From assembly GCA_964385105.1 (NCBI GenBank), contig CAYLMU010000002.1:53672-117671 (forward strand): DNA of 64,000 nucleotides, read 5' to 3'. The stretch comes from an uncultured Candidatus Saccharibacteria bacterium. GTDB taxonomy: Bacteria > Patescibacteriota > WWE3 > UBA101185 > UBA10185. The notes beneath the pieces are model-generated. The model saw only the letters and a program-made list of their open reading frames with translations, did not search any database and was not told the origin of the DNA. The number at the start of each line of letters is the position of its first letter. The stretch's first letter is position 1. Positions 1-64,000 of this stretch are shown here, one piece after another. The position numbers were made by a program, and so were the translations under genes.

Positions 1-1449
1 AGAATCGTACTTTCCAGTTTTTGGACGATGTGAAAAAGTCAATTGTATTTCCTCCCACTTCTATTAAGGCGTCTGTGTTGTCATCTACGGGTTCTGAAAG
101 CATATCAATGTAAGAGTTAGACCTTACCGTACCACCTCCGCTTAATCGAATCCAGGGGCCGTTTATGCAAAAATCTTTAGTTTCCGAGTTTCCTGCCAAG
201 TCTTCTGCATAAAACCTTACAACCTTACAAACTTTCCAGTTGCTATTACAAAAATCAGTTTTTGGTGTTATTAAGTAGGCCGAATTAGCGCCGGGTGAAA
301 ACGGTGGAGTAATTAAGAAAACCCATTGATTCTGCTGCCATGTTCCGTTACAAGAAAGAATATTAGGATAATGACCAAATGTAGGCTGTGCATCTACTTT
401 GTATTGATATCTATCTGTAAATACAGACAAGCCCGACATATCATCTTCAACATTTGTATAAACATACAGCTCGTGACTGGATCCGAAAAGCCCTCTATAA
501 GCTCCGGAGTTATTCCAGTTTCCGGGTGGGGTTTGGTCGAGTTTAAATGACACGCAATTTGTAATCGGGGATAAACACGAATGAAACTCAATATTGTTGT
601 TGTTGTCTACGCTATAGTATTCTAGAGTATTAGGTTCCCGGTCAGTGGCAATTGTTAATGAGGTTTGAGTGGAGGTTGCTGATGAGCTTATGTTAACAGC
701 ATCAACCCATATACTGCCCGGACCTGATAATCCAAGGTCAATGTAAACCCCAACTGCGTTAGCCGCCGTAACGGTATAGTTTAAAGAAACCTTTGTCCAA
801 CCATTGGAACCTTTGAGTGTGTTACTTTGAGCAAGTTCCTGATAAGTAAATGTATTTTCGCCGCTTGGAATTACTGCATATATTTTAAAATAAGCACTTC
901 CTGTTACATCTTGTGTTCTAAACCATGCAGATGCCGTCATGTTATCGTATGGAACTGCAGGAGCATAACTATTTTTGTTATTTATTCCATGCCATGAACC
1001 ACCTAAAGCAGTGATTTTCGCTGAATGGTTTGGGAATGAAGGCGCACTTGTTGAATCTTGTTGGTACGCACCTTCTGGGTCAATAACCGTAGCTTCCCAG
1101 TTCTCAATGCCCGTGCTTGTGTTTCCGGTAGTTTCCAACGAAGGATTTTGCACAAGGTTTTCAGTATTTGAAAATGATGTGGTTACCCAATTTCCGCCAT
1201 TTATTCGATAATTAATTTCTTTTACACCGCTTTCAAGGTCGGTGGCTTGAAGTGTAAAGTGTACAGGTGTAACATACCAACCATTTTTACCGTTTGGGGA
1301 TGATGGGTTTTGCAAAAGTGAAGTTACCGGCGGGGCTGTATCACCTGACTGACCAAAAGCCGTGTTTATAAAAAAAGTGATGCTTAACAAAAACACTAAA
1401 GAGAATGTAAAAATGAGCAGATTTTTGACCTTACGAAATGAGGGCATGT
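1..1449 (-). CDS. Secreted protein, 5'-truncated by the window edge. N-terminal signal peptide followed by an OmpL47-type/Ig-like beta-sandwich segment (motif NGWYvtPVhftLqAtDleSGVkeInYRinGGnW)
   Basis: My own translation of the minus strand from the ATG at 1449: MPSFRKVKNLLIFTFSLVFLLSITFFINTAFGQSGDTAPPVTS... The ORF stays open to position 1, so it is missing from the supplied ORF track. It ends 12 nt from the hisS stop, co-directional with hisS. Confidence 0.55.
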
Positions 1450-1461
1450 ATAAATAATAAC

Positions 1462-2724
1462 TTAAATATTTTCGGTTGTCTGTGTTCCTTGTGACATGTC
1501 TTTTATTGTAATTGTATTGTTCTTTAGCTCTTCGTCGCCGATTATAATAACTTTTTCATAACCTCTTTTGTTTGCTGCGCGTAAAGCACTTGTTAATGAT
1601 TGTTCGTTTAAATCAAGTTCAATTTGAAAACCTTTGCTTCTAAGCACATTGGCTACTTTCAATACTTGTAAATATTGAGACTCGTTAAGCAAAGGCATAA
1701 AATACATTTTTTTATATTTGTTGAGGTCGGGGATTAAATTCCAGTTTTCAAGAAATATACGCAAAGTTTCATTACCAGGGGCAAATCCTACAGCAGGAAA
1801 GTTTTGTGCACCAAAAATGTTTGCGAGACCATTATATCTGCCACCTCCAAATAAAGATCTTTTATTCTCCGGGTTTTCATCAAACACTTCAAAAATCATT
1901 CCATCGTAGTAGTCAAAACCTCTAATTATACTGGTTTTGCACTTGGCATTATTGTCATAACCAAGTGTGGTCATTGCATTTTGTAAATATTGAATATCCT
2001 GAAAACCAGCTGTTTCTTTGAGATTACTAATATCGCCGTTTAAAAAGTTTAAAATACTATCTATGGATTGTGCATTTAAACGGTTATCGCTTAATAACCC
2101 CTTAAAATCATCTTTATTCTCGAATTTCTCAAATTTATCCAGTAATCGTGAAATTTTAATTTTTTCATCTTGATCTGTGATGTTTAGGATTTTTTCAAAA
2201 AAGTCATTTAATAGTTTTCGACTGCTGTAGTTTAGCACAAATGAATTGTTTGGGGCATTAAAAGCTTTCATAAGTTCAATTGCTAATGAAAGTACTTCAA
2301 CATCAGCATTTAATGAATCTTCACCAAAAATATCTGCATTTAATTGCCAAAACTCACGGTTACGACCCTTTTGGGGACGTTCATTACGATAAAAGCTTGA
2401 AATGTTAAAAAGTCTAATAGGCTTTTCTTGTTCTTTATAAATACTTGCAACAAGTCTTGTTACAGAGGGTGTCATTTCAGGTCTTAACGCAAGTTCCCTG
2501 TTTGAAAGGTCGGTTAGTGTGAATAGTTCTTTATTGCCCACATCTTCACCTGATTTTGCTTTATAAATTTCGGAAGATTCAAGAAGAGGTGTCTGGTACT
2601 CTTTGTACCCAAACTTAAGGCATACATCTCTCCAAACGCTAAAAATATAATCTAAAGTTAAGTACTCGTTTGGTAAATAGTCTTTGGTTCCTTTATATGG
2701 TTGTGTTGAGATGGTGTTTGCCAT
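1462..2724 (-). CDS. hisS: Histidine--tRNA ligase (class II aaRS)
   Basis: 420-aa ORF; N-terminal YKGTKDYLP, motif-2-like ELALRPEMTPSVTR, motif 3 GGGRYNGL, C-terminal anticodon-binding domain. Confidence 0.9.
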   Translation of the reverse strand: MANTISTQPYKGTKDYLPNEYLTLDYIFSVWRDVCLKFGYKEYQTPLLESSEIYKAKSGEDVGNKELFTLTDLSNRELALRPEMTPSVTRLVASIYKEQEKPIRLFNISSFYRNERPQKGRNREFWQLNADIFGEDSLNADVEVLSLAIELMKAFNAPNNSFVLNYSSRKLLNDFFEKILNITDQDEKIKISRLLDKFEKFENKDDFKGLLSDNRLNAQSIDSILNFLNGDISNLKETAGFQDIQYLQNAMTTLGYDNNAKCKTSIIRGFDYYDGMIFEVFDENPENKRSLFGGGRYNGLANIFGAQNFPAVGFAPGNETLRIFLENWNLIPDLNKYKKMYFMPLLNESQYLQVLKVANVLRSKGFQIELDLNEQSLTSALRAANKRGYEKVIIIGDEELKNNTITIKDMSQGTQTTENI

Positions 2725-2821
2725 GGGTTTATTATAGCTTAAAAACGGGTGATTTTAAGAAATTTACTTTGCAGCCAATTATTTGACAGGGCAAATGTTA
2801 TAGGTTATAATTCTAAATTGT

Positions 2822-3068
2822 AAAGGCTGCACTTTTCCCGAGGAGACCTAGAGAGTCGCTCTCACTAGGTGAGTGAACAGCCAAAAAAGTAACATCCGAG
2901 GGCCTTGCGGGGCATTTTGGAGACGTCCAATTCAGCAAGGTTTAAAAATTCTTGAGCCTGAGGTTTGCGCAAACTTTGGGTTCGGCGGATACTAATGTGG
3001 ATAAAGGTAGATTAGGTGATGTTAGAGCCCCTGCCAAAATCTCCTCCATGTTAGTATCCGTTTTTTTT
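2822..3068 (+). ncRNA. Candidate structured small RNA of unknown class. GC-rich, with multiple nested hairpins, ending in a long stem plus T9
   Basis: GC content is visibly higher than the flanks. Helices include cctagagag/ctctcactagg and ccttgc...gcaagg. A terminal stem cggatactaatgtgg/ccatgttagtatccg is followed by ttttttttt at 3060-3068. The region holds no ORF of 60 aa or more. Confidence 0.3.
2988..3068 (+). terminator. Intrinsic terminator-like element: long imperfect hairpin with G-U pairs, followed by a T9 run
   Basis: ggatactaatgtgg ... ccatgttagtatccg ttttttttt. Confidence 0.4.
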
Positions 3069-3251
3069 TCACATATAACTCACTTTTTAATCAAATAGCA
3101 GCAGTTTTTATAGATATTAAACACACAGTACTTAAAAATATAGGCTTAAATATTTTTGGAGATATTTATATGAACGCCTTGATAAAAGACCTATAGCATT
3201 TTAAAATAACGCCATATTTTTAGTTTCATCAAATGCCAAAAGGAGGGCATT

Positions 3252-4364
3252 GTGAAAAGAGTTTTTGTGGCGGTGGTGTGTGTTGTGCTTTTTCTGTTAG
3301 GCTCAGTGACTCAAGCGGCACAGATTGAGGACTCCTGGGAATGGATTTTGGATGATGAAAGGAGCGAAGTGCGAGAGTTGGAAAACCGCGCGGAGCTTGT
3401 TTTTAATCTTGTTCCTTCGAGTAAAGAAGGATTTCCAAGATTTGAAGCTCAGCGGGAGTTGATGTCGATTAAGAGGAATCTTGAAATTGGTTGTGTTGAG
3501 GTTAATGACCTAACTATGGTTAATTTCGGTGATTCTGCAGCCTTTGTTTTGAGGGCGAGCCAGCAATTTTCAAAGCAGTGTTTGCTCGTCTTGCAAGGCT
3601 TGGGAATTGAAATTGCCGGTGGGTTAGAGTTAACCGCGGAGATCTTGCGGAATCTTGATACCTTTACGCTCGTGGCCACTAATCGGGTGAGCCCGAGGAC
3701 TTACTGGGTTTATTTTAAGGATGAACCAGTGGGCATCTGGCATGGGATTCTCCCTGACAGGCTGAGCGACGGTACCGTGCATGATTGTATCAAGCGCGGC
3801 ATTAGCGCTATTTCTGGGTATACCGGACACACTGGGATTTCTATATTTGAACCCACGCTGAATGCCAATGCAAGATTTGTTCGACGCTATGACATTCAGC
3901 AGCCTGGTGTAAAGGTGCCCAACCTCTGTCAAGATGGAAACTTATCCAGGCAGGATTACTCTCCGAACTGGATTGGTTATTATGACAATGGGAATGGTGC
4001 CCATTTCATCCACTGGATTGCCAGTGGTAATGAAACGCACATCAAAGTGGTGAAGAACAATGCCACATTTGTTGTGTATGAGCGTATTGGTTTTGACCAG
4101 TACGAAGAGATAGCGACACTTTCCGAAGGGTCGCTGGTGAACATTCATCGGTCCGATAGGCTTTTTGTTTTCGTAACAATAAGCAATGGACAACTGGTGT
4201 GGTTACGACCTGCATCATATGATGGATTGTTTTACACTGATATCTCTTCCCTGAGTTTGAGGTCCGATGAGCCGGGCTTGGGGCTGTCTTACGTGTTTAA
4301 TTTTGACGCTCCTCCCTGGTGGTTCGGTCATGGCCCGACTTACCGCCAGCAAATTGTGAACTAA
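3252..4364 (+). CDS. Secreted hypothetical protein with signal peptide MKRVFVAVVCVVLFLLGSVTQAA. The gene is compositionally GC-rich relative to the window
   Basis: GTG start with AAGGAGGG SD 5 nt upstream; 370-aa ORF. The high GC content generates spurious antisense ORFs at 3449-4193. Confidence 0.6.
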   Translation: MKRVFVAVVCVVLFLLGSVTQAAQIEDSWEWILDDERSEVRELENRAELVFNLVPSSKEGFPRFEAQRELMSIKRNLEIGCVEVNDLTMVNFGDSAAFVLRASQQFSKQCLLVLQGLGIEIAGGLELTAEILRNLDTFTLVATNRVSPRTYWVYFKDEPVGIWHGILPDRLSDGTVHDCIKRGISAISGYTGHTGISIFEPTLNANARFVRRYDIQQPGVKVPNLCQDGNLSRQDYSPNWIGYYDNGNGAHFIHWIASGNETHIKVVKNNATFVVYERIGFDQYEEIATLSEGSLVNIHRSDRLFVFVTISNGQLVWLRPASYDGLFYTDISSLSLRSDEPGLGLSYVFNFDAPPWWFGHGPTYRQQIVN

Positions 4365-4371
4365 ACTATGA

Positions 4372-4418
4372 GGGCGACGATTGTATGTCTGTACGAATGC
4401 AATTGCCGCCCTTTTTTA
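4372..4418 (+). terminator. Rho-independent terminator
   Basis: ggcgacgattg ...loop... caattgccgcc with G-U pairs, followed by cttttttatttg. Confidence 0.5.
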
Positions 4419-4469
4419 TTTGTCTTACCTTTTCATATTGTACAATTTATATTAGTATGTTAAAAATAA

Positions 4470-4727
4470 ATGATGTCATTAACCAAAGATGATTTAAAGA
4501 AAATTAGCGATATGATTGATGCAAAGATAGATTTAAGAATAGAACCTCGTTTAACAGCATTAGAAGAGCGCATTGATTTCCTACCCACAAAAGACGAATT
4601 TTATACCATGATGGACAAACTTTTAGGTGTAATGAATAGAATAGAGCAAGAAAATGAGTTTTGGAAAGCTCGGATTTTAAATCATGAAGATAGATTGCGC
4701 ACTGTTGAAGACGCTTTAGAGTTGTAA
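4470..4727 (+). CDS. Small coiled-coil hypothetical protein (85 aa)
   Basis: ORF with heptad-like charged repeats; no recognisable domain; weak SD. Confidence 0.4.
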   Translation: MMSLTKDDLKKISDMIDAKIDLRIEPRLTALEERIDFLPTKDEFYTMMDKLLGVMNRIEQENEFWKARILNHEDRLRTVEDALEL

Positions 4728-4776
4728 AGTTACTTTTATTTACTATTTTAATTATTTAAACTAAACTACATTAGTT

Positions 4777-5877
4777 ATGTCACTGGCTCTTGGTATAGTA
4801 GGCCTTCCCAATGTAGGCAAATCAACACTTTTTAATGCGCTTTTAAAGCGTGAGGCAGCGCTTGCAGCAAATTATCCGTTTGCAACAATTGAACCTAATA
4901 TAGGAGTTGTTGATGTGCCCGATAATCGCCTTGAGGTACTTGCCAACCATGTCGAACACGACTACAAGCAATATCCTGAAAAAATAATTCCGGCTACAGT
5001 TAAATTTTATGATATTGCAGGTTTAGTTAAAGGTGCGTCAGAAGGGGAGGGTTTGGGCAACAAGTTTTTAAGTCATATTCGTGAGGTAGATGCTGTAGTA
5101 CATTTAGTTAGGGCATTTACGGATACAAATGTTGTTCGAGAAGGTTCGGTGTCGCCTAAGGATGATATTCAAATAATAAATACAGAGTTAATTCTTGCTG
5201 ATTTGCAAACTTTAGAGTCAAGAATGGAAAAACACCAAAAAAATTTAAAAAGTGATAAAAATGCAGAAAATCTAAAAAAGGCTCAGTTGTATGAAGTTAT
5301 CTATAAAAAATTGAGCGAAGGAAATCTTGCCCTTGAGGCGAATTTGTCAGATGATGAATCACTATTGGTAAAAGACCTTAATCTGCTTACACTAAAACCT
5401 GTACTTTATGTATACAATGTGGATGAGTCTGCTTTAGCTATACCGTTTGAAAATTTGGAAGCTGTTAAAGGATTACCTTATGGAACTATAATCTCAGCCA
5501 AAATTGAGTCAGAATTGAGTTCATTGTCAAAAGATGATCAGGAATTATATATGAAAGATTTGGGTATATCTGAGAGCGGCTTAGACAAGGTAATTAAAAA
5601 AGGGTATGAGTTATTGCAATTACAAACTTTCTTAACTGCTGGGCCTAAAGAAGTACGTGCCTGGACAATAAAAAGAGGTATGAAAGCTCCACAGGCTGCA
5701 GGTGTAATACATACGGATTTTGAAAGAGGATTTATTAAAGCTGAAATTTTATCGTTTGATGACTTAATTAAGGCGCAGGGTTTTAAAAATGCCAAAGAAC
5801 AAGGTCTATTGAGACTAGAAGGTAAAGACTACGTAATGAAAGAAGGAGATATAGTTGAGTTTAAATTTAATGTGTAG
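4777..5877 (+). CDS. ychF: Ribosome-binding ATPase YchF (Obg-like GTPase family)
   Basis: N-terminal LGIVGLPNVGKSTLFNAL P-loop; TGS-like C-terminus DFERGFIKAEI. Confidence 0.9.
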   Translation: MSLALGIVGLPNVGKSTLFNALLKREAALAANYPFATIEPNIGVVDVPDNRLEVLANHVEHDYKQYPEKIIPATVKFYDIAGLVKGASEGEGLGNKFLSHIREVDAVVHLVRAFTDTNVVREGSVSPKDDIQIINTELILADLQTLESRMEKHQKNLKSDKNAENLKKAQLYEVIYKKLSEGNLALEANLSDDESLLVKDLNLLTLKPVLYVYNVDESALAIPFENLEAVKGLPYGTIISAKIESELSSLSKDDQELYMKDLGISESGLDKVIKKGYELLQLQTFLTAGPKEVRAWTIKRGMKAPQAAGVIHTDFERGFIKAEILSFDDLIKAQGFKNAKEQGLLRLEGKDYVMKEGDIVEFKFNV

Positions 5878-5961
5878 AAAGTTTGTTTAATATCTATTCT
5901 AAATAGTGTTGTAGGTATAGACAAATATGGACACTTCTGTATAATAATGATTGCTATGACA

Positions 5962-6237
5962 CAGTATGAGTTAATGACAATAACAGATTTGAATGTGGGA
6001 GAAGATGGAGCCCGATCTATTTCCAATCAAATTAAAGATATAATAACTGCAAAGAAGGGCAAAATCCTTGATAGTGATTTTTGGGGAAAGCGTAAGTTTT
6101 CTTATGAAATAGATCACAAAGATGAAGGATTTTATGAAGTTATTAAGTTTGAGCTTGACTCTGAAGAAGTCCCTGATGTTAAATTACGGCTCAATTTAAT
6201 AAATGGTTTAACAAGGTATTTAGTTACTACTGAGTAA
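5962..6237 (+). CDS. rpsF: 30S ribosomal protein S6
   Basis: MTQYELMTI... aligns with the S6 N-terminus MRHYEIVF; a DWGKRKFSYEI motif is present. The track ORF starts 15 nt earlier at 5947. The rpsF-ssb-rpsR gene order is conserved. Confidence 0.8.
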   Translation, partial: QYELMTITDLNVGEDGARSISNQIKDIITAKKGKILDSDFWGKRKFSYEIDHKDEGFYEVIKFELDSEEVPDVKLRLNLINGLTRYLVTTE

Positions 6238-6278
6238 AGTAGTTTATTGATAGGCAAGACCTATCGGAAGGAATAGCA

Positions 6279-6719
6279 ATGGCTAACAGAAATGTAAATA
6301 AAGTAATACTAGTAGGAAATTTAACAAAAGATCCTGAACTAAGATACACACCACAGGGTAATGCAGTTTGTAACTTTACAATTGCTACAAACAGATCATG
6401 GACTGTAGATGGGGAAGAAAAAGAAGCTGTGGACTTTCACAATGTGGTTTCATGGAATAAACTTGCTGAAATCTGCGGACAGCTGTTAACAAAAGGCTCG
6501 ATGGTATATGTAGAAGGTAGACTTCAAACCAGAAACTGGATGGGCGATGACAATATTAAAAGATACAAAACTGAAGTAAGTATCGATGAAATGATATTGC
6601 TTAGAAATCCAAAAGATGGAGATCGAGTTGAAGGTGAAGAAATGATGTCACAAGAAGATGATGGCATAGAAGAAATGGGCGATGTTAATATTGACGATCT
6701 CTTAAATGAGATTGAATAA
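6279..6719 (+). CDS. ssb: Single-stranded DNA-binding protein
   Basis: OB fold with VNKVILVGNLTKDPELRYTPQGNAVCNFTIATN; acidic C-terminal tail; AAGGAA SD. Confidence 0.9.
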   Translation: MANRNVNKVILVGNLTKDPELRYTPQGNAVCNFTIATNRSWTVDGEEKEAVDFHNVVSWNKLAEICGQLLTKGSMVYVEGRLQTRNWMGDDNIKRYKTEVSIDEMILLRNPKDGDRVEGEEMMSQEDDGIEEMGDVNIDDLLNEIE

Positions 6720-6733
6720 TTTAAACAAATATT

Positions 6734-6970
6734 ATGGCTAGAAAGAAAACAAGAAAAGTAAAGAGTCAGGAATGTTATTTTACTAAAACAGGTACTGAAC
6801 CTAATTATAAAGATGTACTTATCTTAAGACGGTTTATATCTGACAGAGGTAAGATACTTCCTCAGAGTGCTACCGGCGTGACTGCTAAAAATCAACGATT
6901 GTTGGCTGAGGCGATTAAACGCGCCAGGTACATGGCACTTTTGCCTTACACTGATAGACATATGATTTAA
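6734..6970 (+). CDS. rpsR: 30S ribosomal protein S18
   Basis: 78 aa; [12 protein letters not shown] and [13 protein letters not shown] motifs. Confidence 0.9.
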
Positions 6971-6988
6971 AGATGCTATCATAATAAT

Positions 6989-7942
6989 ATGCCCGTCTTG
7001 TCCTTTCATGAAGGTATTTCAGAGTTGTCATTTTTGCTGTTAGAGAACCCCGGTGATCTTGAGAACAGTAAAAAGTTAAGCTATCCATATACATATTCTG
7101 AAAAATTATTTGGTAGGTCATTTACCAAACAGGAATACTACAATACATTATTTCAAACCGTTGCAAATGAGTTTGGAATTAAGCTATCTGATGTTGAAAT
7201 TTTTGCAAGCGGAGTTTTGAGTGTACCGGAAGTACCAATTGAACCAACAAAAAAAGCATACTTAATAAACTCGATTCCTGAAAATTATATTTATTTAAGT
7301 TCAAACATTTTTGCGGTTGGAAACGACTATATATTTGCCTATCCTCTTAGCGATATTGACCCGGAAGATAATAGTAAGGCCAATCTAGCTATTTACTCGA
7401 ATGTTAACTATCACGAAACAAGTGATGTTTTAGCAAAAGATAGTATTTTGAGAAATTTTTCTACAAATTTTGTTCTAGAACCCCGTGAAGTTGTAATTAC
7501 CGGTGAGAGATGTTCAGACAAACGCATATCCGCTGCAATTACACACTTGCTTATAATAGATATTTTGAGAGAATCCGGGATTTTTAACATTAAACTTGAT
7601 GAAGAAAACAATTTTGTACATTCATTTATGTTTGAGAGCTTTGAACCTCAATCAATATCTATAGGTACGCTAATAAATTCCCCAGGAAAAACTGAATGTT
7701 TGTATGAGACTGATGTAGGAACTAAACAGCTTATTGATTTAGATGCAGGAAAACTTTTCATAATACCTTTAGATGCAGGTTCGACGGCTCGTGTTATGGT
7801 AAAGAGTTCGGGATGGAAAGGAGAAAAAGTGGTTTATGGCGGTGAACTGGGGGTAATTCTTGATACGCGCGAAAAATCTAACGGAGGAGTATTTAAAGAG
7901 ATGTATGCCGATGTAGTAAATAAATCACTTCATAGATTATGA
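6989..7942 (+). CDS. Hypothetical cytoplasmic protein (317 aa). It is translationally coupled to the next gene through an ATGA overlap
   Basis: Long ORF with coding-like composition; no motif I can assign. Confidence 0.5.
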   Translation: MPVLSFHEGISELSFLLLENPGDLENSKKLSYPYTYSEKLFGRSFTKQEYYNTLFQTVANEFGIKLSDVEIFASGVLSVPEVPIEPTKKAYLINSIPENYIYLSSNIFAVGNDYIFAYPLSDIDPEDNSKANLAIYSNVNYHETSDVLAKDSILRNFSTNFVLEPREVVITGERCSDKRISAAITHLLIIDILRESGIFNIKLDEENNFVHSFMFESFEPQSISIGTLINSPGKTECLYETDVGTKQLIDLDAGKLFIIPLDAGSTARVMVKSSGWKGEKVVYGGELGVILDTREKSNGGVFKEMYADVVNKSLHRL

Positions 7943-8931
7943 GCACATATATTCCTGTTTACAAAAAAATGAAATATTCACCCAACTCTTTAATAACAAG
8001 GAAATTGCCTGTTCAAGGGGATTTGGTCGTAAAAGAGGGGGATACTGTAGTTCCGTTTACCAAAATCGGAAGGTCAAAAGTATCTGCAGATTCATTTATA
8101 CTGCCACAAAAAATAAAGCTAGACAAACGTATAGACTTAGATTCATATATTTATAAAGATGAGGTTATAGGCAAGGTAGGATTTAAAAAGTTTTTGGCGC
8201 CATATAATGGCTTTGTAACAAAAAACAACAACGGCGAACTAGTATATTTTCAAGAAATGCATGATGTTTGGATTTTATCGGGAGTGTGGGGTACAGTAAA
8301 ACAGGTTGCTAAAGGGCTTTCAGTTACCATAGAAACAAAATCAATAGATATAAGCTTTGTGTCGTCATCATCCGAGTCTATTATGGGTGAGCTGATAGTG
8401 TTTCCGAATCCCTCAGATTTATTAGATGCAGAATATCTTCAGAAATTTGCCGGTAACACAAAAAATAAAATAATTTACATTGGTAATCATATTAGAAAAC
8501 AAATAGTTGACTTGGCAGCAGAACTAAAAACAGGAGCTCTCATTGCAGGCAGTATAGACAAGTCAACATATAACTATGCTAAAAAGCTAGGTGTCTCGGT
8601 TTCAATAACAACAGGATTTGGGCATTTTGATACACCGGACTATATTTTTGAGTTTCTGAAAAATGTTTCAAACAGGCACGTGTTTGTAAATGGGAGTGAC
8701 GGATTATTGCAAGTACCAATGCCTGAGGATAATAAATTTATACAAGCGAATGATTCTGAAAAATGTTTAAAAATGGTAGAACAGGGTCTTAAGGTTATGA
8801 TATTCAATAAAACTGATTTTGGGGAAGTAGGTATTGTAGAAAAAATGCAGGACGAAATCATTTATGTTAAACTCAACAAGTCTGAAAAAATTGCAGAGGT
8901 TAAAATACCTAATATATTTGCAATAGAATAA
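7939..8931 (+). CDS. Hypothetical protein (330 aa)
   Basis: Start codon overlaps the stop of the upstream gene (ATGA at 7939-7942); no recognisable motif. Confidence 0.5.
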   Translation: MSTYIPVYKKMKYSPNSLITRKLPVQGDLVVKEGDTVVPFTKIGRSKVSADSFILPQKIKLDKRIDLDSYIYKDEVIGKVGFKKFLAPYNGFVTKNNNGELVYFQEMHDVWILSGVWGTVKQVAKGLSVTIETKSIDISFVSSSSESIMGELIVFPNPSDLLDAEYLQKFAGNTKNKIIYIGNHIRKQIVDLAAELKTGALIAGSIDKSTYNYAKKLGVSVSITTGFGHFDTPDYIFEFLKNVSNRHVFVNGSDGLLQVPMPEDNKFIQANDSEKCLKMVEQGLKVMIFNKTDFGEVGIVEKMQDEIIYVKLNKSEKIAEVKIPNIFAIE

Positions 8932-8934
8932 CAA

Positions 8935-10152
8935 ATGTCACGATTTACGAAATTTCAAATTATACTTGTAACTTTTTTAATAGGCGTAAGCACGTTTTAT
9001 GGCGGCTATTACCTAGGTAAGAGGGGATTTGTTTATGAGGTTAAGAAAAACCCTCCATCAATACAGGTTCATAATCAATATCCAGGTGATCAGGAAATAG
9101 ATTTTGCATTGTTTTGGGAAGTTTGGGATTTAGTCGGAAAGACATATCTTGAAAGGCCGGTTGATGGCCAAAAAATGATGTATGGAGCAATCCAAGGTAT
9201 GGTAGCTGCACTAGAAGACCCATACACTTCATTTTTACCCCCACAATTAAACGAAACGGTTATGAATTCCATAAACGGTACATATTATGGAATAGGCGCA
9301 GAGCTTGATATTAGAGATAATCAATTAATGATTGTTGCACCGCTTGATGGATCTCCGGCTGAAGAAGCAGGTGTACAGGCAGGTGACTTTATTCTAAAAA
9401 TAGAAGATGAATCAACTGCAGGAATCACTTTAACTGAAGCCGTATCAAAAATTCGTGGTGAAATAGGCACAATTAGCACACTTACACTTCAAAGAGTAAA
9501 CTCGGACCCTTTTGTTGTACAAATTAAAAGAGGTGCTATAAATATTGAGGGTGTAACATGGGAAGATAAAGGCGAAGGAACAGTTTATATGCGTATAAGT
9601 ACTTTTGGTGCTGATACAAATGAAGAATGGACAAAGGCAGTAAAAGAAATAAATGCCAAAGTAACAGAACTTGACGCAATAATTTTGGACGTAAGGGGAA
9701 ATCCCGGCGGGTATCTGCAAGCAGCTGTTTATATAGCCGAAGAGTTTTTTAGAGGTGAACCGGTACTTTATCAGGAAACTGCAACAGGTGAGCAAATTGT
9801 TTATGAGGCAAAAAGAACAGGGTCATTTGAGAGTGTACCAAGAGTTATTGTTCTTATAGATGAGGGTAGTGCTTCAGCATCAGAAATTCTTGCTGCAGCA
9901 CTTAAAACAAACAAAGATGCCATATTAGTTGGTGAAAAAAGTTTTGGTAAAGGAACTATACAGGATGCACAGGACTTTGAAGACGGGTCGGGAGTTCATA
10001 TTACAGTTGCAAAGTGGCTAACCCCAAATAAAGAATGGGTACATAAAGCAGGTATAACTCCAGATGAGATTGTTGAGAGAACAATTGAACATTTTAATGA
10101 AGGAGTTGACCCTCAACTTGATAAGGCAATTGAACTTGCCAACGAAATTTAG
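8935..10152 (+). CDS. ctpA: Carboxy-terminal processing protease (S41 family) with PDZ domain and N-terminal membrane anchor
   Basis: PDZ-like GIGAELDIRDNQLMIVAPLDGSPAEEAGVQAGDFILKI; S41 catalytic region VIVLIDEGSASASEILAAALK. Confidence 0.85.
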   Translation: MSRFTKFQIILVTFLIGVSTFYGGYYLGKRGFVYEVKKNPPSIQVHNQYPGDQEIDFALFWEVWDLVGKTYLERPVDGQKMMYGAIQGMVAALEDPYTSFLPPQLNETVMNSINGTYYGIGAELDIRDNQLMIVAPLDGSPAEEAGVQAGDFILKIEDESTAGITLTEAVSKIRGEIGTISTLTLQRVNSDPFVVQIKRGAINIEGVTWEDKGEGTVYMRISTFGADTNEEWTKAVKEINAKVTELDAIILDVRGNPGGYLQAAVYIAEEFFRGEPVLYQETATGEQIVYEAKRTGSFESVPRVIVLIDEGSASASEILAAALKTNKDAILVGEKSFGKGTIQDAQDFEDGSGVHITVAKWLTPNKEWVHKAGITPDEIVERTIEHFNEGVDPQLDKAIELANEI

Positions 10153-10170
10153 GTATAATACCATTACTTT

Positions 10171-11298
10171 ATGAACAGAAAGCAGATATTGTCAGGAATA
10201 TTTTGGCTTGCAGTCTTTCTTGGAATTATACTTTTTGTTTCAGGCGTAAAGCCTACTGTAAATTTAAACTATTTAAACGAATTATCGGTATTTAAACGAA
10301 ATAACCAACCTAAAACCACAACCATTTTGCAAAATGAAATCTTGGATGAGGAATCTACAGTAATTGATGTTGTTGAAAATGTATCTCCTGCTGTTGTATC
10401 TATTGTTGTTAGAACAGTTGGTTTTGACAGGTTTACAGGGCCGTTTTCAACAGAGGATGGTATTGGTACAGGCTTTGTTGTTGATTCAGGCGGAATTATA
10501 GTTACAAACAGCCATGTTGTTGACAATATTGATGGTGAATATGCCGTTGTTACAAAAGAAGGCGAAACTTACGATGTTACAGCCGTACACCTTGATCAGT
10601 TAACTGATTTGGCCATATTAGAGGTTGATGCCGAAAATCTTACCGTGGCCAGCCTAGGTGATTCGGATACTATTAAAGTAGGTCAGTTGGCTATAGCTAT
10701 AGGAAATGCACTCGGAAGATTTAGCAACACCGTTACAACAGGTGTGGTTTCGGGTGTAACAAGAGAAGTTACAGCATCAGGTGGGCCATTTGGCGGTGAT
10801 GCAAAAACCTACGAAGATGTTATACAAACCGATGCAGCCTTAAACCCGGGTAACTCAGGTGGGCCATTGTTAAATTCATCAGGGCAAGTAATTGGAATAA
10901 ATGTTGCTACCACAAGAGGGGCGGATAATGTGGGTTTTGCTATACCTGTAAACACATTAAAACCTTTGCTTGAGTCGTTTTTGGCCGAAGGAAGAATAGT
11001 ACGGCCATATATTGGTATTGCTTATACAATAGTTTCTGAAGACATTGCTGAAATTAGGCGTATTCCACAAGGAGCTTTTATTAATCAGGTTGTAAACGAT
11101 TCACCCGCAGATGATGCCGGGTTGGAAGCAGGTGATATTATTACTAAACTTGATGGTGAAGATATAAATTCTCAAAATACCATAGCAAAATTTTTGTCTG
11201 GCAAAGACGTTGGAGATGTTGTGTCAGTTATTTTAGATAGAGGTGGTAGGGAATTAACTTTTTCATTGACTTTGGAAGAAGCACCTGAAGGTTTATAA
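10171..11298 (+). CDS. htrA: HtrA/DegP-family serine protease (trypsin-like S1C plus PDZ), membrane-anchored
   Basis: GTGFVVDSGGIIVTNSHVV (His), DLAILEV (Asp), GNSGGPLLNSSGQVIGIN (Ser) and a C-terminal PDZ. Confidence 0.85.
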   Translation: MNRKQILSGIFWLAVFLGIILFVSGVKPTVNLNYLNELSVFKRNNQPKTTTILQNEILDEESTVIDVVENVSPAVVSIVVRTVGFDRFTGPFSTEDGIGTGFVVDSGGIIVTNSHVVDNIDGEYAVVTKEGETYDVTAVHLDQLTDLAILEVDAENLTVASLGDSDTIKVGQLAIAIGNALGRFSNTVTTGVVSGVTREVTASGGPFGGDAKTYEDVIQTDAALNPGNSGGPLLNSSGQVIGINVATTRGADNVGFAIPVNTLKPLLESFLAEGRIVRPYIGIAYTIVSEDIAEIRRIPQGAFINQVVNDSPADDAGLEAGDIITKLDGEDINSQNTIAKFLSGKDVGDVVSVILDRGGRELTFSLTLEEAPEGL

Positions 11299-11317
11299 CT
11301 TTTTGCGTCTTTAGTCT

Positions 11318-12310
11318 TTAGTTATTTTCAGTGTTTTCGTTTTCGGTTGATACTTCTTCATCAAGCTTGGAAGTATCATTAAGTAGAGTTTCAATATTTC
11401 CCATCATTACAGACTCCATATTATGCCAGTTTTTTCCTAGTCTGTGATCTGTTATACGGTCCTGCGGAAAGTTATATGTACGTATTTTTTCGCTTCGATC
11501 ACCAGAGCCCACCTGATTTGACCTTAAATCCTCGATTTTTTGTACTTTTTGTTCATGCATTAATGTGTATAACCTGGATTCAAGCATTTTCATAGCTTTT
11601 TCGCGGTTTTTAAGCTGTTGTCTTTCTTCTTGGCATTCAACAACGAGTCCGGTAGGTAAGTGGGTAATTCGCACTGCGGTAGATACTTTATTTACATTTT
11701 GACCTCCGTGTCCTCCGGCTCTAAAAAAATCAAGCTTAATATCTTCAGGCTTAATTTCTATATTTGTTTTTTTCAGTTCCGGCAATACGGCCACAGTTGC
11801 TGTTGACGTGTGTATTCTGCCGGCTGACTCGGTTTTGGGAACTCTTTGTACTCTGTGTACACCGGACTCATTGTGAAGTAATTTATACACCCCTCTTCCG
11901 GATATTCTTACCGATGCAGTTTTAATTCCACCGGCTTCATTTTCTGAATAAAAGACTTCTTCTAATTTCCAGTTGGATTTTTCGGCAAACCTTGTGTACA
12001 TGTTATATAGATCTAAAGCAAATAATCCTGCTTCATCACCACCGGTACCTGCACGAACTTCTAAAATCACCACATTTTGATTTATATGGCTATTTACATC
12101 ATCACCATTATCGCTGTCTTCAAACTCACCATTCATGACTTTTATGCTATTTTGATAATTTTTAACCTGATTTTCAAGCGAAGTAATTTCTTCCTGAAAC
12201 ATCTTTTTCATATCGGCATCCTGCTCGTTTTCAAACAGCCTCTTATTTTCTTCAATTTGACCTTGAAGTGCCTTTATTTCGTTTTCTAAGTTTGTAATTA
12301 CTGAATCCAC
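11318..12310 (-). CDS. prfA: Peptide chain release factor 1 (PKT tripeptide plus GGQ), with N- and C-terminal extensions
   Basis: [26 protein letters not shown] and [24 protein letters not shown]. Confidence 0.85.
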
Positions 12311-12387
12311 GTTGGGAATTATATCATTTTTAGGGGTGATGGTAAGCCGAGTATGTGTATATTTTCCCGGCTTACCTTATGTTTTGC

Positions 12388-12495
12388 TTACTTTTTTGCT
12401 TTTTTTCGGGTGTCTAAAATAAAGCCGACCACAAATATGCCCAATAAAATCACAATTAAACCAGCACAAGTTAAATTAATAATCTCAGTTTCCAT
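12388..12495 (-). CDS. Unannotated small membrane peptide (35 aa), METEIINLTCAGLIVILLGIFVVGFILDTRKKAKK
   Basis: My own translation. GGAGGTG SD 7 nt upstream of the ATG (+ strand ttccatcagcgcacctcctcg); one predicted TM helix; TAA stop. It is below the 60-aa track cutoff. Confidence 0.45.
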   Translation of the reverse strand: METEIINLTCAGLIVILLGIFVVGFILDTRKKAKK

Positions 12496-12593
12496 CAGCG
12501 CACCTCCTCGCAACACATTTATGTAAATATGCAAAGACTAGAATTTTGTTGATTATATAACTTATAGGTTAGTTGGACAACTGTGGTAGTTTC

Positions 12594-12670
12594 TGGTGGG
12601 TCTGGATGGACTCGAACCATCGACCTTTCCCTTATCAGAGGAACGCTCTAACCGCCTGAGCTACAGACCC
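12594..12670 (-). tRNA. tRNA-Ile (anticodon GAU) with encoded CCA
   Basis: Reverse complement is gggtctgtagctcaggcggttagagcgttcctctgataagggaaaggtcgatggttcgagtccatccagacccacca. It shows a 7-bp acceptor stem, a D-arm, a TTCGAGT T-loop and the anticodon loop cuGAUaa. Confidence 0.85.
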
Positions 12671-12721
12671 TTGGTGACCCATTTTGCACCCTCTATCTTA
12701 TCATAAATTATAAAATTAAGG

Positions 12722-13795
12722 CTATATTTTAGCGAGTTTTTCGGTTAATCGCGTATAAAATCGCATATTGTGAATTGTTGCGAGACGGTAGGCAAGTGTG
12801 TCGTTTATTTTAAATAAATGATGTAAATATGCCCGTGTAAAGTTTTTGCACGAATGGCAGTCGCAGCTGGCATCAATAGGCGAGGTGTCAACTTCAAAAA
12901 TCTTTTTGTTAATGTAAATGTAGCTATAAAAATCACCAGCCAAGTCTTCACCGGTATAGATATATAGTCTTTTGTGTCTGGCATCACGTGTGGGTAATGT
13001 GCAGTCAAAAATTTCCCATCCTGATTTATGGCACCCAACTATGTCATCGGGTTTTCCGACTCCAAGTGCAAATTTATACTTATCGTCCGGTATTAAATTT
13101 GCCACAAAACCGGATAGTTCCATGTCGAGTTTATTTGTAACCTGGTCAACAACATATCCGCCATAACCGTAACCGTCAAATCCAATTTCAATTAATTTTT
13201 CTGCGCAATATGTTCGCAATTTTTTGTCCCAACCTCCTTGAATAACTGCAAAGAGCAGGGGACGGGTATTTTCGGTCATATTTTGAGCTTGTACAATTTT
13301 ATTGAATTCATTTTTTGAACGTTTGGCCCACAAAATAGTTCTTTCTACGCTCTCTTCAATTTCGGCTGTGCTTGCAAGGGGAGAGGTAAAGTCGTCTAAA
13401 CAAATAATAATATCCGAACCTATACTAAATTGTGTTTGAATGGATTTTTCAGGTGTAAAGATTTGGTTGTTTTTGTTGCTAATGGTAAATAAAACACCTT
13501 CGTCTGTAATTTCACCCGGCAAATTACTGCGATGTATTAAAGAAAAAACCTGCCAACCTCCTGAATCAGACACTACAAGCCCGTCAAAGTTCATTAAACC
13601 CTTTACCCCGCCTAATTGTTCCAAAGCTTCTGTCCCCGGCGTGTGCATTAAATGATATGTATTCACAACAACACCACGAATATGGGCATTTTTAGCGTCT
13701 ACTGAGTCTGCGCTTTTAATAACAGCACGTGTTGCATCCGGTAAAAATATAGGTAAATCATATGTTTTACCTTTAATATTTAAAGTTTTGTTCAT
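12722..13795 (-). CDS. tgt: Queuine tRNA-ribosyltransferase
   Basis: LPIFLPDATRAVIKS substrate pocket and a C-terminal CDCHSCKNFTRAYLHHL zinc site. Confidence 0.85.
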   Translation of the reverse strand: MNKTLNIKGKTYDLPIFLPDATRAVIKSADSVDAKNAHIRGVVVNTYHLMHTPGTEALEQLGGVKGLMNFDGLVVSDSGGWQVFSLIHRSNLPGEITDEGVLFTISNKNNQIFTPEKSIQTQFSIGSDIIICLDDFTSPLASTAEIEESVERTILWAKRSKNEFNKIVQAQNMTENTRPLLFAVIQGGWDKKLRTYCAEKLIEIGFDGYGYGGYVVDQVTNKLDMELSGFVANLIPDDKYKFALGVGKPDDIVGCHKSGWEIFDCTLPTRDARHKRLYIYTGEDLAGDFYSYIYINKKIFEVDTSPIDASCDCHSCKNFTRAYLHHLFKINDTLAYRLATIHNMRFYTRLTEKLAKI

Positions 13796-13798
13796 GAA

Positions 13799-14119
13799 TT
13801 ACTCTTCTGACGTGGTGGTTTGCGCTTCTTTAAGCATTTCTTTTAGAGAAACCGGTTTTGAGGTGGTTTCTTTTGCGGTTTTACTCTTTTTGCTTGATTT
13901 TTGTTCTGCAGCTTTTTTGGCCAAATCAAGTTTTTTGTTGTATTTGTCGATTCTACCTTCTGTGTCAATTAATTTTTGTTTACCGGTGTAAAGCGGGTGA
14001 CATGCACTGCATATATCTACCTGCAAGCTTTCACTTGTTGATTGTGTTACAAAAGTATTCCCGCAGGCACAAGTTACCGTAACCTGGTCATGTATTGTGG
14101 GATGAATTCCTTTTTTCAT
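13799..14119 (-). CDS. rpmE: 50S ribosomal protein L31 with a Lys/Glu-rich C-terminal extension
   Basis: MKKGIHPTIH...CACGN...CSACHPLYTGKQK. Confidence 0.85.
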   Translation of the reverse strand: MKKGIHPTIHDQVTVTCACGNTFVTQSTSESLQVDICSACHPLYTGKQKLIDTEGRIDKYNKKLDLAKKAAEQKSSKKSKTAKETTSKPVSLKEMLKEAQTTTSEE

Positions 14120-14145
14120 AGCGTGTGACAGTATAACAAAAATTA

Positions 14146-15153
14146 TTATTTATGGCTACTCTTGCTTTTTAGTTTATATTTTTCTGCTATGAATACACCA
14201 AATGCTATTATAGCCGAGCCAATAATATTAGTTTTGGTAGGAACCTCACCAAGTAAAAGATATGCGAATGGTAGAGTAAATAAAGGCATCAAATATCCAA
14301 ATATGGCGGTATCTACAGCATCTGCGTGTTTCAAACCCCATCCGAATGCAATGTATGCAATTATAGACGAAAATACAGACATATATAAAATACCAATTAT
14401 TGGAACTGCAGTTAAATTAGAAGGATCAAAACCTGAATATCCGAAAAAACCGGTTGATTCAAGAAACGCAAATGGAATAATGGTTACAAGTGCCACGTAA
14501 AATGTAAACGAAGTATGTAATATAGGTGAATAAGATTTTTTCATGGGTTTAATTCGTAGTTTTTTAAAAAAAGAACTTACTGTTTGAGTGTTTTTTCCCA
14601 TTACAACTTTTGAAAAAACCACATATGCCGTGAATGCAATAGAATAAAGAATTGCCATACTATTACCAAAAAGCCTGTTTTCGGCTAAAACCTGATTTTC
14701 AATAGAAAGCACCGGTACAACGGCAACAATTAAAGTACCAATTAGTGCGGTTATAATTCCTAATTCGGCGATTTTATTTAATTTTTCATTAAAAAAGTAA
14801 TGACCTGCAGCAATAACCAAAATAGGGGCTGCAGTTTCAATAAGAACAGTATCAATTGCAGTTGTGTATTTAAGACTGAAAAATACAAATATAATGCTGG
14901 TTTGACCAAGAATGCCAAGCCAAATTAAATTTTTAACATCATCCAAATGAATCGGATTTTTTTTAAGTTCAAAAACCATTATCGGAAGCACAAAAATACA
15001 TGCAATGACAAATCGGTAAAGTAAAAAGGCAAAAGGTGGAATGTAATCTAAAGTGAGCTTAATAACAGGTGTTGCACCGCCCCATAATAAAGTAGATAAA
15101 ATGAGTGCAATATAAGGTAAGTATAACGAATTGTGGGGCAGTTTCTTAGACAT
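14146..15153 (-). CDS. DMT-superfamily (EamA-like) transporter with about 10 TM helices
   Basis: Duplicated EamA-like halves; LLWGGATPVIK start. Confidence 0.65.
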   Translation of the reverse strand: MSKKLPHNSLYLPYIALILSTLLWGGATPVIKLTLDYIPPFAFLLYRFVIACIFVLPIMVFELKKNPIHLDDVKNLIWLGILGQTSIIFVFFSLKYTTAIDTVLIETAAPILVIAAGHYFFNEKLNKIAELGIITALIGTLIVAVVPVLSIENQVLAENRLFGNSMAILYSIAFTAYVVFSKVVMGKNTQTVSSFFKKLRIKPMKKSYSPILHTSFTFYVALVTIIPFAFLESTGFFGYSGFDPSNLTAVPIIGILYMSVFSSIIAYIAFGWGLKHADAVDTAIFGYLMPLFTLPFAYLLLGEVPTKTNIIGSAIIAFGVFIAEKYKLKSKSSHK

Positions 15154-15185
15154 ATAAACAATAGTTATGTTAACATATACCTGCT

Positions 15186-15833
15186 ATGGAAATCACCTAC
15201 ATTGGACATGCATGTTTTGAAATAAAAGGCGAAAAGACCACAATTGTAATAGACCCTTATGATAAACAAATAGGGTATGATATGCCAGAAATGAAAGCAG
15301 ATATACTTATTACTTCACATGATCACTTTGATCATTCAAACATTGATGCAGTTTCCGGATACAAATTATTAATAAACGGACCGGGTGAGTACGAGGTAGA
15401 CGGAACATTTATTTATGGTTTTTCAACATTTCATGACGCCAAAGGTGGGGAAGAGCGGGGTAAAAATACTGTTTATTTAATAGACATTGACGGATTTAGT
15501 TTGGTTCATTTAGGTGATTTGGGGCATGAGTTAAGTAAAGATACACTAGAAAAAATTTCAGAAGTTAGTGTTTTAATGGTTCCAGTAGGGGGAATATTTA
15601 CAATTGATGCAAAAACAGCCACAAAAGTAATTTCATCCCTTGAGCCGGGAATAGTTATTCCGATGCATTATCAAACAAAAGATTTGAAAATAGGTGAAAC
15701 ACTTGCCGGAGTTGATAAGTTTTTGGACGAAATGGGCATTGATGATGCAAAACAGGCAAAAAGCCTCAAATTGAAAAATCTTAAAGATGTTCCTGAAGAG
15801 ACAGAAGTTGTTGTTTTAAAGCCTTCTAGTTAA
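15186..15833 (+). CDS. Metallo-beta-lactamase-fold hydrolase (UPF0173-like)
   Basis: ITYIGHACFEI...ITSHDHFDHS metal-binding motif. Confidence 0.7.
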   Translation: MEITYIGHACFEIKGEKTTIVIDPYDKQIGYDMPEMKADILITSHDHFDHSNIDAVSGYKLLINGPGEYEVDGTFIYGFSTFHDAKGGEERGKNTVYLIDIDGFSLVHLGDLGHELSKDTLEKISEVSVLMVPVGGIFTIDAKTATKVISSLEPGIVIPMHYQTKDLKIGETLAGVDKFLDEMGIDDAKQAKSLKLKNLKDVPEETEVVVLKPSS

Positions 15834-15890
15834 GTTTTAAAAAAGAGAGTGACCCCAAACTGTTTTGTTTAAGGTCACATGAATATTATT

Positions 15891-16097
15891 TTACGTCAGG
15901 GCTTTTCGAGCAATTTCTACGCCAGCAATTACTCCCAAGCTAAACGCACTAACAATCCAAAATATTGTAAGTGCAGTAATAGCCTCAGGGGCTTGAGCCG
16001 TGAATATAATTGCAAATAGTGTGGATATAAAAAAGAATATCCTAACTGCAACTTGTGCAACTTGTAATCTAAGGTTTAACATTCTCTTGTCAATCAT
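15891..16097 (-). CDS. Small membrane protein (68 aa when started at MIDKRML)
   Basis: AAAGGAGAGGG SD upstream of the internal ATG at 16097. The track ORF runs on to 16193 but has no SD there. Two hydrophobic helices. Confidence 0.45.
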   Translation of the reverse strand: MIDKRMLNLRLQVAQVAVRIFFFISTLFAIIFTAQAPEAITALTIFWIVSAFSLGVIAGVEIARKALT

Positions 16098-16226
16098 CGG
16101 AACACCCTCTCCTTTTTGATCAGGTTTTTGTACATTATAGGCGTAATTAAGCCTATAGTCAATAAAAAGAAAAAAAAGAGCCCCAATCTTCACTTTGCTT
16201 TCGCATTGTGAAGTGAGGCTATATTT

Positions 16227-16421
16227 TTACCACTTATTTCTAAAAAGTGGCGATACTGCGTTTCTCAGTTCTACCTCTTTCATTTCTCCTGTGCCCTCCC
16301 CATTTTTTCCTGTTGCCCTTTCTAACCTGATTGTTCCATCTCTTCCCATATTTACACATAGTGTATTCCAGGCATGTAGGTTCTGTAACGCCTTTGATTT
16401 GGGGGTATCACGTTTTGCCAC
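16227..16421 (-). CDS. Small hypothetical protein (64 aa), GTG start
   Basis: TAAGGAGGT SD 5 nt upstream of the GTG; it lies upstream of, and in operon position with, the 15891-16097 gene. Confidence 0.45.
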   Translation of the reverse strand: MAKRDTPKSKALQNLHAWNTLCVNMGRDGTIRLERATGKNGEGTGEMKEVELRNAVSPLFRNKW

Positions 16422-16512
16422 AACAGACCTCCTTATGATTATGTGGGTATTTGGCGCAATTATATAACATCCTATAGGGTAGAATCAACTGATTAGAAAT
16501 AAAATCCATGCA

Positions 16513-17865
16513 GTGTATAATATGCGTATGCCCAGGCAAGAAGTAAAAAAAACAATGACAACAGGAGTTCCACCTCATGATCTTGAGGCTGAAAAATCAG
16601 TGCTTGGCGCGGTTTTAATAGACCGTGATGCAATTGTTAAAGTAGTTGAGTTTTTACGTCCAAGACATTTTTATAAAGACGCACACGCTAAAATTTTTGA
16701 GGCTATTTTAAATTTGTATGAAAAGCGAGAACCTGCTGACCTTATTACAGTTCCTAATGAGCTAAAAAAGATGAATGTTTTGGATAGTGTTGGCGGGGTT
16801 TCATATTTAACCGAGTTGGTGAATACGGTTCCCACGGCTGCAAATGTTGAGCATTATGCCCATTTAATAAGGGATGATTCTGTAAAACGTTCGCTTTTAA
16901 CAATTTCCGGTGAAATTGGAAGTATGGTATTTGAAGAACCGGAAGTTAGTTCTTTATTAGATAAAGCTGAACAGTTGTTGTTTTCGGTATCTCAAGATAG
17001 GGCTCATCAGGATTTTGTTGCGGTTAAAGAAACTTTAGAGGTTACATTTGAAAGGCTTGATGAATTAAGTAAGACCCGTGGAGCATTAAGAGGCGTACCC
17101 ACAGGGTTAAAAGGATTAGACAGGCTTTTATCGGGATTACAAAAAGAAGAGCTCATAATTTTGGCAGCACGACCGTCTGTAGGTAAATCCTCGTTTGCCA
17201 TAAATATTGCACAGCACGCAGCAACCAAGAAGAATGTTGGAATTGCTATTTTTTCTTTAGAAATGGGACGCGAGTCAATTGTAGATAGAATGATATCAGC
17301 ACAAGGCGAAATTGATAACTGGAGAATTACAACCGGTAATCTTGAAGAGGAAGATTTTGAAAAGTATTCTATGGCAGCGGGGGAACTTGCTGATGCTCCG
17401 ATATTTATTGACGATACCCCCGGCTTAAGTGTTTTAGAAATGAGAACAAAGGCCAGAAGATTACAACTTGAGCATGAAATTGGACTAATCGTTGTAGACT
17501 ACTTACAGCTTGTGAAAGCTCCAAATGCAGAAAGCCGAGTACAAGAGGTATCCAAAATATCACAAGGATTAAAAAATCTTGCCAGAGAGCTAAAAGTACC
17601 TGTTTTGGCATTGTCACAGTTATCAAGGGCGGTAGAACAGAGAGGTGGAGATAAAAGACCACAATTATCTGATTTACGTGATTCAGGATCTATTGAACAG
17701 GACGCCGATGTGGTTATGTTTTTGTATCGTCCAGATGAAGAAGATAGAGACAATTTACAATTATTGATTGCAAAACACCGAAATGGTCCAACTGGCGAGT
17801 TGCCATTATTTTTTAAGTCCGACCGCACCAGATTTTATGAGGCGGCTCAAGCCCCACAGCAATAA
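16513..17865 (+). CDS. dnaB: Replicative DNA helicase DnaB, with no intein
   Basis: N-terminal DLEAEKSVLGAVL; Walker A ARPSVGKSSFA; IVVDYLQL; RecA-like C-terminal domain. Confidence 0.9.
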   Translation: MYNMRMPRQEVKKTMTTGVPPHDLEAEKSVLGAVLIDRDAIVKVVEFLRPRHFYKDAHAKIFEAILNLYEKREPADLITVPNELKKMNVLDSVGGVSYLTELVNTVPTAANVEHYAHLIRDDSVKRSLLTISGEIGSMVFEEPEVSSLLDKAEQLLFSVSQDRAHQDFVAVKETLEVTFERLDELSKTRGALRGVPTGLKGLDRLLSGLQKEELIILAARPSVGKSSFAINIAQHAATKKNVGIAIFSLEMGRESIVDRMISAQGEIDNWRITTGNLEEEDFEKYSMAAGELADAPIFIDDTPGLSVLEMRTKARRLQLEHEIGLIVVDYLQLVKAPNAESRVQEVSKISQGLKNLARELKVPVLALSQLSRAVEQRGGDKRPQLSDLRDSGSIEQDADVVMFLYRPDEEDRDNLQLLIAKHRNGPTGELPLFFKSDRTRFYEAAQAPQQ

Positions 17866-17978
17866 TACTCATTATTTTATAATTGTTTGATATAATAGCT
17901 TTGCGCTAAATAAGGCCTCTAGGTTTGGCCTCTGGATATTGTAAAATGCCAAACTTTAAGTTTTTATTGTGCCTTTTT

Positions 17979-18067
17979 GCCGTGGTGGCGGAACCGGTAT
18001 ACGCGTTGGTCTCAAAAACCAATGGGAGTAATTTCCCATGTGGGTTCGACTCCCACCCACGGCACCA
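17979..18067 (+). tRNA. tRNA-Leu (anticodon CAA), class II with a long variable arm, encoded CCA
   Basis: gccgtgg...ttggtCUCAAaaaccaa...tgggagtaatttccca...gtgggttcgactcccac ccacggc acca. Confidence 0.8.
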
Positions 18068-18148
18068 GATACTTAATGAACGTAGTGAATTTAGTTAGCC
18101 CGAGTGCAATAGGAGCGTTAGCGACAAATTGCCACCAAAATATTACAT

Positions 18149-18700
18149 ATGCAAGCAAACGACTTAAAAACAGGAACAATATATAAAGAATCAGGAACAC
18201 CTTTATTGGTGTTAAAGTATACGCATACAAAAGTGGCACGGGGTGGAGCAACAGTGAAGGTTAAGGTAAGAAATTTACTCACTGACGCTGTTATTGAAAG
18301 AAACTATAAAGCAGGGGATCATGTTGAAGAAGCTGATGTTATGAGAAAAAATGCTCAGTACATTTACGAAGATAATGGGTATGTTTTTATGGACCCTGAT
18401 TCTTATGAGCAGTTTACTGTTAAACCAGATGCAATCGGTGAGAGTGCAAGATTTTTAAAGGAGGATACCAGGGTTCAAGTGATGTATTTTGAAGGTGAGC
18501 CCGTTTCAATTGAATTACCAATAAAAATGGAGTTTGAGGTTGTTTATACAGAACCCGGCTATAAGGGAAATACTGTTTCAAACGTGTTAAAGGATGCTGA
18601 GCTTGATAACGGTGCAACAGCAAAAGTACCATCATTTATAAAAAAGGGCGATAGGGTTATAATTGACACCAGAAGCGGTGAATATATTTCTAAAGCCTAG
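18149..18700 (+). CDS. efp: Elongation factor P. Arg occupies the loop position corresponding to the modified residue (loop TKVARGGAT)
   Basis: Aligns to EF-P along its whole length; KOW-like N-terminal domain plus two OB domains. Confidence 0.85.
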   Translation: MQANDLKTGTIYKESGTPLLVLKYTHTKVARGGATVKVKVRNLLTDAVIERNYKAGDHVEEADVMRKNAQYIYEDNGYVFMDPDSYEQFTVKPDAIGESARFLKEDTRVQVMYFEGEPVSIELPIKMEFEVVYTEPGYKGNTVSNVLKDAELDNGATAKVPSFIKKGDRVIIDTRSGEYISKA

Positions 18701-18712
18701 CTTTAAATTATA

Positions 18713-19699
18713 ATGAATTTATTACCCGAATATTTTGATATACAGTCATTTAGAATTAGCACTGCAGCAATCTTTTTTGGACTAAGCTTTTTTACCGCGC
18801 TTTTTGTTTATTGGCATGAAACACGTCGTGATGGATTTGAAGAAGAAAGAGCTTTTGACCTATTTATATTTTTGAGTATATTTTCTTTGATTTTTTCAAG
18901 AATTGTAGATGGACTATTAAGTAATATTCCAGTCTCAGCACTTGTTTTTCACGTTATATATTTTTGGCGAGATGGGTATAGCATATGGGGAGCAATTATT
19001 GGAAGTATGATTCCGCTTTTTTTTCTAACAAAAAAGTGGAAATGGTCAATTTTTAGAATTTCAGATACCTTGTCTTTATCTTTATCTATTGGGTTGGCAG
19101 TTTATTTGTTGGGGTCTGCTGTTACTTACAATTATCCAAAATACATAGTTTTGTCTTTTGTTTTTTTTACACTTTATATAATCCTATCTAAAATAAGACT
19201 AAAATATAAATCCGGTTTGGCAACATCGGTGTTTTTGGCAATAAACGCAGTAATTTGGCCCGCATATAACTTGGAGTATTTGCCATTTTCAGCAGTATTA
19301 ATTACAATTAGCGTAGTAAATCTTTACTATAGAGAAAAGAAAAATCCTATGAACTCCAAATTACCGGCAAATTTTATAAAAAATATCAAAAATATATTAA
19401 AGAAAAAAGAAGCAGAAATTGAAACTGAGCAAACTCAGTTATTAAGTGAAGACCCATACTTAGCAGAAGGAAGAGACTCTGTAGATGAATATCTTGACGA
19501 TGCAAAAGAGGATGAGTTTAAAGCTGTAAATGATTTGAGACTGGCTTCTTTGGCTACAATAAAAAGACAAGTAAGAAAAGCATTAGGTAAAATTAATATT
19601 GGTTCTTATGGAATTTGTGAAGTTTGCGGTGAGCCTATTAATAAAGAACGTTTAATTGCATACCCTGAAGCTACAACCTGTGTTAAACACGGTGAATAA
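18713..19699 (+). CDS. Polytopic membrane protein with a C-terminal DksA/TraR-type C4 zinc finger
   Basis: About 230 aa of TM helices, then ...LGKINIGSYGICEVCGEPINKERLIAYPEATTCVKHGE. Confidence 0.55.
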   Translation: MNLLPEYFDIQSFRISTAAIFFGLSFFTALFVYWHETRRDGFEEERAFDLFIFLSIFSLIFSRIVDGLLSNIPVSALVFHVIYFWRDGYSIWGAIIGSMIPLFFLTKKWKWSIFRISDTLSLSLSIGLAVYLLGSAVTYNYPKYIVLSFVFFTLYIILSKIRLKYKSGLATSVFLAINAVIWPAYNLEYLPFSAVLITISVVNLYYREKKNPMNSKLPANFIKNIKNILKKKEAEIETEQTQLLSEDPYLAEGRDSVDEYLDDAKEDEFKAVNDLRLASLATIKRQVRKALGKINIGSYGICEVCGEPINKERLIAYPEATTCVKHGE

Positions 19700-20111
19700 A
19701 AAGCTTTTATTATACTTTTTAGTTTCACTTGCACAAATTACATTGTTAGCATTAATACTTAGAAATCTTTCGCTTAGGCTATTGTGGGAGCAAAAGCTAA
19801 ATTGTACGTTCAGTGATGAGAAAAATATAATTGTTTTTTTGATGATTATAGTTGTGGGGTTGTTTTTGTTTTCAATCAAAAAATATATAAAAAATTCTTT
19901 AAGCTCATATATGGCAGGTATTATTGTTGGGGGAGGGTTATTTCATTCACTTGAGCGGTTTTTAACGGGATGTGTTGTGGATTATTTTAAATTTAGTGGG
20001 CTGTATTTTAATATAATTGACGTATTTATAGTAATATCTGTTATGTACTTTATTTATATAGTGCTAGAATTAAAGAGCCAAAATGAAAAAAATATTACTA
20101 ATCGAAGATGA
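19656..20111 (+). CDS. lspA: Probable lipoprotein signal peptidase (signal peptidase II), divergent; start uncertain
   Basis: C-terminal GCVVDYFKF and FNIIDVFIVISVMYFI resemble the LspA catalytic Asp regions; 4 TM segments. The ORF start overlaps the upstream gene by 44 nt. Confidence 0.4.
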   Translation: MHTLKLQPVLNTVNKKLLLYFLVSLAQITLLALILRNLSLRLLWEQKLNCTFSDEKNIIVFLMIIVVGLFLFSIKKYIKNSLSSYMAGIIVGGGLFHSLERFLTGCVVDYFKFSGLYFNIIDVFIVISVMYFIYIVLELKSQNEKNITNRR

Positions 20112-20457
20112 AGTTGATATAAAAGATTTATATACTGAATTTTTAGAGTATGCGGGTTTTAAGGTAATTTCTGCGACAGATGGAGAAGAGGGAATAGCAT
20201 TGGCTCGATCTGAAATATGGGATTTGATGCTGCTTGATATTATGATTCCAAAAGTTAATGGTGTGGATTTACTAAAAAATTTAAACGAAAACTATTTAAT
20301 TAATTCCCGGCCAATTATTATGTTAACCAATTTAGGAGAAGAGAATTTAATAACAGAATGTTTAGAAAATGGTGCAACCGGCTACTTAATAAAGGCAGAA
20401 ATTACTCCCGATAAGATACTTAATGAAGTACAAAGTTATTTAAATCAGGAGAATTAA
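20083..20457 (+). CDS. Stand-alone response-regulator receiver (CheY-like) protein
   Basis: ILLIEDE...D at LLDIMIP...LTN...K; no output domain. Confidence 0.75.
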   Translation: MKKILLIEDEVDIKDLYTEFLEYAGFKVISATDGEEGIALARSEIWDLMLLDIMIPKVNGVDLLKNLNENYLINSRPIIMLTNLGEENLITECLENGATGYLIKAEITPDKILNEVQSYLNQEN

Positions 20458-20458
20458 T

Positions 20459-20830
20459 ATGGTAAAGGTTTTAATTGTAGAAGATGAAACAAGTTTGCTT
20501 GAACTATATGCAGAATTTTTGAAATCAGAAGGATATGATGTAATACAAGCTATAGATGGAGAAATGGGTGTTGAGAAAGCTATAAATGAAGACTGGGACA
20601 TCATGTTTTTAGACATAATGTTGCCTAAGCTTGATGGGCTAGAAGTACTTAAGAAAGTAAAAACACAAGTAGATATTACAAAAAAGCCTATCGTTATGCT
20701 GACGAATTTGGATAATCCTGATGTAGTAAAAGAATGTATTTCAGAGGGCGCAAAAGAATATTTATCAAAAGCAGACATTATACCCCAAACCATCGCTGGA
20801 ACTGTTAGAAAGTATGTTTCCAAAGAGTAA
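20459..20830 (+). CDS. Second stand-alone receiver-domain protein, paralog of the upstream gene
   Basis: VLIVEDE...FLDIMLP...MLTNLD; CAGGAGA SD; starts 2 nt after the stop of the previous gene. Confidence 0.75.
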   Translation: MVKVLIVEDETSLLELYAEFLKSEGYDVIQAIDGEMGVEKAINEDWDIMFLDIMLPKLDGLEVLKKVKTQVDITKKPIVMLTNLDNPDVVKECISEGAKEYLSKADIIPQTIAGTVRKYVSKE

Positions 20831-20838
20831 TACTTTTT

Positions 20839-21537
20839 ATGGATTTAAAAATCATTTTTGAAGATGAGAAAATTTTAGTAGTTAATAAACCTACAGGATT
20901 AATTGTTAATAAATCTCATACAGCTCCGGTAAATACGTTGCAGCAAATGCTTTCTAATTATATTGATGTATCAAGATTTGGTGATGAAAATAGTGATTTT
21001 GTAAACCGTAATGGAATTGTACACAGGTTGGATAAAGATACATCCGGCGTGTTATTAGTTGCCAAAAATCCTGATACTTTTTCAAATCTTCAAGCGCAGT
21101 TTAAAAACAGAAAAGTTAAAAAAGAATACATTGCGTTAGTTTTTGACAAGATTAATAATGACAAAATTCACATTGACGCTCCAATAGCTCGTGACCCAAA
21201 AAACAGAGTTCGTTTCACAATTTCACAAAGTGGCAAAGAGTCTATAACCAAAATAAAGTTACTCAACACATTGCAGATTAATGATAAATGGTTGAGTTTG
21301 GTAAATGTTCAGCCGCTAACGGGCAGAACACATCAAATAAGAATACACATGTTGGCAATAAATCATCCTGTTGTAGGAGATTTCATATATTCCGGAAAGG
21401 GTCGATTAGCTTGGGCAAAGGAGCATGGTTTTGATAGATTAATGCTTCACGCACATAAAATTGGAATTTTGTATCCAAATAATGAATACACCTGGTATGA
21501 AACAGAACTTCCTAAACAGTTTCATGATTTTGTATGA
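20839..21537 (+). CDS. RluA-family pseudouridine synthase
   Basis: HRLDKDTSGVLLVAKN catalytic Asp motif. Confidence 0.8.
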   Translation: MDLKIIFEDEKILVVNKPTGLIVNKSHTAPVNTLQQMLSNYIDVSRFGDENSDFVNRNGIVHRLDKDTSGVLLVAKNPDTFSNLQAQFKNRKVKKEYIALVFDKINNDKIHIDAPIARDPKNRVRFTISQSGKESITKIKLLNTLQINDKWLSLVNVQPLTGRTHQIRIHMLAINHPVVGDFIYSGKGRLAWAKEHGFDRLMLHAHKIGILYPNNEYTWYETELPKQFHDFV

Positions 21538-21604
21538 AACAGATTTAAAAAATATAACTTTCTACTTGATTTCCCACGAATAAATATGCACAATAAACAA
21601 TAGA

Positions 21605-22738
21605 ATGCCCCATAAAACTGCCAAAAAGCCTTTAAAAAAAAGAACATCTAAATCTTTATCCTCAACAAGAAAAGCAAAAAAGCAAGCGCATAGTAAAACT
21701 TGGAGGAAGGCTGCAAAAGTACGAAGAGCAAAGAATGCTAGAAAAGAACTTGTTTTGAAATATGTGTCTATTTTTGCACTTTTTACAATATCGTTTTTGT
21801 TTTTATTCGCAGTTGTGTCATACAAAAAGTTGACACTTCCATTTGCTTCAGCATCCTCAAACACATCATCTGACATAAAAAATGAAGAATTATATGTTAT
21901 TTCACTTCTTGTCGTTGACAATTTTGAATCTGATACTCTACAAACAAATACCGCATACAAAATCTTTCTAAATTTTGAAAACAATTTGGTACATGTTTAT
22001 AAATTGGACGGTAATTTACAACTGGATGTAATGGGTAAATATACATATGAACCACTTTCAAAAATTGCATTGCTTGGAAAGAGTATAAATAACAATACTA
22101 ATGAGAAAGGATTTGAAATGACTGATCAAACCATGCAAAATCTTTTTGGATATGCGAGCAATAGATATATTGTAGTAGATGAAAATATGAGATTAACAGC
22201 TGAGAGGCTATTTCTTGAAGGTAAGTCCGAAATTCCACTTAGTCTGGACTTTTTAAATATGCTTAATAAGTCTGTAATTACCGACTTTTCAGCGTCAGAA
22301 ATGTATTATGTTTATCAATTTATGACATCGTTACCTGCAGGAAGTATTGTGATTTCTGAAGTAAAAGAATCTCATGTTGATGAGCCTGAAATTCTTGATA
22401 AACAAATTAGAGATATCACGTTTGATTCTATTGTAGCCCGAGAAAAGAAAAATATAGCTGTTTTAAATGGCACGTCACTGCCGGGATTAGCAACTTTTGG
22501 CTCACGGGTAATAACTAACTTAGGCGGTCGTGTAATTTCTTCGGATAACGCAACGAAACACTATGAAGAAAGTGTATTAATAGTAGATGATAAAAATTCT
22601 GAAAGTGTGAAACAAATACAGCAATTTTTTGATGTGGCAAAAGTAGTAGAGAAGGATAATTCTAATTATTATGAAAACGAAGTGATTCGAGCAGACATTG
22701 TTTTGATTTTAGGTCTTGACATGGAAAATAGGCTGTGA
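21605..22738 (+). CDS. LytR-CpsA-Psr (LCP) family envelope protein: basic N-terminal tail, TM anchor, LCP core and LytR_C domain
   Basis: LYVISLLVVDN...SDT resembles the LCP LLGsD motif. C-terminal KKNIAVLNGTSLPGLATFGSRV resembles LytR_C. Confidence 0.55.
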   Translation: MPHKTAKKPLKKRTSKSLSSTRKAKKQAHSKTWRKAAKVRRAKNARKELVLKYVSIFALFTISFLFLFAVVSYKKLTLPFASASSNTSSDIKNEELYVISLLVVDNFESDTLQTNTAYKIFLNFENNLVHVYKLDGNLQLDVMGKYTYEPLSKIALLGKSINNNTNEKGFEMTDQTMQNLFGYASNRYIVVDENMRLTAERLFLEGKSEIPLSLDFLNMLNKSVITDFSASEMYYVYQFMTSLPAGSIVISEVKESHVDEPEILDKQIRDITFDSIVAREKKNIAVLNGTSLPGLATFGSRVITNLGGRVISSDNATKHYEESVLIVDDKNSESVKQIQQFFDVAKVVEKDNSNYYENEVIRADIVLILGLDMENRL

Positions 22739-22804
22739 GAATATATGTATTAGCGTAGTCTCTCTCCTTTTTCAACCCCCGTCCCAAATTAGGGCGGGGG
22801 TTAT

Positions 22805-25294
22805 ATGATTTTATATGTAGTTTTGCCGGTAATTTTAATAGGTGGTATTTTAGGGGGTTTTTATAAGCTTAAGAAAAAAAGCGTCACTATAACATTAGAA
22901 GATCAGGAAATAGTGATTTTAGAAATACAAGTTCCTAAAATAGAAGAGGAAAGTTTAACAGACACACATATTTTTTCACTTTCTGCAGAACATTTATTTG
23001 CATCACTTCATGGATTACTTCAAGACAATACGGTAGAGCAGGAATGTTTCTCTTTTGAAATCAGCTCAGATTCAACCGGAATACGTTTTTTTATGACAGC
23101 ACCAAGAGGCATAATAAAATTTGTAGAAAGTCAGCTTTATGCCCAATATCCAAAAGCGCAACTAAAAATTATTGATGATTATGTAAAAACCGAACTATTG
23201 GAACATAGATTCTATGAAGTAGGTACTTTTTCGTTGAGAAAAGATTACTTTTTTCCTATAAAAGTATTTAGAAATTTTGAAATAGACCCATTGGCAAATG
23301 TTATGGCAAGTTTATCGGAAATTAATGAGAGTGAGTCAATTTGGATTCAATATGTAATAAAACCAATATCCGACGGTTGGCAGCAACCGGGACATGATTA
23401 TATTGACATGATTAAAACAGGAACTCAGCCGAGAAGTGAGTCGCTTTTTACCTGGTTTATTACAGGACTGATTAGAGAGCTAAGTTTAGTTATAACAGAA
23501 ATTCCTACAGCACTTTTTAGGCCAAGTGAGCCTACTGTTCGAGCTCCTGCAAAACCTGCCGGAAGTGAAGAAGTTAGGTTAACCACTTTTCAGGAACTTG
23601 AAATTTCATCAATTGAAGAAAAGCTGGCTAGACTAGGTTTTGAAGTGGTAATAAGAGTTGTATCAACAGCAGAAGATGAAGCCCGTGTAAAAAGCAATTT
23701 AAGGTCAATTAATGCCTCATTTAAGCAGTTTACAGGAACAAATTTAAACGAATTGGTTTTAAACATTTCAGACAGCAAGGAAGCAGCAATAGAAAAATAC
23801 AAAAAACGTTATTTAGATGTAGAAGAAGCTATAACCTTAAGCAATGAAGAAATCGCAACCGTGTTTCATTTACCTTCAACAAGAGCTAAAGCCCCAAATG
23901 TGTCATGGGTTTATTCAAAACAAGGTGAGCCGCCGTCAATGCTTCCAACCGAAGATGTGACTTATATCGGCGAAACCATATTTAGAGGGAAAAAAGTTCG
24001 ATTTGGATTACGCAACGGTGATGATCGATTAAGACATATGTACTTAATAGGTAAAACCGGAAGCGGTAAATCAACTTTACTTGAAACCATGATTTATCAG
24101 GATATATTAAATGGCCATGGTGTAGGCGTTCTTGATCCGCATGGCGAAACAATTGACCACATTTTAGAAAGAATACCTGATGAGCGTGTTGATGATGTTA
24201 TTTTATTTGATCCATCCGATACAGAAATGCCCATCGGATTAAACTTGCTTGAGATAGATGACCAGTCACAAAAAAATCTTATGACTTCAGCTTTGTTATC
24301 GGCAATTAAACAGCATTTTGATTTTTCATGGGGTCCCAGACTTGAATACTTGCTTAATTACGCACTCTTAACTCTAGTAGAAGTTCCGGGTACCTCAATG
24401 TTAGGTATAACCAGATTATTAGAAGACAGAAATTATCAAAACTACATTTTACATAAAGTACAAGATCCAATTATAAGACGCTTTTGGGAAGAAGAATTTA
24501 AAGAAATGCGCGGAAATCAAAAACTAGTAACAGAAGCAATTGCTCCGATTCAAAACAAAGTAAACAGATTTTTAGCTTCAACAACAATTAGAAATATTTT
24601 GGGGCAGAGAAATTCCACATTTAGTATCTGGGATGTCATGCAAGGCCGCAAGATTCTATTAATGAACTTATCAAAAGGTAAAATAGGGGAGGATAATGCA
24701 AATTTGTTGGGGGCGCTATTGGTTTCAAGAATACAATTTATGTCATTGCAAAGAGCAAGAATTGCGCCTGAAGAGCGTGTTCCTTTTTATTTATATGTAG
24801 ATGAATTTCAAAACTTTGCAACCGGAAGCTTTGAATCTGTGTTATCGGAGTCAAGAAAATATAAACTGGGGCTGTATCTAACTCACCAATACACCTCACA
24901 GCTTCCTGATGAGCTCTTAAAGGCCGTTTTTGGTAACGTGGGTACAATTGCGTCTTTTTCACTTGGCGCTCCTGATGCACGGGTTTTATCAAGTGAGTTT
25001 GCTCCATATTTTGATGAAGAAGACATAATATCTTTGGAAAGATTCCATATTTATATTAAACTTATGATAGACGGCATGACATCGCTTCCTTTTTCGGCTA
25101 AAATATTATTGCCGTGGAACGAAGAAACATCAGTCGCTCCAAAAACAGGCAATAAAGAACTGGTTATAGAAAGAAGCAGACAAAGATATGGTAGAGATAG
25201 GGCATATGTGGAAGAAGTGATTAAACGCTGGGTAGAAAGACCGTTTGATAAGGGAATGGCAATTGCCGAAGAGCACAAAGAAAAGCAAAATTAA
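22805..25294 (+). CDS. Membrane-anchored P-loop ATPase of the FtsK/HerA/VirB4-VirD4 (DUF87-like) superfamily
   Basis: N-terminal TM helix, a 400-aa N-domain, Walker A YLIGKTGSGKSTLLE...VLDPHGE, Walker B YLYVDEFQNF, and SRKYKLGLYLTHQYTSQL. Confidence 0.6.
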   Translation: MILYVVLPVILIGGILGGFYKLKKKSVTITLEDQEIVILEIQVPKIEEESLTDTHIFSLSAEHLFASLHGLLQDNTVEQECFSFEISSDSTGIRFFMTAPRGIIKFVESQLYAQYPKAQLKIIDDYVKTELLEHRFYEVGTFSLRKDYFFPIKVFRNFEIDPLANVMASLSEINESESIWIQYVIKPISDGWQQPGHDYIDMIKTGTQPRSESLFTWFITGLIRELSLVITEIPTALFRPSEPTVRAPAKPAGSEEVRLTTFQELEISSIEEKLARLGFEVVIRVVSTAEDEARVKSNLRSINASFKQFTGTNLNELVLNISDSKEAAIEKYKKRYLDVEEAITLSNEEIATVFHLPSTRAKAPNVSWVYSKQGEPPSMLPTEDVTYIGETIFRGKKVRFGLRNGDDRLRHMYLIGKTGSGKSTLLETMIYQDILNGHGVGVLDPHGETIDHILERIPDERVDDVILFDPSDTEMPIGLNLLEIDDQSQKNLMTSALLSAIKQHFDFSWGPRLEYLLNYALLTLVEVPGTSMLGITRLLEDRNYQNYILHKVQDPIIRRFWEEEFKEMRGNQKLVTEAIAPIQNKVNRFLASTTIRNILGQRNSTFSIWDVMQGRKILLMNLSKGKIGEDNANLLGALLVSRIQFMSLQRARIAPEERVPFYLYVDEFQNFATGSFESVLSESRKYKLGLYLTHQYTSQLPDELLKAVFGNVGTIASFSLGAPDARVLSSEFAPYFDEEDIISLERFHIYIKLMIDGMTSLPFSAKILLPWNEETSVAPKTGNKELVIERSRQRYGRDRAYVEEVIKRWVERPFDKGMAIAEEHKEKQN

Positions 25295-25302
25295 GAATTA
25301 AT

Positions 25303-26034
25303 ATGTCTGAAATACAAAAACTAAAAGAACAATTAGCCCAAATAAAAAAAAGTGTAGAAAGAATTGAGAAAGAGTTAGCAAGGCTGGAGAAGGGAAGTGG
25401 TAATGGGTCGGCAAAGAAGCCGGCAGTAGCAGAACAGGATAACGAACCTGGTGTTGTTGGAACATTTGATGGGTTTAACATGCTCACTGATTCAGGTGAA
25501 AAGTTTGAAGTACCGTCTAACTATGCAGCTAAATCCAGACTTGTTTATGGCGATAAGTTAAAAATGACCGAAACTGACGGGAAGAAGTTTTTTAAACAAA
25601 TCGAAAAAATTCCGCGTCGAAAGATAGAAGGGATAATAAATAAAAAAGAAGGGAAATGGTACTTTTTATCTCATGCCGGTTCATATAGAATTTCTGACAC
25701 AGCTGCTGAGTACAATTCGGTAAGGCTTAATGACGAGGCAATTGCACTTATTCCGGAAAATAACATAAATGCACCTTTTGCTACACTTGATAAGGTAGTA
25801 ACACCTGCATCACAACCACAACCGGCACAACAAAAGCCTAATCAACCAAAGCTTAAAAATAATAATGAATCAAATGAGCCAAAATCTGCTGCTCCGGCGA
25901 ATCCAGCCCCTCAAAAAGGTTTACCCACAGAATCACCCGAAGCAGAAATAAATTTAAAAACTGAAGACACCAAACCGCAAGCCCCTGAATTACCTGACAA
26001 CCCAAGAATTATTGCAGAAGAAGACCTTCGTTAG
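25303..26034 (+). CDS. Hypothetical protein: N-terminal coiled coil with a Pro/Gln/Asn-rich low-complexity C-terminus
   Basis: 243-aa ORF immediately after the ATPase gene. Confidence 0.45.
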   Translation: MSEIQKLKEQLAQIKKSVERIEKELARLEKGSGNGSAKKPAVAEQDNEPGVVGTFDGFNMLTDSGEKFEVPSNYAAKSRLVYGDKLKMTETDGKKFFKQIEKIPRRKIEGIINKKEGKWYFLSHAGSYRISDTAAEYNSVRLNDEAIALIPENNINAPFATLDKVVTPASQPQPAQQKPNQPKLKNNNESNEPKSAAPANPAPQKGLPTESPEAEINLKTEDTKPQAPELPDNPRIIAEEDLR

Positions 26035-26132
26035 TATCAATCGTACTTGGCGCCGTAATGGAAAATTTTAGATAAATAAAAAAAGTAAATTCAAAGTTTG
26101 CTATTAGTCTTTTGCTATTAGACTGTAGTCAA

Positions 26133-26813
26133 CTATTCAACTTCCTCAGTTTCGTCATCATAACTCTCAACTTCAAGTTCAGGTTCATCAATTGAGCCTT
26201 TTCTCATATATGGTGTCACGTCTTGCTTTTCGCCTTTAAATACAGGTATAGTGGTTTGAATAAATAATGTCATTTCTTTTTCGCTTCCTTTTAAAAAGTA
26301 AGCTTTCGAGCTGCCACCCTCACGTTTTACTTTATTTAATGATTTTAACAAGTGTGCGTCTTTAATTTCTGTAACCTTTTTTCCGTTATATGATGCGCTT
26401 ATGAATGAGGTGTTTACTTTAAGTTCCAATTCTTCGCCATAGCTCATGTGGTTTGCTGTAATTCCTTTTTCAGTGATTACAGTTTTTATTTCAGTAGTTG
26501 TACCCGGTTCTTTAATAAATGATCTACTGTTTGCTGTTTTTATTCCATTTGTTGTTTTGTGGCTCTTTGCAAGTTCTAAATTCTTTTGGGCTACGGAGTT
26601 AATGGGATCTATCTTCAAGACTTCCTGGTATAGTTTTTTTGCTTTATCAAATTCTTTTGTTTTAAGATAAGCGTTTGCAAGTCTTACCTTTGCTTTTATG
26701 TTTAAGGGGTCTGTTTTTAAAATCTCCTTATTTATTTCAATAGCATCTTTCCAGCTTTCGCTGAGGGCAAGTTTTATCGCTTTTTTTTCTAACTGAGGTG
26801 TATTATTTCTCAT
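26133..26813 (-). CDS. TPR-repeat protein
   Basis: Three TPR-like units, e.g. AKVRLANAYLKTKEFDKAKKLYQEVLKIDPIN. Confidence 0.6.
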   Translation of the reverse strand: MRNNTPQLEKKAIKLALSESWKDAIEINKEILKTDPLNIKAKVRLANAYLKTKEFDKAKKLYQEVLKIDPINSVAQKNLELAKSHKTTNGIKTANSRSFIKEPGTTTEIKTVITEKGITANHMSYGEELELKVNTSFISASYNGKKVTEIKDAHLLKSLNKVKREGGSSKAYFLKGSEKEMTLFIQTTIPVFKGEKQDVTPYMRKGSIDEPELEVESYDDETEEVE

Positions 26814-26892
26814 TTCAACTAGTAAAACTTTACCGAAATTTGAAACTTTGTCAATATGAAATTTTTATAATCCCCATGATACAATGTTGAAC

Positions 26893-27432
26893 ATGGCAGG
26901 ACATTCCAAGTGGCATAATATAAAAAGAAAAAAAGAAGCAACGGACGCAAAAAAAGGCCAGCAGTTTACAAAAGTCAGCCGATTAATTACTGTTGCAGCA
27001 AGAAATGGTGGGGGAGATCCTGATTCTAACCCTTCACTAAGGTTGGCTATTGAAAAGGCAAAATCCGTAAATATGCCAAAAGATAATATTGAGAGGGCAA
27101 TTCAAAAGGGGACAGGCGGCTCAGACGGGGCAGGTTATGATGAAATTGTTTATGAAGGTTATGGTCCTGAGGGTGTGGCATTTATGGTATTTGCGCTTAC
27201 AGACAACAGAAACAGAACCGTGGCTGAAATAAAAAATATATTTGATAAACACGGGGGAACACTTGGTAATCCGGGTAGTGCCTCTTATATATTTGATGCA
27301 AAAACAAAAGAGCCTCTATTTTCTGTGCCCGTGTCTGATAAGTCGGTCATTGACACTTTAGAAAGCTTAACTGAGTCACTTGAAGAAAATGAGGATGTAC
27401 AAGATGTTTACTTTAATTACACAGAAGCTTAA
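26893..27432 (+). CDS. yebC: YebC/PmpR-family (DUF28) probable transcriptional regulator, shorter than typical
   Basis: [14 protein letters not shown]...[12 protein letters not shown]...[10 protein letters not shown]. Confidence 0.75.
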
Positions 27433-28231
27433 CGCTTTAATTAACAACAAAAAATTACGATATTTACTTTTATCTATTGTTACTGTTTTAGCATTGTACG
27501 TAATGACTATGTCGGCAGAAACTCCAACCGATCTATTTTATTTAATTGGCTTTGTTTTGCTGTTTGCAGTAGGAAGCGTATTGGTTGCACAATTTACAAG
27601 TTTAATAAGCACTTCGTATGTTCTTTTTATGGTTTTACCTGTGCACCTTGTGATTGGGTTTATGACCTCATTTTACTTTTTCCCTAATTTAAGCGTACTA
27701 ATTAAGATGATTGCGTTTATATTAGCCGGAATAATAATTTATGTATTGTTTTTAATTAATAATGTTTTCTTGGTTGTAGAAGAAAAGGGGACACTTATAC
27801 CTTTATATAATGCAGCTATTTCATGGGTTCAGATGATTATTGTTATTATTGCGATTCCGTACTTTTCAGGGATATTTAAAGTACCGAGCAACTATATTTC
27901 TCAAAATGTTTTTGTTATGGTATCAAGTTTTATGTTTTATTTTTATATGATTTGGGCAGTAACTTTTGATCCGGATATAAAAAAGACTTCTGTTTCAGAG
28001 AGAACTATTTTAGCAACTTTATTGTCTTTTATTACTTTTTGTTGTGGAATGGCGGTTTCTTTTGTACCTACCGAATCATTTTTACGAGCGTTGTTTTTAG
28101 TATCTGTAGTGCTATTTTCATTGGCTTATATACAGGCTCATTATAAAAACCGATTAAATACCCGCATGATTATGGAATATGGATTTATATCATTAATATT
28201 TTTTTTAATTTTGCTTGCTTTTAATCCGTAG
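27380..28231 (+). CDS. Polytopic membrane protein (about 8 TM); start uncertain (27380 or 27404)
   Basis: Hydrophobic ORF; overlaps the yebC end. Confidence 0.5.
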
Positions 28232-28239
28232 ATTTTTAT

Positions 28240-29100
28240 TTACATTTAGGCTAGGGAAGAGCGGCGTATCAACAAATAGTCGCTACAGATGTAGAGAAGT
28301 GGAGCAGGAGAGTAGCAGCCTATAGTTTACAGTGCTAAAAGTGGTTAAACTATAGGGTACATTTGTCATACATATTGCGACGCGTTTGTCATAGTTTTTT
28401 AACAATTGCTTTGTTGATACGTGAGAATATGTTAGTACAACAATAAATAATGGCTGTCATATATTTGCATAACATAGGTTGTCATACTTTTTGATGGGGA
28501 GTATAGTTACTGCCTGTGGATAACCTGCGGTTATTATTCAAACATACCGAAGAAGCCTGGGTTCATCTTTGTTCGTGAATTAATTAAATATTAAATTAAA
28601 TAGAGTAATTAATACAAAAAATTGTTGTTAATTTATACAGACACCAAAGCCATTCCCTTTTTTAGTACAGAACTCTAACTTATTGATGTTATAAATCATA
28701 ACGTGTTTAGAAGTCGTTAAACATACATTATACGACGTCAAATATTTTGAGTTTTGTACTTCTCTTTCAAGAGCTTTGTATATAAAAATTAATCTTTTTA
28801 ATGCACACGATTTTTTGTTTTATTTTTTGATAATTTCATTTCTCCACACTTTCTACTTCTCTATTTTTTATTTCTCTTTTACCGCATTCATTTCTTTATA
28901 ATTCCCGCATTTCTTATATTATAAAATTGCATTATACCTCCTATCTTTTGCATATCCTTTTGTTACAGCTAAAAGCACATTCAAGGCCACAGAATGCCCT
29001 AGGAAGCATTTTATTTTATTTGATAACATCTAGTACCTCCAAAATAAATAAATCCACATACATTTTTGCTCGTTTATCATAAAGTGGTAAAATTATACTT
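28240..29100. promoter_or_regulatory. An 870-bp AT-rich gene-free region containing DnaA-box-like 9-mers, four TGTCATA elements, an 11-bp perfect inverted repeat and long AT tracts. I flag it as a candidate replication origin or large regulatory region
   Basis: Perfect TTATCCACA on the minus strand at 28515-28523; TTCTCCACA at 28840-28848; AAATCCACA at 29050-29058. A tract of more than 80% AT at 28580-28660. Inverted repeat cctatagttta/taaactatagg at 28319-28356. No ORF of 60 aa or more on either strand. Confidence 0.35.
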
Positions 29101-29105
29101 ATAGT

Positions 29106-30137
29106 ATGAACCTGTCCATCCAAACACATTTAATAAATTACCTTGAACATTGTGAAATAGAAAAAAATCTTTCTCAAAGCACTATTAAAATGTATCACTT
29201 TTATTTAAGTGATTTTATAGAATGGTTAAAAGAATACTTGGGTCGTGATGATGTTTCTGTTGACGATATAACTTATGAAATCATTAAAAAGTACCGTTTA
29301 AATTTAAATCGAAGAATAAGTTATAAATCAAATGAAGAGCTTAAGAAATCAACTCAAAAAACCTTTTTGGTGGCACTGAGAGCCTTTTTAAAGTATTTAG
29401 TGGTTGAGGAAGATGTAAATGCCATCTCACCGGATAAAATCATCCTAGGAAAGCCTGAGGCCCGCGTACCTAAAGTATTGGATGAAGAGCAGCTTGAGAG
29501 GCTTTTTGCCGTACAAAATTTAAATAAACGTTCTGGAATTCGTGACAGAGCAATTTTAGAAACTTTGTTTAGCACAGGATTACGAGTTTCGGAGCTTGTA
29601 GCACTTAATGTGGCTGATGTTAATTTAAATTCCGGTGAGTTCACTGTTGTTGGTAAAGGAAGAAAAGTTCGTACAGTGTATTTGAGCGATTCTGCACGCG
29701 AATGGATACGTCGTTATATTCAAACCCGACGCGACGAGTTTGCTCCACTTTTTTTAAGATATTCGGGTAAGAAAATGGAGGAGGAAGACGTAGATGGTGA
29801 ATCATTAAGATTGTCTGAAAGAAGTGTTCAACGTATGGTTAAAAAATACGTAACCAGAGCCGGAATCAGTATAGATGCTACTCCCCACACTTTAAGACAT
29901 TCTTTTGCAACAGGTTTGTTACGAGAGGGCGCAGATTTAAGAAGTGTGCAGGAACTTTTAGGTCACAGCAGTGTTTCAACAACTCAAATATATACGCATA
30001 TTACAAGCCATCAGTTACGAGAGACGCATAAAAAGTTTCATAAAGATTTGGATATTTCACAAAATGAAGTTACTAATGAGGTTTCTGTTGATGTTGATTT
30101 AGATTTTGAAAATGGCGAGATAGAGTCTTTATTTTAA
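29106..30137 (+). CDS. xerC: Tyrosine site-specific recombinase, XerC/XerD family
   Basis: N-terminal core-binding domain; RDRAILETLFSTGLRVSEL; catalytic RHSFAT...LGHSS...Y tetrad. Confidence 0.85.
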   Translation: MNLSIQTHLINYLEHCEIEKNLSQSTIKMYHFYLSDFIEWLKEYLGRDDVSVDDITYEIIKKYRLNLNRRISYKSNEELKKSTQKTFLVALRAFLKYLVVEEDVNAISPDKIILGKPEARVPKVLDEEQLERLFAVQNLNKRSGIRDRAILETLFSTGLRVSELVALNVADVNLNSGEFTVVGKGRKVRTVYLSDSAREWIRRYIQTRRDEFAPLFLRYSGKKMEEEDVDGESLRLSERSVQRMVKKYVTRAGISIDATPHTLRHSFATGLLREGADLRSVQELLGHSSVSTTQIYTHITSHQLRETHKKFHKDLDISQNEVTNEVSVDVDLDFENGEIESLF

Positions 30138-30188
30138 GAATATTAAAAAAAGGGATAATCTTCATAATGAAAGACTATCCCCATATGT

Positions 30189-30596
30189 TTATTCATCCAT
30201 TGCAGTGACAATTTGATCAAGGAAGGACATTCCCAGAAAAAGTCCATAAATCATGCAAAAAAGTAATGTTATTTTGGCATGATATATACCTTCAAAAACA
30301 ATTCCCAGGAAATTTCTTTGTACTACGACTAATGTTGCTACCATAATAATCACATAAGTTCCCGGCAAAAAATAAGACGTGACACCTTTTGTTGTAAATA
30401 CAACGTTTTTGTGGATAAGTTGAATACTGCATAGTACCATTTCGCTAAAAAAAATAACAAAGGCATAAGTCATTATTCCCCACACTTCGCCATATGGATA
30501 CACTACTCCACTTGTAACAAGATAAAATCCAAAACTTCCCATAATCGGCAAAAAAATCAAAAACAAAAAGATTCTAATGCCCACATAGAATCGCAT
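30189..30596 (-). CDS. Small polytopic membrane protein
   Basis: 135 aa with 4 hydrophobic helices. Confidence 0.45.
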   Translation of the reverse strand: MRFYVGIRIFLFLIFLPIMGSFGFYLVTSGVVYPYGEVWGIMTYAFVIFFSEMVLCSIQLIHKNVVFTTKGVTSYFLPGTYVIIMVATLVVVQRNFLGIVFEGIYHAKITLLFCMIYGLFLGMSFLDQIVTAMDE

Positions 30597-30675
30597 TTTA
30601 TGTCTCCTTTGATATACGCGTATTTAATCTTTTAAGATAAATTTATGGTTACTTTAAATCTTTGAGTACCTAAAG

Positions 30676-31797
30676 TCAATTTATAACAACAATATCGTGA
30701 GCTCCGCTTTCTACTTTCCCTTGCGACGTAATTTGCACAAATTCGGCATTGCTCCAAAGTTCATTTAAATTTCTAGCTCCTGAATAACTGAATCCAGATT
30801 TCACACCTGCAAGCAAAAGCTCAACCAATTCTTCTACAGAACCTTTATATGGCACATACCCGGATACCCCTTCAATGTGCTTGTTATAAGACTCCGACTT
30901 ATTTTGAGGTTCCGATTGAATGTGGTAATTTTTTTCTTCTACCGATGTTGATCCGTTGTATTTTTTGTACTTTTTGCCTTCAATCTCAATAATTTCACCG
31001 GGAGTTTCATCCGTGCCTGCAAGCATACTACCCACAGCAACAGCCGATGCACCTGCAGCCAAGGATTTAACTATATCCCCTGAATTTTTTAGTCCGGCAC
31101 AAGGTATAAAAGTTTTATTATACTTTCTTGCAACCGCGCTAATTCTAAGTAACGAATCAAATGTCGGGAGACCACTCCCGGTTTGGATTCTTGTTGTGCA
31201 TATTGAGCCACCGCCTACTCCAACAAAAACACTGTCTGCACCGGCATTAAATAAATCGTTTGCACATTCGCCTGTTGCACAAATTCCTGAAATTAAAGTG
31301 ATATTATCCATAAATTTGTTTTTTATCTCTCTGGTAAAGTTTATATTTTGTTCCATGTGGCCGTGTGCAACGTCTATGTTTAATACTTTTGCTCCGGCGT
31401 TTACAAGCAGTTCTGCTCTTTCCATGCTTCCCGGTTTAATACCTATGCTTGCGGCAGCTATTGCTCCTTTTGAAGCAATTTGTGCGACTTTCTCTGCTTG
31501 CTGTTCTGCGGCTTCAAAACGTGGAAGTATGCCCATTCCACCCAGTTCACTCATTTTTATAGCCATAGCAAGACCTGTTACTGAATTCATATTTGTGCTT
31601 ATTATTGGCATTTTAAGCGTTAAATTAGATGATATTTTAGTTTCCAAGTTCACTTCTGATCTTGAATTTATTGTGGAATATTTTGGTACCAGAAGTACAT
31701 CGTCAAATGAAAGCGCTAGTTTAAAGGTATTTGGGCTTGGGTTGTGTTGTGACGCAAACACGAGTTTAAGAATACCCCCTAAGTGATATTTAATCAA
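30676..31797 (-). CDS. IMP dehydrogenase/GMP reductase family protein (TIM barrel, no CBS pair)
   Basis: LSFDDVLLVP...PIISTNMNSVTG...GICATGE...GVGGGSICTTR catalytic Cys loop. Confidence 0.75.
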   Translation of the reverse strand: MIKYHLGGILKLVFASQHNPSPNTFKLALSFDDVLLVPKYSTINSRSEVNLETKISSNLTLKMPIISTNMNSVTGLAMAIKMSELGGMGILPRFEAAEQQAEKVAQIASKGAIAAASIGIKPGSMERAELLVNAGAKVLNIDVAHGHMEQNINFTREIKNKFMDNITLISGICATGECANDLFNAGADSVFVGVGGGSICTTRIQTGSGLPTFDSLLRISAVARKYNKTFIPCAGLKNSGDIVKSLAAGASAVAVGSMLAGTDETPGEIIEIEGKKYKKYNGSTSVEEKNYHIQSEPQNKSESYNKHIEGVSGYVPYKGSVEELVELLLAGVKSGFSYSGARNLNELWSNAEFVQITSQGKVESGAHDIVVIN

Positions 31798-32464
31798 TAC
31801 CTTTAATCTTAAAGCTTGTTCTGTGAGCTGAGCACCTGCCGTATTTTTGAATCATTTGCTTATGAAGCTTTGTGCCGTATCCTTTATGCCTGTTAAATCC
31901 ATATTGAGGAAATTCTTGATGCGTTTTTTGCATTAAATTGTCACGATACACTTTTGCCAAAATTGACGCGGCAGCAACCGATAAACTTAAAGAATCACCT
32001 TTTGTAAGATTGAGTTGTTTGTTATGGTAATCTGCCATGTTGAGCTTAAAGTAATCTGTTATTACATATTGCGGAGATATACCCATTTCATTTATTGCTT
32101 TTGCAAATCCGGATGAATTAGCCATTCCTACCCCACTTTTATCTATTTCATCTGTATCTATAACAACAATAGAATAGCAAAGTGCGTTTAATGTGATAAA
32201 TTCAAATAATTTCTTTCTAGCATTGGGACGCATTTTTTTTGAATCATTTATGTGTGTATATTCAGCTAAAATTTCAGACGAGACGTCGTTATTTCTGGAT
32301 ATGCTTGATTCGCTATATAGTCTGTTATACAAATGATTTTTGTCTAAAATCACTGAAGCTACAACTAAAGGCCCAGCCAATGGTCCTCTACCTGCCTCGT
32401 CTACGCCGGCAATATAATCAATTCCTGATGACCATATTTTATTTTCGTATTCAAGCAAACGCAT
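31790..32464 (-). CDS. rnhB: Ribonuclease HII
   Basis: IAGVDEAGRGPLAGPLVVASV and DSKK motifs. Confidence 0.85.
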   Translation of the reverse strand: MRLLEYENKIWSSGIDYIAGVDEAGRGPLAGPLVVASVILDKNHLYNRLYSESSISRNNDVSSEILAEYTHINDSKKMRPNARKKLFEFITLNALCYSIVVIDTDEIDKSGVGMANSSGFAKAINEMGISPQYVITDYFKLNMADYHNKQLNLTKGDSLSLSVAAASILAKVYRDNLMQKTHQEFPQYGFNRHKGYGTKLHKQMIQKYGRCSAHRTSFKIKGID

Positions 32465-32487
32465 TAATTAATATTATATTGAATAGT

Positions 32488-35085
32488 TTAGCTTTCGCTT
32501 TCAGCCGCTTCTTCCTCTAGTACGGCTACTGATGACACATAATCACTGCTATCAAGCCTCATTAATCTAACACCCATCGTTGACCTACCCAACTGCGGAA
32601 TTTCTTTTTTTTGTAATCGAATAAATTTACCGGTACCTGTTGCAACCAAAATATCCCCTTCTACATTTTCATGTAATAATTTGGCGGTTACAATGTCACC
32701 TGTTTTTGCAGTTACTTTATAGGTTAATATTCCTGAACCTCCCCGATTTTGTACTTTATATTCCTCAAGATCGGTTTTTTTACCGTATCCTGATTCGGAA
32801 ACTACAAGAAGATTAATGTTTTTACTCGTTTCAGGAATTATTTCCATAGCTACAACCTTATCGTCTGATTTTAATGAAATTCCCCGAACTCCGGCTGCAC
32901 TTCTACCCATTGGTCTTGCATGGGATTCTTTAAATCTTATAGACTGTCCTTTGGCGGTTATTAAAATTACATCGTTATTACCGTCTGTATATCCAGCACC
33001 AATCAGGTTGTCTCCGCTATTTATACCAATTGCAATTATTCCGCTTGTTCGAATATTTCTAAAGTCTTCTACAGGAGTTTTTTTGATAATGCCATGTTCT
33101 GTACTAAAAACAACAAATCCTCGGTTCTCGTCCAATATTTCAGGTGTTAATACCAAAAAGGCTTGTACTTTTTCATCTTGGCTCAAGCTTAAAAAGTTTA
33201 CTACAGCTGTACCTTTTGAGGTTCTGCTTGTTTCAGGTATTTCCCAAATTCTCATCTTGTACGCTCTGCCTTTGTTTGTAAAAAACAGAGCAAAATCATG
33301 AGTATTGCAAAGTTTAATTGTATCTACACCGTCTTCTTCTTTTAATTCCTGGCCTTTCACACCTTTTCCTCCCCTACCCTGTCTTTTATATGTTCCCTCT
33401 TTAAGTCTTTTAATGTAGCCACTCTCTGAAAATGTAATAATGCACTTTTCATTTACAATTAAGTCACTTTCTTCAAGTTGTCCGACCTTTGTTTTTACAA
33501 CTTTTGTTCTTCTTTCATCACCGTATTTGTCTTTTAACTCCAATAATTCATTTTTTACTTCATTTATGATTTTTTTAGGTGAAATTAGTAAATCCTCATA
33601 GCCGGCAATAGTTTTCACAATTTGCTCAAGTTCGTCTTCAATCTTTTTTCTTTCAAGTGCAGCCAGTTTTCTAAGTTGCATGTCTAAAATTGCCTGTGCT
33701 TGTATTTCGCTAAGGTCAAAATTTTTCATAAGGCCTGTTTTTGCAGTTTCTGCATCAGCGCTGTTTCGAATAAGTTTTATAACTTCATCCAAGTGATCTA
33801 AAGCAATTTTGAGACCTAAGAGTATATGTTCACGGTCTTTAGCCTTTTTGAGGAAGTAAATTGTTCTTTTTACCACAATCTGTTGCCGGTGCTTAACAAA
33901 CTCTTCCAAAACTACTGTTAATGTCATTAATTTCGGTTCGCCGTCCAGTAAAGCCACCATGTTTGTGTTAAAGGTGTTTTGTAATTGGGTATGTTTATAA
34001 AGCTGGTTTTGAACTTTTTTGACAATTGCATCTCTTTTGAGCTCGATTACTATTCTCATGCCTTGTCTATTTGATTCGTCTCTTAAATCTGATATTCCAT
34101 CAATTTTTTTATCTTTTACGGAGTCGGCAATTTTGGATATAAGTGTGGATTTGTTGACCTGGTATGGTATTTCAGTAACAATAATTCGCGTTTTTCCACC
34201 TTTTACTTCCTCTGTTTCCATTTTTGCTCGTGTGATTACTCTTCCCTTACCTGTTGCATACATTTGCATAATTTCTTTTTGGTCATAAATAATTCCTCCT
34301 GTAGGAAAATCAGGCCCTTTTATATGTTCAATTAAGTCTTCAACCGTTGCATTTGAAGAAAAACCTATTTCAGCAATTTTAACTTTATAACCCGGGATAA
34401 TTTCTTGTGCCGTTTCATCACTGCCATCAACACCAATTTCATCCGCCATATCAATCATTAAAGCTAACCCGTCTACGACTTCATTCAAATTATGAGGCGG
34501 AATGTTTGTAGCCATACCAACCGCAATTCCAGAAGCGCCGTTTAATAGCATGTTTGGCAATAAAGAAGGCAAATAAAGAGGTTCTTCATTTTGAAGGTCG
34601 TTTAACACAAAATCTACTGTTTCGTTGCCGATATCCTTAAATAATTCTTCTGAAATTTTATTTAGCTTTGCTTCTGTGTACCTCATTGCAGCAGGAGGGT
34701 CGCCGTCTATGCTTCCAAAATTACCTTGTGGGGCAATTAAGGGGTATCTTAAAGAAAAGTTTTGAGCCATTCGTACCATGGCGTCATAAACGGATGTATC
34801 ACCGTGAGGGTGATATTTTTTAAGAACTTCACCAACAACTGCTGCTGATTTATGGAATTTACCCGAAAATGTCATTCCCTGATCTTGCATAGCATAAATA
34901 ATTCTTCGCTGAACGGGTTTTAGCCCATCCCTAACATCAGGAAGCGCTCGGGATACAATTACGCTCATAGCATAATCCAGATACGCTTTTTGCATTTCAT
35001 CAACAATATTGGATTGTATTATATTTGGATTATCTGTTTCTTCGGGCTCGGCCAATGAAGTGATTTTGTCGGTAGTATCTGCCAT
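32488..35085 (-). CDS. gyrA: DNA gyrase subunit A (contains the GyrA box QGRGGKG)
   Basis: [27 protein letters not shown]; active-site Tyr region; GyrA box [13 protein letters not shown]; beta-pinwheel C-terminal domain. Confidence 0.9.
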
Positions 35086-35168
35086 AGCCCATTAATAATA
35101 GCAGTTTTACCGGCATGTTTCAATGCAATGTTTCGCTTAATATTGCGAAATTGTCATAAAATAGCACA

Positions 35169-35198
35169 TTGACGTTACAATTATGATTGGTGTAATAT
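35169..35198 (+). promoter_or_regulatory. Candidate sigma70-type promoter placed so as to give a leaderless mRNA for the 35206 gene
   Basis: TTGACG (35169-35174), an 18-nt spacer, TAATAT (35193-35198), then the ATG 7 nt later at 35206; no SD. Confidence 0.35.
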
Positions 35199-35205
35199 AT
35201 AACCC

Positions 35206-35505
35206 ATGGACAGAGAAACTATAAACTTATTTCTTGAAAAATTTAATCAAATTGATAAAAGATTTGACCAGCTCGATGAGAGATTTAATCAGATAGACGA
35301 AAGGTTTAACCAAATGGATGAGCGTTTTAACCAAATGGAAAGAAGATTTAACAATATTGACGAAAGATTGGAAAGAATGGAATTTAAGATTGACGACACA
35401 CGCTATATTGTTGAAGGACTTGTATCATTTAACTATGTTACAGAACCAAAATTAGATGACCGTCTAAAACGATTTGCTGAGGAAAACGATTTAAAATACG
35501 TATAA
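35206..35505 (+). CDS. Small protein with tandem 7-aa repeats (ERFNQxD, at least 5 copies)
   Basis: MDRETINLFLEKFNQIDKRFDQLDERFNQIDERFNQMDERFNQMERRFNNIDERLERME...; the 21-nt repeats are visible in the DNA. Confidence 0.5.
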   Translation: MDRETINLFLEKFNQIDKRFDQLDERFNQIDERFNQMDERFNQMERRFNNIDERLERMEFKIDDTRYIVEGLVSFNYVTEPKLDDRLKRFAEENDLKYV

Positions 35506-35527
35506 ATTGCACTGTTTGGACATTAAA

Positions 35528-36466
35528 TTATTGTAATGCCTTTTCGATTGCGGGGGCTATATCTTTTTTGCGGCTCATTTTTGGCCCGATATCTGCCAAA
35601 TTTTCATTAGCTTCTGTGTTAAAGGCTTTTTCCACTATTTTCTCTTCAAGGTCACTTGGATATATCATTTGTGAATTTACTTTAAGAATGTCTGTAACAG
35701 CCAAAAAAGCATATTCTGTTTCAAATTTGGCTTTTAAAGAATTTAAAGCTTGTACAAGTGAGTCTTTTTGTTCAACAATAACTTGCGGCTCAACCGTTTC
35801 TACTTGATTAATAAATACCTTGTGTCCGTTAAATTCAAAAATTTTGTAGTCTTTTGTTGAAATTTCTTCCGGACCTAAACCTGTTATATCTGATTTAGCT
35901 TTAAAGAGTTCAAAAATAAATGTATCAAGTTCAATGTTGAGGTTTTCAGATATTTCATTGGCATACTCTGCGTCATAGCCTGTGGTCGTGCTGGATTTTA
36001 AGCCTTGAGTGTCAGATAGTATGGCTGCCAATGTTATTCCCATTACCCCTTTTGATGGTATAAGGCCTTGGGTTTTAAAGTGTTCATATACTAAGGTACT
36101 TGTTGAACCCAATGGTTTAACATCCACGCGCAATGGAGTAATAAAACTCAAATTTACTCTATGGTGATCCAAGATTTCTAAAATATTCTCACTATTAACA
36201 CTTGGATGTCTTTGAAAGTCTTCGTGGTGATCAGTGAGAATGAACCAGTCATCAGAATTGACTTCAAATTCTTCAATATGTTTGGGCAATGCTACTTCAA
36301 AAGTGTCAAAAACAAACACAGTTTCAGGGTTAGGCTCTCCTGCTCTAACCGGAATTAACTCACTGCCTTCATATCTTTTGTATTTTCTCAAAAATTCGGC
36401 ATAAGCAATTGGAGAAGCTATAGCATCTAAATCCGGTGATGTATGACCGATTATGAATATTCGCAT
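35528..36466 (-). CDS. ppaC: DHH-family manganese-dependent inorganic pyrophosphatase (family II PPase)
   Basis: IIGHTSPDLDAIASPIAYA...DHHE motifs; about 310 aa. Confidence 0.65.
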   Translation of the reverse strand: MRIFIIGHTSPDLDAIASPIAYAEFLRKYKRYEGSELIPVRAGEPNPETVFVFDTFEVALPKHIEEFEVNSDDWFILTDHHEDFQRHPSVNSENILEILDHHRVNLSFITPLRVDVKPLGSTSTLVYEHFKTQGLIPSKGVMGITLAAILSDTQGLKSSTTTGYDAEYANEISENLNIELDTFIFELFKAKSDITGLGPEEISTKDYKIFEFNGHKVFINQVETVEPQVIVEQKDSLVQALNSLKAKFETEYAFLAVTDILKVNSQMIYPSDLEEKIVEKAFNTEANENLADIGPKMSRKKDIAPAIEKALQ

Positions 36467-36985
36467 AGATTATAAGTTTAGCATGTGAGATTTAAAGAAA
36501 AAAGGTAAAAAAAGGCGCAACGGTCATGTCCAGAAATAATTCGACTGTATTACAACTGAGCTTTTGCTCTAGTCACAATCGAAAAAGCCTGTAGGGCTCT
36601 GTTTTTCTAGTCATTACGCAGCGCCAAATCGGAAACGTGGGTGTCAAGTTTGAAAGATGTATATATCAAACAAAAAAAATACCTGACACCCACGTGTTGT
36701 TTTTGCGGGAAGAGGACGTTTGGAAGCTTATTGTCGTCGTGGTGCTTCCGGGAATTTGTGGTTGTCCTCTTCCCTTACCTGCAGATGATGCTTCTAGAAT
36801 TTCTCGCTGATAGTTTGCGAGTGCAATCATCCGCACACAATCGCGATATAGCTTATTGCCGTTTTTGGTCACCCCGGCCTGTTTAAGCAAGGGTCGGCAA
36901 GGCTCCATCGCGAGTAATGTTGGAAAGTATACAAAACTATGGGATACTTGTCAAGTAGTAATCTTAGATATAAGAGCAACATACT

Positions 36986-38974
36986 TTAAGTCATATCAAC
37001 TTCGGCGTCTTTGGCGTGGGTTTGTATAAATCGTTTTCGAGGGGCAACTTCTGAGCCCATTAAGGTGCTAAACACTTCTTCTGAGCGTGACATGTCTTCA
37101 ATTGTGATTTTTTTCAAACGGCGGGTTTCAGGATTCATTGTGGTTTCCCATAATTCCTCGTCATTCATTTCACCCAAACCTTTAAATCTTTGTATAACTG
37201 CCTTTTGCCCGTCTGATGTTTTTAAAAATGCTTTTAGCTCTTTATCATCAAACAAGTATTTTTTGTTTTTACCCCAAGTTGCTTTAAAAAGCGGAGGTGC
37301 AGCTAAATATATGTATCCGTCTTCAATAAGTTCTTTCATGTGACGGTAAAAAAACGTTAAATGTAGAGTTGCAATGTGATTTCCGTCAGAGTCGGCATCT
37401 GCCATGATAATAATTTTGTGGTATCTTAAATTGTCTGCGTCGTAGTGTTCGCCTATTCCTGTACCAAGGGCAAGTATAAGGTTTTTAAATTTTTCCGAAT
37501 CAACTATTTTATCAAGTCTTGCCCGTTCGGTGTTAAGTACTTTACCAAATAACGGTAAAATAGCTTGAGTTTCTCGGTCTCTACCCTGTTTTGCCGAACC
37601 TCCTGCAGAATCCCCTTCTACTATAAAGATTTCTGCTTTTTTAGGATCTTTTTCTGAACAGTCAGCCAATTTTCCGGGTAATACTCCCCCGCCATCCATT
37701 GCGCTTTTTCTAATAACTGTGTCACGTGCCGCCTTTGCAGCCATTCTTGCTTTTAATGCCAATACGTTCTTTTCTATTATGTTTTGTGCCACTTTAGGAT
37801 TTTCTTCAAAAAATGTAGCTAATGAGTCACGCGTAATATTCTCGACTGCTGTTCTAACTATTGAATTACCTAGTTTTCCTTTTGTTTGGCCTTCAAACTG
37901 TAGTTTGTCGGCATCAAGTTTTACTGAAATAACAGCAGTTAAACCTTCTTTTAAATCATCACCGGATAAATTGGGCATATTGTCTTTAATTAAATTATTG
38001 TTTCGGGCATAATCGTTAACAACTTTTGTTAAGGCGGTTCTGAAACCTGTTAAGTGTGTTCCACCTTCATTTGTTTTGATGTGGTTTGCAAAAGTTAATA
38101 TATTTTCTGCAAATGAGTCATTGTACTGAAAAGCTATTTCTACGTTTACATTGTCGTGTTCTTTGTTTATATAAAAAATCTGGTCGTGAACAGGTTTTTT
38201 GTTTCGATTTAATGATTTGATGTAAGATTTTATTCCACCATCAAAATAGAAAAAATAAGTTTCATTAGCGCGATTATCTACAATCTCAAATTTTATGTTT
38301 GCCGTCAAATAGGCATATTCTCTAAGCTGTGCTATAAAAAAGTTTAATTTAAAATCGGTTGTTTCAAAAATTGTACCGTCTGGCTTAAAGTGAATAATAG
38401 AACCTGATTCAGCATTCCAGGAATCAAAATTTAAATTAAGCTTTGCATTTTTTATTTTAGTTTTTAAATCACCGGGTTTGAACTTTTCAACAGGGCGAAG
38501 TACTTTTCCTCCGTTTTCATATTCTTGAATGACCCACTCATCCCCTCTTTTAACAATTACTCTTAGCCAGTCAGACAGTGCGTTCACAACAGATGCTCCA
38601 ACACCATGTAAACCGCTTGATACCTTATAACCAGAATCATCACCGCCAAATTTTCCTCCGGCATGAAGCTTTGTAAATGCAAGTTCAAGTGCTGATACGT
38701 TGTAACCTTGTTTTAATTCATATGGAATACCTCGGCCGTTGTCATAAACTGCAACAGAACCGTCGTCAAAAAATTCAACCTTAATGGTGTTTGCATAACC
38801 GGCAATGGCCTCATCCATTGAGTTATTAACAATTTCCGTAACCAAATGATGAAGTCCGGCCTGGCTGGTTGAGCCAATATACATTCCGGGGCGTTTTCTA
38901 ACGGGTTCAAGACCTTCTAAAACCTGTATCTGATCTGCGCCGTAATTACTCTTTTTGTTAGTGTCTTTTGCCAT
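36986..38974 (-). CDS. gyrB: DNA gyrase subunit B
   Basis: GLHHLVTEIVNNSMDEA ATPase lid; EGDSAGGSAKQGRDR Toprim; C-terminal tail. Confidence 0.9.
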   Translation of the reverse strand: MAKDTNKKSNYGADQIQVLEGLEPVRKRPGMYIGSTSQAGLHHLVTEIVNNSMDEAIAGYANTIKVEFFDDGSVAVYDNGRGIPYELKQGYNVSALELAFTKLHAGGKFGGDDSGYKVSSGLHGVGASVVNALSDWLRVIVKRGDEWVIQEYENGGKVLRPVEKFKPGDLKTKIKNAKLNLNFDSWNAESGSIIHFKPDGTIFETTDFKLNFFIAQLREYAYLTANIKFEIVDNRANETYFFYFDGGIKSYIKSLNRNKKPVHDQIFYINKEHDNVNVEIAFQYNDSFAENILTFANHIKTNEGGTHLTGFRTALTKVVNDYARNNNLIKDNMPNLSGDDLKEGLTAVISVKLDADKLQFEGQTKGKLGNSIVRTAVENITRDSLATFFEENPKVAQNIIEKNVLALKARMAAKAARDTVIRKSAMDGGGVLPGKLADCSEKDPKKAEIFIVEGDSAGGSAKQGRDRETQAILPLFGKVLNTERARLDKIVDSEKFKNLILALGTGIGEHYDADNLRYHKIIIMADADSDGNHIATLHLTFFYRHMKELIEDGYIYLAAPPLFKATWGKNKKYLFDDKELKAFLKTSDGQKAVIQRFKGLGEMNDEELWETTMNPETRRLKKITIEDMSRSEEVFSTLMGSEVAPRKRFIQTHAKDAEVDMT

Positions 38975-39144
38975 GCTTTGTTATTGTAGCGAAATTGGTT
39001 ATGTGTTTCAACCGTAGAATTAATACTTGATTCGGGTTTTATTCGCTACCTTTAGTATAGCATTTGGTGAGGTAATTTCAATGGGTAAAAAACAGATACA
39101 CAATAAATCTGATTGTCACAGACCTTCGGCTTTTTTTACTCTTC

Positions 39145-39825
39145 TCACTTAATGAGCGTCATCAAATACTCTAAACCAAGTTTTAAATTAACATTTGTAT
39201 TTTCAAAATCATTCTTAATTTCTAAAATTGCATCAATATTTTCGGTGGCTCCGGATATTTCAGCAAGTAATTCCCTTTCTTGAATAATCCAGCTTTCTAA
39301 CATGTTAATAACTTCGTCTTTTTCTTCTTTTGATGCGTCTGCGGCCCATGCAAGTCGTTCGCCTAGTGTCATTTTTTTAATTTCGTCTATAGCAATTGGT
39401 GTGTTTTCACCTGGTTGTTGGCTGATTTCTTTAAATTTTACCTCAACTCGTTGGCACCTTGATATAACTGTTGGCAATAAAGACTTTAAATTTTTTGCCT
39501 CCAAAATTATGGTGGCGTATGTGGGAGGCTCTTCTAATATTTTTAAGAGTGCGTTTTGTGCCTCGGGTGTTAAAAGATGTGCTTCTTTAATAATTACATA
39601 CTTATAGCGTGAAGAAAAAGGCTTTTGAGTAATGTATTTAATCAAACCCCTAGTTTGGTCTATTCCTATTGAGTTTTTGTCTTCCAAACGTTCAATAAAC
39701 AACACATCCGGGTTGTCATGTATCTTAGTTTCGGTTTGTAAAATTATATCTTCGATTTTTTTAACCCGGTCTTCGCGTAATCCGCCATAAACCAAAATTG
39801 AACCCTTCATAAATTCATTATACAT
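39145..39825 (-). CDS. holB: DNA polymerase III clamp-loader subunit (delta-prime-like); start uncertain (track 39903)
   Basis: SRC motif PTVISRCQRVEV in an AAA+ fold; degenerate P-loop. Confidence 0.5.
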   Translation of the reverse strand: MYNEFMKGSILVYGGLREDRVKKIEDIILQTETKIHDNPDVLFIERLEDKNSIGIDQTRGLIKYITQKPFSSRYKYVIIKEAHLLTPEAQNALLKILEEPPTYATIILEAKNLKSLLPTVISRCQRVEVKFKEISQQPGENTPIAIDEIKKMTLGERLAWAADASKEEKDEVINMLESWIIQERELLAEISGATENIDAILEIKNDFENTNVNLKLGLEYLMTLIK

Positions 39826-39878
39826 TGCATATGTAGCGTGAAGATTGATACAATAAATCTGCATAGCTATTGCTGCCC

Positions 39879-41657
39879 ATGTTAGATACAAAAATTGATA
39901 CAAACAAAGGAATAGAAGATGTACTGTATGAGCGTAACCTTATTAATGCCGACCAGTTGTCTGCCATTAAATTTGAACACGTTAATACCGGTAAAAATAC
40001 TCAGCAAATTATTAAAGAGCGCGGTTACGTAACAAATGAGGATTTTGTTAAAGCGTATGCGGAAGTATATGGAATTGAGTATATTAATCTGGAAGAAACC
40101 AAATTTGATAATACTGTATTAGATATTTTAAGCATTCAAATTGAAAAAAGGTATCAGGTTGTGCCATATAGGCTTGAAGGGGATATTTTGCATGTGGCAA
40201 TGGCTGACCCCTTAGATTTACAAACTATTGAGTTTTTAGAGCAAAAATCCGGATATCAGATAAAACCTTACGTTTCAACAGTTAAAGAAATAGAAAAAGT
40301 ATTAAGTGAGCAGCAAGGAAAAGCAATAACTCAAGAAATAAGTGCTGCAATGGAGGAGATTTCGCAGACTACCTTAAAGCTTAAGGGTGACTCGGGAGAT
40401 ATTGAAGCTGATGAAGCAACAATTAGAGATGCCCCGATTGCAAGAATTGTTGGAATGATACTTGAAACGGCAGTAAAAATAGGTGCATCCGACATTCACA
40501 TAGAACCTTTAGAAACTTTAACAAGACTGCGCTACCGAGTTGACGGTGTTTTGCTTGAAAAAAGGACTTTTCCTAGAGAAATGCACGATTCTATTGTTGC
40601 CCGTATAAAAATCCTGGGAAACATGAAAATTGATGAGAAAAGAATTCCTTTGGACGGCAGGTTTAAGGTTCAGGTGGGTGAAACAAGTACAGACCTTAGA
40701 ATTTCAACTCTACCTTCGGTTTATGGTGAAAAAGTTGTTATCAGGTTGTTAAAAGAAGAAGGAAATGTTTACACATTTAAAGATTTGGGGTTGCGTGGTT
40801 TGTCGCTAAAAAGATTTGAAGAAGCATTAATTAAACCGGTTGGGATGGTTTTGGTAACAGGGCCTACGGGTTCGGGTAAAACGGTTACAAATGCTACTGC
40901 TTTAAATAAATTAAATACAATAAAAGTAAATATTGTGTCAATTGAAGACCCTGTTGAAATTAGGGTGCCCGGTGTAACACATGTTCAGGTAAATCCTCAG
41001 GCAGGTTTAACATTTGCAACAGGATTAAGGTCATTTTTGCGACAAGACCCAAACATTATAATGGTGGGAGAGATACGAGACCAGGAAACTGCTGAACTTG
41101 CAGTACATGCCGCGTTAACGGGGCATTTAGTTATATCCACATTACACACAAATTCCGCAGCCGGTGCTCTACCCCGTTTACTTGATATGGAAGTAGAAAA
41201 CTTTTTATTGGCGTCTACTGTAAATGCTGTTTTAGCACAAAGACTTGTTAGAAGAATTTGTGAGTTTTGCAAAGAATCATATGAGGCTCCCGTAGAAGTT
41301 GTTGCAGAGATTAAGAAAGTTTTTGAAGATATTGAACCAAGCTCAACCATAATGCACAAAGACAAAGAAATTGCCGAAGCTATTAAAAAGATTAAAACCG
41401 ACAGTAAAATTGATTTATATAGAGGTAAAGGTTGTGATAAATGTGGGGGTAAAGGTTATAAAGGCCGAGTTGGAATATTTGAAGTTCTTGAAATGTCAGG
41501 CACAATTGCTCATTTAACATTAGAAAGTGCCCCTGCCGACAAAATTGAGAAAGCAGCAAAAGATGAAGGCATGATAACATTAATGCAAGATGGATATTTG
41601 CGTGTTGTTGAGGGTGTTACAACGCTTGAAGAAGTTATGAGAGTAGCAAAAAGTTAG
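39879..41657 (+). CDS. pilB: Type IV pilus assembly ATPase PilB (GspE family) with N-terminal MshEN-like domain and zinc finger
   Basis: Walker A GPTGSGKTVT; Asp box; His box; CDKCGGKGYKGRVGIFEVLE tetra-Cys motif. Confidence 0.9.
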   Translation: MLDTKIDTNKGIEDVLYERNLINADQLSAIKFEHVNTGKNTQQIIKERGYVTNEDFVKAYAEVYGIEYINLEETKFDNTVLDILSIQIEKRYQVVPYRLEGDILHVAMADPLDLQTIEFLEQKSGYQIKPYVSTVKEIEKVLSEQQGKAITQEISAAMEEISQTTLKLKGDSGDIEADEATIRDAPIARIVGMILETAVKIGASDIHIEPLETLTRLRYRVDGVLLEKRTFPREMHDSIVARIKILGNMKIDEKRIPLDGRFKVQVGETSTDLRISTLPSVYGEKVVIRLLKEEGNVYTFKDLGLRGLSLKRFEEALIKPVGMVLVTGPTGSGKTVTNATALNKLNTIKVNIVSIEDPVEIRVPGVTHVQVNPQAGLTFATGLRSFLRQDPNIIMVGEIRDQETAELAVHAALTGHLVISTLHTNSAAGALPRLLDMEVENFLLASTVNAVLAQRLVRRICEFCKESYEAPVEVVAEIKKVFEDIEPSSTIMHKDKEIAEAIKKIKTDSKIDLYRGKGCDKCGGKGYKGRVGIFEVLEMSGTIAHLTLESAPADKIEKAAKDEGMITLMQDGYLRVVEGVTTLEEVMRVAKS

Positions 41658-41682
41658 TATTTAAGTTTTAGGAGCCCTGCCC

Positions 41683-42762
41683 ATGGCTTTAAACACATCA
41701 CAAATATTAGAAAAAATTATTGAGCTGAGTGCATCAGACTTGCATTTAACTGTTGGAATGCCTCCTGTTATTAGAGTTAACACAAAATTAATGGTTCTTA
41801 AAGACCATAGTGTGTTAACTATTGATGAAATCTCACAATTTTTAACAAAAGTTTTAACACCTGAACAAAAAAATGTATTTGAAGTAAACAAAGAAGTGGA
41901 CTTTTCAGTAGCTCTTGGTAATAAAGCAAGGTTTAGGGTAAATGCTTTTTATCAAAAGGGTTACCCTTCGGTAGCGTTAAGAACAATACCAATGGTAGTT
42001 CCCTCTTTAGAAAGTTTACATTTACCTCCGGTACTTACAAAACTCACGCTTTTAAAGCAAGGGCTTGTTTTAGTTGTTGGACCCACCGGGCATGGTAAAT
42101 CTACCACAATTGCGTCAATGATTGACCACATTAATGAAACACGCTCTGAACATATTCTTACAATTGAAGACCCTATTGAATATATTTTTACAAATAAAAG
42201 ATCACTGGTTGAGCAAAGAGAAATGTATCTTGATACCCATTCATGGGATGCGGCTTTACGTTCTATTTTAAGGCAAGATCCAAATGTTGTATTTATTGGC
42301 GAGATGCGTGACACCGAAACAATTCAGTCAACATTAACAATTGCAGAAACGGGCCATTTGGTATTTGCAACACTTCATACAAATTCAGCGTCTCAAAGTG
42401 TAGACAGAATTATTAGTTCGTTTCCCGAAATTAAGCAACTTCAAATAAAAATGCAGCTTTCACAAGCTTTGGAAGCAGTTGTATCTCAGCGATTAATCGA
42501 ATCCCCCAACAAAGGAATGATTCCTGCAATTGAATTATTGTTAGCCAGCGACGCGGTTAAAAGTACAATAAGAGAAGGTAAAACACATCAGCTTGAAAAT
42601 ATTATAAGTACAAGCTCAAACATTGGAATGATAAATATGGAATCAAGTTTGGCACTTTTGGTTCAAAAAGGCGATATAACCATGGATAATGCATTAAAGT
42701 TTGCAATGAATCCTGAGTTATTGCGTCGCCTGTTAAAAAGTTATAGTTCAACAGAAAAATAA
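41683..42762 (+). CDS. pilT: Twitching-motility (retraction) ATPase PilT
   Basis: GPTGHGKSTT, GEMRD and AIRNLIRE-like motifs; 359 aa; AGGAG SD. Confidence 0.9.
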   Translation: MALNTSQILEKIIELSASDLHLTVGMPPVIRVNTKLMVLKDHSVLTIDEISQFLTKVLTPEQKNVFEVNKEVDFSVALGNKARFRVNAFYQKGYPSVALRTIPMVVPSLESLHLPPVLTKLTLLKQGLVLVVGPTGHGKSTTIASMIDHINETRSEHILTIEDPIEYIFTNKRSLVEQREMYLDTHSWDAALRSILRQDPNVVFIGEMRDTETIQSTLTIAETGHLVFATLHTNSASQSVDRIISSFPEIKQLQIKMQLSQALEAVVSQRLIESPNKGMIPAIELLLASDAVKSTIREGKTHQLENIISTSSNIGMINMESSLALLVQKGDITMDNALKFAMNPELLRRLLKSYSSTEK

Positions 42763-42768
42763 AACAAT

Positions 42769-43971
42769 ATGGCCGAATTTAACTACATTGCAATGGATAA
42801 TAAAGGTACAAGAAAATCAGGTACCGTTGATGCCCGTTCACGGGATACAGCTGTTTCACTTTTAAAAGAGCAAGGATACTACGTTTTATCACTTGAAGAA
42901 AAAAAATCTACATTTATGGATTCGTTTATAGAATTACGAGGTGTGCCGTTTGGTGACGTTGTTTCATTTACAAGGCAGTTTTCTACAATGATAGGAGCCG
43001 GTTTGGCTATTTCAAAAGCATTAAATGTACTGGCCGCACAAACTACAAATAATAAATTCAGAGGAATATTAAATGATGTATTGCGCGATGTAGAAGGAGG
43101 AGCGTCGTTAGCCGGGGCTTTGGGAAGGTTTCCTGACACTTTTTCTACAACATATCAGTCCTTGGTGGCTGCGGGTGAAGCGTCTGGCCGTCTGGATGAG
43201 ATTTTAAAAAGGCTTGCAGATACAATGGAGGCTGAGAGAGCCTTAAGGGCTAAATTTAAATCTGCAATGATTTATCCGGTAATAGTTTTAATTGCAATGG
43301 GAGGTGTTTTTATTATTTTAATGGTGTCTGTTGTACCTAAGCTTGCACAACTTTACGAAAGCATGAATATAGACCTTCCTTTAACCACTAAAATGATGAT
43401 TGCAGTATCGGAATTTATGTCTAATAATCTTATTTTGGTGATTTTAGGCATTTTTGGAACAATTCTTGGAATTCGATACTTTTTGCACACTCCCGGCGGC
43501 GAACTATTAAAATCAAGACTTTCACTTTCTATGCCTGTTTTTGGAAAGATAAATAAAAAGAAAGAATTAACCGAATTTACACGAACATTAGGTTTATTGG
43601 TAAATTCAGCAGTACCCATTGTAGATGCTTTAAATATTGTTAGTTCAGTTGTTACAAGCGAGGCGTATCGTGAAGGTGCAAAACAGGCAGCCGTGAGTAT
43701 AGAAAAAGGCGGAACTTTATCAAATTATTTAAAGCAAAATGAAAATTTTCCTCCAATTCTAGGAAACATGGTAGCCACAGGTGAAGAAACAGGAAAACTT
43801 GATGAAATTTTAGAAAGACTAGCCGACTTTTTTGACGAAGAAACAGAACATGCGGTTGAGAGTTTATCTGCCGCACTTGAGCCTGTGATATTAATTTTAC
43901 TTGGTGCAATGGTTGGATTTTTGATCATTTCGATTATTACACCTATTTACAAAATTACTGCTTCTATATAG
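42769..43971 (+). CDS. pilC: Type IV pilus platform protein PilC (GspF family)
   Basis: Two GspF repeats and 3 TM helices; N-terminal MAEFNYIAMDNKGTRKSGTVDA. Confidence 0.9.
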   Translation: MAEFNYIAMDNKGTRKSGTVDARSRDTAVSLLKEQGYYVLSLEEKKSTFMDSFIELRGVPFGDVVSFTRQFSTMIGAGLAISKALNVLAAQTTNNKFRGILNDVLRDVEGGASLAGALGRFPDTFSTTYQSLVAAGEASGRLDEILKRLADTMEAERALRAKFKSAMIYPVIVLIAMGGVFIILMVSVVPKLAQLYESMNIDLPLTTKMMIAVSEFMSNNLILVILGIFGTILGIRYFLHTPGGELLKSRLSLSMPVFGKINKKKELTEFTRTLGLLVNSAVPIVDALNIVSSVVTSEAYREGAKQAAVSIEKGGTLSNYLKQNENFPPILGNMVATGEETGKLDEILERLADFFDEETEHAVESLSAALEPVILILLGAMVGFLIISIITPIYKITASI

Positions 43972-44001
43972 CAAAATTACTGAAAGGGGGTGACAGAGAA
44001 A

Positions 44002-44511
44002 ATGAGAAATGGAAATAAAGGTTTTACGTTAGTTGAGCTTTTGATTGTTGTTGCAATTATTGGTATTTTAGCCGGTGCTGTGTTAATTGTTATTAACCCT
44101 ACCGAATTAATTAGAAGAAGCAATGACTCAAAAAGATTATCTGAGCTTGATACATTGAATAAAGCTCTTATTTTAGCAACAACCGATGGTGAAATAGTAT
44201 TAACAGCATGTGCTTCAAACTGTACTAGCGCAACAGGAACACAATCTATTGCCGGTTCGGGTTATGTCACATTCACAATTAATACAGGTATGACCGGATT
44301 AGGAAAATATCTTTCTACACTGCCTGTTGATCCGGTTAATGACACTGCAAGAGGTTTGTACTACTCTTACCAGGCAGATGCAACCAACCAGACATTTGAG
44401 TTAAACGCAGTTCTTGAGTCTTCACAGAACAGTGGAAGAATGGCAGCAGATGGTGGTAACGATAACGCAGTATTTGAGATTGGAACAGATCCCGGTCTTG
44501 ATTTACTATAA
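44002..44511 (+). CDS. pilA: Type IV pilin (class III signal: MRNGNKG|FTLVELLIVVAIIGILA)
   Basis: Prepilin cleavage site G/FTLVE with Glu at +5; AAAGGGGG SD; own terminator downstream. Confidence 0.8.
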   Translation: MRNGNKGFTLVELLIVVAIIGILAGAVLIVINPTELIRRSNDSKRLSELDTLNKALILATTDGEIVLTACASNCTSATGTQSIAGSGYVTFTINTGMTGLGKYLSTLPVDPVNDTARGLYYSYQADATNQTFELNAVLESSQNSGRMAADGGNDNAVFEIGTDPGLDLL

Positions 44512-44546
44512 AGCGTTATTATAAAGCTTAGCTTTGTATTAAAGCA

Positions 44547-44586
44547 AAAAGACCTGCTTATTTAATAAGCAGGTCTTTTGTTATAC
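44547..44586 (+). terminator. Rho-independent terminator after pilA
   Basis: aaaagacctgcttatttaataagcaggtcttttgtt. Confidence 0.6.
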
Positions 44587-44594
44587 TTTAAAGT

Positions 44595-45476
44595 ATGGAA
44601 ATTTTATTCTATGGGCTAGTATTTATTGCCGGTTTATTTATAGGTTCTTTTTTAAACGTAGTTTCAGACCGAGTGGTAAACGGTAAAAAACTTTTACTTG
44701 GACGCTCTGAATGTGATGAATGCCGCACCACACTTGGTTCAAAAGACCTTGTTCCCCTACTCTCTTTTATATCTTTGCGTGGCAAGTGCCGGTATTGTAA
44801 AGCAAAACTTTCATACTACTACCCTATTTCAGAAATTCTAACCGGATTAGTATTTGTTGGAATTGCACATTTACTCAACTTTTTTGAAAACGCCAACAAT
44901 TATTATGCGTGGGTTATGCTGGCATATTTAATTTTTATCGGAAGTGTTTACATTGTGCTATTTTTAACTGATATTAAATATACGCTAATACCCAATAAAG
45001 TGGTCTATCCTGCTATAGCCGTAATTGTATTATTCCTAATCGGAAACTTTTTGTACATAGTTTATAGTTCTTACAATAGTTTGCAAAGTGATGCTTTAGG
45101 CCCTTATTTAATCGAATCCGGTTTTTGGCAATTGCAAATGAGGCGAATGTTTATGGGGCTGGTTTACACTTTTATAAGTACTGTTGTAATTGCAGGGTTT
45201 TTTTGGGTATTGACGCGTATTAAAAATGGTGAAGCAATGGGCGGAGGAGACTTAAAACTTGCTATTTTAATTGGTTTGTTTAACGGATACCCGCGCAATA
45301 TTTTGGCAATTTTTTTGGGATTTTTATTTGGAGCTATAGCTAGTGTGCTGCTAATGTTCTTAAGGCGTAAAGGTATGAAGGATACTATTCCTTTTGGGCC
45401 GTTTTTGATTTTAGGAAGTGTTATTGCGTTTGTTTTTGGTAATAGGTTGATTGAGCTATATTGGGGGTTGTTTTAG
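44595..45476 (+). CDS. pilD: Prepilin peptidase PilD (A24 family) with N-terminal tetra-Cys zinc motif
   Basis: CDECRTTL...CRYCKAKL; 8 TM helices; catalytic Asp regions. Confidence 0.85.
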   Translation: MEILFYGLVFIAGLFIGSFLNVVSDRVVNGKKLLLGRSECDECRTTLGSKDLVPLLSFISLRGKCRYCKAKLSYYYPISEILTGLVFVGIAHLLNFFENANNYYAWVMLAYLIFIGSVYIVLFLTDIKYTLIPNKVVYPAIAVIVLFLIGNFLYIVYSSYNSLQSDALGPYLIESGFWQLQMRRMFMGLVYTFISTVVIAGFFWVLTRIKNGEAMGGGDLKLAILIGLFNGYPRNILAIFLGFLFGAIASVLLMFLRRKGMKDTIPFGPFLILGSVIAFVFGNRLIELYWGLF

Positions 45477-46251
45477 GGTTTGTTTTTTAAGGAGTAGTGT
45501 TTACTTAGTACTGTAGCTACTATTTTATGAAGCACTTCGTCTTCCACTATTTTCATTGAATACGTCCTAAAAAAGTCTGCAAGATGGTATGAAGCATACA
45601 TTAATGGGTCATCTCCATATTTATGACCGACTTCAATATATTTTTTAAGTCCGTAGTTTAATCCGTGTATGGGTATATCCCCCATTTCTACATCGTCAAA
45701 AAATTCTTTGTTGAAAACTTTTACTAAATCTAATGCTGCTTTTTCGTGTTCGGGAGTTGCGTTTTTATATTGATAAAGATAGTAAGCAGTATTTAAATTT
45801 TGGAGTAGGTGTTTTTTAAGTATAGATGCATTATAAACTACATAATTATATTGAATAATTGAAATATTCTTTAAGCTAGAGGTATAGTTTCTGGGGTCCT
45901 TAAAAACCCATACTAAGTGCTTAAAATTAACATGTCCCAGTCATACGCGCGACTACAAGTAACTGTGCTACTTGATGTAAATTTATAAATGGGAATAGAT
46001 TTTTGCCCCTATCTATTCTCATAAGATGCGTTTACTAGGGGCTTAGAGTTGTATACCAAGAATAATGAAACTTCAAATTTAGGAGCATATGTAAATTATT
46101 TTATTGTTAGCTTTTGAACGTGAGTTTGGTGTAGAATTTGATGGGGATTTTAAAGGCAGGACACCCCATAGTTGCATTACTTTACTGATACTGTATAATA
46201 GTCCGTAATTTAGAAATAACCGGCATAAGCCGGATAGCTCCTGGAGAGAAA

Positions 46252-46629
46252 ATGATGAAAAGATTAACCCTTTTAGTTCTGGTAGTGGTAGGGATGATTG
46301 TTACTTTGGGAATCAATGGTAGTGCTTTGTCATCGCCAGATGTTTCTGGCGGAGCACTTGAAATTGGGACTCCGGTAATCGTAATCCGTTATGATGGGGG
46401 GCAGTTAACAGTTGCTACGCTTGAACCATCCTCAAGAGTTTTTGACTTTGAGGTGGATGTAGCATCTGTTACTTTCCTAGAGTGTGGAGCCGTTGAACAC
46501 GTCCCCGTGTTTGCAGGTGATACAGGACTATTTGCCGGAATTTCCGAGGAAGTGTGGAGTAACGAACGTGTTGCAAGATTTAATCTTCAACAGCCGTTTG
46601 ATGCCTGCAACATCCTATACGGTAGATAG
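46252..46629 (+). CDS. Small secreted protein (125 aa) with signal peptide; GC-rich gene
   Basis: MMKRLTLLVLVVVGMIVTLGINGSALS; GGAGAG SD; hairpin terminator at about 46645-46690. Confidence 0.5.
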   Translation: MMKRLTLLVLVVVGMIVTLGINGSALSSPDVSGGALEIGTPVIVIRYDGGQLTVATLEPSSRVFDFEVDVASVTFLECGAVEHVPVFAGDTGLFAGISEEVWSNERVARFNLQQPFDACNILYGR

Positions 46630-46712
46630 CACTTTGTTTGTAAATCCGGATCGGTTTGTTTGCTTATGGTAAACATAGCCGATCCGTTTCATTCCGATTT
46701 AGCTAAATATCA

Positions 46713-46741
46713 TTGACATGTAAAAAAATCATTGTCATAAT
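46713..46741 (+). promoter_or_regulatory. Candidate promoter (TTGACA, 17 nt, CATAAT with an upstream TGT) that would give a leaderless or very short-leader mRNA for the 46750 gene
   Basis: cattgacatgtaaaaaaatcattgtcataatttattgtaATG. Confidence 0.35.
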
Positions 46742-46749
46742 TTATTGTA

Positions 46750-47376
46750 ATGTCCAATTATAGCCCCGAAATAAATTTGAATCTTAGTGAAAGTAGACGT
46801 GGGAATAGAAATTTGATCCTTGTTTCACTCCTAATAATTTTTGTTTTTGCTGTCACTTTATTGCTAATTTATACATATTATTTAAATTCAACAACTGAAA
46901 ATCAGGCCAAAGAAGACTCAGATATGTTGTTAAATACAGTTCCGCAGGATAGCTATAATGTAGTGTTTCCCAATGTTTCCTATTCAATTGATGCTGATGG
47001 AATGTGGAGACTAAAAGTATTTCAACCTATACTTAAAGAATTCGTATCTGAAAACGGGAATAATTATTTAGTGGTGGAATATGATGAAGGCAGTACAAAA
47101 GTTTCAAAAAGAGTGTTTGTAACGTCTAATAATACGGAATATTTGGATAGGATATCATTTAAAGAAGGTGATAACTTAAAACTTGTAACATTCGATGAAT
47201 TAAAGCAATTATTAAATACTGAAGGGCGGATTAGTATAAGTTATTTTGAAACAACCCCCACTATTGAATCGCTTACGGATGATTTTTGTTCCAATTTAGT
47301 TAGAAGATGCGCTTTAGCACGTTTGGATGTGGAGTATAAAAGCTATTTCATATCAAGTGAGGTTATAGAGCAATAA
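46750..47376 (+). CDS. Hypothetical N-terminally membrane-anchored protein (208 aa)
   Basis: TM helix LILVSLLIIFVFAVTLLLIYTYY; its stop overlaps the start of the next gene. Confidence 0.5.
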   Translation: MSNYSPEINLNLSESRRGNRNLILVSLLIIFVFAVTLLLIYTYYLNSTTENQAKEDSDMLLNTVPQDSYNVVFPNVSYSIDADGMWRLKVFQPILKEFVSENGNNYLVVEYDEGSTKVSKRVFVTSNNTEYLDRISFKEGDNLKLVTFDELKQLLNTEGRISISYFETTPTIESLTDDFCSNLVRRCALARLDVEYKSYFISSEVIEQ

Positions 47377-50354
47377 TGAAGAAAATTAAGTTTATTATTT
47401 TTTTTACAATTTTTTTACTTACATTTTTATATATTAACAAAAGCAATGTATTAAATGCTTATAGTGATATATTTTGTTCTGCTGGACAATATTGTTCTGG
47501 TGTAGGTACATATCAGAAACGCGTTGGATGTGTTACGGTTCCAGATAACGACAACTATGCAAGTTGTGTCACTCAGTACTCATCACAACCTGTTGTGTGT
47601 CTACAAAGTGACTGTACATATGAAGGTTTTGAGACAGGGAGTTGGTGCCGAGAAAGTGTAATTCACATTGATAGGCAGGGTGCGTGTACTACAATAACTG
47701 ATGATTACTATGTGTCGGGTACCTGTTGTCAGCAAGCCGGAGGATCTACTGGATACTGTGGTGATGGGGTGTGTCGTGCTGGAGAAAGTAATTCGAGTTG
47801 TCCTGCAGATTGTCCTCCCCCACCGCCTCCTCCTGATCCGGAAGCCTATTGTGGAGATGGTACCATAGACCCTGGCGAAACATGCAGTAATTGTCCGGCA
47901 GATGTTGGTGCTTGTCAAAATTTCTGCGGGTGTCTTCCTGATCGGTGCAATAGAGACGAATCGCAATGGCCCGGTAATGGCAGTTGCATAAGAACACCTG
48001 ATTGTGGAGCAAATATTTGCCCGGGGGGCGCACATGGTTGGTACTGTGCCTGGCCAAATAGTAACGCCTGTAACAATCCGGGTCCAGCTACAGAAAATGT
48101 TGTAGGTTATGTGAAAGATCAAAACGGCAGTCCGGTAAGTGGTGTGCCTATGACAATTCTTTACAAAAACAGTAGTGGTACCACAATATCTGGTACAGAC
48201 ACTAGAGTGACAGACTCTAATGGTAGGTTTGTATTTGAGAATTTGATAAATAGGCAACATTATGAAGTCAAACCAGGCCTCACCGCCGACCAAATGTTAG
48301 CATGGGGTTTCACAAGTGCTGGAACTGCCGAAGCATGCGGTAATGATTACAACTGCAAAAACCACTTTAATGGAGGTGCTCAGGTACCGGTAGGTTCGCC
48401 ATCATATAATGGCCAAAGAGTTGGGGAAATTGGGTTTGACGGTACTATGCACGGTGATGGTTGTGGTGCAAGAAAATGTTATGTTGGACCAAACTCCACC
48501 GGTGTCTGTAATGATGGCAACCGTGGAAGTTATTCGGGATCAATCGTACACCACTCAGAATGGCCATCCGGTGGGCACTGTAACTTTGTATTCAACAGGC
48601 AAACAAACAACCCTCCTACCGGTTACTTTCACTATTTAGCACATTACAGGGGTACAACACTTCTTGGTGTATGGGGAAACAATAGTAATATTGGTAATGG
48701 TGTTGTTATATACCCACCTGCTCCGCCAGCTCCCATTGGTCAAATATTTGTACAGCCGGGAGATCATATTTTAATGTATGGTACCGGCCATGATTCCGAT
48801 GCTAACTTAGGGCGTATAAGATTTATAAAACAAAAATTCAATCCTGAAACAAATGCCGTAATCGGAACTTATTCATATATGCCTGCAACAACTCAAACCA
48901 ACTGTTCTCCAAGTTCAACATGTTATGAAAATGGCGGTGAGGTTTGGAATATTACTGCAGCAGACGTAGGTACCTGGTCAGTAAGCATTGAAGTTGGCGA
49001 TCGTACAATGGTTAATTATGATTTGAATAATTTAAATAGTACATTCAACAGCAGATGCTCCGGTCATAGATGGGTAAACCCATTAAAATGGAGTGACTGC
49101 GGAAACGGTGATACATTTACCGTTCATGTAAGAATTCCTCCTACTTATACAATTTCCGGAGAAATAAGAGAAATTGTGCCACTACCTACAGGGCATCAAT
49201 GTGCATCGCACAATTTAGATTTTATGAATAACTCAAAAATAAGTAATGATGGCAGTTTAGATTCAACCGGTAATGATGACCCTCGCGAACAGTTTTATTC
49301 GACTAATCAGTCGGCTCCACCAAATCCGGATGATGGGGATTGGGAAAGTACGCCTGGTAACGGCTTTGAAATTAGGGGTGTTCCACCAGGAACGGGAAGG
49401 TTTCTGGCCGCAAGTACACTTCATGTGGATCGTCACAATGGTATAGGATATAGGTTAAAGTGTATATCTGTTCCCGGATTCGGCGTACATGACCTTTCTA
49501 GTGGTACAACACCCAACTTTGTTAACATCACACAAAATTTAAGTGGAGTAAGATTTGGTTACGAATACTTTCTTACATACAACAGCGGATGGCTACAAGG
49601 TTGGGACGGTGACGTTTTTGGAGGATCTACCGTTAACTTTAATATCCATCCGGATCAGAGATTAGGCAGGGGTCTTGCCACTGCATTCTCGGGTAACTTT
49701 GTGTCCGGAGTGGCTCCGGCGAAAAGAGCAGAATCAAACCGCTGGGCAAACAATGTTTCAGACTCATTTTGGCCTCCACAATTCAGCACTGAAGCTCCTG
49801 CAGGAGCCATTCAAATTTCAAACTTAAGTAACTTGGCTGAAAACACTATTTATAAAATAACGGCTACAGAACTTAATGCAATATTAAATCAGCAGGGACG
49901 GTTAGATTACACTATTGCTAATATAGCCGGAAGTCCGGGGGGCGTTGCACTTGTTTATGTAACCGGTACAAATACAGTAACAGTTAACAGAAGTATGGTA
50001 AGTGCAGATGACCCGCGCGATAGAATTTTATTTATATCAGAAGCACCATTTGTATATGCTGTACCTACAGTCCCAACTCAACCTGGTTCGGCACAGATTC
50101 AGTTTGGTTTGATTACCACAAGTTCAATTACATTTCCAACCCTAGTAGCAGAAAACAGTCCATTTCCTGACACGTCGGTATCTGTTGAAGGGCCGTTAAT
50201 TGCTAAAGGAGACATTGTAGTTGAAAGAAATCTTAAAGAAGGAAATGCTCAAACTCCTGCAGTAAGAGTATTATATAGCCGGGTTTATCTTGATAGTATA
50301 AGAAGATTTGAAAATCCGTTAAGGCAGTATAGTGTTAGATGGGAGACAAATTAA
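47376..50354 (+). CDS. Large secreted Cys-rich protein (992 aa) with a poly-Pro linker and a CarboxypepD_reg-like/Cna-B-like beta-sandwich segment. By position it is a candidate pilus-associated adhesin
   Basis: Signal peptide MKKIKFIIFFTIFLLTFLYI; more than 30 Cys in the first 280 aa; PPPPPPPDPEAYCGDG; VVGYVKDQNGSPVSGVPMTILYKNSSG...TDSNGRFVFENL. Confidence 0.6.
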   Translation: MKKIKFIIFFTIFLLTFLYINKSNVLNAYSDIFCSAGQYCSGVGTYQKRVGCVTVPDNDNYASCVTQYSSQPVVCLQSDCTYEGFETGSWCRESVIHIDRQGACTTITDDYYVSGTCCQQAGGSTGYCGDGVCRAGESNSSCPADCPPPPPPPDPEAYCGDGTIDPGETCSNCPADVGACQNFCGCLPDRCNRDESQWPGNGSCIRTPDCGANICPGGAHGWYCAWPNSNACNNPGPATENVVGYVKDQNGSPVSGVPMTILYKNSSGTTISGTDTRVTDSNGRFVFENLINRQHYEVKPGLTADQMLAWGFTSAGTAEACGNDYNCKNHFNGGAQVPVGSPSYNGQRVGEIGFDGTMHGDGCGARKCYVGPNSTGVCNDGNRGSYSGSIVHHSEWPSGGHCNFVFNRQTNNPPTGYFHYLAHYRGTTLLGVWGNNSNIGNGVVIYPPAPPAPIGQIFVQPGDHILMYGTGHDSDANLGRIRFIKQKFNPETNAVIGTYSYMPATTQTNCSPSSTCYENGGEVWNITAADVGTWSVSIEVGDRTMVNYDLNNLNSTFNSRCSGHRWVNPLKWSDCGNGDTFTVHVRIPPTYTISGEIREIVPLPTGHQCASHNLDFMNNSKISNDGSLDSTGNDDPREQFYSTNQSAPPNPDDGDWESTPGNGFEIRGVPPGTGRFLAASTLHVDRHNGIGYRLKCISVPGFGVHDLSSGTTPNFVNITQNLSGVRFGYEYFLTYNSGWLQGWDGDVFGGSTVNFNIHPDQRLGRGLATAFSGNFVSGVAPAKRAESNRWANNVSDSFWPPQFSTEAPAGAIQISNLSNLAENTIYKITATELNAILNQQGRLDYTIANIAGSPGGVALVYVTGTNTVTVNRSMVSADDPRDRILFISEAPFVYAVPTVPTQPGSAQIQFGLITTSSITFPTLVAENSPFPDTSVSVEGPLIAKGDIVVERNLKEGNAQTPAVRVLYSRVYLDSIRRFENPLRQYSVRWETN

Positions 50355-50355
50355 C

Positions 50356-51327
50356 ATGAATAAAAAAATAGTCAACAATTCAGAAAAAGGACAAGTTTTA
50401 CTTTTTGTAATAGTAGCGATGACTATTGTGTTGGCACTGGGTGTTGGTGTATCGCTTGATACTATTTCATCAATAACACAGGTAAGCAACACTGATACGT
50501 CTCAAAGGTCACTTGCGGCAGCAGAAGGCGGAGTTGAGAAGTTTTTGGTACTTGATAATTCTTTGTTACGACAGTTTGCTGATATTGCCGGGAGTCCTAA
50601 TGACGGTAGATGGCCATTATTATGTGCCAATATACCTGGTGTGACAACAGAACCTTTAGAAGGTGGGGGCTATGCCGGTTGTAAAGTAACTTACCAGGGT
50701 GCAACAGGAGCAAATGGAGATCCCATTGACGCTAAAGCTGTAGTTAAAGTTGAGGAATATACAACTAATACTACTACCGGAAATGGGTCAGAGATAAATA
50801 TTTTGAGAAATGATGTAGGTGAATTTGATTTACGAGGATATACACATTCTAACTTAACAATGTGTTGGAATCATAATAATGCAATTGACCTTTATGTAAC
50901 CGGCCATACCTATGTAGCCCCACAAACAACAAAAATCATATTAAGATGTCAAAACTGTGGTAATGGTTCACAATGGGATTTTGGAACAGCAAACGTACTT
51001 ACTGCAACTAGTTCTGGCAATGGATATACATCTTGCAGACAGCTCCAAATAAGCCAGGGTCATTTTCCTAGCAACCCAGCTTTTATAAGAGTAAGACCAT
51101 TATTTAAAGCTTCTCCACCTGTACAAAGCGTTGAGGTTGCAATATTCCCGCAGGGAGGTCACAGTTTACCTGTTCAAGGCTACAAAATCACATCTGTAGG
51201 GTCACTTACCGACAATACAAACGTTCAGGTCACACGAACTGTAACAGTATATAAATCAAATCCCACTCCTATAGGATTATTTGATTTTTCTGTGTATTCC
51301 GGTGAAGACCTTTACTCGATTTTATAG
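50356..51327 (+). CDS. PilX-like minor pilin/pilus-associated protein (non-cleaved hydrophobic N-terminus)
   Basis: MNKKIVNNSEKGQVLLFVIVAMTIVLALGVGVSL; paralog of the 54645 gene. Confidence 0.5.
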   Translation: MNKKIVNNSEKGQVLLFVIVAMTIVLALGVGVSLDTISSITQVSNTDTSQRSLAAAEGGVEKFLVLDNSLLRQFADIAGSPNDGRWPLLCANIPGVTTEPLEGGGYAGCKVTYQGATGANGDPIDAKAVVKVEEYTTNTTTGNGSEINILRNDVGEFDLRGYTHSNLTMCWNHNNAIDLYVTGHTYVAPQTTKIILRCQNCGNGSQWDFGTANVLTATSSGNGYTSCRQLQISQGHFPSNPAFIRVRPLFKASPPVQSVEVAIFPQGGHSLPVQGYKITSVGSLTDNTNVQVTRTVTVYKSNPTPIGLFDFSVYSGEDLYSIL

Positions 51328-51457
51328 CTTAATAAATGTTTGATTATTGACAGTATATAATTGCTGGTTCATACTTAAATATAGTAAGTCTGCCCATGTT
51401 AAACATTAAACAAATTTTAAAAAAATTTCATATACAAAACTTAAATAACGAAGGGAG

Positions 51458-51901
51458 GTGCAGAGCATGTTAAAGAGAACTAATGAAAAAGGTTTTACGT
51501 TAGTTGAGCTTTTGATCGTTATTGTAATTATTGGTATCTTGGCAGGATTAGTTATTACAATTATTAATCCTCGAAGAATGCAAATGAGATCAGGCCATTC
51601 AATTATAAGGGCTAATGTCGGTAGGGCTTGTCAAGCGATTATTGCATGTGCTTCTTCAACAACAACACCTGAAACATCTTGTAACACTGGTGCTTTAGCT
51701 GGATTTAATCAACCAAATACACCTAATGGTCAACCGTATCCAGTTAACCCTACTGTTAGTGCGCAAACGATTACATATGCAAATACACCTGTTGCTGCAT
51801 GGGATAACTGTCAATATACTTGCACATACTATAGGACTACTGTTGGTGGAAACCAAGGTGGTTCAAGCACTTTAGTAGGAACAAACTGTATCGACAACTA
51901 A
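51458..51901 (+). CDS. Type IV pilin and major-pilin candidate (MLKRTNEKG|FTLVELLIVIVIIGILAG)
   Basis: GAAGGGAGGTG SD; candidate upstream promoter (TTGACA at about 51345); strong terminator immediately downstream; 4 Cys in the C-terminal half. Confidence 0.8.
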   Translation: MQSMLKRTNEKGFTLVELLIVIVIIGILAGLVITIINPRRMQMRSGHSIIRANVGRACQAIIACASSTTTPETSCNTGALAGFNQPNTPNGQPYPVNPTVSAQTITYANTPVAAWDNCQYTCTYYRTTVGGNQGGSSTLVGTNCIDN

Positions 51902-51923
51902 CAACTTGCAAGAATTATTTTCA

Positions 51924-51953
51924 ACCGCCCCGGATATTCCGGGGCTTTTTTTT
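51924..51953 (+). terminator. Rho-independent terminator
   Basis: gccccggatattccggggc tttttttt. Confidence 0.7.
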
Positions 51954-51992
51954 AGCCTTGACACAAAAATAACATACAGCCATACTATAAAT

Positions 51993-52508
51993 ATGAAAAA
52001 ACTGCCCCGAGGTTTTACTATTATTGAGCTTTTAATTGCTGTTGTACTTATTGGAATACTTTCAGGACTCGTTATTGCAGTTATTAATCCCCGTACGTTT
52101 CAAGGCAGGGGTCGTGACGCTCAAAGAGTTAGCGACTTAAAAACAATTCAATCTGCACTTGAACTTTATTTTTCGGATAATAGACGTTACCCTATTTCCG
52201 CTTGGACAAGAATACGTGGCAACGATACTGTAACAAATGCGCTCACAAGCGGAAACTATATAAACTCAGTACCTGTTGATCCCATGGCTTCTGGCTCACA
52301 AGATAATCCATGCGGGGGCGGTATAACCGGTTACAATTACCGATACAGATCTACCGAAACTGGCACAGCATACGTGTTAACAGCTACAATGGAGAATGCT
52401 AATTCAAATCAGGGTAATGAATGTAACGGATTAAATAGATGGAGTGCGTTAGGATGTTCATTATCTGCGCGAATGGCTGATGTGTGCTATGGAGTTGAAA
52501 ATCCTTAA
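51993..52508 (+). CDS. Pseudopilin/minor pilin (MKKLPRG|FTIIELLIAVVLIGILSG), GspG/PilE-like
   Basis: Class III signal with Glu at +5; the track ORF begins at 51906 but the pilin leader begins at the ATG at 51993. Confidence 0.7.
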   Translation: MKKLPRGFTIIELLIAVVLIGILSGLVIAVINPRTFQGRGRDAQRVSDLKTIQSALELYFSDNRRYPISAWTRIRGNDTVTNALTSGNYINSVPVDPMASGSQDNPCGGGITGYNYRYRSTETGTAYVLTATMENANSNQGNECNGLNRWSALGCSLSARMADVCYGVENP

Positions 52509-53001
52509 AAAAACTGATTCAAACTATGACCAAGGTATATCCATAATTGAAGTCCTTGTAGTTATTACAATGGTTGCCTTACTATCTACTCTAGCATTTG
52601 TGTTAATAAATCCACAGGAACTCAAGGCTAAAGCACGCGATGAAAAGCGTTTATCTGATATATCAACATTAGAACGTGTTATAAGTGAATTTAGAGTTGA
52701 TAACGGGTATTTACCCGATGAATTGGGTGTAATTAGAACCAGTACTTCCCTACCCACAGGAGCTTTGGGCCCTCTTGTACAATCAAACGGCAACGGATGG
52801 ATTCCTGTAAATTTATCTGTATATAATTCTTTGCTTCCAATTGACCCGATTAATAATGAAACGTATCATTACAGCTACAGTAATAACGGTTATTCATTTG
52901 AACTAAATGCCCGTTTAGAAATTCTCACCGAGCATGCCCAGGATGACGGCGGTAATGACGGTACGCTTTATGAAGTAGGTGATGATTTGAGCATTATTTA
53001 G
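52489..53001 (+). CDS. Pseudopilin/minor pilin (QG|ISIIEVLVVITMVALLS)
   Basis: Prepilin-like N-terminus; overlaps the upstream gene. Confidence 0.6.
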   Translation: MELKILKKTDSNYDQGISIIEVLVVITMVALLSTLAFVLINPQELKAKARDEKRLSDISTLERVISEFRVDNGYLPDELGVIRTSTSLPTGALGPLVQSNGNGWIPVNLSVYNSLLPIDPINNETYHYSYSNNGYSFELNARLEILTEHAQDDGGNDGTLYEVGDDLSII

Positions 53002-53016
53002 TGTTATTATTTTAGT

Positions 53017-53580
53017 ATGAGTCTGCCCGATTTTAGTAATAATTCCCAAGGTTTCACAATTATTGAGATTCTAGTAGTAGTTTCACTAATTGCTATATTA
53101 ACCGGGCTCACAATACCAAACTTTACAAGTTATTTAAGGGCACAGGCGTTAAAACAAGCTCAAGATCAAATTGTTGTAGATTTAAGAAAAATTCAAAACA
53201 GAGCTTTATCGGGTGTTGGTTATCAGCCAAACGGAAATACAACTCACTGGGGTGTTTTGTTTAGAAATAACACTAATACATACCACTATTTTATTGCATC
53301 AAGAAACCCCATAAACTATTCTTCATCTTGTAACGATGCGTTAACAAATGTGGGTAGTCTTGAATCAAGTAGCCCACTTCCCGAAAACATAGTCATTAGA
53401 ATGGCAAGTGCCCCAATTCAGTGTATATATTTTGATTTTGAACGGGGTAATAGGGTGAGTCATCCATCAAGTTTGACTACCATTAGAGTTTCGCGTCCCG
53501 GAGATACACAATGTATTGGCATTGAAACAACTAATGTAGGCCGTATAGCAAGTCTTTCAAATCCTTTGTCATGCAACTAA
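53017..53580 (+). CDS. Pseudopilin/minor pilin, FimT/GspH-like (SQG|FTIIEILVVVSLIAILTG)
   Basis: Class III signal. Confidence 0.65.
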   Translation: MSLPDFSNNSQGFTIIEILVVVSLIAILTGLTIPNFTSYLRAQALKQAQDQIVVDLRKIQNRALSGVGYQPNGNTTHWGVLFRNNTNTYHYFIASRNPINYSSSCNDALTNVGSLESSSPLPENIVIRMASAPIQCIYFDFERGNRVSHPSSLTTIRVSRPGDTQCIGIETTNVGRIASLSNPLSCN

Positions 53581-54068
53581 AAAAACTAAACGAAAAAGGA
53601 ATAGGATTAGTAGAAACAATAATTGCACTTGGCGTTGCTGTAATTGTTATAACATCCCTTGTGTCACTTTCGGTTTATACCTTGCGTACCTCTAATCGCG
53701 GAAAATTATATTTACAAGGCTCAAAGCAGGCTAATGAGGGTTTAGAACTTGTGAGAGCATTTAGAGATCAACAGCCGACCTGGAACGATGTTATTGTTGC
53801 ATTTCAAAATTGCGATAATGGAGCATTGTGCCACATATCTACAAGCGGTTCTTCTTTGTCGCCGCGACCTGGAGAATTTATAAACACAAATGGTACGACC
53901 GCTACTGCTGACGACGTGTTTTGGTACTTTACTGCCAGGGGTTCAGGAAGTAATATAACCGCCACCGACAATGTAATAAGAATTCAGGTTAGATCCAGAT
54001 GGTTTGTTGGAGATGATGAAGTTGATGCTTATGTTTACACTGATCTTTCAAACTGGAGGAACAGGTAA
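53571..54068 (+). CDS. Pseudopilin/minor pilin, PilV/GspI-like (NEKG|IGLVETIIALGVAVIV)
   Basis: Class III signal; overlaps the neighbouring genes. Confidence 0.6.
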   Translation: MQLKKLNEKGIGLVETIIALGVAVIVITSLVSLSVYTLRTSNRGKLYLQGSKQANEGLELVRAFRDQQPTWNDVIVAFQNCDNGALCHISTSGSSLSPRPGEFINTNGTTATADDVFWYFTARGSGSNITATDNVIRIQVRSRWFVGDDEVDAYVYTDLSNWRNR

Positions 54069-54069
54069 C

Positions 54070-54642
54070 ATGAACCAAAAGGGTTTTACGCTTGTGGAAT
54101 TACTAGTGATCATTACACTTTTGGCTGTTACGGCCGGCGTTACTGCAGATATTGTATTAACACTGGTTAGAAGCTATAACAAAACCCGTGTTACTAATGA
54201 AGTTGAACAAGTAGGTAATTTTGCCATAACCAAAATAGAAAAAGAGCTAAGATCGGCAACAAGTGTAGTATCACCGAGCATTGGCGCAAGTAGCAATTCA
54301 ATATGTTTTTTAACAAAAATAGGAAATAATGATCGAAGTGTACAGTATGTGGTAGATCCGGTGTCGGGATTATTAAGAAGATCGGAGTTTACAAATTCAA
54401 GTGGTTGTACTGGTGGAACAGTACCTGCAGGTACTGATCCTGTGTTTAGCGTAGGTCAGGGAGGGGTAAGAATTTCAGGTGCCAGTGCTAATTCGGCATT
54501 TACCCGCTTAAGTACCTCACCAGATGTTGTAAAAATTAAATTTGAATTTACGCAATCTAGCGAAGATTCTGCAGGAGGAAGGGCATTTACCGGAAACGTA
54601 ATACTTGAACAAACAGTTGTAGTTCGTGGAACTTACAATTAA
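54070..54642 (+). CDS. Pseudopilin/minor pilin, PilW/GspJ-like (MNQKG|FTLVELLVIITLLAV)
   Basis: GGAGG SD upstream of the ATG at 54070; the track ORF starts earlier at 54004. Confidence 0.65.
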   Translation: MNQKGFTLVELLVIITLLAVTAGVTADIVLTLVRSYNKTRVTNEVEQVGNFAITKIEKELRSATSVVSPSIGASSNSICFLTKIGNNDRSVQYVVDPVSGLLRRSEFTNSSGCTGGTVPAGTDPVFSVGQGGVRISGASANSAFTRLSTSPDVVKIKFEFTQSSEDSAGGRAFTGNVILEQTVVVRGTYN

Positions 54643-54644
54643 CC

Positions 54645-55457
54645 ATGAAACAAGAAAATTCCCAAAAAGGACAAACTTTAATAATTATAGTTTTTATCAT
54701 GATTGCCGCCCTCGCAATTGGTGTGAGTGTATCAAACAGATTTATTACAACTTTATCTATTACAAGTGACGCTTATGCCGGTTATCAGGCTCAGGCTGTA
54801 GCAGAAGCAGCGATTGAAAATATTTTGACTTTAACATCTACACAGCTCAAAGAATTTATTCAATTTAATTCTTGTGGTTCATACTGCCAGCTTGAAATTG
54901 TGGGTCCTGACGGTGTTGTTCAAACCGCAACTGTTACATTAAGCACTTTAGGAACTGATTCTCAGCCTTTTACTACTCGTTTAAGTAGAGATGAAATTAC
55001 AGAAATTAATTTAAACGGGTATGGTAATAATAAAACACTAAGTGTTTGTTGGAATGCACCACCATCAGGAGAATTACCTTCGGTTTATGGAATTTTACTC
55101 AGAGGTACACAAGGCAATTATGTTGCAAATAACTATGCATATTACTCAGCAGGAAGCAGTCAAATTAATGGATTTTCACCGGCAGTAAGCGCTAACGGGT
55201 ATCAAAATTGCATGATTTTAAATACAGGAACAAACCCGCAGGCACTAAGAGTGAGGTCGATTTATAATGATGTTGAAGTCACAGTGATACCTGATTCAAG
55301 TGCTACATTGCCCACTCAAGGAATCTTAATAGAATCCGTTGGGCGTGTTCAAGACAGTGTAAAAACAGTTTCGGTTATAAAATCAGAAAACATGGTTCCG
55401 CTTGATTTTGACTACATTTTGTATCAAAAATCCGAATCAGAGCCTTTATCAAATTAA
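54645..55457 (+). CDS. PilX-like protein, paralog of 50356-51327
   Basis: MKQENSQKGQTLIIIVFIMIAALAIGVSVS. Confidence 0.5.
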   Translation: MKQENSQKGQTLIIIVFIMIAALAIGVSVSNRFITTLSITSDAYAGYQAQAVAEAAIENILTLTSTQLKEFIQFNSCGSYCQLEIVGPDGVVQTATVTLSTLGTDSQPFTTRLSRDEITEINLNGYGNNKTLSVCWNAPPSGELPSVYGILLRGTQGNYVANNYAYYSAGSSQINGFSPAVSANGYQNCMILNTGTNPQALRVRSIYNDVEVTVIPDSSATLPTQGILIESVGRVQDSVKTVSVIKSENMVPLDFDYILYQKSESEPLSN

Positions 55458-55479
55458 CCATGTGCTGTAAAATAAAGTT

Positions 55480-56505
55480 ATGCCCCAAATCGGACTTGAT
55501 ATTGGAAGAAGCTTTTTTAGAGCTGTAGAAATAAAAAAAGATAAAGATGTGAATATTCTTCAGAATTACGGTACTTATGATGGTCCTGACCTTGATTTAA
55601 ACTTTTCAAGCGAAGACAGTATAAATACTTATGCCTCAGAATTAAGCCATTTTTTTAAAGAACATAATTTTAGTACTTCTAAGGTAGTAGTGGCACTGCC
55701 CGAACAATATGTTTTTATAAGAACAATAAAAGCTCCAAATATGTCACATAAAGAATTGCGTGAGTTTGTGACCCTTGGTGCAGAAGAATACATTCCCCTG
55801 CCCTTAAATCAAGTTACTTTTGATGCACAAATTATTGAATCAAACGGCAAAGACGAAATGAGTGTGCTTTTGGTAGCCTCAAAAAATGAAATCTTAACAA
55901 AATATGTTGATTTAATAAAACGTGCCGGCCTCATACCTGTTGGTATGGAGCCTGAAACTTTATCTATTGAAAGAGTGTTGGGTGATACGGGTCAAAGACC
56001 AAGTGCCAGTATTATTGTAAATATCGGTACTGCATCAACACAAATTATAGTTACATACAAAGGTTTTGTAAGATTTACTAGAAGTTTGTCTGTTGGCGGC
56101 GATACCTTAACAAAAGCTATTGAAAAAAACCTTGAACTTGATTATCACCAGGCTGAAGAATATAAAAAAGCCTATGGTTTGGATGAGAGTCAGGTGGATG
56201 GCAAGGTTTTTAACGCGGTAAAAACAGTTTTTGACAACATTTTGCTTGAAATAAAGCGTTCCAAAACATACTATACAACTCACAATCCCGATGTTACTAT
56301 AAATAGAGTTATTATGTCTGGAGGTACTGCCCTAATGCCGGGACTATTACTTTATATAGCCAATAAACTTGATGTGGAAGTAGAATTGGCAAATCCGTGG
56401 CGAAACATTAAATTGGCGGAATCTCTCAAAAATCATCGAAATGACCTTATGGATGCAGGTCCTGTGTATGCAACAAGTGTAGGACTTTCGTTAAAGGAAA
56501 TCTAA
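55480..56505 (+). CDS. pilM: Type IV pilus assembly protein PilM (actin-like ATPase fold)
   Basis: IGLDIGRSFFRAVEI... FtsA/PilM-like with two RNase H-like subdomains. Confidence 0.8.
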   Translation: MPQIGLDIGRSFFRAVEIKKDKDVNILQNYGTYDGPDLDLNFSSEDSINTYASELSHFFKEHNFSTSKVVVALPEQYVFIRTIKAPNMSHKELREFVTLGAEEYIPLPLNQVTFDAQIIESNGKDEMSVLLVASKNEILTKYVDLIKRAGLIPVGMEPETLSIERVLGDTGQRPSASIIVNIGTASTQIIVTYKGFVRFTRSLSVGGDTLTKAIEKNLELDYHQAEEYKKAYGLDESQVDGKVFNAVKTVFDNILLEIKRSKTYYTTHNPDVTINRVIMSGGTALMPGLLLYIANKLDVEVELANPWRNIKLAESLKNHRNDLMDAGPVYATSVGLSLKEI

Positions 56506-56506
56506 A

Positions 56507-57091
56507 ATGGCACAAAGTATAAATCTTATTCCAAAAGAAGAAAAATTTGAACAACGCAAAGAAAAAGTAGTTAAGTTAAGCTCTGTAATTGCTGTTGTTA
56601 TTTTATTAGTTGTGATTGGAGTTAGCACCTACTATTGGTATACCGTAAATAATTTAAAAACATCCATTAAAACAGCAGAAACCCGCACTGAAGACCTAAG
56701 AACCGATATAAGAGGTTTATCTGAAATTGAAATCGTAGCAAGGTCACTTGATGCAAAATACAACATTTTAAATGACATCTTTACAAATCGAAAGAGATAT
56801 TCTGTTCTATTAAGCGAACTGCAAAGAAGAGTTCCTGAAGGTGTGACTATTGAGTCATTAACTATAACCGGAGTTGCCAATGAAAATGTAAATATTGCCG
56901 GACAAGGTCCAGATTATATTTCAATTGCACGTTTCATTAACACGCTTTCTGACACTCAGTTTTCAAGCGCCACGCCAGGTATGGAAGATATGTTTCATGA
57001 TGTAACGCTTAATACAGTCACTTTTGACTCTCAGGATTCAACGGTAAGCTATTTTATAGTTACAAAATTTAATGAGGCTTTACTTAAATAA
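56507..57091 (+). CDS. pilN: PilN-like bitopic protein
   Basis: INLIPKE...single TM...periplasmic domain; translationally coupled. Confidence 0.7.
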   Translation: MAQSINLIPKEEKFEQRKEKVVKLSSVIAVVILLVVIGVSTYYWYTVNNLKTSIKTAETRTEDLRTDIRGLSEIEIVARSLDAKYNILNDIFTNRKRYSVLLSELQRRVPEGVTIESLTITGVANENVNIAGQGPDYISIARFINTLSDTQFSSATPGMEDMFHDVTLNTVTFDSQDSTVSYFIVTKFNEALLK

Positions 57092-57963
57092 TGGATAATC
57101 AAGCACCACCAATACCACCTATTCAAGTTGAAGAGCATGAAAAGAAAAAATTAGATACATTAGCCTTTAAGAGGTTTATAGCAAATTTTCTTATTCCTAT
57201 AACTGCCCTGATAATTTCAGCACTCTTGTTTATTTTTGTAATTCTGCCTTCTATAAATGAAATACCACTGCTTCGTGCAGATTTGAATGAAAAACAAGCG
57301 CTTGTTGACCAGCTTGATGCAAAGCTATTAAAATTGCGCAATCTTACTGATTTTAAAGGTAGTGTTGATGAAAATAATGAATTACTATCAACGGTTTTGG
57401 TTGAAGAACCGCTTGTTCCTCAATTGCTGACCCAAATTGACCGGATTGCCGGTGAATCAGGAGTAACTATTACAAAAATTAACTATGCTACAAGCGAAAA
57501 CACAGGTCCGGCCGATCCGAATGCCGAGGTTGTTAAACCTCCATATAATGTTGTTACAATTAATGTTGGCAGTGACAGCACTTATGACCAAATCGTTACA
57601 TTTTTATCAAATCTTGAAAATGCAGGCAGAGTTGTTGATATTAACAGTATCAGATTTAACACACTCGAAGATGAAGAAAGATCCGGAATATTTTCATCCT
57701 CATTTGTTATTTCTTCACCATATGTAAAAGTTGAAACAAGTGCAGTAACAGATGATCCGATTTCTTTTGATTTAGCTAATGCCCAGTTTCAAAACCTAAT
57801 GAGTAAGCTCAAGGCTTTGAAAATATACGATATTTCAATAGATGAGGTTATTGACATTCAAAATCTTCCTAATGACGCTACAAATGAAGATGAAGAGCCT
57901 ACAGAAGTAAGCGACATTGAAGAAAGTGAAATAATGCCCGAGCAACCTGAGCCTGTATTTTAA
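57091..57963 (+). CDS. pilO: PilO-like bitopic protein with acidic C-terminal tail
   Basis: TM helix, then a coiled coil LLRADLNEKQALVDQLDAKLLKL. Confidence 0.65.
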   Translation: MDNQAPPIPPIQVEEHEKKKLDTLAFKRFIANFLIPITALIISALLFIFVILPSINEIPLLRADLNEKQALVDQLDAKLLKLRNLTDFKGSVDENNELLSTVLVEEPLVPQLLTQIDRIAGESGVTITKINYATSENTGPADPNAEVVKPPYNVVTINVGSDSTYDQIVTFLSNLENAGRVVDINSIRFNTLEDEERSGIFSSSFVISSPYVKVETSAVTDDPISFDLANAQFQNLMSKLKALKIYDISIDEVIDIQNLPNDATNEDEEPTEVSDIEESEIMPEQPEPVF

Positions 57964-57987
57964 AAGAATATCAGATAGTATAGATAT

Positions 57988-58653
57988 TTATTTACGGTGT
58001 TTTGTTCTCCATTCTTCGATTTGTTTATGATTGCCCGATAGCAAGATTTCCGGTACTCTTAAGCCCATAAAGTCTTCAGGGCGTGTGTATTGTGGATATT
58101 CAATGTCACTTCCCTTTGAAAATGATTCTATTTGAGTTGCGCTTTCTTTTTCAATAACACCGGGTAAAATTCTTGTTACCGATTCCATAATTACCAGTGC
58201 CGGAACTTCCCCGCCAGATAAAATGTAGTTACCTATTGAAATGGGCATTACTCTTACACCAATAAGATTTTCAAAATCTATAATTCTGTTATCTATTCCT
58301 TCATATCGGCCACAGATTAATGCAATTTGTTCAAGTTTAGTAAATTTACCGGCAAATTCTTGAGTATACACTTCTCCGCTTGGCATCAAAGGAACAATTA
58401 AGCTGTTTTCTTTGCTTTTATTTTTGTAAATGTCGTTTAAAGCATCATAAACAGGTTCAGGCCTAAGAATCATTCCCACACCGCCACCATAGGGTTTATC
58501 GTCTACTGTTCCATGTTTGTCTATAGCATAATTACGCAGATGATGCACTGTAACTTTAATTATTTGCTTTTCTATAGCTCGTTTAAACGGAAGTTCATTG
58601 AGATGGGGTTCTATTAACTGCGGAAAAAGTGTTATAACATCAAAATTTAGCAT
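57988..58653 (-). CDS. trmD: tRNA (guanine37-N1)-methyltransferase
   Basis: FDVITLFP...YGGGVGMIL...SGNH; SPOUT knot. Confidence 0.9.
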   Translation of the reverse strand: MLNFDVITLFPQLIEPHLNELPFKRAIEKQIIKVTVHHLRNYAIDKHGTVDDKPYGGGVGMILRPEPVYDALNDIYKNKSKENSLIVPLMPSGEVYTQEFAGKFTKLEQIALICGRYEGIDNRIIDFENLIGVRVMPISIGNYILSGGEVPALVIMESVTRILPGVIEKESATQIESFSKGSDIEYPQYTRPEDFMGLRVPEILLSGNHKQIEEWRTKHRK

Positions 58654-58874
58654 AATTCAAGGTATACTTTGACACCTTCTTTAATTGCTTTTGCTTTAGT
58701 AAGAGACCTTAAGCTGTTTATTGTTTTACCGTCTTTTCCAATTACAATGCCCATATCTTCTTGAGCGACACATGCTTTGAGATTAACAATTGTGCCTTCA
58801 ATTACTTCTTCAACTTTAACTTTATCGGGGTCATTTACTATCTGTTTTAATAAAAATTCAACAAAGTCTTTCAT
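58647..58874 (-). CDS. KH-domain RNA-binding protein (YlqC/UPF0109 family)
   Basis: IVIGKDGKTINSLRSL GXXG loop; lies between rpsP and trmD as in many bacteria. Confidence 0.75.
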   Translation of the reverse strand: MKDFVEFLLKQIVNDPDKVKVEEVIEGTIVNLKACVAQEDMGIVIGKDGKTINSLRSLTKAKAIKEGVKVYLELC

Positions 58875-59246
58875 TTATGCTTCTTCAGAAACTTCTTCTG
58901 CCTTTTCAACTTCTTCAGTAGCGTCGGCAACATCACTGGTTTCGGCGCTTTCAGACGGTTCAGTATTTACTGACTCTTGGTTTTTTTTATGAGGAGCATA
59001 AGGTTTGTGCACATAAGTTCCGTTTTTTAAATCTTCAACGGCTTTTGTTACATCTGCACCTTTACCAACCCATTCCTTATATTTATCTTCATTTAATGCA
59101 AATGATTCAGGATTTTGAGAGGGGTTGTAGTGCCCGATTATATCTAAAAATCTTCCATATCTTTTATCACGTGTGTTCATTACAACAATTTTATAAGCCG
59201 GGGCATTTTTCTTTCCTACTCTTGATAATCTGATGGTTATTGACAT
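58875..59246 (-). CDS. rpsP: 30S ribosomal protein S16 with acidic C-terminal extension
   Basis: MSITIRLSRVGKKNAPAYKIVV; the track ORF starts 8 codons earlier. Confidence 0.85.
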   Translation of the reverse strand: MSITIRLSRVGKKNAPAYKIVVMNTRDKRYGRFLDIIGHYNPSQNPESFALNEDKYKEWVGKGADVTKAVEDLKNGTYVHKPYAPHKKNQESVNTEPSESAETSDVADATEEVEKAEEVSEEA

Positions 59247-59259
59247 AGGTCGAATTGTA

Positions 59260-59952
59260 TCAGACGGCATTAAGCTTGTCCAATGCTTTTAAAGCCGCTT
59301 CCTGTTCGGCTTTTTGTTTACTACCGCCTTCTCCGACACCATAGAGTGTGTCATCTAAATAAACACCTACTTTAAAAATTTTTTCATGGTCAGGCCCCCA
59401 TGAATTCATTACTCTGTAATTTGGAGTAATTCCAATCTTTTCCTGGGCTTTTTCTTGAAATTTTGATTTAGCATCTTTATAAGATTGTTCGCTTATTATG
59501 TCGCCCATTTTGTACAAAAGCTCTTTTTCAATAAATTCTCTGCATTTGTCCAGGCCTTTATCTAAATACATTGCTCCAAGAACTGCTTCAAATGTGTTAG
59601 CTAAAATATATTCTCTTTCTCTACCCCCGGATGCTTCTTCACCTTTAGACAAGTACAATAATTCACCATAACCAAGTCGGCCTGCTTCTGCAGCCAAAGA
59701 CTGGGTGTTTACAATTGCAGATCTGTAGTTTGTTAAAACACCTTCAGGGTCAGTATAGTTTTTATACAAAAATTCAGATGATAACAGTTGCAATACAGCG
59801 TCACCCAAAAATTCCAACCTTTCATTTGACGGATTTTTATAATCGGTATGCTCATTTAAATAAGATCTGTGAGTAAAGGCTGTTTCAAAAAGTTCAGTGT
59901 TATTTATTTTTATCCCAAGGATTTTTTCAGCTTTGTTTAAGTCAAACCCCAT
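59260..59952 (-). CDS. rnc: Ribonuclease III
   Basis: ERLEFLGDAVLQLLSSEFLY signature plus a dsRBD. Confidence 0.9.
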   Translation of the reverse strand: MGFDLNKAEKILGIKINNTELFETAFTHRSYLNEHTDYKNPSNERLEFLGDAVLQLLSSEFLYKNYTDPEGVLTNYRSAIVNTQSLAAEAGRLGYGELLYLSKGEEASGGREREYILANTFEAVLGAMYLDKGLDKCREFIEKELLYKMGDIISEQSYKDAKSKFQEKAQEKIGITPNYRVMNSWGPDHEKIFKVGVYLDDTLYGVGEGGSKQKAEQEAALKALDKLNAV

Positions 59953-59956
59953 ATAA

Positions 59957-60199
59957 CTATTCTACCTTGTCTAACGCTATTTCCAAAAGCTGCTCTACAG
60001 TTTCAATCACATCTTTTTGTTCCAAAATACCTTCTACTTCCAATGCTTCTTCAACATCACTAAAAATTTCAACCTGCTCCATTGGACCTAAATTTAAGTC
60101 GTCTTCCAGATACATTTGTGAAGTAATTTCATTCGGTTCCATACCGGTTTTATCTGAAATAATTTCTTTTATTTGATCAAATATTTCGTTACGATCCAT
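59957..60199 (-). CDS. Acyl-carrier-protein-like protein lacking the conserved phosphopantetheine-attachment Ser (GADSLD is replaced by NLGPME)
   Basis: Aligns with ACP helices; AAGGAG SD 9 nt upstream of the ATG at 60199. Confidence 0.55.
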   Translation of the reverse strand: MDRNEIFDQIKEIISDKTGMEPNEITSQMYLEDDLNLGPMEQVEIFSDVEEALEVEGILEQKDVIETVEQLLEIALDKVE

Positions 60200-60629
60200 T
60201 TTTTGTTTTCTCCTTAATTTCAACGACAGTTCCTAAAACGCCATTTACAAATTTTTGTGCTGTATCGCCGCCAAATTCTTTTGCCAGTTCTACCGCTTCG
60301 TCAATTACAACTTTGTCAGGAACTTCATCGTTGTATAAAATTTCAAATACTGCGATTCTTAAAATTATTAAATCAACCTTGGATATTTTGTCAATAGGCC
60401 AGTCGGGAGCACAATCCTGAATAATCTTATCAATTTCTTCTCTATGTTCAGTAATTCCCTCAATAATTTTATTTGTTAGGCTTACATCAACTTCACTATC
60501 ATCAAACTCTAAAAGCTCTTTTGTTAAGTTCTGACACGATTGAAAATCAGGCTCCGAAAACAACCAGCAAAAAAGTGACCCTAAAGCAAGTTTTCTGGCA
60601 TTATGTCTTGGGTCACTGGTTGACTTCAT
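60189..60629 (-). CDS. nusB: Transcription antitermination factor NusB
   Basis: ARKLALGSLF...RIAVFEILY...AQKFVNGVLG. Confidence 0.85.
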   Translation of the reverse strand: MKSTSDPRHNARKLALGSLFCWLFSEPDFQSCQNLTKELLEFDDSEVDVSLTNKIIEGITEHREEIDKIIQDCAPDWPIDKISKVDLIILRIAVFEILYNDEVPDKVVIDEAVELAKEFGGDTAQKFVNGVLGTVVEIKEKTKNGS

Positions 60630-60669
60630 TTTTAAAAATATAAATTTAAAACGTACTTACGTTATTTTG

Positions 60670-60825
60670 TTACTTTTCGCTGCCACATTCTGCACAAACT
60701 CTATGAGGAAGCTTTTGAGCTCCGCATTGTTGACAAACTTGCGTATTAACTGCAGATTGCTGTAGCTTTTCATTTCTTTTTATTCTTGTTCTTTGTTTGC
60801 TATGTTTTCTTTTTGGTACCGGCAT
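60670..60825 (-). CDS. rpmF: 50S ribosomal protein L32 (51 aa); not in the ORF track
   Basis: My own translation: MPVPKRKHSKQRTRIKRNEKLQQSAVNTQVCQQCGAQKLPHRVCAECGSEK, with a CxxC...CxxC zinc ribbon. Confidence 0.8.
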   Translation of the reverse strand: MPVPKRKHSKQRTRIKRNEKLQQSAVNTQVCQQCGAQKLPHRVCAECGSEK

Positions 60826-60965
60826 TTTTAATTCCCTACTAAATCAGACTAACACTTAATTTAGGCTTAGGCAATATACATTAACGAGTAAAGATTTGTC
60901 AATAATTGTACTATGGGATATACTTTTTGAGTTAGAGACTATATAAGCTAATAGGAGAGTATAGC

Positions 60966-61238
60966 GTGAGATTCAGTAATAAGAGTGTGATGCAACTCAA
61001 AAGTGAAATTTCTAAGCAGGTTACTAAGGCAAAGACTTTTAGGGACACAGCTCTACAAAGCGCTGCACAATCAAGGCCTGAGGATTGGCTGGGTAGAATC
61101 AAAGTTTGCTTTGTAGTTATAGAGTTTAATATCCAATCTCTTAAGCGCAGTAACGCAAGTGAAGAAATAATGAAATGGGCTCAAGAGCAACTAAAGGTTG
61201 TGAAAGGATATTTTAATGAGGTGAAAGAGAAGGAATAA
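60966..61238 (+). CDS. Small hypothetical protein (90 aa), GTG start
   Basis: AGGAGAG SD upstream of the GTG. Confidence 0.4.
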   Translation: MRFSNKSVMQLKSEISKQVTKAKTFRDTALQSAAQSRPEDWLGRIKVCFVVIEFNIQSLKRSNASEEIMKWAQEQLKVVKGYFNEVKEKE

Positions 61239-61307
61239 TTTGCGGGACTGCTGGCGATGACAAATATTTTATCGCCAACAGTCTCTGTATTTTCTAATGA
61301 TATTAAG

Positions 61308-61853
61308 TTAATGAGTAAGTATTGAAACCAGGCTTTTTCCGAATTTTCTTTGGGTTACAAGTGTAAAATCGGTACCTTCTATTTGAGATTCGATCTCAAG
61401 GTCAGTTCCATGCAAAAAAGCTATAAACCCACCGACATTTAAAATTTCCTGAAGATTTTTCATTAAAAACCTGTGTTTTAAGTCGTCGTAAAAAGGGTCG
61501 GCAAAAATAACATCATATTTACTTCGGGTATCTGCAACATATCGCAAGACACTTTCTTGAATAACTTCTGCTTTGTCGTGCAAATTTGTAAGTTTAAGAT
61601 TCTCATTTATTGTATCAACAGCTTTTTTATTTTCGTCTACAAAGTCACACCAACTTGCTCCTCGGCTTAATGCTTCAAGCCCAAGACTTCCGCTTCCTGC
61701 ATATAGGTCAAGGCATTTGGCGTCTTTTACAGCCTCCTCGGTGATAATTGAAAATAAAGCAAGTTTCATAATGTCTTGAGGTAGACGAATGTTTTCTATG
61801 TCAGGAACTTTTATTTTTATGTTTTTGGCGCTGCCTGTTGTAATTCTTGGCAT
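61308..61853 (-). CDS. rsmD: 16S rRNA (guanine966-N2)-methyltransferase RsmD
   Basis: LDLYAGSGSLGLEALSRGA SAM motif; DPFY (DPPY-like) motif. Confidence 0.8.
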   Translation of the reverse strand: MPRITTGSAKNIKIKVPDIENIRLPQDIMKLALFSIITEEAVKDAKCLDLYAGSGSLGLEALSRGASWCDFVDENKKAVDTINENLKLTNLHDKAEVIQESVLRYVADTRSKYDVIFADPFYDDLKHRFLMKNLQEILNVGGFIAFLHGTDLEIESQIEGTDFTLVTQRKFGKSLVSILTH

Positions 61854-61876
61854 GGGAGTATTTTAGCAGAAAACCG

Positions 61877-63910
61877 TCAGTTGTTACCTATATATTTTAA
61901 ACCCATGGATTCCAGCTTTTGTTTTAATAGCTTGTGGTCGTTTAATTGCGGGTACAATACTTCTGCCTCGGTTTTTGCCCTTTCAAGAATTTTTATGTTT
62001 GTTATGTCAGCAACCTTAAATTGTTTAAATCCATGTTGCTGAGTTCCAAAAATATCACCTTGTCCGCGGTATTCCATGTCTATTTCTGCAAGCTGTAGGC
62101 CGTTATCTATTTGTTCAAGATTTTTTAGCCTTTCAAATGACGGCCTGGTAAATTGAGACATAAATATAAAACAAAATCCTTCTTTTTTACCACGGCCTAC
62201 CCTTCCCCTTAATTGGTGTAATGATGCCAAGCCATATCGTTCTGCGCTTTCAATTACAATTATTGTTGCCTCGGGAACATCAACTCCTACCTCAATAACC
62301 GGCGTAGACACCAAAATTTGAATTTTGCCTTCTCTAAAATCGTTCATAACCGTCTGTTTTTCGTCATTTTTCATTTTGCCGTGCAACAATCCCACATTTA
62401 AACCTTTAAAAACTCCATTTTTTAATTTTTCATATTCGGTTTGTGCAGCTTTTACGTTTTCAAAGGCCTCGTGGTCGGATTCTTCAATAAATGGGCAAAC
62501 AATAAAAGTTTGTTCACCTTTTTGCCTAATCCACTCAAACACTTTTTCTCGGTTTTTGTCATAAACAACTTTTGTAGTTATTTTTTTGTCTTTGTTTGGA
62601 ACAGCGTCTAATACCGAAATTTCAAGGTCGCCGTATAAAGTTAGTGCAAGTGTTCTTGGAATTGGAGTTGCAGTCATTGTTAAAAGGTTAGGTTTTTTGC
62701 CGTTTGCACCCATTTGAGCAATTTTGGTTCGCTGCTCTACCCCAAATCTGTGCTGTTCATCAATTATTACAAGGCCAACATTGGTAATTGGCTTTTTTTC
62801 AAATAAAAGGGCATGTGTGCCGATAATTATAGAGTCTTCATTTTCGTGAATATCTTCTTTTGTGGTACCGGTTGTTAGTTTTATGTCAACGTCAAAATCG
62901 CTTAAAAAGTTTTTAAATGTTTGGTAGTGTTGTTTTGCCAAAATTTCTGTTGGAGCCATGTAAAGTGTTTTGTAGCCTTCCAAATGTGATAAATATGCTA
63001 TGGCTATGGCTACGATTGTCTTCCCGGAACCTACGTCACCTTCAAGTAGCCTATTCATAGGATGTGCTTGTTCCAGGTCTTCCGCAATTTCTGCTATAGC
63101 CTTACTTTGTGTTTCTGTTAAAGCAAATGGTAAGTTTTGTATAAATTTTTCGATTTGTTTCTGATGTTTTTTGTAATCTAAGTGCAAGCCTTCATATTTT
63201 GTGTTCCAGGTTTCTTTACGCTCTTGAACCTTAAGAAGCTCAAGCAAAAGCTCGCCAAATGCTAATCTTTCTTTTGCGGTAAATATTTGCGCCTCGTTTT
63301 CAGGAAAGTGAATTTGATAAAGAGATTTATCTAAAGTAATTAATGAATGGCGATTTAAAGTAATTTCGGGTAAATATTCTTTGATTTCGTTTTTGTATTT
63401 TAAAACTTTTGTGACGTCGTTAATCCTAGACCTCAACCATTTTGAACTTATACCCTTAGTTTCACTATATACCGGAACAAGTCGCCCTGTATTTAACGTG
63501 TTTTCTTTTACTTCTTCAAAAACCGGCGCCACTAAAGTAATTTTTCGTGCAAATTCTTGGGTTTTTCCGCTAAAGTAATAGCTATTCCCCACTTTTAGCG
63601 TATTTTTTAAATAATGTTGATTAAACCAGGTCATTTCTATTTTACCGGTTAGGTCTGCTGCCCACGCTTTTGTTAATTTTTTGCCTGTTTTTGAATAAAT
63701 GTTTTCTATTTTTTCGAGTGTGGCTTCAATTGTGACTTCTTCATTTGGTATAAGGTCAGCAATACTTTTAACTTGTGAATAATCTTCATACCTAAAAGGA
63801 ATATGATACAAAAGGTCTTCCACAGTGTATATGTTTAGCTTATTTAGCAGCTTTTCAAATGTAGGACCAACTTTTGGCACTTTATTTATTGGCGAATCCA
63901 GGTTGAACAT
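61877..63910 (-). CDS. recG: ATP-dependent DNA helicase RecG
   Basis: Wedge domain; GDVGSGKT Walker A; DEQH; TATPIPRT. Confidence 0.9.
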   Translation of the reverse strand: MFNLDSPINKVPKVGPTFEKLLNKLNIYTVEDLLYHIPFRYEDYSQVKSIADLIPNEEVTIEATLEKIENIYSKTGKKLTKAWAADLTGKIEMTWFNQHYLKNTLKVGNSYYFSGKTQEFARKITLVAPVFEEVKENTLNTGRLVPVYSETKGISSKWLRSRINDVTKVLKYKNEIKEYLPEITLNRHSLITLDKSLYQIHFPENEAQIFTAKERLAFGELLLELLKVQERKETWNTKYEGLHLDYKKHQKQIEKFIQNLPFALTETQSKAIAEIAEDLEQAHPMNRLLEGDVGSGKTIVAIAIAYLSHLEGYKTLYMAPTEILAKQHYQTFKNFLSDFDVDIKLTTGTTKEDIHENEDSIIIGTHALLFEKKPITNVGLVIIDEQHRFGVEQRTKIAQMGANGKKPNLLTMTATPIPRTLALTLYGDLEISVLDAVPNKDKKITTKVVYDKNREKVFEWIRQKGEQTFIVCPFIEESDHEAFENVKAAQTEYEKLKNGVFKGLNVGLLHGKMKNDEKQTVMNDFREGKIQILVSTPVIEVGVDVPEATIIVIESAERYGLASLHQLRGRVGRGKKEGFCFIFMSQFTRPSFERLKNLEQIDNGLQLAEIDMEYRGQGDIFGTQQHGFKQFKVADITNIKILERAKTEAEVLYPQLNDHKLLKQKLESMGLKYIGNN

Positions 63911-64000
63911 GTGTTTATTTTAACAGGTAAAAAAATGGAACTTCCGTGGGAATGAAGTTCCAGTATTTTATGATTAAAATTTAGCCTTTTTCAACATAGA

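Follow-up and report, generated by a model that had tools for sequence, protein, structure and literature searches.

Gene content and organization of the locus

The pilus genes occupy positions 39879-57963 of the window, the 64-kb stretch of DNA analyzed here. A first-pass annotation had listed a run of genes from pilB to pilO, and we found each of them with matching coordinates and strand (all +); HMM searches back the machinery genes and five of the seven pilins. The order is pilB, pilT, pilC, a pilin, pilD, a membrane protein, a 992-aa Cys-rich protein, a PilX-like protein and a second pilin, then five more pilins, a second PilX-like protein and pilM, pilN and pilO. The features are as follows (a slash in a leader follows Gly-1).

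39879..41657, +, pilB, extension ATPase, 592 aa (Pfam T2SSE 412 bits, MshEN 55 bits)
41683..42762, +, pilT, retraction ATPase (TIGR01420 PilT/PilU 430 bits, cutoff 319; Pfam T2SSE)
42769..43971, +, pilC, platform protein (Pfam T2SSF, two stretches, 205 bits)
44002..44511, +, pilA1, major-like pilin, leader MRNGNKG/FTLVE (N_methyl 38.4 bits)
44547..44579, +, terminator-like hairpin 3' of pilA1, 15-bp stem, then a T-rich tail
44595..45476, +, pilD, prepilin peptidase with Cys-rich N-terminal domain (Pfam A24_N_bact 94 bits, Peptidase_A24 41 bits)
45477..46749, no strand, variable non-pilus spacer (no family matches)
46713..46741, +, best sigma-70-like promoter match of the region, TTGACA-17-TGnCATAAT (11/12 positions)
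46750..47376, +, tm208, single-pass membrane protein, first gene of the accessory module (no Pfam family)
47376..50354, +, big992, 992-aa secreted protein in four parts (Sec-like signal, 38 Cys)
50356..51327, +, X331, PilX/GspK-class pilin-like protein, G/QVLLF, no Glu+5, X270 paralog; N-terminus kept in relatives
51467..51901, +, pilA2, second major-like pilin, leader MLKRTNEKG/FTLVE, 6 Cys (N_methyl 37.1 bits)
51927..51945, +, strong terminator-like hairpin 3' of pilA2, GCCCCGGATATTCCGGGGC then T8
51993..52508, +, mp200, GspG/PilA-like pilin, G/FTIIE (N_methyl 28.5 bits; GspG model 43.6 bits)
52480..53001, +, mp173, GspG-like pilin, non-canonical G/ISIIE (GspG model, residues 18-139, 31.6 bits)
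53017..53580, +, mp187, minor pilin, GspH/FimU/ComGD position (N_methyl 26.9 bits)
53571..54068, +, mp165, minor pilin, GspI/PilV/ComGE position, G/IGLVE (no N_methyl match)
54070..54642, +, mp212, minor pilin, GspJ/PilW/ComGF position, 190 aa from ATG 54070 (N_methyl 29.6 bits)
54645..55457, +, X270, PilX/GspK/ComGG-class pilin-like protein, G/QTLII, no Glu+5, beta-jelly-roll accessory domain
55480..56505, +, pilM (Pfam PilM_2 149 bits; TIGR01175 177 bits, cutoff 133)
56507..57091, +, pilN (Pfam PilN 28.9 bits, cutoff 22.8)
57091..57963, +, pilO, acidic C-terminal extension (Pfam PilO 34.2 bits, cutoff 22)

Starts were refined for pilB (ATG 39879, the NCBI record likewise having the 592-aa form), pilA1 (44002, in a frame already open from GTG 43990), X331 (50356), pilA2 (51467), mp200 (51993) and mp212 (54070, as in the gene call on the Logan contig). 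PilB scored 565 bits against the NCBIfam T4a PilB model, under its equivalog cutoff of 676 and nearly equal to the 525 bits obtained with the GspE model, and PilC scored 290-367 bits against NCBIfam GspF/PilC models. Neither Secretin nor PilP gave a Pfam match among the locus proteins and 30 other window ORFs scanned; within these 64 kb of a contig of at least 319 kb, the claim that PilQ and PilP are missing was borne out. The lack of an encoded outer-membrane channel is what would be expected of a cell without an outer membrane.

The description of these genes as one locus holds in that all are present there, but they really form two blocks, with some 1.3 kb of variable, unrelated DNA between them after pilD. 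Within this spacer lie the remnant of a minus-strand ORF (45473-45685, in a frame that stays open for about 150 codons) and an orphan ORF for a 125-aa secreted protein with a signal peptide (46252-46629); the spacer has no homolog in 81 related loci. In L001, the closest relative, the corresponding spot is taken by an unrelated 185-aa gene that is not homologous to the spacer. The pilus cluster looks like about four transcription units; promoter and terminator scans of the region returned sites no more numerous than in shuffled sequence.

Pilins and PilX-like proteins

Five of the seven pilins exceed the Pfam N_methyl cutoff of 21.2 bits, and the two that do not, mp173 (18.1 bits) and mp165, keep Gly-1/Glu+5. 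A G/FTxxE signal had been credited to each of the five consecutive pilins; of all seven, the same five have it, but not mp173 and mp165. Relatives of mp173 mostly have G/FT..E or G/VT..E, and in the mp165 family the Gly and Glu are invariant across 15 relatives.

The shaft would be built of pilA1 or pilA2; both have a strong SD (AAGGGGGTG and GAAGGGAGGTG, respectively), their own terminator and a high Gly+Ala+Ser+Thr (GAST) content (37.7% and 37.0%, versus 25% in PilB). The SD and terminator-like hairpin had already been ascribed to the second pilin, rightly, and the same is true of pilA1, whose globular part is GspG-like. mp200 opens a tightly packed operon that extends through pilO, with a promoter-like site (51958-51986) ending 6 nt upstream of its ATG; its T2SSG and ComP_DUS matches are sub-threshold (ComP_DUS 23.7 bits, cutoff 27.3). 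Together with mp173, it may represent the low-abundance GspG-like pilins. The repertoire had been called unusually large, which does not hold: among some 50 related loci of CPR bacteria, the usual number of pilin genes between pilD and pilM is 7-10, and TM7x has 12-13 pilins (PMC11623550).

As a new finding, the order of the last four pilin genes is that of the core minor pilins, GspH-I-J-K / ComGD-GG. mp187 weakly matches GspH, PpdD and ComGD, and its family alignment has two invariant Cys. Within the mp165 family, sub-threshold matches were obtained to the PilV model for 8 of 15 members and to ComGE for 6 of 15, and all 17 members of the mp212 family matched ComGF (best E 7e-9) and PpdB-type models and 10 matched GspJ. 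The 270-aa X270 yielded a confident model (pLDDT 87.5) in which a pilin helix is joined to a jelly-roll domain; the model resembles both jelly-roll/CBM domains and the pseudopilins GspI and GspK. Since the family-wide sub-threshold matches, mainly to the N-terminal helix, are consistent with gene order, we infer that mp187, mp165, mp212 and X270 are counterparts of GspH-I-J-K, FimU-PilV-W-X and ComGD-GG. Family profiles matched PDB pilins in the N-terminal helix only. X331 and X270 are true paralogs (BLASTP E 4e-22, 26% identity), so the first-pass annotation was right to pair them, but the Glu+5 of the prepilin signal is missing in both; their families have G/Q-hydrophobic N-termini and no Glu5. 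The X331 N-terminus matches that of the tapirin model.

Related loci and the accessory module

In about 50 CPR loci, we found a generic layout of pilB-T-C-pilA-pilD, several pilins and mp187-mp165-mp212-X270, then pilM. Ten WWE3-like loci have the gene order seen here, and L001 is fully syntenic. The module of membrane protein, 992-aa protein, PilX-like protein and pilin is confined to a WWE3-like clade, which is likewise new: it was found in L001, L002, L004, L005, L007, L008, L012, L014, L016 and L017 and is absent from L015, where the rest of the locus is kept. Its genes tm208, big992 and pilA2 are among the most diverged of the locus relative to L001 (24%, 36% and 44% identity, respectively); X331 is at 52% and the machinery at 64-91%. 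Among related loci, pilins of the pilA2 type vary or are missing, with only four clear orthologs.

The sigma-70-like match at 46713-46741 ends 8 nt upstream of the tm208 ATG, and no SD precedes this gene, which suggests a leaderless transcript. In 9 of 10 related loci examined, the large protein is preceded by one that is like tm208 in size and topology. The tm208 stop overlaps the big992 start (TAATG at 47376), and the X331 ATG lies 1 nt past the big992 stop. Synteny points to a clade-specific accessory insertion of the translationally coupled tm208, big992 and X331 with pilA2 downstream. Pairing of X331 with the large protein is not strict, since L007 and L014 have a second membrane-protein/large-protein pair that is directly followed by a pilin instead of a PilX-like gene.

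big992 is Cys-rich, as described earlier, and has a Sec-like N-terminus, with 26 of its 38 Cys within residues 31-240, a region that also contains CGDG repeats and a poly-Pro tract. An Ig-like region (about 240-325) follows, and residues 650-992 or so form a conserved, novel C-terminal domain of about 340 aa. Pfam gave weak matches to CarboxypepD_reg, Big_1 and SdrD_B; for the C-terminal domain there was no Pfam family, PDB sequence match or PilY1/PilC domain, and the AF2 model of big992 failed (pLDDT 30). Large proteins of related loci range from 730 to 1261 aa and, beyond that of L001, which aligns over its full length, have only this C-terminal domain in common.

Interpretation and comparison with known systems

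By homology, PilD would cleave prepilins bearing the Gly-1/Glu+5 signal, PilB would drive assembly on a PilC platform that a PilM-PilN-PilO alignment complex keeps in place, and PilT would retract the fibre. mp187, mp165, mp212 and X270 are predicted to prime assembly and to finish at the pilus tip, with X270 as a Glu5-less cap presenting its lectin-like jelly-roll domain. Synteny suggests that big992 could be a PilY1-like tip adhesin: after Sec export its fast-evolving N-terminal part, rich in Cys and containing the Ig-like region, would attach to the host surface, while its conserved C-terminal domain and a dedicated PilX-like pilin, X331, would keep it at the pilus. This large surface protein may be the pilus's host-binding adhesin. 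Taken together, the locus is likely to encode one secretin-less type IVa-like machine with GspH-I-J-K-like minor pilins and a clade-specific adhesin module.

We consider it very improbable that these genes encode a type II secretion-like or ComG-type competence pseudopilus instead of a retractile surface pilus, even though GspG/H and ComG models give the highest scores for several pilins, PilB scores almost as well against the GspE model as against that of PilB, and natural competence is described for CPR bacteria (PMC10187176). PilT is present above its family cutoff, PilM, PilN and PilO are present, and no Pfam match to the GspC, GspD, GspL or GspM families was found among the locus proteins and the other window ORFs scanned. 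ComG operons are not known to contain PilT or PilMNO. In TM7x, the T4P-2 pilus, lost in the viable pilin mutants, is reported to contribute to host association and not to competence. A possible but doubtful reading is that one machine makes two fibres, with pilA1 and pilA2 in separate filaments, for instance for adhesion/twitching and DNA uptake, each perhaps with its own cap (X270, or X331 with big992). It would account for two major-like pilins with strong SDs, own terminators and a GAST bias typical of sheared proteins, and for two PilX-like paralogs. With a single machinery, Thermus thermophilus makes both wide pili (PilA4) and narrow ones (PilA5), and the narrow-pilus PilA5 chain is among the PDB matches of the pilin family profiles. 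TM7x, too, produces two distinct T4P filaments, but it has two sets of machinery where a single pilB/pilC/pilMNO set is in view here (PMC11623550). Also against two fibres, the mp200 ComP_DUS match is under threshold, the window ORFs scanned included neither ComEC nor ComEA, and pilA2-type pilins are inconstant among relatives. The two-fibre idea is close to the composite pilus proposed earlier and is compatible with our main explanation.

It also seems rather unlikely that tm208/big992 acts independently of the pilus, as a cell-surface adhesin or wall protein that happens to occupy a permissive spot, with X331 a spare PilX paralog. The signal of big992 is of ordinary Sec type and its Ig domains are adhesin-like, the region after pilD is variable and takes in unrelated genes, other CPR clades have unrelated large ORFs at various places in the locus, and one large-protein copy in L007 and L014 has no PilX-like gene after it. 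However, in all 10 loci where the large-protein family lies on the pilus strand it sits inside the pilus locus, between pilD and the minor pilins (L028 has a weaker match on the opposite strand); tm208/big992 is translationally coupled to a pilin-like gene; and a docking domain plus a binding domain would be expected to show just such a combination of conserved C-terminal domain and hypervariable N-terminal part.

The preferred reading, a single pilus machine with an adhesin module, agrees with the earlier one of a complete monoderm-type T4P system, given T4aP-like PilB/T/C/D/M/N/O with pilins and a window without secretin or PilP. PilM relatives come from WWE3 and other CPR MAGs and X270 homologs are named from WWE3, in keeping with the CPR-like host that had been suggested; the machine belongs to a CPR/Patescibacteria bacterium, probably of the WWE3 lineage. 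Secretin absence and co-localised machinery genes are reported CPR-wide traits (PMC6744442; PMC3812714), pilBTCDMNO side by side without PilQ is a published CPR hallmark, and genetic dissection of Saccharibacteria pili has already been published. Although real, the cluster is an ordinary example of a secretin-less type IV pilus locus from an ultrasmall CPR/Patescibacteria bacterium, and loci of this type have already been characterized and put to the test in related organisms; the earlier interpretation is right in kind and not new. The three-gene insert with big992 is the sole less familiar part. On account of its proposed host binding and anchoring at the pilus, we propose big992 as a functional analogue, not a homologue, of PilY1. 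X270 resembles PilX1 of TM7x, which has been described in the same way and whose pili are functionally proven (PMC11623550).

Machinery and layout of the pilus locus

Between positions 39879 and 57963, all substantial ORFs except one lie on the + strand. The pilus machinery was identified by Pfam and NCBIfam models as follows.

pilB, + strand: extension ATPase; Pfam T2SSE at 412 bits and an N-terminal MshEN domain (GSPII/MshEN) at 55 bits
pilT, + strand: retraction ATPase; TIGR01420 at 430 bits against a cutoff of 319
pilC, + strand: platform protein; T2SSF in two stretches (repeats), 205 bits
pilD, + strand: prepilin peptidase; A24_N_bact at 94 bits and Peptidase_A24 at 41 bits
pilM, + strand: PilM_2 at 149 bits; TIGR01175 over its cutoff
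pilN, + strand: Pfam PilN at 28.9 bits, over its cutoff
pilO, + strand: Pfam PilO at 34.2 bits, over its cutoff

Against the NCBIfam model for T4a PilB, PilB scored 565 bits, under the strict equivalog cutoff of 676. We do not claim c-di-GMP binding by its MshEN domain, for which the dedicated NCBIfam motif gave 13.9 bits versus a cutoff of 38. When the 19 locus proteins and 30 other ORFs of the 64-kb window were searched with Pfam, neither Secretin (PilQ) nor PilP was matched. The gene inventory of the first-pass annotation, which had described a complete monoderm-type pilus without a secretin, was thus correct. The absence of PilQ together with co-localised machinery was reported across the CPR in 2019 (PMC6744442). 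Scans for tRNAs and Rfam families found no element inside the locus.

Two related kinds of machine were considered and rejected, since the locus encodes PilT and PilM/N/O and lacks Gsp-specific components. Of the features of a type II secretion system (a GspD secretin, GspC/L/M and no PilT), none of the families was matched. A ComG competence pseudopilus would be encoded by a ComGA-GG operon without PilT or PilMNO, and here the ComG models were matched only under their cutoffs. Pam pili (PamA/B Ig-like donor-strand pilins with chaperone/usher-like factors; bioRxiv 10.64898/2026.03.03.709456) are likewise not encoded by the unknown genes of this region. The NCBIfam Pam models were matched neither by the single-pass membrane protein tm208, the 992-aa secreted protein big992, the PilX-like X331 or a 125-aa ORF of the locus, nor by other unknown window ORFs; the PamR model matched one relative at E 0.057.

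The cluster is discontinuous, with a minus-strand ORF remnant and an orphan secreted protein of 125 aa occupying 45477-46749 after pilD. These and the candidate transcription signals are listed here.

45473-45930, - strand: frame open for about 150 codons; first ATG/GTG/TTG only 70 codons before the stop; no family match
46252-46629, + strand: orphan 125-aa protein; signal peptide, SD (GGAGAG), hairpin-rich region downstream
44547-44579 and 51927-51945: terminator-like hairpins, one after each of the two major-like pilins (pilA1 and pilA2)
46713-46741 and 51958-51986: best promoter-like matches, before tm208 and before the pilin gene mp200, respectively

The spacer ORFs have no family match and no homolog in 81 related loci, and in the closest of these (L001) an unrelated 185-aa gene stands in their place. 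The minus-strand frame may be a decayed gene or a gene with an unusual start, in a variable spot after pilD. Since the promoter and terminator scans gave no enrichment over shuffled sequence, operon structure could only be inferred, and we infer four units: pilB-pilT-pilC-pilA1; pilD; tm208-big992-X331(-pilA2); and mp200 through pilO. Within blocks the genes overlap or abut, with a TAATG at 47376 and the ATG of X331 at 50356, 1 nt past the big992 stop. The most likely start of the pilin gene mp212 is 54070, directly after the stop of mp165; the same start had been called independently on a 6-kb Logan contig from this strain. Each promoter-like match stops 6-8 nt short of its gene's ATG; neither tm208 nor mp200 has an SD, and these two operons may be transcribed as leaderless mRNAs.

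Several ORFs elsewhere in the window are recorded here as separate observations. An 829-aa P-loop ATPase (22805-25294, + strand) has TrwB/VirD4 coupling-protein and HerA/DUF87 matches as well as weak CedD/TraD matches; it adjoins an unknown 243-aa ORF (25303-26034), and a tyrosine recombinase (29106-30137) lies about 4 kb downstream. This region may be part of a monoderm-type conjugation-like/DNA-translocation system, of the kind described for Patescibacteria (PMC12102498). Three + strand ORFs of 317-370 aa (3252-4364, 6989-7942 and 7939-8931) have no Pfam or NCBIfam family, and the latter two are adjacent and upstream of two PDZ proteases (S41, HtrA-like). Two adjacent stand-alone response-regulator receiver proteins (20083-20457 and 20459-20830, + strand) had no kinase partner among the ORFs scanned.

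Pilins and a putative core minor-pilin block

A class III signal with Gly-1 and Glu+5 was found in seven proteins. The first-pass reading of these motifs as pilin signals held for the five that scored over the N_methyl and TIGR02532 thresholds (pilA1, pilA2, mp200, mp187 and mp212) and fell short for mp173, at 18.1 bits vs a 21.2 N_methyl cutoff, and for mp165, which gave no match. All 15 relatives in the mp165 family retain both the Gly and the Glu, and the mp173 family likewise keeps the signal; we counted both proteins as divergent pilins. The locus further encodes two paralogs (E 4e-22), X331 (323/331 aa) and X270 (270 aa). Their N-termini, G|QVLLF and G|QTLII, have the form G|Q-hydrophobic without Glu+5, which is conserved in their relatives. 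X270 is the final gene before pilM and closes the minor pilin block.

Among the three pilins that precede X270, mp187 had weak GspH, PpdD and ComGD matches. The PilV model was matched by 8 of 15 members of the mp165 family and ComGE by 6 of 15. All 17 members of the mp212 family matched ComGF (best E 7e-9) and all 17 matched PpdB-type models, with GspJ matched by 10. None of these class scores reaches its family cutoff, and the matches are mostly confined to the N-terminal helix; family profiles of mp187, mp165 and mp212 run against PDB pilins matched only this helix or nothing, giving no class assignment. The order mp187-mp165-mp212-X270 agrees with gspH-I-J-K, fimU-pilV-W-X and comGD-GG, with X270 as the larger, Glu5-less last gene. 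Because the sequence and profile matches are of this limited kind, it is with the support of gene order that we regard these four genes as a probable core minor-pilin set.

An AlphaFold2 model of X270, built on a 51-sequence alignment, was confident (pLDDT 87.5). It shows a 54-residue N-terminal helix (residues 8-61) followed by beta domains. Fold comparison showed a resemblance to GspI and GspK, and Foldseek searches returned only weak jelly-roll, CBM and lectin matches. On the strength of the confident model and these fold searches, we predict that X270 combines a pilin fold with an accessory jelly-roll domain.

To place this layout among relatives, we called ORFs in the 81 related loci for comparison with the proteins of the window. 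In one-genome-per-species contigs, the PilM relatives were all from CPR/Patescibacteria MAGs, the best at 66% identity and named WWE3 MAGs at about 50%, and X270 homologs were named from candidate division WWE3. L001, a Logan contig, is fully syntenic including its flanks (holB upstream; trmD, a KH protein, S16 and RNase III downstream). The loci follow a generic CPR plan of pilB-pilT-pilC-pilin-pilD, 5-8 pilin genes, orthologs of mp187, mp165, mp212 and X270, and pilM, and therefore 7-10 pilins per locus is the rule and not the exception. The "unusually large pilin repertoire" of the first-pass annotation is accordingly the usual one for related CPR loci, and TM7x has 12-13 pilins (PMC11623550). 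As a separate matter, many MAG records with a CPR-type pilus locus (among L020-L081) are labelled Gammaproteobacteria, Pseudomonadales, Bathyarchaeia or Methanoperedens, which evidently reflects mislabelled bins or automatic naming. Since the loci share the CPR pilus architecture, we judged the labels Saccharibacteria, Gammaproteobacteria and Bathyarchaeia on many related MAG records to be unreliable automatic names.

A clade-specific module around a large secreted protein

The protein big992 carries a Sec-like signal and 38 cysteines, 26 of which lie within residues 31-240 alongside CGDG-type repeats and a poly-proline tract; beyond these, only weak Ig-like matches were found (residues ~240-325). 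A single full-length homolog, at 36% identity, was found among 5.8 billion proteins. We compared the large proteins at this position by an iterative HMM run over the related loci and found that ten loci (L001, L002, L004, L005, L007, L008, L012, L014, L016 and L017) encode one. These proteins, of 730-1261 aa, have in common a C-terminal domain of about 340 aa. The L001 protein aligns with big992 over its full length, and beyond L001 the N-terminal parts have no detectable similarity to it. A HMMER scan of 1.84 billion cluster representatives gave 81 matches, about 30 of which cover the C-terminal domain, while the others match the Ig-like segment or the Cys-rich repeats. Neither a Pfam family nor a sequence relative in the PDB was found for the C-terminal domain.

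The genes surrounding the large protein are also shared. A single-pass membrane protein of ~200-300 aa precedes it in nine of the ten loci, and an X331-type gene follows it in most. Both L007 (9-4914) and L014 contain two tandem copies, in the order large protein, PilX-like gene, membrane protein, large protein, pilin; the second copy has its own membrane-protein gene and the first is cut by the edge of the locus. Duplication of the accessory module has thus occurred within the clade. The module is missing from L015, where the rest of the locus is kept, and therefore represents an insertion in a subclade. Compared with L001, tm208 (24% identity), big992 (36%) and pilA2 (44%) rank among the least conserved proteins of the locus; X331 is 52% identical and the machinery 64-91%.

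We propose that big992 may be a functional analogue of PilY1 and not its homologue. After export by Sec, the protein would be anchored to the pilus by X331 and by its own conserved C-terminal domain, and its Cys-rich, Ig-containing part would bind the host surface. A more general and tentative suggestion, to which we assign a rather low probability, is that the large Cys-rich proteins of the WWE3-like clade are type IV pilus tip adhesins of a new class. In them the ~340-aa C-terminal domain would dock a hypervariable host-recognition region via the PilX/GspK-like X331 with help from the small membrane protein. If true, this would amount to a non-homologous replacement of PilY1 and a likely host-range determinant in these uncultivated epibionts.

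A serious rival to this proposal is that big992 is an independent wall-anchored adhesin. An attachment to the pilus in the manner of PilY1 is weakened in that L007 and L014 each have one membrane-protein/large-protein pair with no PilX-like gene after it. Pfam gave no match to the C-terminal beta-propeller domain of PilY1/Neisseria PilC in big992 or in 10 family members, and an AlphaFold2 model of big992 from a two-sequence alignment reached a pLDDT of 30. It is also plausible, and compatible with the pilus-held adhesin, that one machine builds two fibres, one from pilA1 and the other from pilA2. The DNA-uptake side of this reading is weakened because mp200 matched ComP_DUS below its cutoff, so that we did not adopt it as a ComP-like DNA receptor, and because neither ComEC nor ComEA was seen among the window ORFs scanned.

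Significance and comparison with known systems

Taken together, the finding is real and was correctly recognised. Systems of this kind are known and have already been studied by experiment, and the features called unusual are the CPR norm. What is new is modest: the accessory module of the WWE3 clade and its undescribed C-terminal domain. Among organelles for host attachment and motility in the CPR/Patescibacteria, type IV pili have the best support, and for the episymbiosis of cultivated Saccharibacteria they are either essential or important. The locus leaves knowledge of how CPR pili are built unchanged, and it is a well-resolved example from an uncultivated WWE3 neighbourhood. For work on CPR host specificity it contributes a probable core minor pilin block that many CPR classes share, a confidently predicted structure for a putative jelly-roll PilX-type cap, and a candidate clade-specific, fast-evolving adhesin module.

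The CPR system T4P-1 of TM7x (Nanosynbacter lyticus, Saccharibacteria; Grossman et al. 2024, PMC11623550) resembles the present one in having pilB/T/C/D/M/N/O and several pilins at a single locus with no secretin, and in pilins that are far more diverged than the machinery. TM7x PilX1 has no predicted PilD signal and was discussed as a lectin-like tip protein (PMC11623550); by its description and by our X270 model, the two would share a beta-jelly-roll, lectin-like accessory domain. In contrast, the 12-13 pilins of TM7x are distributed among four loci, the machinery is present in a second set, and no module of a membrane protein and a large Cys-rich protein was reported there, the candidate adhesin being PilX2, a pilin fused to a beta-propeller (PMC11623550). 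At the family level, the generic CPR pilus likewise has co-localised PilB/PilT, PilC, PilM, PilN, PilO and PilD, an expanded pilin family and no PilQ found (Meheust et al. 2019, PMC6744442; Kantor et al. 2013, PMC3812714), and the 2013 study already described type IV pilus genes from a WWE3 genome. Neither the H-I-J-K-like order of the last four pilins nor the WWE3-clade module is described in those two papers.

The core minor pilin systems GspH-I-J-K (T2SS), FimU-PilV-W-X with PilY1 (Pseudomonas and Myxococcus T4aP) and ComGD-GG (Gram-positive Com pilus) each have four consecutive minor pilin genes with a larger, Glu5-less last one, as here, although every sequence match to them is under the family cutoffs. 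GspK has an alpha-helical insertion, whereas the accessory domain predicted for X270 is a jelly-roll. As in the FimU-PilV-W-X/PilY1 systems, a large non-pilin secreted protein is encoded beside a PilX-class gene, but big992, with no match to the PilY1/PilC domain, is not a homolog of PilY1.

Clostridial (Gram-positive) type IV pili consist of pilins, PilB, PilC, PilD, PilM, PilN, PilO and PilT with no secretin, the same component list as here (Melville & Craig review, cited in PMC6744442). They belong to another phylum, and neither the pilin globular domains nor the accessory module of this locus has detectable similarity to theirs. The cellulose-binding tapirins of Caldicellulosiruptor are large surface adhesins with genes in or next to a monoderm T4P locus, as proposed here for big992. 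Residues 5-86 of X331 (window 50356-50610) align with the N-terminus of the tapirin model (NCBIfam NF051896, E 1.3e-4), at 20 bits vs a cutoff of 600, over the N-terminal helix only, and with no similarity to the binding domain. This alignment hints that tapirins may begin with the same Glu5-less PilX/GspK-type helix as X331.

Follow-up and report, generated by a model that had tools for sequence, protein, structure and literature searches.

Type IV pili are regarded as a likely means by which Patescibacteria attach to their hosts. Variable pilus accessory proteins are candidates for host specificity, and therefore an orphan exported protein encoded within a pilus cluster is a reasonable target. 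Among described systems, type IV pilus locus 1 of the Saccharibacterium Nanosynbacter lyticus TM7x comprises PilB, PilT, PilC, PilD, PilM/N/O and divergent pilins; pilins and accessory proteins are poorly conserved across lineages, and pilin proteins are biased to low-cost amino acids (PMC11623550). The window analyzed here, a 64,000-nucleotide stretch of DNA from a genome that is probably patescibacterial (CPR), contains an 18-kb type IV pilus gene cluster (39870-57963). Pfam matches identified PilB/T/C, a pilin and PilD on its upstream side, and Pfam matches together with pilin-type N-termini identified six pilin-like genes and PilM/N/O on its downstream side. Pilus genes thus flank both ends of the 1.3-kb segment at 45477-46749 that had been predicted to split the locus, and all of the features described in the original prediction were found where it had placed them. 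The features of the junction are as follows:

44595-45476, forward strand: pilD (prepilin peptidase), after which the upstream pilus unit has no further recognisable gene
45473-45940, reverse strand: convergent orphan frame of 155 sense codons and a TAA stop (open length, codon usage, periodicity)
45938-46251, forward strand: spacer of 314 nt without coding signal (six frames closed; periodicity p 0.32)
45989-46000 and 46011-46022, forward strand: arms of a 12-bp hairpin with a 10-nt loop (gaatagat/atctattc; inverted repeat, 92% complementary)
46220-46233, forward strand: short GC hairpin CCGGC-ATAA-GCCGG; 7 nt further on is the Shine-Dalgarno site preceding the 125-aa gene
46252-46629, forward strand: orphan gene whose 125-aa product is small and acidic and has two cysteines (Shine-Dalgarno site, Sec-like N-terminus, coding statistics)
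46647-46686, forward strand: probable intrinsic terminator, with an interrupted stem of 18 bp ahead of UUUCAUUCCGAUUU (fold energy)
46713-46741, forward strand: sigma-70-type promoter match, TTGACA-17-CATAAT with an upstream TG (sequence match)

The segment would accordingly be read as four parts, namely the reverse-strand frame, the 314-nt spacer, the orphan 125-aa gene, and a terminator with a strong promoter. Our main reading, to which we assign a probability of roughly 0.55, is that these parts form a lineage-specific, fast-evolving stretch in the pilus cluster that is neither an RNA gene nor a recognisable mobile insertion. Its anatomy, coding statistics, orphan status and fold energies, and its difference in synteny from a relative, were observed directly, and any tie of the segment to pilus function is one that we infer. 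Apart from an unusually folded mRNA, the segment is largely ordinary.

The difference in synteny was seen in the nearest relative, L082 (Ga0233431_1000149; also L083 and L002, a 'Candidatus Saccharibacteria' MAG), whose PilD is 53% identical. The two loci share the same order of a pilin, PilD, a signal-peptide protein, a TM-anchored protein, large secreted proteins and a PilX-like protein, and the relative has homologues of the C-terminus of the 992-aa protein (26% identity) and of the 331-aa protein (28%). However, only 142 nt separate pilD from the next gene in the relative, the convergent frame is absent, and its pilin and pilD genes are separated by an ABC-transporter gene. The gene after pilD in the relative encodes a 322-aa secreted protein unrelated in sequence to the 125-aa protein; the anchored proteins are likewise unrelated in sequence. 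The pilD gene itself matches A24_N_bact (4.7e-27) and Peptidase_A24 (2e-10) in Pfam, and its residues 2-292 align with PilD of the relative, which indicates that it is not truncated. Exact-protein look-ups of PilC, the pilin, PilD and the 125-aa protein returned one sample only. A contig assembled from SRR9016296 is 100% identical over 7026 nt, although it possibly derives from the same reads and hence is perhaps not independent.

The original prediction described the segment as mostly non-coding and its beginning as 570 nt without an ORF. After the end of pilD at 45476, the next forward-strand ORF of at least 60 aa with a canonical start does begin only at 46252, leaving a gap of 775 nt. A gap of this size had been considered unusual for such a genome, but it is only the second largest in the window, where others measure 874, 527, 423 and 411 nt. 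Moreover, the absence of an ORF holds only if an ATG, GTG or TTG start is demanded. The minus strand is free of stops for 155 codons (45940-45476), and the stop of this frame overlaps that of pilD (TTAG). Among 5000 random sequences matched in composition, 0.02% had an open run of 150 codons or more (p ~2e-4, about 1 in 5000). The codon-usage z of the frame is 2.8 over its whole length and about 2 for either half, and its periodicity is significant both overall (p 2.4e-6) and within the first 85 codons (p 2.5e-4). About two-thirds of the 1273 nt is therefore open with coding statistics, which contradicts the view of a mostly non-coding insert. In our main reading, the reverse-strand frame is, or very recently was, protein-coding.

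What the frame would encode depends on its start. Its sole canonical start, the ATG at 45685, yields the annotated product of 70 aa; this antisense ORF had been noticed before, is indeed present at 45473-45685, and was also called by the gene caller on the second assembly. Codons 1-85 offer only CTG, ATT and ATA as alternatives. The product would be either 70 aa from the only ATG or longer from a non-canonical codon. A code in which TGA is a sense codon was rejected as a means of extending the frame, as the first stop met further upstream is TAG and table 11 leaves every pilus gene intact. No homologue of the frame was found among 1.84 billion representative proteins, a word-indexed protein search returned only the frame itself, and no family matched in Pfam, PHROGs, NCBIfam or PADLOC. 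An exhaustive phmmer search gave, besides the frame itself, a 1174-aa repeat protein (P0004), which was dismissed as a homologue because its seven matches run through a short KKGNYTS-type motif and constitute a repeat-inflated artefact. Single-sequence AlphaFold models of both ORFs were unusable (pLDDT 40-41). Since pilD has no terminator of its own, read-through from it would be antisense to the frame.

The lack of a canonical start for 85 codons, together with the absence of a Shine-Dalgarno site ahead of ATG 45685 and of any promoter-like site upstream on the minus strand, means that the frame may be a dead relic. According to this explanation, a gene convergent with pilD recently lost its 5′ end and start by deletion, rearrangement or insertion, and the spacer is the resulting scar. 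Windows of 85 codons without ATG, GTG or TTG make up only 3% of those in the real genes of the window, all frames are closed upstream of 45940, the frame is homologue-free, and the junction differs in the nearest relative, all of which would fit such a loss. Yet a neutral stretch of 155 codons at 31% GC is expected to gain stops fast, so a relic would have to be very young; in addition, neither the window nor 15 billion proteins contained an intact parent or paralogue, and the flanks carry no repeats or mobile-element genes. We regard a relic as possible but doubtful.

A frameshift, real or introduced by assembly, that splits one reverse-strand gene of about 180 aa could also account for the missing start. 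A 31-codon ATG ORF (46022-45927) in another frame overlaps the 5′ end of the 155-codon frame, and a 1-nt change near 45930-45943 would join the two and supply ATG 46022 as the start. Nevertheless, the short ORF shows no coding signal (z 0.4) and no Shine-Dalgarno site, the second assembly is identical in sequence, the junction contains no homopolymer run, and no homologue backs a longer protein. This explanation appears very improbable.

The suggestion that the segment is the remnant of an insertion was not borne out in its mobile-element form. The segment has no terminal inverted repeats or flanking direct repeats at its boundaries, a search of the 64 kb (the extent of genome covered) turned up no second copy longer than 20 nt, no paralogues were found, and no transposase, phage or defence matches were obtained with Pfam, PHROG, NCBIfam, PADLOC, phage tblastn or IMG/VR. 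The start-less frame does leave room for the relic of a truncated gene. Separately, the surface-protein setting and the hairpin that follows the stop codon had led us to consider a target gene of a diversity-generating retroelement; this was rejected, as no part of 45477-46749 is repeated elsewhere in the window.

The lineage-specific stretch of our main reading continues with the spacer, which probably supplies the 125-aa gene with its promoter and 5′ leader. A candidate promoter, TTGCAT-16-TATAAT (46172-46199), was read by eye and matches 9 of 12 positions, which is not statistically distinctive. The short GC hairpin at 46220-46233 was flagged as terminator-like by the scan on the minus strand but not on the plus strand, and chance alone would give 1.1 sites of this kind there. 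The gaatagat/atctattc hairpin noted previously is real as a predicted fold: it reaches -13.0 kcal/mol (z -3.6) on the plus strand and -8.2 kcal/mol (z -1.1) on the minus strand, a difference due to G-U pairs that only the plus strand can form. It is not an intrinsic terminator, as no U-tract follows it.

The original prediction had also raised a regulatory RNA region. In its extended form, the spacer, perhaps with the structured part at 46206-46700, would be a novel regulatory RNA or long leader controlling the pilus accessory module. The plus strand of the whole spacer folds with a z of -2.5 (0 of 100 shuffles equally stable), the hairpin at 45989-46022 is stable on the plus strand only, and 46206-46700 folds with a z of -5.8 within a GC island of an AT-rich genome; the excess stability of the ORF over synonymous-codon shuffles (z -4.0), set against values of mostly about -2 to +1 for other genes of the window, also speaks for RNA structure. 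However, local folds in 120-nt windows over the spacer and gap are unremarkable (z -1.8 to +1.5), and no family was recovered. At the gathering score, Rfam 15 gave two tRNAs only for the whole window, and at E up to 10 it gave only ncr1175 for 45400-46800, on the terminator hairpin and with 16.5 bits against a gathering score of 60; ARAGORN detected no tRNA or tmRNA in the region. Furthermore, the structured part coincides with an ORF that has a Shine-Dalgarno site, a signal-like N-terminus, coding usage and strong periodicity, so a structured mRNA fits better than an RNA gene. The regulatory RNA region was thus not supported, and we consider a novel RNA of this kind unlikely.

The 125-aa ORF looks like a real gene. 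GGAGAG lies 5 nt before its ATGATG start, its codon-usage z is 3.4 and its periodicity p is 2.6e-5. As had been predicted, it occupies 46252-46629; its N-terminus is hydrophobic, with a 17-residue hydrophobic core (hydropathy up to 2.7) between MMKR and NGSALSS. The only confident part of its single-sequence AlphaFold model is a helix at residues 3-26, and the h-region is long enough for an uncleaved anchor. The product would therefore be either exported or membrane-anchored via the Sec pathway, as suggested by these features of sequence and model. The protein was rejected as a type IV pilin or pseudopilin, given that it has no N_methyl match to E 10 and that MMKRLTLLVLVVVGMIVTLGINGSAL lacks the G-F-T-L-x-E motif, which is present in seven neighbouring genes.

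The high GC content ascribed to this ORF was also found: at 0.45 against a gene mean of 0.363 in the window (sd 0.034), it ranks second among 66 ORFs. The excess lies mostly in codon positions 1 and 2 (GC1/2/3 of 0.58/0.42/0.35) and hence reflects mainly the amino-acid composition, with 18 Val, 13 Gly, 9 Ala and 1 Lys. The protein is rich in Val, Gly, Ala, Asp and Glu, poor in Lys, and rich in low-cost residues. No relative of it was identified: a word-indexed protein search returned only itself, no match was found in Pfam (E up to 10), PHROGs, NCBIfam, PADLOC, PDB, phage sequences or IMG/VR, and tblastn and phmmer comparisons of both ORFs with 161 PilD-centred loci gave nothing. Its similarity to the 322-aa and 475-aa proteins of the relative and to the 992-aa protein of the window is not significant. 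Neither TGGGAATAGA nor AAAWATCATTGWCAT is enriched as a motif across the window. Taken together, the Shine-Dalgarno site, the coding statistics, the Sec-like N-terminus and the secreted-protein gene after pilD in the relative make a small secreted protein associated with pili the best supported of the three options originally put forward. The 125-aa gene would then head a variable module of secreted and anchored proteins ahead of the minor pilins.

Both boundary elements predicted downstream of this gene were recovered. The hairpin folds at -24.3 kcal/mol (z -5.0; 0 of 200 shuffles as stable), but the consensus scan missed it because the U-tract is imperfect, UUUCAUUCCGAUUU being only partly U-rich. 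With 11 of 12 positions matched, the TTGACA/CATAAT promoter is the region's best site; as promoter-like sites there are no commoner than in shuffles (7 versus 5.6 expected), 46713-46741 is to be read as a sequence match only. A 15-nt tandem repeat (46705-46719 and 46724-46738), whose motif has no other occurrence in the window, overlaps the promoter. The promoter ends 8 nt from the ATG of the next gene (46750), which has no Shine-Dalgarno site ahead of it. We infer that the terminator and promoter likely divide the pilus cluster into two transcription units. The terminator would close a pilB-pilT-pilC-pilin-pilD unit, perhaps including the 125-aa gene, and the promoter would start a unit reaching pilMNO.

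The mRNA of the 125-aa gene is more stably folded than dinucleotide shuffles (z -3.8), codon permutations (z -4.0) and synonymous shuffles of itself (0 of 120 as stable). Strong base-pairing of this kind may stabilise the transcript or tune translation. Excess structure over synonymous shuffles was also detected in the gene at 3252-4364 (z -4.1 and -4.5) and in one of three segments of the 992-aa gene (47376-50354). The gene at 3252-4364 encodes a 370-aa protein that, like the 125-aa protein, is an orphan without homologues found, has a signal-peptide-like N-terminus and comes from a gene of elevated GC (0.47). It differs in being three times longer, in its GC3 (0.49 versus 0.35) and in its position outside the pilus cluster. 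Its weak alignment with the mature 125-aa protein, which includes a VxRF/YxLQQP motif, is not significant (shuffle p 0.04, BLASTP E 0.12). One could speculate that 46206-46700 is a selected, highly structured RNA that also encodes an exported protein of 125 aa, in a lineage-specific class of GC-elevated, heavily structured transcripts of orphan secreted proteins shared with 3252-4364 and part of 47376-50354, but we think this improbable. If it were true, the RNA fold might control the stability, localisation or translation of surface or pilus accessory proteins in an ultra-small symbiotic bacterium. Of wider interest, three GC-elevated secreted-protein genes of the window exceed their own synonymous shuffles in mRNA structure; were this to hold across the genome, it would suggest that the folding of mRNAs for exported proteins is under selection.

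The segment also offers two lessons for annotation. A gap defined by canonical starts concealed a coding-like frame of 155 codons, and an island of high GC reflected the amino-acid composition of an exported protein.

Finally, the TM7x locus and the present one are alike in that each is a single cluster with PilB/T/C/D/M/N/O and several very divergent pilins, and both include PilX-like proteins without a clear prepilin signal. In contrast to TM7x, as that locus is described in the paper, the present cluster has a 1.3-kb stretch that separates pilD from the remaining genes. By the same description, a start-less convergent frame, a Sec-type 125-aa orphan and an internal terminator and promoter distinguish this stretch from the TM7x locus.

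Overall, the segment at 45477-46749 is best described as a variable, lineage-specific part of a pilus cluster from a Patescibacterium. It would contain an internal operon boundary and two orphan coding sequences, the status of one being doubtful. The surrounding type IV pilus genes form one large forward-strand cluster spanning 39870-57963 in a window that is AT-rich (36% GC), as follows.

5' of the segment, + strand: PilB, PilT, PilC, a pilin and PilD (Pfam)
44595-45476, + strand: PilD (Pfam)
3' of the segment, + strand: a TM-anchored 208-aa protein, a 992-aa signal-peptide protein with Ig-like domains, and two PilX-like proteins
after the 992-aa and PilX-like genes, + strand: six genes with class III (G-F-T-L-x-E) N-termini, then PilM, PilN and PilO

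A contig assembled from SRR9016296 is 100% identical across 7026 nt covering the segment, though the two assemblies are possibly not independent. The N-termini KGQVLLFVIV (50332-51327, +) and KGQTLIIIV (54645-55457, +) carry PilX-like hydrophobic segments and lack the pilin-typical Glu5; these two proteins resemble PilX1 and PilX2 of TM7x, which have no predicted PilD signal.

The original prediction had called the segment a mostly non-coding insert with an unusual gene-poor gap. The observation is real, and its headline is wrong. From the pilD stop to the next canonical ORF there are 775 nt, and the predicted weak 70-aa antisense ORF (45473-45685) is present. With a coding density of approximately 88%, such a gap is notable and the second largest in the window, but it is not unique, as others of 874, 527, 423 and 411 nt exist. 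The largest (28232-29105) lies directly 5' of a gene for a tyrosine recombinase (29106-30137; Phage_integrase, 7.8e-46), and Rfam gave no match within it at the gathering score.

Approximately two thirds of the segment is open frame with coding statistics. On the minus strand, a frame runs stop-free for 155 codons, from 45940 to 45476, and ends in a TAA stop at 45475-45473. Because no ATG, GTG or TTG occurs among codons 1-85, where CTG, ATT and ATA are the only alternative starts, the ORF list shows just 70 aa. In 5000 first-order Markov simulations of the gap, with all six frames counted, 0.02% had 150 or more consecutive codons free of stops. Against composition-matched, stop-free sequences, codon usage looks coding: the frame as a whole scores z 2.82, its first 84 codons 2.06 and its last 70 codons 2.04, comparable to the neighbouring 208-aa gene (2.6). 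Codon position 1 is G-enriched, and three-base periodicity is significant overall (p 2.4e-6) and in the first 85 codons alone (p 2.5e-4). On these statistics the frame is judged to be, or until very recently to have been, protein-coding along its full length.

The frame is nevertheless of doubtful status: its ATG at 45685 lacks a Shine-Dalgarno site, and no promoter-like site was found on the minus strand 5' of the frame. Its stop overlaps that of pilD (TTAG), so read-through from pilD would be antisense to it. A 31-codon ATG ORF in a different frame overlaps its 5' end, and a 1-nt change could fuse both; the short ORF has no coding signal (z 0.4). A word-indexed protein search with the reverse-strand frame gave no match, nor did family, PDB, phage or defence-system searches. 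Exhaustive phmmer against 1.84 billion representatives recovered the frame's own 70-aa annotation plus a single repeat protein, which was discounted as a relative because it matches via a short repeated motif.

Every frame is closed in the remaining 314-nt spacer (45938-46251), which has no three-base periodicity (p 0.32) and no related sequence. A regulatory RNA region had been proposed here, and Rfam identified no RNA family in the spacer. The whole spacer folds somewhat better than shuffles on the forward strand (z -2.5); local folding across the gap in 120-nt windows (z -1.8 to +1.5) lies inside the window-wide background (mean z -0.24, sd 1.3). The predicted hairpin is found at 45989-46022 and, because of G-U pairs, is more stable on the forward strand (-13.0 kcal/mol) than on the reverse (-8.2); no U-tract follows it. 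Two further elements precede the Shine-Dalgarno site of the 125-aa gene:

46172-46199, + strand: TTGCAT-16-TATAAT motif
46220-46233, + strand: CCGGC hairpin

These are plausible promoter and leader elements, though statistically not distinctive.

The 125-aa ORF (46252-46629, +) has the marks of a real gene (codon-usage z 3.4; periodicity p 2.6e-5), and its ATGATG start is preceded by GGAGAG, 5 nt upstream. Its N-terminus consists of MMKR, 17 hydrophobic residues and NGSALSS, a predicted n/h/c layout of a Sec signal peptide or signal anchor; there is no prepilin motif in the protein. As anticipated, its GC content is elevated (0.45 compared with a gene mean of 0.363), the second highest among 66 ORFs. 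GC1/GC2/GC3 are 0.58/0.42/0.35, with GC1 the highest in the window, and the high GC is for the most part due to amino-acid composition (18 Val, 13 Gly, 9 Ala, 14 Asp+Glu, 1 Lys). This composition fits the known tendency of extracellular proteins towards low-cost residues, which is mentioned for pilins (PMC11623550). A word-indexed search retrieved only the protein itself, and nothing was found in Pfam, PHROGs, NCBIfam, PADLOC, PDB, phage records or IMG/VR. As this search was by word index, the protein is a less secure orphan than the exhaustively searched reverse-strand frame. A single-sequence AlphaFold model was usable at the N-terminal helix only.

Downstream of the 125-aa stop, both predicted signals were recovered: a strong hairpin at 46647-46686 (-24.3 kcal/mol, z -5.0) and, within 46705-46750, a near-consensus promoter, TTGACA-17-CATAAT. 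The hairpin, whose tail is partly U-rich, is the probable end of one transcription unit, and the strong promoter 27 nt beyond it the probable start of the following one. The -10 element ends 8 nt 5' of the 208-aa gene's ATG and no Shine-Dalgarno site precedes that gene; the mRNA from which it is translated may therefore be leaderless or nearly so. Overlapping the -35 and -10 elements is a 15-nt tandem repeat, AAAWATCATTGWCAT present twice at a distance of 19 nt. It is a possible operator, and its motif is absent from the rest of the window.

The interest of the segment rests mainly on unexplained mRNA structure. The 125-aa coding sequence alone folds at z -3.8 relative to dinucleotide shuffles, a value reached by 1 of 112 background windows, and the presumed transcript (46206-46700) at z -5.8. 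Codon permutation gave z -4.0, as did shuffling synonymous codons among identical residues, in which none of 120 shuffles was as stable. For calibration, 378-nt segments of 27 other window genes, four further segments of two of these genes and the reverse-strand frame were treated likewise; outliers aside, synonymous-shuffle z ranged from about -1.9 to +0.9. The outliers were two segments of a GC-rich 370-aa signal-peptide orphan (z -4.1 and -4.5), the gene in which the single background window also sits, and, out of three segments tested in the 992-aa gene, one (around +1500 nt; z -3.2). This pattern, spotted post hoc in a small sample, may stem from selection on mRNA stability or translation of exported proteins, or from a mutational history generating inverted repeats. 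It does not overturn the coding assignment of the 125-aa ORF.

The 992-aa gene (47376-50354, +) contains a stretch of 50-53% GC at 47700-48100. Nowhere in the window is the excess of mRNA structure stronger than in the 370-aa ORF (3252-4364, +; GC 0.47, GC3 0.49 compared with a window mean of 0.28; dinucleotide-shuffle z -5.6), which belongs to no Pfam family and has only itself as a homologue; its alignment to the mature 125-aa protein is weak and non-significant. In the 527-nt gap 5' of it, a GC-rich stretch (approximately 45%) at 2815-3075 (+; fold z -4.2) terminates in a long perfect hairpin and nine U, a textbook terminator. Rfam gave no match to this stretch, a candidate for a small RNA not yet described or, alternatively, for a terminator-type leader of the secreted-protein gene that follows.

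An insertion remnant had been another proposal; the segment shows none of the repeats, paralogues or mobile-element genes that would mark it as one. The best relatives of PilD come from MAGs labelled Candidatus Saccharibacteria (53% identity), Staskawiczbacteria and Paceibacterota (38-39%), which, going by these labels, would make the organism a probable deep-branching member of the Patescibacteria; no PilD more than 53% identical was found in GTDB representatives or JGI/ENA metagenomes, and exact-protein look-ups placed the organism in a single sample. Among 161 PilD-centred loci, neither the reverse-strand frame nor the 125-aa ORF has a relative. In the nearest sequenced relative, Ga0233431_1000149, pilD is likewise followed, after 142 nt, by a secreted protein, a 322-aa signal-peptide protein, and then by a TM-anchored 275-aa protein, but neither has detectable sequence similarity to the 125-aa and 208-aa proteins. 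Next come two large secreted proteins, of which the second is homologous to the 992-aa protein's C-terminal third, and a counterpart homologous to the 331-aa PilX-like protein. The slot for a secreted protein right after pilD is thus conserved, its content not, which argues that the 125-aa gene belongs to a variable accessory module and is not foreign cargo. The relative also has a 618-aa ABC-transporter gene (4078-5934 of its sequence) between the major pilin gene and pilD, which shows that pilus clusters of this lineage take in unrelated genes at several junctions. The segment would be a new instance of a familiar phenomenon, orphan accessory genes in hypervariable surface-structure loci.
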